Shown: positions 1 through 44,899 of the stretch, piece by piece
Numbering within the stretch: the first letter of the stretch is position 1
Layout of the letters: each line of letters starts with the position of its first letter
DNA from: Macrostomum lignano
Lineage: Eukaryota
Reading direction: 5' to 3'
Length of the DNA stretch: 44,899 bases
Assembly (NCBI GenBank): GCA_002269645.1
Contig: NIVC01004468.1
Location: 1-44,899, forward strand
Program-made: the position numbers and the translations under genes
Notes under the pieces: generated by a model
Told to the model about the DNA's origin: nothing
Databases searched by the model: none
Seen by the model: only the letters and a program-made list of their open reading frames with translations

Positions 1-92
1 TCGAAGAATCTACCGGACTATGCTACCAGTTTGCCTACCAGTCGGTGTGTTTCTTGCTCCAGCAGCCGTAGCGGTTGTCAGGTGATGCATAG

Positions 93-747
93 CTCTCGGC
101 TGAACATCAATCAGGCCGCTTCCCGATCTCGGCCGTGTGGGAGGCCGCCGAAGCCGTCATGGACAGCGTCGTGTGCGGCCAGGCTCCACTGCAGGCTCAT
201 GATGTCGAATGGACAAGTAACGGAGCGCGGCTGTCGAACCTGACCAGCTCGTATCTGCAAGCGATCAACGCAACAAGCTTTACTGCTAGCAAAGTCGCTG
301 ACGTGGATCGTTAGAGCCAGTCGAACAAATGGGGTTCGTTGCTTCCTGGAGTTCACTGACTGCAACACTGGCGGGATCGGCGCCAACCTGTGGGAAGCTT
401 CCGAGAAAAGCGGCGGCGCTCGTCGTTTGCTAAGCCGACTGTCATCCTCAATTCTGATTGAGAGCTCTGAAATGATTTTACCAGACGATCCATACCAGCT
501 TGTTGACGTCGGAGTTGCCTATAACGGGACGGTCAACCAACTGAATCTGTACTTCAATGGCCGGTTTCTGACTCCCGGTGGGGTATACATTGACTACTCT
601 GGCAGTCCGAGTGTAAATGTTATGTCCTGCTTGAAAATTGGTCGACGAACAAGCTCCCACGGCTGGCTTGCTGGCATGGTGCAGGTGGTGGCGCTCTCCA
701 AGGAGTATCTGAGTGAAGAAGAAATTCGTCTGCTGTTCTTGAACTGA
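93..747 (+). CDS. 3' part of a LamG/concanavalin-A-like (jelly-roll) domain protein; 5'-incomplete, with an apparent frameshift near 285-300
   Basis: Frame 3 reads ...HDVEWTSNGARLSNLTSSYLQAINATSFTASK. Frame 1 (open 244-747) continues SLTWIVRA...VDVGVAYNGTVNQLNLYFNG...LKIGR...WLAGMVQVVALSKEYLSEEEIRLLF*. This matches the LamG_3-type pattern (V.V.Y.G....LY.NG; L.IG...F.G.I..V.....LS..EI..L). Frame 3 has stops at 69 and 90, so the 5' structure is unresolved. Confidence 0.55.
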
Positions 748-1433
748 TGATGGAGAAACTGCAAGTCAATCTCTATGGAGAATTCTATTCGAAAAACTGG
801 TCTCTCGCGATCGAAATTATCCTTAGAAAAGAGGAAGCACTACATAAACCGTGGTCATAATAATAACTATTTATAAGCAGAAATGCAATACGAATGACTT
901 TAGCTCGTATAATATTTAATACAAGCTTCAATCGGATTAAAACAAATAAACTGTGAGAACGAACCCTATTTTAACCTGGACCTGATTGATTCATTAGCGC
1001 AATGCCATATATATGGGCACTACAATTGCAGTATAAAACTTGTTTCCTTCTGGTTTGCTAGTCTGCCAAGCAAATTGACCTAGAAAATTATCGCCTGATC
1101 TCACGCCTGAGTAAAATTTAACTGGCGAGTTCTGCGCATAAGTAAGCATTCATGCAACTGGATCGGCACTCATTTAACGCGTGATAGCGACGTTGCGCCA
1201 AAGAGCGTTATGGTAGTTTGGTCTTTTACTCGTATTGCTTGGAGAGGCACTTTAAAGTCTTATCGATTCGGTGCCAGTTTTCAGGTGCCGAAGACACTGG
1301 ACTGCGCACTTTCTTTAACGCGGTGATAATATTTAAACTCTAAAAAAACGCAAAGTATGAAAAGCGCGCTGGCTCAGCTGATTTCGCCGCTTTTAAAATT
1401 AGAAAAATAATCAGAAAATTTGACACTATCAAA

Positions 1434-4330
1434 ATGAAAGAGCCAATTGAACTGAAGTCGATTGTCACCGAGCGGAGACTGCTGAAGTATCCCGAAGTGT
1501 TCGGTAGTTTGGACCGAGGTAACTATACGCAATAGGCCGTATGAATAAAATGAGCAATTGCTCAGACTCACACAAAATCTCAAGTCAGTATGAAAAAACG
1601 GAGCAGTGACTTCCGAGCAACAGCTCATGAGTTTTGACTTGAAAGTTGTTGTTCCGAGTGTCAGCGAAAAAATCCGGGGCTGAGCAAACTCTCCGGTCTG
1701 TATGAATAAACTCGGGCCATAGACAATCTTTTCTGAGCTGCAACTCACAAAATGTTGAGGCAGCCCTCTGCCTGCCTCAGCCATCTATACTCTAGTGGTT
1801 GCTGTAACTAGCGCTTTCTAGTTGCTGATGTTCTTTGATTGAGTTCTTTGGCAGTATGGCTGAGTTCTTTGCTGCACGTGCTCCCGCTCGACGGAAGTTC
1901 TATCCGGAGCGCCGATCTTCCGACTTGACTAGAGACACGGAGTATGGTCGACTCTACCGATTTTCTCGCACCAACGTGCAGTATCTGGCCGATTATAAAG
2001 AAGCTCAAGGGGAAAACAGAAAGAAGGATTCTACATAAAACACAAAGCATATACTCGTAGCATACTCTTAGAAAACAACATTTTTGTCTATGGTTCAAAG
2101 TATCGCAATATTGGAGTTACAACTCTGAGACCAAAAGTCTGAACTCTGACTAGGAGTCCCAACTTTATTCATACTGACCTTGAGCAGATGCTCCGACTCG
2201 GAGCAAAATCTCAGACCTGAGCAGTAGCTCAGTCTCAGCGTTTAAGCTTGAACTCGCAAGTTATTGCTCATTTTATTCATACGGCCTAGGTCAAATGTCA
2301 AGGGAAATTAGAACTTAATTCAACTACGAGCGTAGGCTATGCCGAAGCTTTCAGCCTTGTAGTACACTAATTATCCTGAACATAAAACCCAAGAAAAATG
2401 AGCATGGGTCCATGGCAGGCCATCAATACCATCTGCTATCGAGTATTCGCCATTGGACGATTTTTTCCAAACTTTTCCCAGGATGTTCTCTTACAAAGGT
2501 TTTGTACGTGAAGCCCGTTCCCGAGAAGCCCGAGAAGGTGTCGCTTGAAATGGCAGTTTATGCCAATAGCGACTTTGAACACGTGCTCGACTGGCTCGTT
2601 GCCAGGGCAACCGAAGAGGGCGTCATTAAAACTGCCGGACGAAAGCTTCGCGTCACTGGTGTCGGCGGCGAAAAGTTCAAGAATGAAATTGCAGCAACGA
2701 CCTGCATGGGGTGAGTTATTTCGTGAGCCTTGGCTGATAGACTTGAAGTTTACATGTAGATGGTGGGTGATCAGCTATTTTTGCACATTGCGCCAACAGG
2801 ATTGAATTCGTGGACGAGATCATGAGCCACCAGACCGGAGGTCACTTCCTGCTGAACAACTATGAAGACGACGTCTTTTGCTATGCGGATGGGCGGACAG
2901 CGGAGGAATCCAAGCCACCTGTTGAACTGCCACCGTGGATTGCTGCCTTGCAGAGTCGCATTGATGAGATTTTCACGTCGGCTGATGGTCATCGGCTGCC
3001 AGTGATCTTTGGTTTCTGTGGATCCGGCACAGTTATAAACAAGGTGCGCGTGCTTCAAAACAGTGTCGAAACTGCCTCATGCAAAGGTTTGGCTCTCAGT
3101 TCCATGTTGCCGTTTTGATTTAGTTTGAAGCGGCTTTTTAATTTCAGAAAAGCTGTAGTTGCTGTCTGTAGTGAGCGAGAGACAAGCCGGTTAGGTCTAG
3201 TCTATTGGAAGAAGTTGGGTGCAAGTTGTCCTGCTTGTCCTGCTTGTCCTGCATATATATTCGCTACAATGAGAAGAGAAGCACACCTCGCATCTCGTTT
3301 CGATTTTCCCTCCAGCTAAATGAGGACGGTACAGCTGATATGCTCGGCGTCCACTGGTTCGGTGGCAAGAGCTTCCTAGGCCTGTCGCACATGTTACTGG
3401 GCACAAACAACTATGATGAGATCATGGAGCTGGCTGCCAGAGGTGACAGGGGTAATGTGGACACTCAGGCGAAGGAGATGATCGATCAGGACGCTAAAGC
3501 CGAGTACAGGATGCTACCCGGCGATTTTCCGATGTTTCCGTTCGGCAAGTCATCAGAGGGCGCCAGTAAGTTCCAAAGCGAATACTTTAAAGCTCCAAGA
3601 TTTCTTTCAAAAGACTCGAATGCCTGATTCGGATGTATCATGACTATCGACAAAAGTAAATCCGACAATTTTGAGCAGTTCCGACTGGCAGTTTTCGCCG
3701 CGAAGACGTGGCTGCGGCTGTGGTCGGTTGCATAGTCTCCGGCCTGCTGACCCAAGTGGCCGCCTACTGCAAGTTGCACCGTATTCGCAGAGTCTACCTT
3801 GGCGGAAACTTCTTCCGAGCCAAAGTGGCCAGAGACATTCTGAGGGACTGTGCTGAAACTGTGCCGACCTATGTAAGGCTTGTCATTGGTTATAAAACTG
3901 ACATAGCTAATCACTTTTCTGGGATTTTGGGATCATGAAATTGTTCTGGAGTTCAGTTTCTGAGTCACATCGCTCTGAGGTTTATGCGCATGCATATGGA
4001 ATAAGATTTGCTTGTAGATTTTTTAACGAAAGAACCAGTGAAACTTGTACTTTGTTTATTTGAAGTTGTCAATATTGATTGGTGAAAGTGACTCAAAAGG
4101 AAGTTCTTTGCTACCTACTTTAGCAAGGACTAATTAAGTAGTTAAAGTAGTTTATGTGCTCTAGTTAATGCGTTATCCACAGCAAGTAATCCATTTCATT
4201 GCAGCGGCCTCTGCGCTTCCATTTCATGTCCAACGGCCACACCGGCTGTCTGGGTGCCTTGCAGGCGTCGGCTGCGGACGCCGCGGAGATGCGGGCCAAG
4301 CTGAGCTCCATGAAGGTGGATGAGAAGTGA
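1434..4330 (+). CDS. PANK: Divergent type II (eukaryotic/fumble) pantothenate kinase-like protein, 6 exons, 375 aa
   Basis: Exons are 1434-1518, 2482-2710, 2800-3043, 3316-3565, 3679-3872 and 4205-4330. All introns are GT-AG, phases are consistent and the total is 1128 nt. Motifs are colinear with PanK-II: FGSLDRGCSLTK (DIGGTLxK), VTGVGGEKF (ATGGGAxKF), VDEI (DE), CGSG (IGSG), FGGKSFLGL (LGGGTFxGL), ELAARGD, PFGK, EDVAAA, VYLGGNFFR, GHTGCLGAL (GYFGAVGAL). The symbol is family-level only. Confidence 0.85.
1535..2286 (+). mobile_element. Non-autonomous PIF/Harbinger-like DNA transposon (752 bp) in PanK intron 1
   Basis: Perfect 24-bp TIRs GGCCGTATGAATAAAATGAGCAAT (1535-1558, reverse complement at 2263-2286), flanked by TA on both sides. 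TATGAATAAA also recurs subterminally (~1700, ~2165). The internal remnant RRKFYPERRSSDLTRDTEYGRLYRFSRTNVQYLADY resembles the Harbinger/HARBI1 transposase N-terminus (YRFSR). Confidence 0.8.
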
Positions 4331-4785
4331 ACATCTTCGCTGCAAGTGTCGCGCACCTGCTGAAAACGAGCTTGACTTCGGGACGTAAAAGTGCCACTGA
4401 AAACGGCGAAAAATGATGATGCTGTGACTTTAAAATGCGTGAATGAAATAAAATCGTGACTGCTCTACTGATCGACGTGATGGAACTGAGTATCTAGCCC
4501 GCGCTTTGTAAAATTTAGAAATTCAGTGACGTACAAACATAGAGTTTGCCTGACTCTTCTCATAGATGTAGCCATGAAATTTTTATCCGAAACAAATTTC
4601 TGAGGGATAATTTGTGCCTGACTTATTTAAGCCCAAAATCGGCCCCTTCGGGCAAAATGTCTAAGTTAAACGATGTCACACGAAGCATGCGTTCTGTCGC
4701 CAGCTGGTTTAGTAGCTTCCAAATTAATGATCAGCAGCATTTTCCGGCTTTAAAGAAACATTTTACGCCAGAGTAACCCGGAATT

Positions 4786-4879
4786 TTCCGATCCCGGGAT
4801 CCCGGACCTGCTCATAAGACGTTCCAGGATATCCCGGACTTAGGGGCCGAGTCCCGGGCTCTCGGATCGACTTCCCTGT
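4786..4879. mobile_element. Possible solitary terminus of a hAT-like MITE (CCCGGGA/TCCCGG palindromic subrepeats)
   Basis: Clustered CCCGG/CCGGG motifs end in ...GATCGACTTCCCTG. No partner terminus was found. Confidence 0.25.
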
Positions 4880-6646
4880 CAATTGTTAAGTACGCTTGTA
4901 TATTCATTCCCAAGGCTAATCGGAAAATCCATGATTTAATAGCTAACTTTGAACAAATCAATACAAAGCAAATTTGTTCAAAAAAAGATGAATCAAAAAC
5001 CAAAAACAATCCAAGGCGTTCTAAATTACCGCCTTGGCATAAAGTAGTTCAAAAATTACCTGGCGATGGGGTTGTCCGGACAGGGAAGTGACACTCCCCC
5101 CAAAAATAGGGCCCTGGTGAACCAGGCCAAGCCAGTTTGTTTCCAAAAATTTGCTTGGTAAGAAAAATTTGCTGTGTGCACAGAATTGTCTGTGATTTTG
5201 AAATAGCAATAACAGATTTTGACAATGTTGGTCTCGTTTTAAAGCTCAGAATAAATTTCCACAACTGACACAAAAATGAGCACGAGTTCAGAACTTATGT
5301 GACACGAAAGTTAAAAGATAGGATTTTTAGCATGCTAGAAAATTGAACTTGAAAGTTGTGATGCAGAAAATCTTTGATTTTTATTTAGTCGTACAACTTG
5401 GTTTTTTTAAAAAGTAACCCCTTTCAATTGTCGCCAGTTTCTTTAAAATTCGTTAAAAAATAAGAAAGTTTCAGAATATTGTAGTTTTGGGGGTGCCTCC
5501 AGTGTTCCCAAGCTGGGAGCTTAGTAAAGATTTCGGCTATATTGATCCAAAAAGTATGTTGCAGGAAGGACGGAAAAGTTTCCGTTGATTCTTCGTACCT
5601 TTGTTTATCCAACGAGTTGGCTGGGAACTTCGAAATGAATTGAGAAGTTTGCCAAGTCGATAGATCGTAAAGTCAACAGATTCAGAAAGCGATCACAGAG
5701 GATGCGATTCGGGGATAATTTCTTAAAATTACGTTGTTACAGTGAATTTACGAGCCTCGTAAAATTGCCTCGATGAATATATGGGAATCAAATTAAAGGA
5801 AAGAGTTTAAAACTATTTCAGAAAAGATGTCGGCTTCAAATTACGAGTAAATGTCTCGTATTTCGTAAACTTTGTTGGTTTAAATTGGAATTGTAAAATC
5901 GTTGCTGAAGTACTCGTAGACTTTCGGTCTGCCTGTAAACCAGATCCAAGCAGCGAATATTAACAAAATAGTAATACATAGGGGTATTTTTATATGCAAA
6001 AGCGTCATAATCATAAGTCCGTAGGCTAATCTTCACTTGATCAAAGCTCTATTGCAGTTTAGCAGTCGAAATTTTTATGGAACGCATTGTGGTTAAAATG
6101 GTAGAAAATAGCTTGGTATTTCTACTGTTAAGTCGCAGTTCGTTGAAAATAAAAAAGCTGATCAGCTAACATAATAATAGAAGCGCTTTTAAATGTCGAA
6201 TACAGGTAGTACTGTTACTCGTGGATAGTAGTATCGCAATGTAGTTAGGGCTCGGAGTTAGGATAGATTCGTGCTTCAAGCAAAATTTTGGTACATTGCT
6301 GCTAGCATAAAAAGTGTGAAATTTGACAACTACAAGCCAAGCCAAGTCTGCTTAAAGGTACCCGTGAGCTCAGACAGCGGAAAACAACAAAGAATTAAAA
6401 ACTGCAAGGCGATCTACTACATTTAGGAGAATTCCTTTAAAAAAACCAAGCAAAAGATAAGCAAAATTAAAAATGTTTCTGCAGCAAAAGGTAATAAGCT
6501 ATTCAAAAAAACTTTAGATAAGCAAACCTGCGAAACTTGTCACTTCGAACAAGTTTAAGAGTGCAAGAATGCTACTTTATACTGTAGTTGACGATATCTG
6601 TATCGCGTATCTATAAACCGCAATGGTCGCGAGGTAAAAATGTTTT

Positions 6647-9493
6647 TCACTTGGCAACAGCCGACACAACGGTAGCAGCAGGGTTATTGGTGTAGAACTG
6701 GATGTTGTTCTCTGCCTCGGGCCTCGCGTACACTGCGTACAGCTTCGGAGCGAACAGGATCGACAGCAGCAGCGCGTGCGTGAGGCTGGACGAGAACGCA
6801 AGCAGCAACATTGCGGTAGTCAGAGAGCTGGCCGAAAGAGCGGACGGAACGAACGCCGACCACAAGAAGAGGCCGGACACTCCGCAAGCCAGGATGCACT
6901 TGGTGTCGTGAAAGTTGTCCGGAAGCGATCGGGTCTTCAGCGACAGGCCGCACGTGACAGTCAGGATCAGCAGGTTACAGCACAGCGGAGTCCAGAATGC
7001 CGTGGTCGCGATCGCGCAGTTCTTCTCCACGACTGGTCGGACCGAAGGATCGGTCACAATCTGTTTGAGCTCCGAGCTCAGTGGTCGGAACACGGTCACT
7101 CCGCTAAGCAGCAGGCACTGCAATGCACCGCATGGATGGGTTCTAATCTCATTTGCTGGTGCGTGTCATATGCTCGTAGCTACACATTTGTCCTACAGCA
7201 TGTCCTGCGTTTGTCCTACAGCATGTCCTGCATTTGTCCTACAGCATGTCCTACATTTGTCCAACAGCATGTCCTGAATTTGTCCTACAGCATGTCCTGC
7301 ATTTGTCCTACAGCATGTCCTGCATTTGTCCTACAGAATATCCTGCATTTGTCTTTAAAGCATGTCCTGAATTTGTCCTACAGCATGTCCTGCATTTGTC
7401 CTACAGAATTTCCTCACCATTCCAAAAATGACTGCGGCCAGCATCATCAGCATCGGCTTCTGTCGCGCGAGCCAAGGTACCGGACGACCCACTCTGGATG
7501 CAGAGAAGATCAGATGGACGCGAAGGGTCTTCACCAACTGACTCGCGTAGCAAGCAGTCAGGCTGAGCTGGAATGCGCAGTTCAAAGCATTGCACATTAC
7601 GTGCGAGCTGTCTACAGCGAACAGACCGAGACACGCTAGACCGAGGAGGTTCCCACACATGCACGTGACGGACAAGTGTATCGACGAGGCCTTGATGAGC
7701 TTGTGGTGTCGACGGTTGATGAACAGAGCGAGCACGACGACCAGGAAGATCGAGAGTAGAGCGAGACATGCCAGCAGCACAGGAAACTGCAGTCCGTCTC
7801 TCCACGCGTACACCGGTATCGACTCGCAGCTCAGCCGGTCTTGACTGGGCCAGTGAAACTCCGAACACGACAGACACGACTTGCCATCATCCGACACGAT
7901 CTCCTGCTTGAAGCACGGCTTGCACGTAAAGCAGCAAGCATCTGTCTCCAACTTGATTTCGCCAGCACTGCACGGAGCACTGCAGAATGACTTTGGCAGT
8001 TCCGACTGAGCTGCATGCTGATCGGAGCTCGAGTTCTGCCACCATCGAATAGGTGTGAGGTCGCTCAACGTAAGACCGGCTGACTCCGTCCACGTTCCGA
8101 CCTTCACCAACTGACCGTCCGGCTGCTCCTGACGAATCTCGTAGGCCGGCGATCCGTCACCGCTCGAGTCGAAGCTCACGTTTCCGGTTCGCATGAAAGG
8201 GAAGCTGGAGTTCGCAAGCAGCTTCATCACCTTCGGACCTGTGACACATGCACTCACAGCCGTAACATTCGGCCACTTTGTCGCGCAATCGATCAGAGCG
8301 ACACGCTCGATACACGAGACCAGAATGTTGATTGAGTCCAGAAGTCTTGCGACAGGAGCCACCTCAGAGTCGATTGATAGACTCGACTTTGAGCCGACTC
8401 TACAACTGCCGTCAGAGCAGCACGATGCAGCGCTATCCAATGTGCAGTTGAAGAGAAGTCGGAGCAGTTGTTCGCCGAACGGATAGCCGAGGACCTCAGA
8501 CCCGTTCAGTGAGTGGTAGAACTGGATGAGGTCGGGCGTGGCGAACTTTGTAAACGAGGTATAGATCGCACCCGTGGTGAAATGTTTGTAGGCAACGGAA
8601 TTCGCATCCGTTGTGATGATAACTCCTTTTCTGCTACTTATCACTTGGAGTACAAACTCAGGCATTTTGCTAAACGTGTCAAACATAAGAAAGCCACGCA
8701 GGTGGGGTACTGACTCATCTGGGTGTCGACATCCTCCTTTGTCAAAAACATGTTGATAGGTAAAGTGAAAGCCACGCACACTGTCTGACCGAATTTGCTA
8801 CTTTGCTGAAGCAGTAGACGCGTGTTCTGGAGCAGTCCTCTACCGTACACATCGTCTCTGTGCACGATTCCTACCATGGTCCAGTTGAAGTACTGCACGA
8901 GGTGTACGACTGCCTTGGCCTGGTAGCTGTCAGGAGCTACTTGACGGAACACGTTGGGGTAGAGCGTCTTGTCCGACAGAGCATCGCTGCTGCACTCGTT
9001 TCCGACCTGCGGCATGGAGTAGAGAGACAGCTGACGGGACACCAGCTGCGTCTCGCTGCTACGCCAGCCCGACACGACGGCATGAACGAAGTAGAACTTT
9101 TCTCCGAGGCTGGACACTACCTGGTCGCAGAATCCGGCAGCCGCATCAAGGCCGGTCGGGTGTGTCCATGCGGCCTTATCCGCTTCAGCATGTCCACCAG
9201 ACGACGGTCCAGGTAGCACGGATCAAGATGGAGCAGACCGAGGCGGAGATTGCGACTGGTCCATTTCGCATTGATGAGTTTAGCAGCGTAGTGCGGTGCC
9301 AGATTGCGCAGAAAAATTTGTTCGCTTATCATTGAATTGTGAGTGTCACAGTATTTATTCACACTTTGCAGAACGGCTAAGTTGATGAGGCCGTTCGGGA
9401 CGCATAGCACCTGTCCAGGGTGGTACTCTACATTCTGGCTGTAACTGTGTGCAAAAGATAAAGCGCAACAACTGTGGTTGCTGAGAGGGCCAT
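6647..9493 (-). CDS. Class C GPCR (mGluR-like; VFT-CRD-7TM), copy 1, 2 exons; three 1-bp frameshifts as assembled
   Basis: Exon 1 is 9493-7418, the intron 7417-7118 and exon 2 7117-6647. Motifs: LDPC, PQV..CSSDALSDK, PDSYQA, DVYG, TDA, CRD (FCSAPC..CCFTC.PC..C..C), KTRSLPDNF, FAPKLY. One base is missing in the A-run at 9453-9456, at 9171 and at 8703/8704. Restoring them gives a 2079-nt exon 1, the same length as corrected copy 2 (about 849 aa). Confidence 0.9.
7185..7407. repeat. 23-bp intronic minisatellite (TCCTACAGCATGTCCTGCATTTG)n, ~9-10 units, GPCR-1 intron
   Basis: Direct tandem units visible. The same repeat occurs in the introns of GPCR-2 and GPCR-3. Confidence 0.95.
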
Positions 9494-9829
9494 CGTTGCT
9501 AAAAATTTGCTAGTTTTTTTCCGTTAAGACAGAAGAAAGAGGCAGTCCGTTTTGGCAGTTTAATTTTATGTTGAGCCCGAGACTGCCAGCAATTGGCTGC
9601 TGGCCAACCCGTGGGCGCCTTTCATCGGTTCAATTTTTATAGGCTCCTATTGTGCGACTCTGATGGAGATGGTTTCTGTCGTGGAACCGGATAGAGCTGG
9701 CTGACGAAGGTTTTTAGCTGAGTGATGTATGCGATCTTGGCTTTTACCAGAGTGTCAAACAGTCTAAGAGGAAATATAATTTACTAGCGTATGCAACCCA
9801 ATAGGTAGCTATAAATTTGTCTCTTCGTT

Positions 9830-10420
9830 TGCGGATACAGGGCCATAAGGTCTAACGCAAACACTCAACTCATGATCCTTCCGATCTCTCTCGGCCTCAT
9901 CAACCACTCATCAGTCTCTGCGACAGTTAACCAGGTCCAACCAGCTACAGGTGAGAGCTCGCCAAAAGTAAACAGCCCTGTCCATTGTTCAAGTTTGGCC
10001 AGATAAAACAGAGGAAGAGAGCGAAAAAGATCTTTTAGCCTAAAACAGGAAAATTTAGTGAGCCAGCAAATATCGTATCAGCATGGCATTCCCCCTATTG
10101 GGCCTGAGCTCTAGCAGGCCGGTCATCAGGCCCTTTGCGCATGATGCAGCAGATTCGGACAATGAAGAGCAAAGGCTGGATGAATGCTCCTCTCAGTCAT
10201 TGCTTCACCGGTGTCATTTGCTATGTCCCATTTAGAATAGAGCTTGGCCGAATGATTTTTGCTAGCCAAGTTTGCAGCTCATTGCGGGTGATTCTGAGTA
10301 TTACTTGGGATTAACTTGGATGTAAAAAGTCTGATATATGCCAACACTGATGACTTTGCGGCACCCAAAACAAAGCAACTCGAAAACCTACAAAATGGTT
10401 TAATACAAACGACCAAATGC
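9830..10420 (+). mobile_element. Highly degenerate non-LTR retrotransposon RT remnant
   Basis: Broken frames give YLGLT(L)DVKSL (like KYLGxTLDxxL) near 10305-10335. No intact ORF remains. Confidence 0.3.
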
Positions 10421-11352
10421 TTGTTCCTGTCTTAGCGGGTGTAGCTCGTACTCAAAGTTTTACTTTTACCTGTTTTAATTAGTTTAAAAAGTTACTCGAG
10501 ACAATTGTGTCGCTTAGGCCACTCTATTGTGGGATCGTTTCGTGGTGTGGCAGTTCGGTCCTGTAACAGTTTTTTATATGACAGCTTGGTCATGTAACCT
10601 TCTTTCGTGTGACATTTCGGTCATAACCCTTTTGTCGTGTGGCAATTTGGTCATGTACTCGTATATCACCAAAACTGCATCAGTCAGCGATATTTGAAAA
10701 CTACACAATAACAAGAGAGTTTGAAAACTTATTGGTGAGAAAATATTTTGAACGCCTGTATGCAAGTTTCATGTGAACACTTAGCTAGATCAGAGCCGTG
10801 CGGCATTAGGCAGCTCCACCAGTATCGCAGCAGTACTGCTGTCGCAGATCTTGGGTGTTGATGTCAGCAGTTTTCGTGTGAGCTTGACGCTCTAAGTGCA
10901 AGCCAACTTCATCAGGCTGAATTTCTCCGTTTTTCGCTTGTGCAAACCATTAGGCTGGCAAGCACAATGAACTTCCGTTTTGCACTGGTCTTGCTGTCCT
11001 GAGATGATCTGTTGATTGTCGATGTTCGTGCTGCTGAGATCGTTGATGCTGCTTCTGCTGCTGCTGTTGTTTTTGTTGTTATTGACGGGCCCAGCTGGGT
11101 CACCTGGTCATTGGGCCGACGGGGACGGTCTAGCTGCAACATGGCACAGCCAGTCGTCATTGTCCCGCTCGCCTCTGGACAGGGGCCTTGCACCACCGCG
11201 TCGCCGCGCAAGTGTGCAGAGGGCATGTCGGCGAGCTTGCCACCAGGTCCACCAGGGTCAACCCCAGCGGAACCGTAATACCAGCTTTCGTGTCCGTAGC
11301 CAGCGGACCTTCCACGCCACGCCTGACAGTCCAGCACCGGCGGCCAGCCCCG

Positions 11353-14196
11353 ATGGGGTCTAGCCAGTGTCTGGAGCTGCTCAGAGCCCTGCTGGATGTG
11401 AGGCTGCTGCTGCTGCTGGTGTAAGCCGAACTAAGTTGGGTGTGCCTTAGACAGAGGCTAGCGTTCGCAACGTTGGCGCCTACTTTTTAACTTTGGTCCC
11501 CTCGCTCCAGGCTCACGTTGGGTCCTCTCGTTGCCGTCCAGCCTCGGCCAGGTTACACGACCAGGTGCCCTAGGCCTAGCCTAATTCCGGTTCCTAATCC
11601 TAATCCTATCAACATTTTCCTATGGCTCATAAGGCTATTCGTCATTTCGTAGGAAATTTTATTGTTCGCCAAAATACATTGAACAAAAGATCACTACAAG
11701 CTCGAATGTTTATTTTAGTTTATTTATTTGTCCGAGATTTCGTCAACCGGGGTAAAAAAGAGTCTGCTACAGCTTCTTGTAAATTGTTCTCTGGATTGTA
11801 CGAGGCGAGAATTCATATTTACTAGCCTCCCAAGTGAGTCGGGGCAGCAGTTGAAGCTGCGCTGAGTACATTGCACAAGGGGAGAGCGAGGTGCAGCGGA
11901 AAGCAAAGAGAGACGCGTCGTCAGAGTTGACGATGCCCCTTGGCGTTTGAAAAGCACGCACCTGCAGTACAATAGCAACCCCCAACCCCGATCTAGCGAC
12001 CAGTGTACACACGTACACTACAAAGGTTAGAGAGCAGATCAGTGTGCAAGACAACCCTAGCCACGTACACCCGATGGAAGGCGCCGCAGTTACACTTGTC
12101 CTCTTTTGAATGCATGACTTTCATACCGCATGTAGCGAGGGTAAAGAAAGCATTAATACATTTGCTAGTGTATTAATGTTTGCACGGTAGACGTTAGGAT
12201 TGGACCCAGTGTGATACCAACCTCTTGTACTAGAGGTCTCAGGCTCGATTTTCAGGCTCGAGGAGTGACATCGAGGGCCAGCTGGGCATGGAGTGAGTAA
12301 CGTCTCCATATTACTATATTTTGTTAGTCAAACTGACGTAAAGAAAAGCACGAATTACTTATTGCCATTTCATATTTATTTGTAACTCTCCGTTCGGCCC
12401 GTAGGATCGAAATCATGAGCGAGATTTTCTACCAGCAACGCGGACCCAAATTCCTCCAGAGCAATTTTGATGGTGCTTCATTCACTACGAGGAAAATAGG
12501 GCAAAGCCAGGCGGCCCAACCCACCACTGGATAAGTGCCTCAGTGAGTGGTCGCCATCCAAAGCCGCATAAATCAGCTGTTCAAAGCAGACGACGGTCAC
12601 TAACTACATGCGATCTCCGCTTTCTTCAGAACCGCATCGGTATTCAGCAAGGCGCGCGCCAGTCTGTCAATAGGCTTTCAAGCTTTATTCACCATAATGC
12701 ACTTTTTCTCAGTTGACTTCTTGAAGACACTGTCCGTGAAGACGCCAATAAGTCATCAAGATTCATGAATAAAGTCATTTTTCAACGCAATACTGATGCA
12801 TAAAAATTGAGCCATAAAATCATTATTGATTCAATGTGCATTATGTTGAGCCGTGAGCCGAGCTACTCGTGTCAAAAGTTTATTACACTTAAATGAGAAT
12901 AAAATACACATTTCCACATGCAACCAGATAAACAACTGTAGGACGGTACGAGTACATCTGACGTACTCGCCACTAGCTGGTTTCGCGGGCAAAAGCACTC
13001 TGACTGTCCAAAGTTCTACTGGGCACCAATAGCTGCGACCAGCTGATGGAGTTGGCCAGCCGCGGCGACCGGGCGTCACGTTGACCCGCTGGCGAAGGAG
13101 ATGATGGAGCAGGGCGTGAAGCCTACATCGGAACACCCTTCCCGTGGAGTGGCGTCGCGGGGCGACCCGCTCCAATTGTTCCGGATCCACTCACACTTGT
13201 GAGAAGATAGCGCAATCACCAGAGACTCGGTCTACCGCTTCGGCCTAGATCTGAATGATAAATGTGCAGTGTGCGAGGAAACCCGATAGCGCTGTTCACC
13301 TCCTCATCGACTGCCCGGATTATCAACCGGCTCGTAGTCAGGTCTGGGGAGGTGGCTGCATCGACATAGACGACATCTTCAGAGACGCGAGCCTCATCTG
13401 CCGCTACCTTCGCAATGTGGGCCGCACGGACCCGCCCATTGACGATCTTGGCGGACGGACAGCCCCTGCCCCCTTGCCCGCGGGCGAGGACAGGCGGGAG
13501 TGAAGAGAGAAAGAGAGAGCAGGGTTTGAACTCAGAGTATCGGATGATTCCAGGCGAGATTCGGATCTTCCCATTTGGCAAGGCGTCAGATGGGGCCTGT
13601 AAGTTGGCTGGCAATTTACACCAGCTTTGCGCTTGATGTTGACCTTACAATCTGATCACGGATGCGAACAGTTCCATCAGGCGCTGTCAGCCGAGAATAC
13701 TGCCCTGGGTCGGCTATGAGGTGCCTCTGGTGACCTCACTCTGCAAAACACACGAGTCCCCCGAGTTTACTTAGGTGGAAACTTTCTTGGACCAAGAAAT
13801 TATGCCTGCCGCGTGAGTTCGTCAACCATTGCAACAGCTCATGTGAAAAGAAATGGGCTCAGTGCTGAGCGCTTCTCATCGCTGTCTTGACAGAAAACAG
13901 TTTTAATCAGCAAATTTTAAAACGAGTCAAATACATATTTAGCAAATATGAACGGATGCTAAGCTGTACAGTAGCTACAGCTGATTTCACGTTGATTTGG
14001 ATTGCTTAGGCTCATCTGAAACTATCAGCCAAACTGCGAACTTCCAAAATCTTTTGATTCAGCACGTACGCTCGTATTTTAGATTTTTTCTTACTCATTA
14101 CAGCAGTTTTTGCGCTTTCAGTTTCTCTCCAACAGCCACACTGGCTGCCTGAGAACCCTGCAAGCTTCATCTAATGACGATATGGGATTTAGCTGA
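11353..14196 (+). pseudogene. PanK-like pseudogene, paralog of 1434-4330 with the same 6-exon layout
   Basis: Exon relics: ex1 ~11353-11456 (LELLRALLDVRLL...ALDRG); ex2 ending 12292 (GM-GA|gtgagt); ex3 12405-12651 (IEIMSEIFYQQRGPKFLQSNF...IQSRINQLFKADDGH*); ex4 ~12941-13598 (WFAGKS..VLLGTNSCDQLMELASRGDR..HVDPLAKEMMEQG / LNSEYRMIPGEIRIFPFGKASDGA|gtaag); ex5 from 13672 (PSGAVSRE..RVYLGGNF); ex6 14104-14196 (QFLRFQFLSNSHTGCLRTLQAS). Lesions: TAA at 12601, frameshifts, GT>GC donors at 11457 and 12652, and a LINE insertion. Confidence 0.85.
13115..13516 (+). mobile_element. 5'-truncated non-LTR retrotransposon 3' end (I/R1-group-type CCHC C-terminus) with 8-bp TSD
   Basis: TSD GAGCAGGG at 13107-13114 and 13517-13524. 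It encodes, with a frameshift, YRFGLDLNDKCAVCEET/DSAVHLLIDCPDYQPAR...ICRYLRNVGR, and has a GA-rich tail. Confidence 0.85.
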
Positions 14197-15198
14197 CCCT
14201 GATCACAGAATATACACAGAATAGCGATTCGGCAGTTCTCTATGAAAGCGAAAATAAATGCACTTGCACTACTAACGTTGTGAAGCTGATAAGTAGTTGC
14301 GATTTTTTTAACGCGAAGTTGAATGTAAAAGTCGAGCTCAAGATAGCCTTTGAAAGCTTTGAGTCGTCGTTTTGACGCTGCAGATGAATGCTGCGCTATC
14401 ATTGTAATTAATTTGTTCATAATGGTGCGTGCGCAAAGTCATGAGCAGTAGTAACAACTGTTATAACCTCATTGCCATATATATGTAAGCTAAAAAATAA
14501 AAGTAACAAACATATAACAACAGGTTAAGTTTTAGCCCTGCACGCAAGGCAGGAAATACCAGGCGCAACAGAAATTGCAAATCTCATGCAATCACACTCA
14601 TCCGCTTGAACTTCCTGATTGCTCACTGCAAAATGCTCGCCCATGCTTTCTCTCCTGAGCCAATCCTGCGCCCATTGCAGCAATGGTGTAAGCGCAGCTT
14701 CGAAAACAGCCTTGCAATGCCCATCACGCATCTCTCTGAGTGCTCTGCAGTGCAATGAGTCGCAATATATGGCCTGATGCCAATAATTTGCTGATTCTGT
14801 GTGACACACCAGCATGCATGAACTTTGGCACTTCCAGCAATTTGAATTAGCGTTCCATCTCAGTGACAGCTCTGATTGTAGAGTGTTCTACCTCCCTCAA
14901 AAAGTGATAAAATTGTTAACGTACTACTTACATAGTAGTAAGACAAGTAGCATGTATAAGAATAAGCGTTGAATCACATATATATTTTAATCAACCAATC
15001 AGAAGAGCGAAAAATCAGACATATTATTTTTAGCAACCAACCAATCACGTGTGACCTATATTTGTCAGTTCAAACCCCACCTACGATTCATCATTCGGCT
15101 TGCACCCGGATGAACCAATCAAAGATATCTAAAAATAGCTCAGCTACGGTAACAATCATGCGCGCTTACACTAGACTAGTTGCTTAACTTTCTACCCT

Positions 15199-15890
15199 GT
15201 CATTCTTGACAGCAACCAAAGCGTGACCCTTTGACATTTACGAAAAAGGTGATGGACGACCTCGAGAGAGGTCCATTTGCCTATAAATACAAGTGGTCCG
15301 AAGCGGACCCGGAGCCATAGGACGAGACGAGAGGAGAAGCTCCGAAGAGGAAGCCTTAGGAGGACTTCCTGATCACCAAGTCAATCGAGACTCGGTCGAG
15401 TTGTTGCGGTAAGTAAGCCTTGCTCATTTGCGCCCGTGGTTTGAGTCGACTCACTCAAACTGAGTGATAGTGTTAGAGTCTGTTGAGACTCTTGAGTCCA
15501 TCTGAGACTCCATTGATTGTTAGTCAGAAGGACTACCCTAAAAGATCTTAGAGGATCTATTAGAGATTACCGGAGCAATACCTAGAGTGCATTGAGGCAC
15601 TACTAGAAGGAGAAGGCTTAAGTGAAACCGCAGATCGGCGCAGGGTACCCATTGTTGACACGAGGCCTCTGATTGGTCCTGACTGCAGATACCGGCCGGA
15701 AACAAATTCATCGGAAGTAAAAGAAGATACAGGACCAGATCAACCGATTCTAGACGTCTACACTTCCTGAAGGACAGGAACGCAACAGATTGCAACAGAA
15801 CTACAAGGAGATCTCTCAAATCGGACTCAAGGTAACAGATACCTTCATTTGATAACTGGGTTGCCTAGCAAAGTAGCTAGAAGTAATTGT
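15199..15890 (+). mobile_element. Possible retroelement 5' end or LTR-like segment
   Basis: Begins TGTCA, contains CCTATAAATA at ~15282 and a short decayed ORF-like stretch (RLPEQYLECIEALLEG...). No second copy or diagnostic domain was seen. Confidence 0.25.
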
Positions 15891-15897
15891 TCCTTGA

Positions 15898-16331
15898 TTA
15901 CTGAGAAAGTCTTGGTAGTAAGGAACACATCATGATAACTGCTCGGCTTGGAATGGCTAAGCTGTCATCGCACTTGCACTTCAGTCGCAGGAAGCGTGTC
16001 CGATCAAATTGCTCCTTCAGTTCTTGCTGGCACACCTCACACTTGCACTTGGTTTCAAAGAAGCGGAACAGCAACCAACCGCCGACATATGCGCACTTCT
16101 CGTGATCTAAGTCATCCGATGTAGCAAAGAGCTCATCACCTGCTTCTGTGAGATCTGAGTCACAAGTGTTGCTCTGAATGGTGGACTGGATCTGGAGCTT
16201 CTTGGCTCACTGCAGCCTTGGATGCTCTCTGGCTGCTGGAAACCGGTGAAATTAGTGCCCGGCGGACACTTGTCGGCGTAGTTGAGGCATCCGTACGCAG
16301 CGCACTGAAGCCTCGAAGCAGACGCAGGCAT
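15898..16331 (-). mobile_element. P-element-like relic: degenerate THAP domain joined to a P-transposase-type C-terminal segment
   Basis: MPASASRLQCAAYGCLN...GTNF(H)RFP...RLQ(*=W)AKKL gives the THAP CxxxxC..F..FP..W pattern with one frameshift and one stop. It continues in frame to EKCAYVGGWLLFRF..KCEVCQQEL..FLRLK..SLAIPSRAV..MC, like the YIAGY..C..C..L..PS..V region of THAP9/P transposases. Confidence 0.55.
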
Positions 16332-17139
16332 GCAAAACAGTATCACAATAAGCTGCGTATTCAAACTCTAGCAGATATGCCTTCGGTATTAGCACTTTTG
16401 AAGCCAAACCTAGCTTCAGCAGCACTAGCTTGTGCCATTAAGAATGCAATACAACAAATGCAGTCTAGCGCGATCAAAAATGCATTTGACCTGCATGCTT
16501 TCATGCCACAAGCTCGTGCTAGAAAGCCCAAGGCATGCTGTCTATGGCACTAACTTAGAGCGCAGAGGCAGCAGAAGCCAGGGCCAGCCTTAAGGTAGTT
16601 TCTAAAAATAGAACAGTTTAGAAGGGGGCGATGCATTGGTTCATCCATAGATAGATGCTTTATGGCAGTATCTGTGGTTCTATCAAGCCTTTCTATATTC
16701 TGTGGGACAAACCCGCAATAAATGGCAAAGAATTGGTAAAGTGCCATTCAGCCTACTTAGTCTTTTTCACAACAAAGTAGCCAGAATAGAATATCATTCT
16801 TGTGCAAGAAATTTTCTGAAAATGCGGGATTCGCCATTCTGTGTGTATTCTGTGACCCTGATTGTGCCGCAGGCGAGATAAGTCAGCAAGGTGAATCGAC
16901 AAACATTTGCTTGAATGCCTGTATAAATCTGAGCAGACTGTTAACTGACTCCGTGACCTGTTGTGTTCTGCTTGAGTAAATCCAACATACTCATTTTTAA
17001 CCTCTGGCATGCTTTCTGCTGTTGGCTGTCAGCTATTATGCACTAATGTAAAGAAAATGATTTTACGCTCGTAAACTTTATAATCATATTTATATAAATA
17101 AAGAAAAAATTATAAAGCTTTTACTGCAATCAGGTCTTC

Positions 17140-17272
17140 CTGGCTAGTCACCCGGTCTTCCTGTCATCGATTCTTCCAGTCGTACGGTTCTCCAGTCTTT
17201 TGATCTTCCTTCTGGTCTTCCAGTCTCCCGTTCTTCCAGTCTTCCATCTTCCAGTCTTCCGCTCTTCCAAGT
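17140..17272. repeat. Degenerate TCTTCCAG low-complexity repeat
   Basis: Repeated TCTTCC(A/T)G motifs. Confidence 0.6.
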
Positions 17273-17692
17273 CGCGGTGCAGGTATTGCAATTAAAGCGG
17301 ATCTGTCCAGCTCTGATAAATTTGTTCAAGAGCAAAGGCGTCGCAATGCTATGACAATTATTAAGTTTTTAAGCTTCCTAGTGAAGTTAAAAAAGTGTAG
17401 ACGACGAAACTCTTTAAACTAAATCATAGGAAACTGTGACTTTGTGTGCAGGTTTAAAAATTACACAAGGCTAAAGTGTAGCGTCGGTTGAACAACTTTG
17501 AATAACTCAGAATAAGTTTGCATGCTGGATAAAATATCACAATTAGGGGCGTTTAACCAAACAGCATACACTTCAGAATTCAAAAAAATCGATTAAACGA
17601 AAAACACGCTATTGTGCATACCAAACGAAATCAATGCTCAAAACTCTGCATTTAGTTGCAATGAGTCAAAGGTCCCTAGTCACTAAGAGTCA

Positions 17693-20515
17693 CTAAGACC
17701 TTGATGCCATAACGGTAGTAGCAGGGTTATTGGTGTAGAACTGGATGTTGTTCTCTGCCTCGGGCCTCGCGTACACTGCGTACAGCTTCGGAGCGAACAG
17801 GATCGACAGCAGCAGCGCGTGCGTGAGGCTGGACGAGAACGCAAGCAGCAACATTGCGGTAGTCAGAGAGCTGGCCGAAAGAGCGGACGGAACGAACGCC
17901 GACCACAAGAAGAGGCCGGACACTCCGCAAGCCAGGATGCACTTGGTGTCGTGAAAGTTGTCCGGAAGCGATCGGGTCTTCAGCGACAGGCCGCACGTGA
18001 CAGTCAGGATCAGCAGGTTGCAGCACAGCGGAGCCCAGAACGCCGTGGTCGCGATCGCGCAGTTCTTCTCCACGACTGGTCGGACCGAAGGATCGGTCAC
18101 AAGCTGTTTGAGCTCCGAGCTCAGTGGTCGGAACACGGTCACTCCACTAAGCAGCAGGCACTGCAATGCCCGCATGGATGGGTTCTAATCTCATTTGCTG
18201 GTGCGTGTCATATGCTCGTAGCTACACATTTGTCCTACAGCATGTCCTGCGTTTGTCCTACAGCATGTCCTGCATTTGTCCTACAGCATGTCCTGAATTT
18301 GTCCTACAGAATATCCTGCATTTGTCTTTAAAGCATGTCCTGAATTTGTCCAACAGCATGTCCTGAATTTGTCTTTAAAGCATGTCCTGAATTTGTCCTA
18401 CAGCATCTCATGCATTTGTCCTACAGAATTTCCTCACCATTCCGAAAATGACTGCGGCCAGCATCATCAGCATCGGCTTCTGTCGCGCGAGCCAAGGTAC
18501 CGGACGACCCACTCTCGATGCAGAGAAGATCAGATGGACGCGAAGGGTCTTCACCAACTGACTCGCGTAGCAAGCAGTCAGGCTGAGCTGGAATGCGCAG
18601 TTCAAAGCATTGCACATTACGTGCGAGCTGTCTACAACGAACAGACCGAGACACGCTAGACCGAGAAGGTTCCCACACATGCACGTGACGGACAAGTGTA
18701 TCGACGAGGCCTTGATGAGCTTGTGGTGTCGACGGTTGATGAACAGAGCGAGCACGACGACCAGGAAGATCGTGAGTAGAGCGAGACATGCCAGCAGCAC
18801 AGGAAACTGCAGTCCGTCTCTCCACGCGTACACCGGTATCGACTCGCAGCTCAGCCGGTCTTGACTGGGCCAGTGAAACTCCGAACACGACAGACACGAC
18901 TTGCCATCATCGGACACGATCTCCTGCTTGAAGCACGGCTTGCACGTAAAGCAGCAAGCATCTGTCTCCAACTTGATCTCGCCAGCACTGCACGGAGCAC
19001 TGCAGAATGACTTTGGCAGTTCCGACTGAGCTGCATGCTGATCGAGCTCGAGTTCTGCCACCATCGAATAGGTGTGAGGTCGCTCAACGTAAGACCGGCT
19101 GACTCCGTCCACGTTCCGACCTTCACCAGCTGACCGTCTGGCTGCTCCTGACGAATCTCGTAGGCCGGCGATCCGTCACCGTTCAAGTCGAAGCTCACGT
19201 TTCCGGTTCGCATGAAAGGGAAGCTGGAGTTCGCAAGCAGCTTCATCACCTTCGGGCCTGTGACACATGCACTCACAGCCGTAACATTCGGCCACTTTGT
19301 CGCGCAATCGACCAGAGCGACGCTCTCGATACACGAGACCAGAATGTTGATTGAGTCCAGAAGTCTTGCGACAGGAGCCACCTCAGAGTCGATTGATAGA
19401 CTCGACTTTGAGCCGACTCTGCAACTGCCGTCAGAGCAGCACAATGCAGCGCTATCCAATGTGCAGTTGAACAGAAGTCGGAGCAGTTGTTCGCCGAACG
19501 GATAGCCGAGGACCTCAGATCCGTTCAGCGAGTGGTAGAAGTGGATGAGGTCGGGCGTGGCGAACTTTGTAAACGAGGTATAGATGGCACCCGTGGTGAA
19601 ATGTTTGTAGGCAACGGAATTCGCATCCGTTGTGATGATAACTCCTTTTCTGCCACTTATCGCTTGGAGTAAGAATTCTGGAATGCTACTAAAGGTATCG
19701 AATACAAGAAAGCCACGCAGGTAGGGGTACTGACTCATCTGGGTGTCGACATCCTCCTTTGTCAAAAACATGTTGATAGGTAAAGTGAAAGCCACGCACA
19801 CTGTCTGACCGAATTTGCTACTTTGCTGAAGCAGTAGACGCGTGTTCTGGAGCAGTCCTCTACCGTACACATCGTCTCTGTGCACGATTCCTACCATGGT
19901 CCAGTTGAAGTACTGCACGAGGTCTACGACTGCCTTGGCCTGGTAGCTGTCGGGAGCTACTTGACGGAATACGTTGGGGTAGAGCGTCTTGTCCGACAGA
20001 GCATCGCTGCTGCACTCGTTTCCGACCTGCGGCATGGAGTAGAGAGACAGCTGACGGGACACCAGCTGCGTCTCGCTGCTACGCCAGCCCGACACGACGG
20101 CATGAACGAAGTAGAACTTTTCTCCGAGGCTGGACACTACCTGGTCGCAGAATCCGGCAGCCGCATCAAGGCCGGTCGGGTGTGTCCATGCCGGCCTAAT
20201 CCGCTTCAGCATGTCCACCAGACGACGGTCCAGGTAGCACGGATCAAGATGGAGCAGACCGAGGCGGAGATTGCGACTGATCCATTTTGCATTGATGTGT
20301 TTAGCAGCGTAGTGCGGTGCCAGATTGCGTAGAAAGATAGATTCTGTGAGCTTCGCTCCAGGTGTGTCGCAGTAGAACTGTGTGCTCTCTAATACGGCTA
20401 AATTAATTATTCCGCTTGCGATGCACAGTTGCTGTCCGGGAAGGTACGTGACAGTTTGAGATGCAAGTCCAAGAACTAGAGTATAAGCAATTGCAGCTGC
20501 TGTCAGTGAAGTCAT
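17693..20515 (-). CDS. Class C GPCR copy 2, 2 exons; one 1-bp frameshift at ~19044 as assembled
   Basis: Exon 1 is 20515-18438, the intron 18437-18161 and exon 2 18160-17693. It has a signal peptide MTSLTAAAIAYTLVLGLAS. GG>G at 19044 relative to copy 1 shifts the frame just before the CRD. Corrected length is about 848 aa. Confidence 0.9.
18227..18427. repeat. 23-bp intronic minisatellite, ~8-9 units, GPCR-2 intron
   Basis: Same unit as 7185-7407. Confidence 0.95.
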
Positions 20516-21342
20516 ACTTACTGTCTCTGCTACGAAGGGCGGATACTTAGCAGGATTTTTCTTATGACTTAAGTATCAAATCGGGAAGCCACGCCCATGC
20601 CCTCGGCAACCAATGAAGCGTGAGGCCTTAATCAGTGCAATCGATTGGCAACGTTTGGTTTCAATTTCTTCCGTCGTGCAAGCTCGATCTGCACAAGGAA
20701 TTTCAGAGCAATTAAAATTTAAACTCATGGATTTTCGAATAAAAGCCTTTAAGACTAGATTGATCGCAGCAGAGTATATTGATCGATGAGAATTATTGAC
20801 TGTGCTCTCAAAACTCAATTTGTTTCTGCTTCATGCACGAGCTCGCATTATTGCAAGAAGTGAAATCGAGGAGCATCAAAAGAAGGAAATCGTTGGTAAA
20901 TCTTTTAAAAACGTTTTTTGTTACATTTTTAAAACCCACAGGGATCAGCTTTTCAGCTACCTTTGATAAACGAAAAGAGTTGATAATTTTTCTCGTATTT
21001 TTTCTAGTCAGTCAATGTTTACGAAATCGATTCAGTGAGTTAAACCGACATATTCACAGGCCATTTGCTGTTGTCAACCCGAGGTTCTCGAGTCAATGAC
21101 ATTTAAGAAATCATTGACTGTCGCTCAGCTCAGCTCAAGGTGACAAGGTGATAAGATAACACGATTGGCTCTGTCACTCTGACACGCAACTGATAACGAC
21201 TGATTTCAACGTAAAATGCACCGCTATTGTTCTCACTTGGGAGTTCATGGTTGACAATATTTTGTTGAACCCTTTTTAATATGAGACGCTATGCCAGCCT
21301 TTAAGTACACGCTCTTCAGACAGTTCACGCATTCCACGATGC

Positions 21343-21641
21343 AATAATAATAATAATAAATAATTGGTTACACCTGCTCCAAAGGGCAGATGTGCAACCG
21401 ACAGCTCAGCCGCAGCTGAAGGCTGCTTACGGCTGTTCAGTTTAGGAATTGGGGGTCGCCACACACACCCTAAACTACCCCAGCGAGTTCTGGTGCCCAT
21501 TTTACAGCTGGGTGAACTGAAGCAATACAGAGTTCAGCGTCTTGCTCAAGGACACAAATTTTTCCGAGTGGGTCGAGAATCGAACCCCCGACCTTTCAGT
21601 CGTGAGTCCAACGCTCCAAAAACTAGACTAAAACCCCTCAC
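21343..21641 (-). mobile_element. tRNA-derived SINE with CORE-like central domain and (TTA)n tail
   Basis: The minus strand has a tRNA-like head with B-box GGTTCGATTCT. The plus strand reads CCCATTTTACAGCTGGGTGAACTGAAG..CTTGCTCAAGGACAC, resembling the MIR/CORE segment. An (AAT)n run lies at 21343-21363. Confidence 0.75.
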
Positions 21642-22544
21642 TAGGCTACAACCCCGATGTAACTGTAGAAATTTTTTGTGAACATGCGCTTGGGCTAAAT
21701 TAACAAACAATTAAAATTAAGACTCCCAGTTCTCATCGACTATTTGAATACGGTTTAGCTTTGAATTTTATAGAACAAAAAATTGTTATTAATTGTAATT
21801 TATACTTAATTTTTGCTTTTTCGACCACTAATTTCACTCTCTCTGACTAGAGGCTGTGGAGATATCAGGAGCTTCCTTCGCCAGGCAGTATAGCCCAGGG
21901 TTTTACCGAGAGCTGCATGATTTTATCACGACTCTACAAGCTGACTAAATCCATGTTGTAACAGCTGATTCAATTTTCGAGTTCACACGAGAAGAAAATG
22001 TAGCTGGCGTGGCTTGTACACGTATGCTGGGGTCGAATTTTAGGGAATTTTATACAGGATAATCTACTGTAAAATTGGGAGTTGCCCTCAAAGATGTCAA
22101 GAGGCAGACGGACATAAAAGAAGGGGGTTCCGAACGGGTGACTACTGACAGACGGGTGAAGGACAGCGTCTGCAACCTTTGACCGCCAAGCAGGAAATAT
22201 CGAGTGCCTTCCTTGAACCTCGAGAGCCAATTCAATCAATTTTAGCGTTGAGACAGTTTCAGTGGCTTTGTCGCCAAATTGAGACATTGAGAGTAACTAT
22301 TCATTCCAAGATGACTGAGCAGATATCAGCAAGTACAAGATAATTTTTCAATGCAATCGATTAGTCTGATGGAGCCATCAACTCTTAAAATCTATAAAGA
22401 TATCTTCCTGGCAACGACAAACATTATCATTATTTCTTTGCGTGTCAATGTCTTTTTGACCATGCGCCTAATTTACTTCAGTACCTCCTCAAGCTCTGAA
22501 GTTTGAGCCCTTTTCTTGGGGACGATAGATTTTGATAACTCCAT

Positions 22545-24600
22545 TGCCCTACTTAATTACTTAACTCGTAGGTACTACTTAATTACTACTGACGAAGGGC
22601 ACAGGCACCAATCGCAACCCCAAGCTAACACAGAATTAAAGACGCTAGCCTCGGGCTGCGCCCACCCGGCGTCTGTAATCTTCATCCGGCCGGTGTCCCG
22701 GACGAATGCGCACAGGTCACGGATCCGGTCCAGGCTGTCCAGGGTGGTCAGCTCGTCCAGCCTTAGCGGGCATTCGAGATGGTGTCTCCGCGCTTCGTTG
22801 AAGTGCGGGCAGAAGGTGACGTGGTGCGCGGCAGTTCTGGGTTAAATGGGAGAGCAGTTTTTTCTCTTTTCTTAAATATGTCTCTGGAAGAAGCCAAGGT
22901 CAGTGATGGCCATGGACATCTTCCTGAGGTCAGTTTACTCTAGGAGATTAGGTGTTTATGGCAGGCATTGCCGTTCGTGTTTGCCATTATTCCGAGCAGT
23001 GCAGCTGGTGTTGATGTCCTAAAAATTTGTGAGTGGCGCAGTTGACGGATGATTTCGGGGCAGGCAGCTTGATCGACGGGTGCGCTCTACCCGGGATGCT
23101 GCCTCGTTTGGCGAGTTGATCCAACAGCTCACTGCCAAGGATGTTGTTGTGGCCTGGTTTCCAGAGCACGTTGATCTTTTTAAGGATCGCTAGCTTTAGC
23201 TTTGTACAGCTGCTTTTAACATTGATTTATGGCCATGACTTCGGATTGAAAAACCGAGATGAAGGCTCTCTTGCAGGATCGCCTCACCCTTATGGAAAAC
23301 GGCGATGCCCGCACCGGCCATGCTATCGCACAGGATCCGTCAGTGAATCAGTGGGTGCCCTGACTTCTCCCGGTTAACGCCCACATCCAGTGGGTGGCTA
23401 CCTCGCGGTGGGATGGTGTACCTGAGTCTTTTCCTGGGATGAGCGAGGGGTTTACAGACCCACCTACAGTACGTACAGGTTGAGGTGGATGTGTTGAAGA
23501 TCGCAACGGATATAATCCAGGTGGGGAATAAGCGTCCTCTCAGGGATAAAGCCGAGGGGAGTTAGAGAGTTAGTAATGGCTTTATCACAGATTAAGCGCG
23601 TGGCACCTCTTATCGCCTCAGCTCGGATAACCAGGTGCAGCGGAATTGTTACGTTTGTGGAAGAATTTGAAGACGAAGACTTAGGAAGATTTGAATTGTA
23701 GTATTTTATTTGCTGCAGCGGCTCGTAGCGCTTGTATTCCTTTTAATAAAGAAGCTATCGAATCTTAAAACAAAAGAAAGATACAGTTGCATTGAGTCCC
23801 TAGGAACCATACCGGTAGACTAATAAATAAGCTTAGAAATATAAAGAAGATGTCAGCAGATCAAATATGCAACAGGAGGCATGTTGAGGATGGTGTTGAG
23901 CCCCTCGTATGGGGTAGATGAGTTCGCATGATGGCTCCGCGAGAGTGCATCCCTAGATTTTGTTTCCATGACTAGGGAGATGCCCCTAGCATTGATGGTA
24001 AGGTTCCACATGCTCCACTTCCGCTTCGTGGTGAAGATAATGGCCACAGTCGTGGCGGTGCTAATATAGCTTTTTGCAAGCCATTTGATACTACGAGCAA
24101 GCAATTTAATAATCAGTGGCTCAAAGATGCCGAGCTGCTCATTGTCCTAGAGGAAGTCGTCCATGTGGGTGACGGTGCCTTCCATCTGGGCGTCAGTCAG
24201 TGTCCCGCTGGCCGCGCGTACACAAATCTTATCTAGAGGCTCAGCCGCGACCTTGGCGTAAGAGCTGGCCGTCTCTCTACCCACGGAGCGCTTCGGATCC
24301 AGAGGGGCAATGATACGGTCTTCCAGCTTCTGGGCAGTGCTGGGGGCCGTGCTGGCCGCGCCATCGCGCTGCGTGATGGCATCGCCACCTAGGTCTCCAC
24401 TGGTGGGAATAGAAGTTTCCCTGCTTGGGGTAGCATCCGCGCGAGGTACGTGGAGAGAATAGCCTCCTAGTTGGAGGTTTGGTGGATTTTTGAACCCCCC
24501 TCCCGACCGCAGGAGCATGTAATTCAAAATCCACAAAAATGGCTGAAATGGGGAAGAGAAGATTGTTAGAAATTAATAAAAAACAGTTCGGCGCCTGGAT
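22545..24600 (-). mobile_element. Internally deleted RNase H-bearing non-LTR retrotransposon (R1/LOA/I-group-like)
   Basis: Minus-strand order: ORF1-like SYAKVAAEPL..; post-RT thumb PLHLVIRAEAIRGATRL (~23590-23640); RNase H TDGS..GAG..SEVMAI..WKPGHNNILGSELLDQLAKRG (~23100-23330); C-terminal [19 protein letters not shown]. No endonuclease or RT core is present. The GC-rich 24600-25030 segment may be its 5' UTR. Confidence 0.75.
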
Positions 24601-26609
24601 ATACCCCCAGTCAGCCAGAGGCTAACACCTGCGAACTCCGACGAACTCCGACGAACAGAAGGAAGGCTTTGGGTCACCGTCTTTAACCAGGGTTTCCTTC
24701 CTGACCAAGCTCCGGAAGGCGCCTGGTCCACACTCTACAAGATGAGGGGCGGGTCGGGTGCAGGGTCGGGTTCACAATGCCAGGTCGGGTTGACTGTCAG
24801 CACTGCTTCCCCTCTTCCACAGGTCCGGCACTTGTGAACCCTTTCACTATTCACCTTGCAGCCTACCCCAAGAATAGGCAGCGGGGGGGACCCCGTCGCC
24901 CACCAGTAGAGCGAAAGGAAGGCGAGCTCGCCTTCGGAAAAGGCGAAAAGCTGGCAGATGTTACAGAGTCCCTCAATTTGCAGGCGCCCTTAGCTCTCTT
25001 CATTACCCTAAGAGGTACTTTTGTACTTTGAAGTTGGATTCACAAAGGAAGATTTATCTCGTTCTTCTCTGTGTTAAAACTCGCCATAACTTTCGGCTTA
25101 AAATACGCAGAAAACCGTTGCTCAAACGTATTTTGCTTAAGGAATAGCATGAAACATTGTACGGGCTAATATGGTAGCTCCTAGTTTTGATCCATCATAA
25201 ACATCGCAATTTGATCCTATTCGGAGTGTCATATATGTGAGATTATGGCTTAACAACTTCAACTAACAACCCATCTTGTCGTGAATGTGGATGCATTGAC
25301 CTACTCGTAGTACTCGTAGATTTGAAATGCATCTTTAATCGCAAATACACATGGGAATTGCGACAGCTTAGCTCCTGGTTTAAATCCTGCAGCGCCCATG
25401 ACGATCAATTTCAAGCTTTTCCTGCTCGTCGAGGTTTTATCACAGGCTTGAGTAGTTTAAGCTTAACTAACTCAAATTTCTGGGCGCAACTGATAGATTT
25501 CTTGCTGCTTCACTTCATACGTGTATCAAGAAATTCAATCTGATAAATGGCTTGCAATAAGCAACCGTTAAAAGGTGGCGCTACGAGCGCTCACCACTGC
25601 ACATTGCACAAGCATGGACTATACTGAGGGAAGGACAATGTCAATATTTTAATAACTCATTCAGTGGTTATTCTCTCTCCCTTTAGTCGCTATTCTCGCT
25701 AAATTTCTGTCAACTTTTAATGTCAATTGTGCAAAAATGTGTTCGCAATACACATAGGAGATCGACTTAATCACGGAAATGCTGCTCAGGAACACCACCT
25801 TGAGACAGTGATAGGCCGAAAGGGCTGATTGGATCTTCGGATGGTAAGATATTCTACGTTCATAAGTTATAAATCTCATATTGAAACATCAAGAATATTT
25901 CCTGCAATATCTGCTGCAGCAATTAACTTTTTTACTACATGTCTCTACCGAAGATTGCAGTGACGTGACACCACATAGCAAAATCCAATATCCATCAACT
26001 CTCAAACCCGTGATTGCTTAGTAAGGGTGGGGAAAATCTCTGATCGATAAGGTAAAATGTTACAAAGCATGGATTTAATTTTCGGTTTCGTCCAGACCTA
26101 ACAGATGTGACTATTCAGCTGGAATATCAGAAAGGAACGCTCGATAAATGAGAAATGCAAATTCATCTCTCATCTTTCATCAATTCACTCTACGCAGGGA
26201 GTAGACAGTCGAATTGCGCTGAAACTTTGCTCATTCTGCCTGGAATGCTGAGCCAGATCCGATGTTAGTCGCAAATCTATTATTGCAAGCTGAAACTTGT
26301 GAACCAGCGCACGCTGTAGGAACAGCGTTCTGACCATTACCGTAATGAAACTGCAGCGAAGCACGCGAATCAATATCCTGATAAAACCGTGCCCACGTTT
26401 CAGCTTTATCACAACCCGTTCCCCAATATTCTGGTCAAAAATCTGATTGGGTCAAAAAAGTTTCGACAGTATGAAGCCGGACAGACATCTCTTTAGGCCA
26501 AATATAAAAAACTGCACGACTTTACCGAGAAAAATGCATTCTTGACGCCTCGTACAGGCCCGTGAAGCAGTTAACCGTCTTGACAAAACGAGTCGAAAGT
26601 CCTACTAAC

Positions 26610-29538
26610 ATGGTATCTTGGATAACCAGCCGTATCTTTGTATACACGTTTTTATTGAGCACTCTGGCAGCTCCATCGTCTGAACAGCAACTGCAAAAGC
26701 AGCAGCTGAGCTGCCATTCAGGCAGCCTGTTCAGCTTGGCTGTGGTGCAGACCTCCCGATACCAGTGCAACTCGCCAGCGAATGTCCTGACGGAAGTCGA
26801 GTTTCTTCGGTCACTAACTCCGATCTATGCATTAAGGTTGACCAACAAGCGTCTTAAAGGCACTCTGCCGTCAACGCTAGCAGCACATCCTGCCATTGGA
26901 ATGGTGTTTTTGGATACCTGTCTTGACCAGCAGGCCACCGTGAGCCTCGCCAAGCACTTACGACCAGCTGGGCTATCAGGAATTTCCTCCGCAAACCTCT
27001 GTAACCTGGTTATACCGCTCCTGGGTGCAAACTTCTACCCGGTGCATGCCGTGGCCGCTGGCTGGTACAGCAGCACCACTCAGCTGGTGTCCACCTTGAT
27101 TTCTGCGCACAGAATCCCGCAGCTTGCCACAGAGGCTAGCAGCGATGCCCTGTCAGATAAGGTCGAGTTCCCCAATGTCTACCGGCTGGTTCCACCAGAC
27201 AGCTACCAGGCAAAAGCTGCTGTCGATCTCATTCTACGACTCAATTGGACATACATTGGCATACTGTACCGAGATGATGTGTATGGGCGAGGCTTGTTGC
27301 AGAGCACACGTCTGCTTCTGCAGTCGGCTCAGCTCTCTGGAAGTAACAAAAGCGTTTGCATCGCCTTTATGTCAGCCATCAACACTTTCACGCCCGTGTC
27401 TGAAGTTTTACAGACGATTCGGGAACGAAAACACCTGAAAGCTTTTTTGATTTATGAACTCTTCGAACATCTACCTGAACCAATTCTTACTGAAGTTTTT
27501 AACGAGGGAGGAATTATTGTAACCTCAGACACAAATACAGTGCCCTACAAAAAGTTCACACAAGGTGCTCTCTACATCTCCTTCCCATCATTTTCCACGC
27601 CCGACCTCATCCAGTTCTACCACTCGCTGAACGGATCTGAGGTCCTCGGCTATCCGTTCGGCGAACAACTGCTCCGACTTCTCTTCAACTGCACATTGGA
27701 TAGCGCTGCATTGTGCTGCTCTGACGGCAGTTGTAGAATCGGCTCAAAGTCGAGTCTATCAATCGACTCTGAGGTTGCTCCTGTCGCAAGACTTCTGGAC
27801 TCAATCAACATTCTGGTCTCGTGTATCGAGCGTATCGCTCTGGTTGATTGCGCGACAAAGTGGCCGAATGTTACGGCTGTGAGTGCATGTGTCACAGGTC
27901 CGAAGGTGATGAAGCTGCTTGCGAACTCCAGCTTCCCTTTCTTGAGAACCGGAAACGTGAGCTTCGACTTGAACGGTGACGGATCGCCGGCCTACGAGAT
28001 TCGTCAGGAGCAGCCAGACGGTCAGCTGGTGAAGGTCGGAACGTGGACGGAGTCAGCCGGTCTTACGTTGAGCGACCTCACACCTATTCGATGGTGGCAG
28101 AACTCGAGCTTCGATCGGCATGCAGCTCAGTCGGAACTGCCAAAGTCATTCTGCAGTGCTCCGTGCAGTGCTGGCGAGATCAAGTTGGAGACAGATGCTT
28201 GCTGCTTTACGTGCAAGCCGTGCTTCAAACAGGAGATCGTGTCCGATGATGGCAAGTCGTGTCTGTCGTGTTCGGAGTTTCACTGGCCCAGTCAAGACCG
28301 GCTGAGCTGCGAGTCGATACCGGTGTACGCGTGGAGAGACGGACTGCAGTTTCCTGTGCTGCTGGCATGTCTCGCTCTACTCACGATCTTCCTGGTCGTC
28401 GTGCTCGCTCTGTTCATCAACCGTCGACACCACAAGCTCATCAAGGCCTCGTCGATACACTTGTCCGTCACGTGCATGTGTGGGAACCTTCTCGGTCTAG
28501 CGTGTCTCGGTCTGTTCGTTGTAGACAGCTCGCACGTAATGTGCAATGCTTTGAACTGCGCATTCCAGCTCAGCCTGACTGCTTGCTACGCGAGTCAGTT
28601 GGTGAAGACCCTTCGCGTCCATCTGATCTTCTCTGCATCGAGAGTGGGTCGTCCGGTACCTTGGCTCGCGCGACAGAAGCCGATGCTGATGATGCTGGCC
28701 GCAGTCATTTTCGGAATGGTGAGGAAATTCTGTAGGACAAATGCATGAGATGCTGTAGGACAAATTCAGGACATGCTTTAAAGACAAATGCAGGAAATTC
28801 TGTAGGACAAATGTAGGACATACTGTAGGACAAATGCAGGACATGTTGTAGGACAAATGCAGGACATGCTGTAGGAAAATTGCAAGACATACTGTAGGAC
28901 GAATACAGGACATACTGTAGGACAAATGCAGGACATGTTGTAGGACAAATGCAGGACATGCTGTAGGAAAAATGCAGGACATGCTGTAGGAAAAATGTGT
29001 AGCTATGAATATATGACAGGCATCTGAAATGAGATTAGAACCCATCCATGCGGTGCATTTATTTCAGTGCCTGCTGCTTAGTGGAGTGACCGTGTTCCGA
29101 CCACTGAGCTCGGAGCTCAAACAGCTTGTGACCGATCCTTCGGTCCGACCAGTCGTGGAGAAGAACTGCGCGATCGCGACCACGGCGTTCTGGGCTCCGC
29201 TGTGCTGCAACCTGCTGATCCTGACTGTCACGTGCGGCCTGTCGCTGAAGACCCGATCGCTTCCAGACAACTTTCACGACACCAAGTGCATCCTGGCTTG
29301 TGGAGTGTCCGGCCTCTTCTTGTGGTCGGCGTTCGTTCCGTCCGCTCTTTCGGCCAGCTCTCTGACTACCGCAATGTTGCTGCTTGCGTTCTCGTCCAGC
29401 ATCACGCACGCGCTGCTGCTGTCGATCCTGTTCGCTCCGAAGCTGTACGCAGTGTACGCGAGGTCCGAGGCAGAGAACAACATCCAGTTCTACACCAATA
29501 ACCCTGCAACCATATCTACTACTCCAACTATGCAGTAG
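26610..29538 (+). CDS. Class C GPCR copy 3, intact, 2 exons, 859 aa
   Basis: Exon 1 is 26610-28718, the intron 28719-29067 (gtgagg...tttcag) and exon 2 29068-29538. It has a signal peptide MVSWITSRIFVYTFLLSTLA, a VFT (FLDTC, PQLATEASSDALSDK, PPDSYQAKA), a CRD and a 7TM with KTRSLPDNF and FAPKLY. There are no frameshifts. Confidence 0.93.
28731..28998. repeat. 23-bp intronic minisatellite, ~11-12 units, GPCR-3 intron
   Basis: (GGACAAATGCAGGACATGCTGTA)n, the reverse complement of the unit in copies 1 and 2. Confidence 0.95.
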
Positions 29539-29809
29539 GAATTTAATGGTAAAGAATTCTTTGGATATGGATAAAAATATGAATGTAAGGAAGCCGGTTT
29601 TTTAATTTGGTATTGCACTGTGCATGCAGAGTCAAGTACTGGTAGCGGAATTGTGTTCTTTTGCTGTTGTGTAATTGACAGTTTAAAAATATCTTTCGCA
29701 TCCATTGTTTCAGAGTATTAGTGTGTATCAATGCAAGTAATTCGTTACGAGAGTTAAATAGGAACGAAATATTTTAAGATTTCTTCTTGGGTCTTTGAGT
29801 TTATTTACC

Positions 29810-30575
29810 ATTAGCTCTTTGAGTCCTACATGTAAAATATGCTCACTTTTGCTCTAAGAGTTCATGTAACATCTGCTCTATGAGTCCCATGTAGCGCATG
29901 CTCGACAATGGGTCCTATGTACACGTAACACTTGCTCTACTATGAGTCCCTTGACTTAGCAACAGGGCTGTCCCGGAGGGGGACACTATGAGTCCCATGT
30001 ATCACTTGCTCTATGAGTCCCATGTAACACTGGCTCTACTATGAGTCCCATGTATCACCTGCTCTATGAATCTTATGTAACCCTTTCTCTATGAGTCCCA
30101 TGTAACAGATGCTCTATGAGTCTCATGTAGCCCTTTCTCTATGAGTCCTATGTAACACTTGCTCTACTATGAGTCCCACGTAACACTTGCTCTACTATAA
30201 GTCCCACGTAACACTTGCTCTACTATGAGTCCCACGTAACACTTGCTCTACTATGAGTCTAATGTAATACTTGCTCTACTATGAGTCCCATGTATCACCT
30301 GCTCTATGAATCTTATGTAACCCTTTCTCTATGAGTCCCATGTAACAGATGCTCTATGAGTCTCATGTAGCACTTTCTCTATGAGTCCTATGTAACACTT
30401 GCTCTACTATGAGTCCCACGTAACACTTGCTCTACCATGAGTCTCATGTAATACTTGCTCTACTATGAGTCCCATATATCACCTGCTCTATGAGTCCTAT
30501 GTAACACTTGCTCTACTATGAATCCCATGTAACACTTGCTCCATGAGTCCTATGTAACTATTGCTTTATGAATTA
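29810..30575. repeat. 25/28-bp minisatellite (ATGAGTCCCATGTAACACTTGCTCT[ACT]) with a 240-bp higher-order duplication
   Basis: Units with and without ACT. The block at ~30031-30180 recurs almost exactly 240 bp downstream. Confidence 0.92.
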
Positions 30576-30905
30576 TATCTAACACTAGTGTCAAGAGCTA
30601 TATTTTTTTTGTACCTTGTATTTATGGACTAATTTGTATTTTTAGCATACTACCACGATCTAGTATCTGTAAACATAAAATGTACCGCTTATTGGAAACA
30701 TAACCTCCACCAAGAACCAAAAAGTGTTGCAAAATACGTGGACAGCTCAGTCTGTTCATTCTAATCCGCTTCAGTCTTCCATAGAAGAGAGTCTAATATC
30801 AGATAATGATGGGGCTAACAAGTACAACAATGACTACTGTGACAAGTGAGAAGTCAAATCCAATTCAAGTGAGAAGTGAGAAGTAGAGATGAAGATTCGT
30901 AACCG

Positions 30906-32579
30906 TCAAAAGCTGCCCACAATGACCCGTGCATCAGAGTCGCAGTTCTCCTCCGCTGGACTGTATGCGGGGTTTTCCACGCCTCCATTGCTGGATGTTG
31001 TCTGGTCGGTTGGATGGATTGAGGATGGCGGCAGTGGCGCCGGTTGAGGCGGCGATCGCGGCGGCAGCGGCGGTGGCTCCGGCTGTTCGCCGCTCGCTGG
31101 CGAAGGTTGCTCCCTCCTGCGAAAGAAACGTCGAGCCCGAGTCGGTAGTGGCATCGGCGGGGGCTCGGTCAGCTCTTCGTAGGCGACCGTGCTGACTCCG
31201 CCGCTTGGACTGGCAGGGTTGGGCCTCTCGTACTCGGCATAAACCTCGGTCTTTGTCGTGTCACTCGACACTGCTACAGAGAGGGCAGACAAGTTTGCAG
31301 CCATTCGGCGATAGTAAAGAAATACAGCAACGATGGCAATGGCAGCCATGACTGTCAGGCTTGTGACGACAGACGTAGCTATGATGAGTCCAGTATGCGG
31401 CGGTTGAGATGGAGGCTGCTGTAGCTGCCGCGCCACTGTTGGTGTCGGTGTCGCCAGCTGACGCAGTGTCGGGCAGACATCCACCTTCGCTAGCAGCTTT
31501 TCCTCCAGGCTGGCACAAGCAGCCCCGGAAATGCCAGACGGTAGAACGAACGTCGGCGGTGAGCAGATGCAGACAAACGGGTTCGCCACAAGGCTGAGCT
31601 CCTGTAGATCCGGCAGAAGTTCGCTCCCCAGACTGGGTGGCGCTTTTCGCACACAGTTACCGTCTAAGCTGAGGCGTTGCAGCATCCGTAGCGGCCACAC
31701 AGCCGGCCAAACGATGGAGTCCGTGAGTCCTCTCGCACCTCCGTCATCTTCGCTGCAGTTGAGCACATGAGGATCGGAGCCAAGCTGCAGCTCTTTTAAG
31801 TTTGGTAATCGGCGCAGAATCAGTTCCCAGCCTCCGCGTGACTCAGAGTCACCATCAACCACCAGCGTCTTGGCTAGAGTCGGGGCAGTAATCTCTAGCC
31901 GTCTAAGACTACCTCCTAGTTGATCAAATGCGGCAGCCTCAATTCTGTAGAGCTGCGTTCGAGTTAGCCGCAGTGATTCCAGGGCCTTTAAATTGTAGAA
32001 ATCGCTCGCTCTGATTACAGATAGGCCACCGCCAGAGACGTCAAGCTCCTGAAGCATTTCCAAACCAGCAAGCTGGTTCGGTAACGAGTCCAGCTGTCTT
32101 AGTCCAGCCATCCGGAGACGGCGCAGACGTCTCAAACCTTCCAGACCGTCGCAGGTGGAGTCGGACAGCCCCGTGCCACTGAGGTCGAGCTCCAGAAGAG
32201 TTTCTGCCGCGCCAGTCAGACTGTCTGCGGCCAGGCTCGCCAGACGGGCGTTAGCTGACAAGTCTAGCTGGCGTAGTCCGCTGGCATTGACGAATGCGCC
32301 GCGATTCAAGATGCGGATTTGATTGCCGGCCAACAGCAGAATATGCGGCCGGAGCTCCCGGTCTAGCAATGGCGGCAACGACAGATCACAGTTGGTGCAG
32401 TCAACCTGTCGGGCGCCGGAAGACTCCTTCAGGCGGCAGCATTGGCGACTGTCTCTAAGGTTTTCGAGTGTCAAGTAGACTGTCACATCAGAGGGTTGCT
32501 GCTGCAGTTGCACAGTTGTAGCGCAGGTAACGCAAATGATGAGGATAAGAGCACTGCGATGAAAGTTCGACGACGGCAT
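30906..32579 (-). CDS. Single-exon LRR type I membrane protein (557 aa) with Pro-rich cytoplasmic tail and no TIR domain
   Basis: Signal peptide from the ATG at 32579 (MPSSNFHRSALILIICVTCAT), then LRRNT-like CC..VDCTNCDL, multiple LxxLxLxxN repeats, LRRCT start LSLVANPFVCIC, TM GLIIATSVVTSLTVMAAIAIVAVFLYY, and a tail with YEEL, poly-Pro and NPAY. Confidence 0.9.
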   Translation of the reverse strand: MPSSNFHRSALILIICVTCATTVQLQQQPSDVTVYLTLENLRDSRQCCRLKESSGARQVDCTNCDLSLPPLLDRELRPHILLLAGNQIRILNRGAFVNASGLRQLDLSANARLASLAADSLTGAAETLLELDLSGTGLSDSTCDGLEGLRRLRRLRMAGLRQLDSLPNQLAGLEMLQELDVSGGGLSVIRASDFYNLKALESLRLTRTQLYRIEAAAFDQLGGSLRRLEITAPTLAKTLVVDGDSESRGGWELILRRLPNLKELQLGSDPHVLNCSEDDGGARGLTDSIVWPAVWPLRMLQRLSLDGNCVRKAPPSLGSELLPDLQELSLVANPFVCICSPPTFVLPSGISGAACASLEEKLLAKVDVCPTLRQLATPTPTVARQLQQPPSQPPHTGLIIATSVVTSLTVMAAIAIVAVFLYYRRMAANLSALSVAVSSDTTKTEVYAEYERPNPASPSGGVSTVAYEELTEPPPMPLPTRARRFFRRREQPSPASGEQPEPPPLPPRSPPQPAPLPPSSIHPTDQTTSSNGGVENPAYSPAEENCDSDARVIVGSF

Positions 32580-33578
32580 AGTGAGGGCTGGGCACTTTTT
32601 TGGACCCTCTATGTCTCTATTTTTTGCGGCTTGTTGGTCTGCCACTTTCTTTTTTTATTGGGTATCGAATTGCCTTTGCAGTTCGGGTTACCAGCAAAGT
32701 GTCACTAGGAGAGAGAAAATCCTTTCTAAATAGCGATGTCCAGCCAAAACAATGCAAATTAATGCTAAACATCCAATGCAAATCGACCCACCCTGAGCCT
32801 TGTTTTTACTTTTTGGTTGTGCTCACTGCTTACCCCGAATGCTAATTGATGAAGCCGTTTTCCGTGTTGCTTCCCCTTTCTTCTTCCATCTGCTGCCCTG
32901 CTGCAGGAACTGTTCTACAAAGTGTACGTTTACTGGTTGTTCTTTGTTGACACTCATGGCCTCGCAGACTTTACATTCCTAGAAAATACTGTAGTTGAGC
33001 CTGGAAAACCGTAAGAAGACAGGAAACACAAGAGGAGACAGAGAACACAGGGAGACGACAGGGAGGGAAGTAGACGAGGCCCCAAAATTATGCATGGTCC
33101 TTCTTGTATTAAGTTTTCTGACGATGTGAAATTTCGGTCTTGTAAAGTCAGGTGTCTTTCGGTCTTATGAAAGCGACCCATCATATACTCTGTGTCAGTG
33201 CTTGGCAAGAAAAGCAAGCAGGGCTAATTTCTGACTAATTTCTTAAATTAAGTGTTGTATTCTCGCTTCCAGTCCAGTGATGCTATTTCTAGAAGTCCCT
33301 GCTAGAGACGTCTCAAAGTTTTTTCAGCCAGTGGCCGGTTGCATGAGAGAGCATGCAGCCAATCAAACCCTGCCAGCACTTCGATTTTTTCAAGCGTCGT
33401 GACTCAACAATTTTTATAAAACAATGCGTCCCTCTTTTTTAAACTTACTTCCTTAAGTTTTTATTAACTACTAAATATTTCGTATTCCATAAATATCCTT
33501 TTACGTTTCCCTTTGGAACAAAGTTCCGGAGAAAACGACTAAAAACTGTTTCAATTACAACGCTAAAAAAGCAAGAAT

Positions 33579-34203
33579 ATGAACGCAAAACTGCTGGCGT
33601 ATTTCCTCATTTTTGTTCTGATCAGTGACGGCGAACGGGTGGCCGGTTTCGATGTGAACAACATCAATAGCGTCGATGTTGGCAGCGATGGAGTCAGCGT
33701 CACCTCGGACAATGGAAATCCGTTCTATTATGACGAGTGCAGCGGCTCGCTAAGCGGCTTGAGTATTCAAACTGGCTGTCACAGACGGTGGAAGCCGCTG
33801 TTCTACGTGTGCGCAGTGGTTGGCGGAATTGCGGGACTCTTCCTCGTCACAGGCTGCTGTTGTTGCTGCTGCTGCACCTGCTGCAGATCTAAGTCAGCGA
33901 CGCCCGTGAGAACCATCAACAATGTGTCTGATGCAGGTTGACTTCGGAGCAGAATTTCTGATCTAGGGGGAGCTGAGGGGTATAAGTGAAAAAGGCAAAT
34001 GAGTGAGAAAGGTCCAGCTTATCTATCCAGCTTACTCATTGAGGTAGGCTGAGCTCCAATAATTTCACTCGTGCATGCAGCCTAATCTTTCAAAATTCCA
34101 GGCAGCAGCCCAACCTCCAGTAGTGGTGATGAGCAGCGTTGCAGCTCCGTCGCAGCCTCATCTGCAGCAGCAGCAGCAGCCACCGCCTCCTCCAAAGTAC
34201 TGA
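33579..34203 (+). CDS. Small poly-Cys type I membrane protein A (142 aa) ending in PPPPPKY
   Basis: Exon 1 is 33579-33905 (donor gtgaga) and exon 2 34102-34203 (acceptor ttccag), phase 0. It has a signal peptide, a 2-Cys ectodomain, a TM, CCCCCCCTCC and a Q/P-rich tail with PPxY. It is homologous to the gene at 42178-43360. Confidence 0.8.
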
Positions 34204-34399
34204 TTTGAACTGTTCTAAAAAAGCACTATTAGGCTATCCTGTGCAGCAGATATTAACGCTAAATTATAGCATGTACTTTAACCTATTTATTTTAAAGCTG
34301 CAGATGAACTTTACTGCCGTATCGAAATCGAGTCGCATGCGTCACCGTGGTACTTGAGTGCATGCACATTTGGCACCTCAGTTTATACAACCAAATACT

Positions 34400-35007
34400 G
34401 GACACCCTTCCTCTGGACACAATCTCCTTGGACACCCTTCCTCTGGACACAATCTCCTTGGACACCCTTCCTCTGGACACAATCTCCTTGGACACCCTTC
34501 CTCTGGACACAATCTCCTTGGACACCCTTCCTCTGGACACAATCTCCTTGGACACCCTTCCTCTGGACACAATCTCCTTGGACACCCTTCCTCTGGACAC
34601 AATCTCCTTGGACACCCTTCCTCTGGACACAATCTCCTTGGACACCCTTCCTCTAGACACAATCTCCTTGGACACCCTTCCTCTGGACACAATCTCCTTG
34701 GACACCCTTCCTCTGGACACAATCTCCTTGGACACCCTTCCTCTAGACACAATCTCCTTGGACACCCTTCCTCTGGACACAATCTCCTTGGACACCCTTC
34801 CTCTGGACACAATCTCCTTGGACACCCTTCCTCTGGACACAATCTCCTTGGACACCCTTCCTCTGGACACAATCTCCTTGGACACCCTTCCTCTGGACAC
34901 AATCTCCTTGGACACCCTTCCTCTGGACACAATCTCCTTGGACACCCTTCCTCTGGACACAATCTCCTTGGACACCCTTCCTCTGGACACAATCTCCTTG
35001 GACACCC
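34400..35007. repeat. Near-perfect 30-bp minisatellite (GGACACCCTTCCTCTGGACACAATCTCCTT) x ~20
   Basis: Only two variant units (G>A at ~34655 and ~34745). The unit consists of two related 15-bp halves. Confidence 0.98.
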
Positions 35008-35844
35008 ATCTTCCCTTTTCCGCCTTCTTTTGATTCCTGTGGTGGAAGTAGCTGGCACGATGTACGAGTATACCGAATCGCGATTTGCTAATGACTCTTT
35101 CTTCATTGAAAATCTTGAATGCTTTTCCTAGACAGAAAGCATACAAGTAACAGCCAATTTCATATTATCAGTTGTCAATTAGTTTCAAGGGCAAGGGCAT
35201 GTATAATTATTGCTTATTAACAATCAGGAAAATGCAAAAACACTGCATGAGGTAATCGCTATAGTTGCCTTAGTAAAGTAGAGGTGAGATTCTGTCTGAG
35301 TTCACCCTTTCTCGTTCTGACGACTTTGAACAACTAACAGACTCCATACGGCGTGAATGCTTAGTGGAATCCGTTGGGTAGAAAAGAAAACTTTAGGCGA
35401 AATAGTGCGGTGCATATTTGAGGCTCAGTCCCAGTGAAACAAGCAGAGCCATTTCCAGGAAATTGAGTACGAGCGTACTGCAATACTGCTGAGTACTGGA
35501 TTTCTATTTCGCGATTTTTACAATGCCGTTGTATTCTAGTGCCACGCGCGTTGCAATACTAAATATTAAATATATCCGCGATATATGCTTCGTATATTCT
35601 AAATACAGTAACTTAAATGCCCTGCAGGTTTTAAAACATTCTTGCTACCGAAATCTTCCATGGCAAAAGCTAAAAATACAAAGCACAGGCAGTCAGACAG
35701 TTACAACCTTGCGTACTACCTTTGCTCCCTTTTATAAGATAGAATCAATAATACACCTATAAAGAACCACCGCGCCAGTTCAATTCGGATCCTTATAGAT
35801 ACTTACTGGCAGGTAGACTTTGCGGGACAAAACAATTCACAGTT

Positions 35845-36112
35845 GACAACACCTATTAGACAATTTACAGCCACACCCATTACGCAATTAACAGCCACAC
35901 CCATTAGGCAATTTACAGCCACATCCATTACGCAATTTACAGCCACACCCATTAGGCAATTTACAGCCACATCCATTACGCAATTTACAGCCACACCCAT
36001 TAGGCAATTTACAGCCACACCCATTCGGCAATTTACAGCCACACTCATTAGGCAATTTACAGCCACACCCATTCGGCAATTTACAGACAAACCTATTAGA
36101 CAGTTTACAGCC
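35845..36112. repeat. 24-bp minisatellite (CAATTTACAGCCACACCCATTAGG) x ~11
   Basis: Tandem units visible. The first and last units resemble each other more than the internal units. Confidence 0.95.
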
Positions 36113-37289
36113 AAGCTATCTCCTGTGTCTCAGGCATCTCTTCTACTGATCAATTTGAGAATACTCCTATCCATCCGAGTCTCTCCTGTGCCTCAGGTCT
36201 CTCTCATTTTCTCCAGTTTCTTCAAATCTCTCCCAGTCTCTCCCGATCTCTCTTAATCTCCCCCAAGCTCTCCGCAGTCTCCCTCGCTTTCTCTAATTTT
36301 CTTCCAGTCTTTCCCAGTGTCTCAAGCCTAGCCCTAGCGGCTCTTCTTTTCAGAATTTTTCGCTTTGTCATTTAAAAAAATTCCAGCGAAGAAGCAGTTA
36401 GTAAAATCGAAAAGTAAAAAAAGTTATAGATAGACCATAGACAAAGCTGCTCTGACTCCGGGAAAAAGACACTAATTAGATAGGAGAAAAACATTTTTCA
36501 CCTTTTTACGAGTCTACTTAAATCGTAGACGTTAATAAAATTAGCCATATAATCGCTGAAAAATTTCCAATCGAATGGTACAAAAATGATGCCAAAATTA
36601 GTAGGCATTCAAGCTGTAGGTGAAATTTTTTATAAGGTACAGTTTTAGTTAGATTTGTTGGGCTCTACTGTATACAAACTTTAAACTCTCGTTTCTGCAG
36701 CAGAAAATTTTTGGCAAGGACCACTGTAGTCTTTGATTTTTTGGTAGCTAGGCCTACTCACAAAAGCACTATAAAATTCGACATAAAAATGTTTCCACTA
36801 ATACAATAAGACTCAAGAGCTCAGCAAGTAACATGCATTAAAGTCAACCTCATATTTAACTTTTTTCGAAATTGCATCTTAATCAACTAAAAGGTGACAT
36901 ATATAACGGGGGTCTTTGTCTCAAATGCAGAGCATAAAATCAATCAACGCCACGTCACATGAGGTCTTTAAAAAATCTCAATTTCTACCAAAAATTTGCT
37001 GATAGACTATTGATAGAATATTGCGGAAACGGAGATGATACTCGTATATTAATATGCGATTGTTAAGCTATTGCAATAATATTCTGTTACTATCCATTCT
37101 CCTTGGATCTGAGAACTGCATTTCTAAACAATCGCGCAAAGGCCCTTCCAGATCCCCTTACGAGAACCCTCTATCAGGATAAGAGATTCGACATAAAAGT
37201 TGGCGATAAAGTTTGCAGTGTATCTTCAAATTTTCGTTGATCCCCATGCGACACGTATTGACGATTTTGAGCGACGAACAGGCTGTAAG

Positions 37290-38051
37290 TTAGAACACGG
37301 ACAGGCACTCGCAAATGTACTTCCGGTTGAAAGAGCATCCGGCATCATCGACGCCAATCTTGTGACTAGAGTGGACAGCAGCGCAGCCCTCACCAGGCAA
37401 TCCGTTATTCGGCCTCCCGGGCTCCCAGACGTCGGCCCGGATGCTCTCGTTGCAGGCGTCCCAGATCCAGCCTTCCGTCTTGCCCGCAGAGCCCAGAATC
37501 TGGTGGCCACCCAGGTACAAACTCTCCACAGGAATGTTCGACACGTTCTTGATCCACATCAGGTGACGGGACTCGTCCGAGTCCAGAGCGTCCGCGAACT
37601 TCGACAGTCCGGCCTCCTGTCCGCACCGGGAGAGAGCGTCAGCCCAATTGGTCACCAGTGAGGCCGACACCTTGTATGAGGATCCGAACTGAGAGTAGTC
37701 GTATCCGGGTGGGCACAGGCGACCCGGAGCTACTCCAGGTAGCGATCTCACGTACACGGTTACTCGGTGAGTGCAGTTGGCCACTGACTGCACTCGGTGG
37801 CTGCACTTGTCGAACAGGAACAGCTTGCAGAGGCAGTCGCCATCCGGCAGCGAGAAGGCCCGGCAGTTCGGCATCTTGGCGCAGTGCAGGCTGCAGGACT
37901 GCGGATCGCACGAGCCCCACACGGTGTGGGTGAAGCTGGACGTCACGCAGTCAGCGCCAGAGATCGGGTGGAAAGTCGCTTTCAGAGAGCCGCAAGTTGG
38001 TTCACTTTTTACCACGACACTCAGCGTCAGCAGTAGCAGCAATAGCAGCAT
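37290..38051 (-). CDS. Secreted PAN/apple-like + C-type lectin domain protein, single exon, 253 aa
   Basis: Signal MLLLLLLLTLSVVVKS. PAN-like C..CSLHCAKMPNCRAFS...C. CTLD CPPGY..NWADA..C..LYLGG..WIW..WEPGRPNN..EGCA..DDAGC..KYICE. Confidence 0.9.
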   Translation of the reverse strand: MLLLLLLLTLSVVVKSEPTCGSLKATFHPISGADCVTSSFTHTVWGSCDPQSCSLHCAKMPNCRAFSLPDGDCLCKLFLFDKCSHRVQSVANCTHRVTVYVRSLPGVAPGRLCPPGYDYSQFGSSYKVSASLVTNWADALSRCGQEAGLSKFADALDSDESRHLMWIKNVSNIPVESLYLGGHQILGSAGKTEGWIWDACNESIRADVWEPGRPNNGLPGEGCAAVHSSHKIGVDDAGCSFNRKYICECLSVF

Positions 38052-39949
38052 TTCAACTGGTTGTCTGGTGACAGGAAATTTAGTTTTCTGTCGTATTACT
38101 GAGTATGTACTCGCTATAGGTCTAATGCAATATGGAAAATATCAGGTTTGAGTCCGATCAGCAACTTACAATTCAGAGTAAATGATCCAATTAGAGCCAG
38201 CAGATTCAGACACTATCCAGTGGAAAAGTATTTGTGCTTTTGTCTTCTGTAGAAAAGTGGTGGAGGAATCTTTCAAATTTTTGCTTCTAGAGCAAGAGCT
38301 AGTAGATTTGGCATTTATTGAGTTCTGAGATGAGCCCTCTCTGCGCCAGAGGCAGCAGAGGCTCCTGCGTCGCATTTCAAACAGCATTAGTAGCGTGAAA
38401 CAGGATGGGAAGAGAAAAACCAATTAATAATTTGCATTACCGTTCCAAGCTGATTCGGAGCAACTTGTGTTACCCGCTCGCATCATATGGGCTTAGGGAG
38501 ATGCTCTCGGATCCCTTTTGTTACGATGGCAACGGCGGGCTGGGAGGCGATTGGGAAAAAGCGGAGCATGAGTTTACATCCATTATCCACGCAAACACCG
38601 GTGGCTCAGAAAATTGCAAATTTCTCACCGCTTTTCGGTGAGGTTGCTGCCAGCTCTTGGCATTGCCGTCTGTTTCACTTCTCTTTTCCCCATCTGAGAA
38701 GCAGAAGCCGCTCGCTCCCCTTTCTTGAAATTCTTGTTTTCCAACTTTATTCACTCTGCCTTCCATCCTCATCAATAGGCTTCTTTTAGAGCTAAATTTA
38801 TTGCGGCTGGAACCAGTTTGCTTGCTTAATGATTAATTCAGCAAAGTAAGCACCTGAATCGCTAGTTTTTACAAGCGAAGCGCGCTAGATTCCGTGTAAG
38901 CAGTGTAGAGGCATGTCCCAAATGCAGAGAGCGATTTTAAATTAGCTAGCTACCAAAAATCAACTCTATTTTCTAAAAGTGACCTACAAGCCGTCTATGA
39001 TACTATAATACAAATGCGAAAATAACGATTTGGCAACAATTGGGTAAAATGAACAGCACAGAGCTCATTAGCTGACTCCGCGTTAATTGAAGAAATAAGG
39101 CTTTGATCCTGAATAATGCGAGCCAATCATTTTTGCAGGAGGGCTGCGCGGGCACCCTGGCGAAACGCTTTCAGCGACAAAGTCTCAAGAGCGGCACTGA
39201 AGCAATTCCTCTGACTCCTGAGCTCATTAAAGCACGCACTCATACACACGCTCGCACAGGGTGGCACAGCGGGTGAACAGAACATTTCTTTGAATAGTGT
39301 GAACTGAAGCAATGCAGAGTCAAGTCGGGCCACACACATCAATTACCGAATTCATTCAAAACCCAAAAATTTCAACCAGCTCATGCGCTTACATTTGGCC
39401 CTGGCCTAGCTCCTCGTAGTATGGCTAGCAAGCCCCAGTAGCCAAGCATTATCGTACTGACTGCGAATTGTCTTTGTTCCAACCTGCAGCCTCTCCCCCG
39501 CGTCTCTGCTTGTCCTCTGCTTGTTATCGCCACTGGAACCCAGCTTAGATTCTTTAGGCCCGAGGCTCTCGAACTCCTAGTAAATACATGCCACACATTC
39601 AATCCAACGTCTCGTCGCAGGGATTAGCCCACGCATTTTAAATGGTTGTCTGGAGGCCGTCGATAGCGTGCAGAGTGAATGTACTATATTAATTTTAATT
39701 CTCGAATATTTTTACTTGTTTGTTTATAATAGGATGGTTGTGTCGCTGACCAAACAGAAAAAATGTAGCGGCAAAATCCTGGTTATTACACAGGGAAACA
39801 GCGAATTCCAGCGCGCTGTTTTAGGTGGTCAATATGAAATCAGTTCCATGTCATTTTGTGACTTACCTTTGCCCGTCGAATTTGATTCTGTGAGCTAGAA
39901 GGCGTGAGGGCACAAGGCAGGCCCAATCAAAGATTTGGTTGGATCAGGA

Positions 39950-40800
39950 TCCATGGAGGAGGTGCTACACAAGTGGGCGCAAGTTTTTAATCCGGTTTCG
40001 CATCATCTGATATTGTTTTCAATTGCCTCTTGCTAGGCCTGATACAGTTTCCAACATACGAGCGTAATACTGCATGCACCTTAACATGTTCTTCATATCT
40101 AGCACTCCACTATCTAGGCTTAGAATAATCTTAAGAGTATGGAATGCTAAGGAATTAAGTGACTCGTACAGGGGCATTGTCCAAGTACCTTTGCTGCTTG
40201 CATTCAAGAACGTTTATTTACTGCCGTAAGATCAGGGGTAAATTCCAAGCTGATACTGTGTGAGCACAAATTGTCCACCGAAGCAGGGACATGAGCATGC
40301 AATTGCCAAGAGCGTACTCGTACTTTCAATTTAATTCTGATTTCTCATATTCTAAAAATCGAGTGAACCCCTAGAGATGCCAGCTGTTGCAGGAAGAACG
40401 GTTTATTATAGTTTAAACTAAGTTCAGTCTGAAGTTTCAGATCTTTAGAAACCGCATGTAGTACATGCATGTATAGTGCGTGCCAGTAGGCTGAGTCAAG
40501 AGAGTGCTGTTCACCTTTAAGGTGAAATATACAGTTAAAATGCTTCCCAAAATTATATCCCACAAAAAGATCTCGATTTTTATTGAAGAATCTGTTCGAT
40601 TTTACTGAGGAGTGAGGACAGCCTAATCAGAGTTAATGAGATGGTGCCAACCATGGAGCATAAAATTGTCCTAGACTTTCCAGCCATAAAAATACTCGTA
40701 ATAGAGGATATAGATGTTGCAGAATCCTCGGGATAATATACTGCAGGCATGATTTCCAATGGCTTCAAAAAACCGGTCTATGACGCCCGGCCAGTGTCCC
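39950..40800 (-). mobile_element. Degenerate LINE RT remnant
   Basis: Broken minus-strand frames give GK..GTISLTLIRLSSLLSKIEQIL (like YRPISLLSxLSKIxExI) and LDSAYW (like DxxxAYD). Many stops. Confidence 0.4.
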
Positions 40801-41074
40801 TGGGTTTTAGGTAGGGCAAAGCAGAGAATTCAGAAACAGTTGTGGTACCACAAGTTTAACCTCAACTTTGATCTCCCATAATCTCAACTTGCTTTTTGAT
40901 GCCTATAGACATCGACAAAGAGGAAACAGCTGAGGGACATGACTGATCACACAGAATTAACAGGGAAGTAAATGTACTTTCGTACAAGGAAATATAGAGA
41001 TAGCAGGTGAGCACAAGGAGCGGATTGTAAAGGCCAAAAGATGAGAGAAGTACGAGCAACGTACGAAAGCTGCT

Positions 41075-41560
41075 GTGTCAACAAGGATGGCCTATCGCCA
41101 ATCGGACTTCTTCGAGAGAACTCTTCGGGTGTTCCAGGGAGATACGCCGGTTGCTGCTTGTTCTGGTGCTCGACTGAATTCCGGACAGGCTGATTGCTGT
41201 TGCTGCGAGCGTCGGCCTGGTGGTAAACACGCACAAGACCGTCGCACTGCGTGTCGGACAACATAGAGGCTGTACTATTGTGGTGAGGCGCTGACTGACA
41301 GGCGATGGAACTTCTGTGATGTCAACAGTTTGTCTACCTCGGTAGTCTGGTTCCCAACGTCTGCGAAGATCCGAGGCGTCCCATAGGCTGGCTTGCCTGG
41401 GCTGTTCTGCTAAGGTTGTCCTGCAGTCTGAAGCCCACCTAACCGCGGCGTTGTTCCGGAAGGTGGTCGAGACTGTCCTGCTGTACAATGTTGAGACTTT
41501 AACGCTGACAGACTCGCTGGAACAGAAAGTTGATGCCACGCACGCACGCCACCTTCAAGA
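41075..41560 (+). mobile_element. RTE-like LINE RT fragment (decayed)
   Basis: GVFQGDT (like GVxQGDxLxP), QFVYLGSLV, LAWA, and LFRKVVETVLLYNVETLTLTDSLEQKVDA (like VESVLLYGxETWTLT..LE..LD). Confidence 0.8.
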
Positions 41561-42177
41561 TCGGCGACGAGCCAGCACTCTGACGCTGCGATACCTGCCG
41601 TCTGAGCGACCTTCTGCGCCGAAAACACGTACTAACCACAGCCAGTGCAGCTGATGCGTCGACTGCCTGCCTGCTGGCTAACACCGGCGTCTGCTGCATT
41701 TGCATAACAGACCTAAGTTGCACCCTGACACGCTGATCTTGTTTTATAAGCCATAAACGACAGCGCATTTTGTTGCTTTGTTGCACAACAAAAACCAATC
41801 AATTATTTTTTGGTAAAATAAAACAGATTGCGCTCGTAGAAAACAAAAACGCGCACTTGCAAAAGTTTGAAAACAACTTGGTTGTTTATTAAAATTTTCC
41901 TCAATTGTGACGTATTTTTAGCCGCTCGTCTACGTATAGAACGGTAAGGAATTCCGGTTATGCAAGACTGCACCAACAATAACAGTAAAATTCACGTTAC
42001 AGATAAAAAATAATGTTTAACTACGGGCTTCCGAGTAACAAGGATTATACCGGTACATTATGTTTTAGCTTGAAAAAAAGTACAATACGAGTATTTAATT
42101 AATTATAAACATTTTAAAGCTTGAATAAAGTGCAGTTGAGTAAAGTGCAGGATTCACCCAGTTCGGATGCCATCAAT

Positions 42178-43360
42178 TCAGGCCTGCAGCATCGGAGCAT
42201 CATAGCTGGGCCGAGTGACCACGACATGGCTGGTCTGGTTCATCACCTGGAATGAGGAGAGTGGAGCAGCCCGTTGTCTGACTGGTTCAGCATGTGATTG
42301 AGCTGGGTCTGGCAGTGACTGAGCTGGGTCTGTTTAGACAGTGACTGAGTAGGATCTGGTCTGACAGTGACTGAGTAGGGTCTGGTCTGACAGTGACTGA
42401 GTAGGATCTGGTCTGACAGTGACTGAGTAGGGTCTGGTCTGACAGTGACTGAGTAGGATCTGGTCTGACAGTGACTGAGTAGGGTCTGGTCTGACAGTGA
42501 CTGAGTAGGGTCTGGTCTGACTGACTGAGTAGGATCTGGTCTGGCAGTTATTGAGTAGGGTCTGGTCTGGCAGTGACTGAGTATAGGGTCTGGTCTGACA
42601 GTGACTGAGTAGGGTCTGGTCTGGCAGTTATTGAGTAGGGCCTGGTCTGGCAGTGACTGAGTATAGGGTCTGGTCTGACAGTGACTGAGTAGGATCTGGT
42701 CTGACAGTGACTGAGTAGGATCTGGTCTGGCAGTGACTGAGTAGGGTCTGGTCTGGCAGTGACTGAGTATAGGGTCTGGTCTGGCAGTGACTGAGTATAG
42801 GGTCTGGTCTGACAGTGACTGAGTAGGGTCTGGTCTGACAGTGACTGAGTAGGGTCTGGCAATGACTGAATAGGGTCTGGCAATGACTGAATAGGGTCTG
42901 GCAATGACTGAATAGGGTCTGGCAATGATTGAGTAGGGTCTGGTCTGGCAATGACCTGAGTAATTGGGTCTGGAAGTGACTGAGTAGGGTTGGCAGTGAC
43001 TAAGCGGAGGGGTGAAGCACCCCAGAGGCGCACCGGTCGGTAGACGGTGCGGTTCTTCCTGCAAGGCGCGCAGCAGCAGCAGCAGCAGCAGGAGAGCAGG
43101 AACAGGGCCAGGAGACCTCCGGCGGCGATGCACACGTAGAACAGCGCCTTCCAGACCCGACGGCAGCCGGTGTCGATGCCCTGCGTTGACACGCCGGCTT
43201 TGCACATCTCGTAATAAAACGGGTTGCCATCGTCTTTCTTAACCTCGATGCTGGCGCCGCTCTTGCCCATATTGAAGTTGATGCCGCTGCCATCGCTGGC
43301 GACACCGCTGGCCAGCAGGGCCAGGACAGCCAGAGCGCAGATATTGAGGCGGCAGAGCAT
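42178..43360 (-). CDS. Small poly-Cys type I membrane protein B (131 aa), paralog of A
   Basis: Exon 1 is 43360-43034 (327 nt, same as A), the intron 43033-42247 (gtgcgc...ttccag) and exon 2 42246-42178 (VMNQTSHVVVTRPSYDAPMLQA*). Shared core: DxGNPFYY..C..S...I.TGC.R.WK.LFYVC...GG...LFL..CCCCCCC. Confidence 0.8.
42300..43002. repeat. 26-bp minisatellite (CAGTGACTGAGTAGGGTCTGGTCTGA; 21- and 28-bp variants) filling the intron of gene B
   Basis: About 26-27 tandem units occupy about 700 of 787 intron bases. Confidence 0.95.
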
Positions 43361-43611
43361 GGCGTTTCAGACTGCCAGATGCGGGAGCGGTTATGCAAAT
43401 ATTTTTAGAATTTCAAATCGATTTTGGGCCAAACACTTAGCAACATAAATAGAACTTGGTACTAGGGCTGTGCACACACATCCCTCCCTCTCTTGCCATT
43501 TGCCACTTTTATTAGCGAGCACAATTATTTTAACTCATTGATGCTATTTGGCTATTATGGTCTTGCTTTGCCACCAACCAGCGACAGACGAAATTATGCA
43601 GACTGTTATTA

Positions 43612-43832
43612 GGGGGGCCGTAGGCCCGTAGCCCAGTGGTCCAGCGCGGCGTCTGATGTGCCAGCGGCCCAGGCTCGATTTCAAGTGCAGTGTCACATTA
43701 ATTTGGGGATAAATTGGAATCTCAGCTGGATGCAATTAACGCCCCTGACTGACCCCAAGGCACAGGGTAGCGTACGGATCTGCCTCTTAAAGTGTGCCAG
43801 GGTGCGCACAGCACCGGCCTCTAAATAATGAC
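43612..43832 (+). mobile_element. tRNA-derived SINE-like insertion (221 bp) with 11-bp TSD
   Basis: Direct repeats GACTGTTATTA at 43601-43611 and 43833-43843. A-box-like TAGCCCAGTGG and degenerate B-box GGCTCGATTTC. Confidence 0.75.
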
Positions 43833-44899
43833 GACTGTTATTAATGATAACGAGCAGGCTATACAGTTAAATAATGAATAAATCAGTCAATGAGTTAATG
43901 ATTTAATTCTAAACACAAACAAGTAAAAATGGACTATTTTATCAGGACTTACGGTGCTACAAAAGCAGGACAATTTGGTTGAACTTTTAACAGACGGTGC
44001 TGCGGCGCTAAGGGCGGTCCAAGTAATCCTTCCTTTCTTGCGACTGCGAGCTATTAATCTGCCTGCTGTTGCAACTCAATGCATTGTTGGGGGGGGGGCG
44101 GGTAAAGTGGAGCGCGGCCTTGGCCAGACCCCTTCAAAGGGAAGGGTTAGAAAACGACGGGCGGGGAGTGTACATTGGCTAATGTACATTCTATTCCGCC
44201 TCTAGAGCCCAGACTTTGTCATAAAATTTCCTGGAAATCGTTAATGCATATCAGATACGCTCGTGTCTCTAGCATAGAAGACAGACACCCCTTTGCAATC
44301 CTTCCATAACGTCTCACTATCGACCAAAACCGAGACTGCAGAGTCTGCGTTCGTTCGTACCATTGTCAATTTTCATTCCTTTTTCTACGAGTGTGCCTAC
44401 ATTCCTACATTTCTAACTGCCAATAGTGAGTGGCTCTAGGCCAGTGTCTGAGTCTACCGTCGCGTACAGTGTACAAATACATTTTTGATGCCTGCCTTCC
44501 AAACAAACAATACGAAAAAAGAATGTCTCTCTTTCGTGTTTTTGCTCTTCACCTCAAAAAATAGCTCGTAACTCGCTAAAAAACAAAAAACAGTGCCGAA
44601 CTAAATGCGAGACTAAATGCGAAATGGCAGACACTGAGCAGCGATGGCTGGCTGTATGCCTAGATCTTAGTTAATTTGAATGGCACACTCACTACTACTA
44701 CTAAATAGTATCTAACGCGAAGCAATCATTGCATTGAATACAGATTGCATTTGAAAAATTAGAGAAATAAAATTAAACACAACAACGCGAATTTTATGAA
44801 TATATGCCTAATTACTTTCATGTAGACTTTAATCGCTCTTAAAAATAATAAATTTAGGTGAGCCATTACTATACGCAGAATCGAAGTCTGCTGCCTATT

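What the first reader, a model, noticed from the sequence alone, without database searches (positions are those of the whole stretch)
6647..29538. Three class C GPCRs with a homogenised constant half and divergent ligand-binding N-termini
Seen: GPCR-3 is only moderately similar to copies 1 and 2 over its first ~330 residues. It then switches abruptly at ~27595 (TPDLIQFY) to about 97-99% nucleotide identity, which runs through the distal VFT, CRD and 7TM to ~29507; the intron carries the same minisatellite. Tails and signal peptides are unique to each copy. In the shared block copy 3 alternates between copy-1 alleles (CCAGTTC, ACAGGTCC) and copy-2 alleles (GACTTGAAC, TTGTGCTGC). Established: VFT lobes carry the ligand site and the 7TM couples to G proteins. 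Inference: repeated gene conversion keeps one signalling module on several different sensing modules, a variable/constant chemoreceptor design. Copies 2 and 3 are head-to-head, so their constant blocks form ~1.9-kb inverted arms about 8 kb apart, which could favour conversion.
Basis: partly seen in the sequence, partly recalled or inferred. Interest (0 to 1): 0.72.

Follow-up and report, generated by a model that had tools for sequence, protein, structure and literature searches.

The report
Gene-converted cluster of mGluR-like receptors

Summary
Copy 3 (26610-29538, +) is about 45% identical in protein to copies 1 and 2 over its first 329 residues, with synonymous sites saturated. At 27594/27595 it jumps to 98-99% exon identity, which lasts to 29507. 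All three copies share a phase-0 intron with a 23-bp minisatellite, and heads and tails are unique. Only DNA exchange explains this: dS is 0.02-0.05 in the block, and 96-98% of conserved residues use the same codon, against 38% upstream.

New evidence: copies 1 and 2 each have a pantothenate-kinase-like gene downstream. Those two relics are collinear with dS about 1.7. The tandem duplication is therefore old, and the 97-100% receptor identity reflects concerted evolution. Divergence along the block is patchy, which implies several conversion tracts.

The "variable/constant chemoreceptor design" is not shown. Only two sensing-half types occur here. The copy 1-copy 2 block covers almost the whole gene, so there is no fixed module boundary. 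Copy 1 has three frame disruptions and copy 2 has one; only copy 3 is intact. Conversion of the signalling half with divergent ligand-binding halves is already documented for the TLR1 gene family. This is a new member of a known kind.

The parts
26610..28718 (+). Copy 3 exon 1: signal peptide, VFT, cysteine-rich domain (CRD), TM1 to the start of TM4. Intact ORF.
   Evidence: the donor ATG|GTGAGG sits at 28718/28719
28719..29067 (+). Copy 3 intron (phase 0) with a 23-bp minisatellite at 28722-28997 (12 units). Its 3' flank, 28998-29067, is about 11% diverged from c1=c2.
29068..29538 (+). Copy 3 exon 2: rest of TM4 through TM7, a short unique tail and the stop codon.
27595..29507 (+). Homogenised ('constant') block in copy 3, equivalent to c2 19560-17721 and c1 8541-6678. 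It covers the second part of VFT lobe 1, the CRD and the 7TM.
26610..27594 (+). Divergent N-half of copy 3 (residues 1-329): signal peptide, first part of lobe 1, and lobe 2. It is 45% identical in protein to c2, with synonymous sites saturated.
17693..20515 (-). Copy 2: exon 1 18438-20515, intron 18161-18437 (minisatellite 18228-18434), exon 2 17693-18160. A 1-bp gap at 19044/19045 in the VFT-CRD linker shifts the frame.
6647..9493 (-). Copy 1: exon 1 7418-9493, intron 7118-7417 (minisatellite 7185-7414), exon 2 6647-7117. It has three frame disruptions: between signal peptide and mature chain (about 9433-9440), a 1-bp gap at 9171/9172, and a 1-bp gap at 8704/8705.
6665..9314 (-). Copy 1 / copy 2 homogenised block (equivalent to 17708-20335), 96.6% identical, running from about codon 60 to 6 codons before the stop. 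The flanks are not alignable.
8635..8704 (-). Old-divergence island inside the c1/c2 block (equivalent to c2 19654-19723): 16 differences in 70 bp, flanked by 99-100% identity.
2792..4281 (+). Pantothenate-kinase-like (Pfam Fumble) exons downstream of copy 1. Used as a marker of the age of the duplication unit.
12397..14180 (+). Collinear, decayed paralogue (with in-frame stops) of the PANK-like gene, downstream of copy 2. It is 66% identical in nucleotides in the best stretches, with dS about 1.7.

Best explanation
The region is a cluster of three old paralogues of an mGluR-like class C GPCR. Copies 1 and 2 are in tandem, 11 kb apart. Copy 3 is inverted and head-to-head with copy 2. The cluster evolves by partial concerted evolution: recurrent interlocus (ectopic) gene conversion during recombinational repair copies stretches of a few hundred bp up to about 2 kb between copies.

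Where the copies still pair, they are kept at 97-100% identity, including synonymous sites and the intron. Where they have diverged too far, conversion no longer reaches and divergence continues; this applies to the first 329 codons of copy 3 versus copies 1/2, the first ~60 codons of copy 1 versus copy 2, and all flanks. That produces sharp breakpoints inside the coding sequence.

Shown here: the step in identity, its DNA-level nature, the old age of the duplicates, and the patchwork of ages. Inferred: the repair mechanism, the self-reinforcing boundary, and a possible role of selection.

Copy 3 encodes an intact 859-residue receptor that keeps the residues mGluRs use to hold the alpha-amino-acid moiety, so it probably senses an amino-acid-like ligand (inference). 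Copies 1 and 2 are frame-disrupted in this assembly. They are either young pseudogenes that still exchange sequence with copy 3, or victims of single-base assembly errors.
For: (1) Abrupt step. c3 versus c2 is 45% identical in protein with pS 0.80 upstream of 27595, but dS is 0.017-0.031 downstream. Identical codons at conserved residues are 38% upstream versus 98.2% (c2) and 96.5% (c1) downstream. The intron and its minisatellite are shared.

(2) The constant half is not intrinsically slow. It is 46-47% identical to the only closer relative found (P0001), the same as the N-halves (45%). The two N-half types are as far from each other as from P0001.

(3) The c1/c2 units are an ancient duplication. 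Collinear PANK-like exons downstream of each are 66% identical in nucleotides with dS about 1.7, and one is decayed. The receptor bodies, by contrast, are 96.6% identical overall and 100% over several hundred bp.

(4) Several tracts of different age:
- c2-c3: 12 differences in 366 bp (27595-27960) versus 3 in 921 bp (27961-28718 plus 29068-29230); Fisher P = 5e-5.
- c1-c2: 0 in 277 bp at the 3' end versus 27 in 1287 bp; P = 0.009.
- c1-c2 island: 16 in 70 bp versus 8 in 610 bp; P = 1e-11.
- Intron 3' flank, c3 versus c1=c2: about 11% versus 1-2% in exons; P = 1e-5 to 2e-4.
- GENECONV-like permutation fragments: P = 0.006 (c1-c3, 27614-27899) and P = 0.04 (c2-c3, 27970-28712). A separate permutation test of the longest c1-c2 run of concordant variable sites (in the 3' part of the block) gave P = 0.03.

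(5) GC3 is 0.67-0.75 in the block versus 0.55-0.59 in both N-halves. This fits GC-biased conversion but is weak evidence.

(6) Differences among copies inside the block are mostly synonymous (omega 0.19-0.36; c1-private changes are 12 synonymous to 7 non-synonymous), so the exchanged sequence evolved under constraint.
Against: Only three sequences from one assembly are available. There are no reads, no population data, no orthologous locus and no other genomic paralogues: two protein searches and a metagenome scan found nothing. Direction and number of events therefore cannot be fixed. The segment tests use post-hoc boundaries, and the permutation P values are modest (0.006-0.04). Fine-scale SNP mosaics and 1-bp indels in near-identical paralogues can also come from consensus polishing. 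A donor outside the window could account for some patches, such as the island and the intron flank.
Confidence: 0.8

Rival explanations
1. Adaptive modular design. Selection favours conversion that keeps one CRD/7TM signalling cassette on many divergent VFT sensing halves across a chemoreceptor family, and selection against conversion protects the ligand site.
For: The breakpoint at residue 330 lies just after the last lobe-2 strand (321-324), at the start of helix 331-339 in the AlphaFold model. It aligns three residues after the lobe-2-to-lobe-1 crossover of mGluRs (alignment; domain limits from memory). The variable part therefore holds most pocket residues. Omega in the block is below 1. 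The same pattern in the TLR1 family and protocadherins has been read as conversion plus selection.
Against: Only two N-half types occur here. The c1-c2 exchange includes nearly the whole VFT, with several hundred bp at 100% identity in lobe 1, so the VFT is not generally protected. Two of the three copies are frame-disrupted. A sharp boundary arises without selection once identity falls to about 55%. There are no expression or ligand data.
Confidence: 0.12
2. A single chimera-forming event. One partial duplication or unequal exchange grafted the 3' 1.9 kb of a c1/c2-type gene onto the copy-3 N-half, with ordinary divergence afterwards and no recurrent conversion.
For: One sharp in-frame junction at 27594/27595 and one at about 29507. 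In 27595-27960 the three copies are roughly equidistant at about 3%.
Against: Divergence along the block is strongly heterogeneous, and the closest pair changes from segment to segment (c2=c3, then c1=c2). The intron flank is three to ten times more diverged than the adjacent exons. c1 and c2 show the same kind of internally bounded block although their duplication is old, with dS about 1.7 in the neighbouring gene.
Confidence: 0.05
3. Assembly artefact. The shared block is a collapse or chimera, or cross-polishing of paralogues produced the mosaic and the frameshifts.
For: All four frame disruptions are net single-base losses in c1/c2, some in short runs (CC, GG, C4-5). Their concentration in c1/c2 versus about 5 kb of other intact coding sequence is not significant (about 0.07, my calculation). 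Fine SNP mosaics are what mis-assigned reads would give.
Against: Creating copy 3 by misassembly would need two misjoins at points where the true sequences share no similarity. Each copy has its own SNPs, its own minisatellite copy number (10, 8.9, 12) and its own intron flank. Junctions are in frame and flanks are unique and continuous. The window contains no N.
Confidence: 0.03

Closest known systems
TLR1 gene family: mammalian TLR1/TLR6, avian TLR1A/B and TLR2A/B (Huang et al. 2011, PMC3125219)
   Same: Neighbouring receptor paralogues in which gene conversion homogenises the C-terminal half while the ligand-binding N-terminal region stays divergent. Breakpoints lie inside the coding exon. 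Identical codons are 96-99% in the converted part versus 57-66% elsewhere; here the figures are 96-98% versus 38%.
   Different: A different protein family (LRR/TIR, single-pass) with an immune function, documented across many species with orthologue trees. Here there is one genome, a class C GPCR, an intron inside the tract, one inverted partner and two frame-disrupted copies.
Region-restricted gene conversion in clustered protocadherin variable exons, and RHD/RHCE (reviewed by Ohta 2010, PMC3966226)
   Same: Conversion homogenises one part of tandem paralogues while another part keeps its diversity. This is read as conversion opposed by selection or divergence.
   Different: Protocadherins get their true constant region by splicing to shared exons. 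Here each copy carries its own constant half, kept alike only by DNA exchange.
Metabotropic glutamate receptors (class C GPCRs)
   Same: The VFT + nine-Cys CRD + 7TM architecture. Best solved-structure matches are mGluR5/2/3 (E about 1e-52). Residues S154, S177, D197, Y225 and D307 align with the Ser/Thr/Asp/Tyr/Asp that bind the alpha-amino-acid group (residue roles from memory). The PKxY motif is present in TM7.
   Different: Only about 25-30% identity to any named mGluR, so it is not an orthologue of a known subtype. The gene has a single intron and the cytoplasmic tail is very short. The ligand is unknown.
Expanded class C chemoreceptor families (vertebrate V2R/OlfC)
   Different: The searchable library gave no report of domain-restricted conversion for V2Rs; one paper only raises homogenisation as a possibility. 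There is no evidence that the present genes are chemosensory.
Pseudogene-gene conversion pairs (e.g. CYP21A1P/CYP21A2, chicken Ig pseudo-V genes; from memory)
   Same: If c1 and c2 are real pseudogenes, an intact gene is exchanging sequence with broken neighbours.
   Different: Pseudogene status is unconfirmed, and no transfer of a defect or use for diversification is shown.

Membership tests
Class C (family 3) GPCR | Venus-flytrap ligand-binding domain of the periplasmic-binding-protein type | tested here: met
   Pfam ANF_receptor, E = 1.1e-26, residues 97-466. The AlphaFold model has pLDDT 82 with alternating beta/alpha lobes.
Class C (family 3) GPCR | Nine-cysteine domain between the VFT and the 7TM | tested here: met
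   Pfam NCD3G, E = 1.5e-10, residues 511-560. Nine Cys in residues 506-575.
Class C (family 3) GPCR | 7tm_3 heptahelical domain | tested here: met
   Pfam 7tm_3, E = 3.4e-33, residues 583-828. Seven long helices in the model. FAPKLY motif at residue 825.
mGluR subfamily (orthology to a named mGluR) | Closest to mGluRs and grouping with a specific subtype | tested here: inconclusive
   The best PDB hits are mGluRs (1e-52), ahead of CaSR (1e-33) and T1R (1e-24). Identity to named relatives is only 23-30%. No tree was made.
mGluR subfamily (orthology to a named mGluR) | Alpha-amino-acid binding signature (Ser, Thr, Asp, Tyr, Asp) | tested here: met
   S154, S177 (Thr to Ser), D197, Y225 and D307 are conserved in c1, c2, c3 and P0001. 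The residue roles are from memory and binding was not tested.
Concerted evolution by interlocus gene conversion | Segment-wise discordance of paralogue similarity that includes silent sites and introns | tested here: met
   pS 0.80 versus dS 0.02-0.05; codon identity 38% versus 96-98%; shared intron.
Concerted evolution by interlocus gene conversion | Duplication older than the similarity of the converted segment | tested here: met
   The PANK-like neighbours of c1 and c2 have dS about 1.7 and are 66% identical in nucleotides. The flanks are not alignable. The N-halves are as far from each other as from P0001.
Concerted evolution by interlocus gene conversion | Statistically supported tracts or a mosaic pattern | tested here: met
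   Permutation fragments with P = 0.006-0.04, runs test P = 0.028, heterogeneity tests P = 1e-11 to 0.009 with post-hoc segments.
Concerted evolution by interlocus gene conversion | Paralogues within a species more alike than orthologues between species | not testable with these tools
   No genome of this or a sister species could be reached.
Variable/constant receptor design (many sensing modules on one signalling module) | Several distinct variable modules joined to the same constant module | tested here: not met
   The window holds only two N-half types. c1 and c2 differ only in their first ~60 codons and one 70-bp island. Genome-wide this is not testable.
Variable/constant receptor design (many sensing modules on one signalling module) | A fixed module boundary shared by all members | tested here: not met
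   The c3 boundary is at codon 330. The c1/c2 boundary is at about codon 60 (9314/20335).
Pseudogene (copies 1 and 2) | Reading-frame disruption confirmed in the genome rather than only in the assembly | tested here: inconclusive
   Frame breaks are present in the assembly. However, private substitutions are mostly synonymous, and no reads are available.

The most novel reading that the evidence does not exclude
The three copies are the visible part of a larger family in this unidentified organism. In that family, selection-tolerated or selection-favoured conversion keeps one CRD/7TM cassette, plus the second part of VFT lobe 1, on many divergent VFT N-halves. Because class C receptors signal as dimers, this could keep 7TM/CRD dimer contacts and G-protein coupling interchangeable. 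Frame-disrupted copies would then serve as sequence reservoirs, or in the case of copy 2 as a secreted VFT-only product.
Probability: 0.1. Interest if true: 0.6.

Novelty: new member of a known kind. Interest (0 to 1): 0.3.

Why it matters
This is a clean, internally dated example of partial concerted evolution in a class C GPCR cluster. The neighbouring PANK-like relics give an independent clock. The example shows that trees built from full-length receptors in such families would be misleading, because the N-half and the C-half have different histories. It also shows that apparent 'recent duplicates' can be old. If copies 1 and 2 are true pseudogenes, the intact receptor is exposed to defects copied from its neighbours. 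The result does not open a new question: conversion of the signalling half next to divergent sensing halves is already documented for other receptor families.

Tried and rejected
- Purifying selection as the cause of the constant block was rejected. Silent sites and the intron are homogenised, and the block is no more conserved than the N-half when compared with P0001.
- Recent tandem duplication of c1/c2 was rejected. The flanks are not alignable and the co-duplicated PANK-like gene has dS about 1.7.
- A search for more copies in the window by tblastn found only the three.
- Searches for the organism or further paralogues gave nothing. The search for homologous proteins with the whole protein and with the constant VFT/CRD part returned no hits. 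The metagenome locus scan found none.
- The representative search gave only one relative above 32% identity: P0001, a UniParc entry fused to transposon-like sequence, with no organism named. The next named single-receptor hits are spiralian mGluR-like proteins and fused fish 'CASR' models at 26-31%. The source organism therefore stays unidentified.
- Rfam and tRNA scans of the window were empty.
Spatial clustering was tested instead.
Full report
WHAT IS THERE

The window is eukaryotic DNA: it has GT-AG introns, many minisatellites and a GC content of about 0.47. It holds three copies of one receptor gene.

- Copy 3 (c3), + strand: exon 1 26610-28718, intron 28719-29067, exon 2 29068-29538.
- Copy 2 (c2), - strand: exon 1 20515-18438, intron 18437-18161, exon 2 18160-17693.
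- Copy 1 (c1), - strand: exon 1 9493-7418, intron 7417-7118, exon 2 7117-6647.

Splice sites are identical in position and phase in all three copies (ATG|GTGAGG ... CAG|TGC).

The spliced c3 product is 859 residues. It carries Pfam ANF_receptor (residues 97-466), NCD3G (511-560) and 7tm_3 (583-828). Its closest solved relatives are mGluR5, mGluR2 and mGluR3 (E about 1e-52), ahead of CaSR and T1R. An AlphaFold model built on 45 sequences has mean pLDDT 82 and shows the expected VFT, beta-rich CRD and seven helices. Positions S154, S177, D197, Y225 and D307 align with the mGluR residues that hold the alpha-amino-acid moiety, and they are the same in all copies. The residue roles are from memory. 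The genes are therefore mGluR-like class C receptors. At 23-30% identity they are not orthologues of any named subtype.

THE OBSERVATION

A three-way alignment shows c3 at 50-63% nucleotide identity to c1/c2 up to 27594. From 27595 (codon 330, TPDLIQFY) to 29507 exon identity is 98.8% to c2 and 97.9% to c1. The intron carries the same 23-bp minisatellite, with 12, 8.9 and 10 units in c3, c2 and c1. Signal peptides and the last 9-13 codons are private to each copy. The c2 and c3 blocks are inverted arms of about 1.9 kb separated by 8.0 kb; c1 and c2 are direct repeats 11.04 kb apart.

WHY IT IS DNA EXCHANGE AND NOT CONSTRAINT

- Between c3 and c2 the N-half is 45% identical in protein, with pS 0.80 (saturated). 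In the block dS is 0.017-0.031, and 0.04-0.05 to c1.
- Among identical amino acids, 38% use the same codon upstream and 96.5-98.2% do so in the block. This is the same test used for the TLR1 family.
- The block is not an intrinsically slow region. Against P0001, the only closer relative in 1.8 billion representatives, it is 46-47% identical, like the N-halves at 45%. The two N-half types are as far from each other as from P0001.

A tblastx comparison of the flanks finds five collinear coding stretches downstream of c1 (2927-4279) and downstream of c2 (12535-14178). They belong to a pantothenate-kinase-like gene (Pfam Fumble). The second copy has in-frame stops. The stretches are 66% identical in nucleotides, with dS about 1.7.

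Units 1 and 2 are therefore an old tandem duplication of [PANK-like gene + receptor]. Yet the receptor bodies are 96.6% identical over 2653 bp, and 100% identical over several hundred bp. That is concerted evolution. The c1/c2 block also ends inside the coding sequence, at about codon 60 (9314/20335) and 6 codons before the stop.

MORE THAN ONE EVENT

With three sequences every variable site is a private change in one copy. What counts is where each copy's private changes cluster, and they do cluster (differences are listed in the order c1-c2 / c1-c3 / c2-c3):

- 27595-27960: the three copies are about equidistant (10 / 10 / 12 differences).
- 27961-28718: c2 and c3 are nearly the same (12 / 14 / 3).
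- 29068-29230: c2 equals c3 (5 / 5 / 0).
- 29231-29507: c1 equals c2 (0 / 4 / 4).
- Intron 3' flank (28998-29067): c3 is about 11% from c1=c2.

Inside the c1/c2 block, a 70-bp island (8635-8704) has 16 differences. About half the changed codons are synonymous (counted by hand from the alignment), so it is old.

Nominal tests give P from 1e-11 to 0.009 (the segments were chosen after inspection). Permutation tests give 0.006-0.04. At least three or four exchanges of different age and between different pairs are needed.

GC3 is higher in the block (0.67-0.75) than in either N-half (0.55-0.59). This would fit GC-biased conversion but is weak evidence.

c1 and c2 are not intact in this assembly.

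- c2 lacks one base at 19044/19045, in the VFT-CRD linker. It would terminate out of frame after the VFT.
- c1 has a frame shift between its signal peptide and the mature chain (about 9433-9440), a 1-bp gap at 9171/9172 and a 1-bp gap at 8704/8705.

c3, the LRR gene (30906-32645) and the lectin-like gene (37290-38051) are intact, but the contrast is not statistically decisive (about 0.07, my calculation). Private substitutions of c1 in the block are 12 synonymous to 7 non-synonymous. The copies were therefore under constraint until recently, or receive sequence from functional genes, or the indels are assembly errors. I cannot tell which.

MECHANISM

Shown: sharp, in-frame, homologous breakpoints; old duplicates; young patches.

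Inferred: double-strand-break repair uses a nearby paralogue as template, in either orientation. Tracts stop where homology stops. Once a segment has escaped and diverged to about 55%, it can no longer be converted, so the boundary maintains itself. Selection for different ligand pockets may have started the escape, but it is not needed to keep it.

The c3 breakpoint falls right after the last lobe-2 strand, at the crossover back into lobe 1 (mGluR domain limits from memory). The private part therefore holds most pocket residues. Lobe 1 is a composite of private and shared pieces.

COMPARISON AND VERDICT

Conversion of the signalling half with divergent sensing halves is documented for TLR1/TLR6 and the avian TLR1 and TLR2 pairs. 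Region-restricted conversion is documented for protocadherins and RHD/RHCE. I found no description of it for class C GPCRs in the searchable library, but the process is the same.

The 'variable/constant design' fails two of its own defining features here: there are only two module types, and there is no common boundary.

Noticed in passing
window 2792-4281 (+) and 12397-14180 (+): A pantothenate-kinase-like gene (Pfam Fumble) and a decayed collinear paralogue with in-frame stops, one downstream of each of GPCR copies 1 and 2. dS is about 1.7. They reveal an ancient ~10-11-kb tandem duplication unit.
   Followed up: yes
window 33579-33938 (+) and 42548-43360 (-): Two paralogous small signal-peptide/single-TM proteins in inverted orientation. 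They share a GNPFYY(D/E)xC motif and a juxtamembrane run of seven or more cysteines. Neither has a Pfam match. The second ORF runs into a 26-bp minisatellite.
   Followed up: partly
window 29986-30565, 34399-35007, 35849-36113, 42306-42990: An unusually high density of minisatellites with 24-30-bp units, in addition to the 23-bp array in the receptor introns. The 30-bp array has 20 units at 99% identity.
   Followed up: no
window 8635-8704 (c1) and 19654-19723 (c2): A 70-bp island of old divergence (16 differences) inside the otherwise 99-100% identical c1/c2 VFT region. It starts exactly at the c1 1-bp gap (8704/8705). It could be a patch imported from a paralogue outside the window.
   Followed up: partly
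window 30906-32645 (-) and 37290-38051 (-): An intact single-exon LRR type-I membrane protein with a proline-rich tail, and a secreted protein with a weak C-type-lectin match. They are neighbours of copy 3 and unrelated to the finding.
   Followed up: partly
window 19044/19045 (c2): If the 1-bp gap is real, copy 2 would encode a signal peptide plus a complete VFT followed by about 54 out-of-frame residues. That would be a secreted VFT-only product rather than a receptor.
   Followed up: no
P0001 (UniParc UPI0007A15616), residues 1-1200: The only relative at 46% identity is a 2024-residue gene model. Its N-terminal 1200 residues look like GC-rich spurious translation that includes a reverse-transcriptase-like stretch.
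   Followed up: partly
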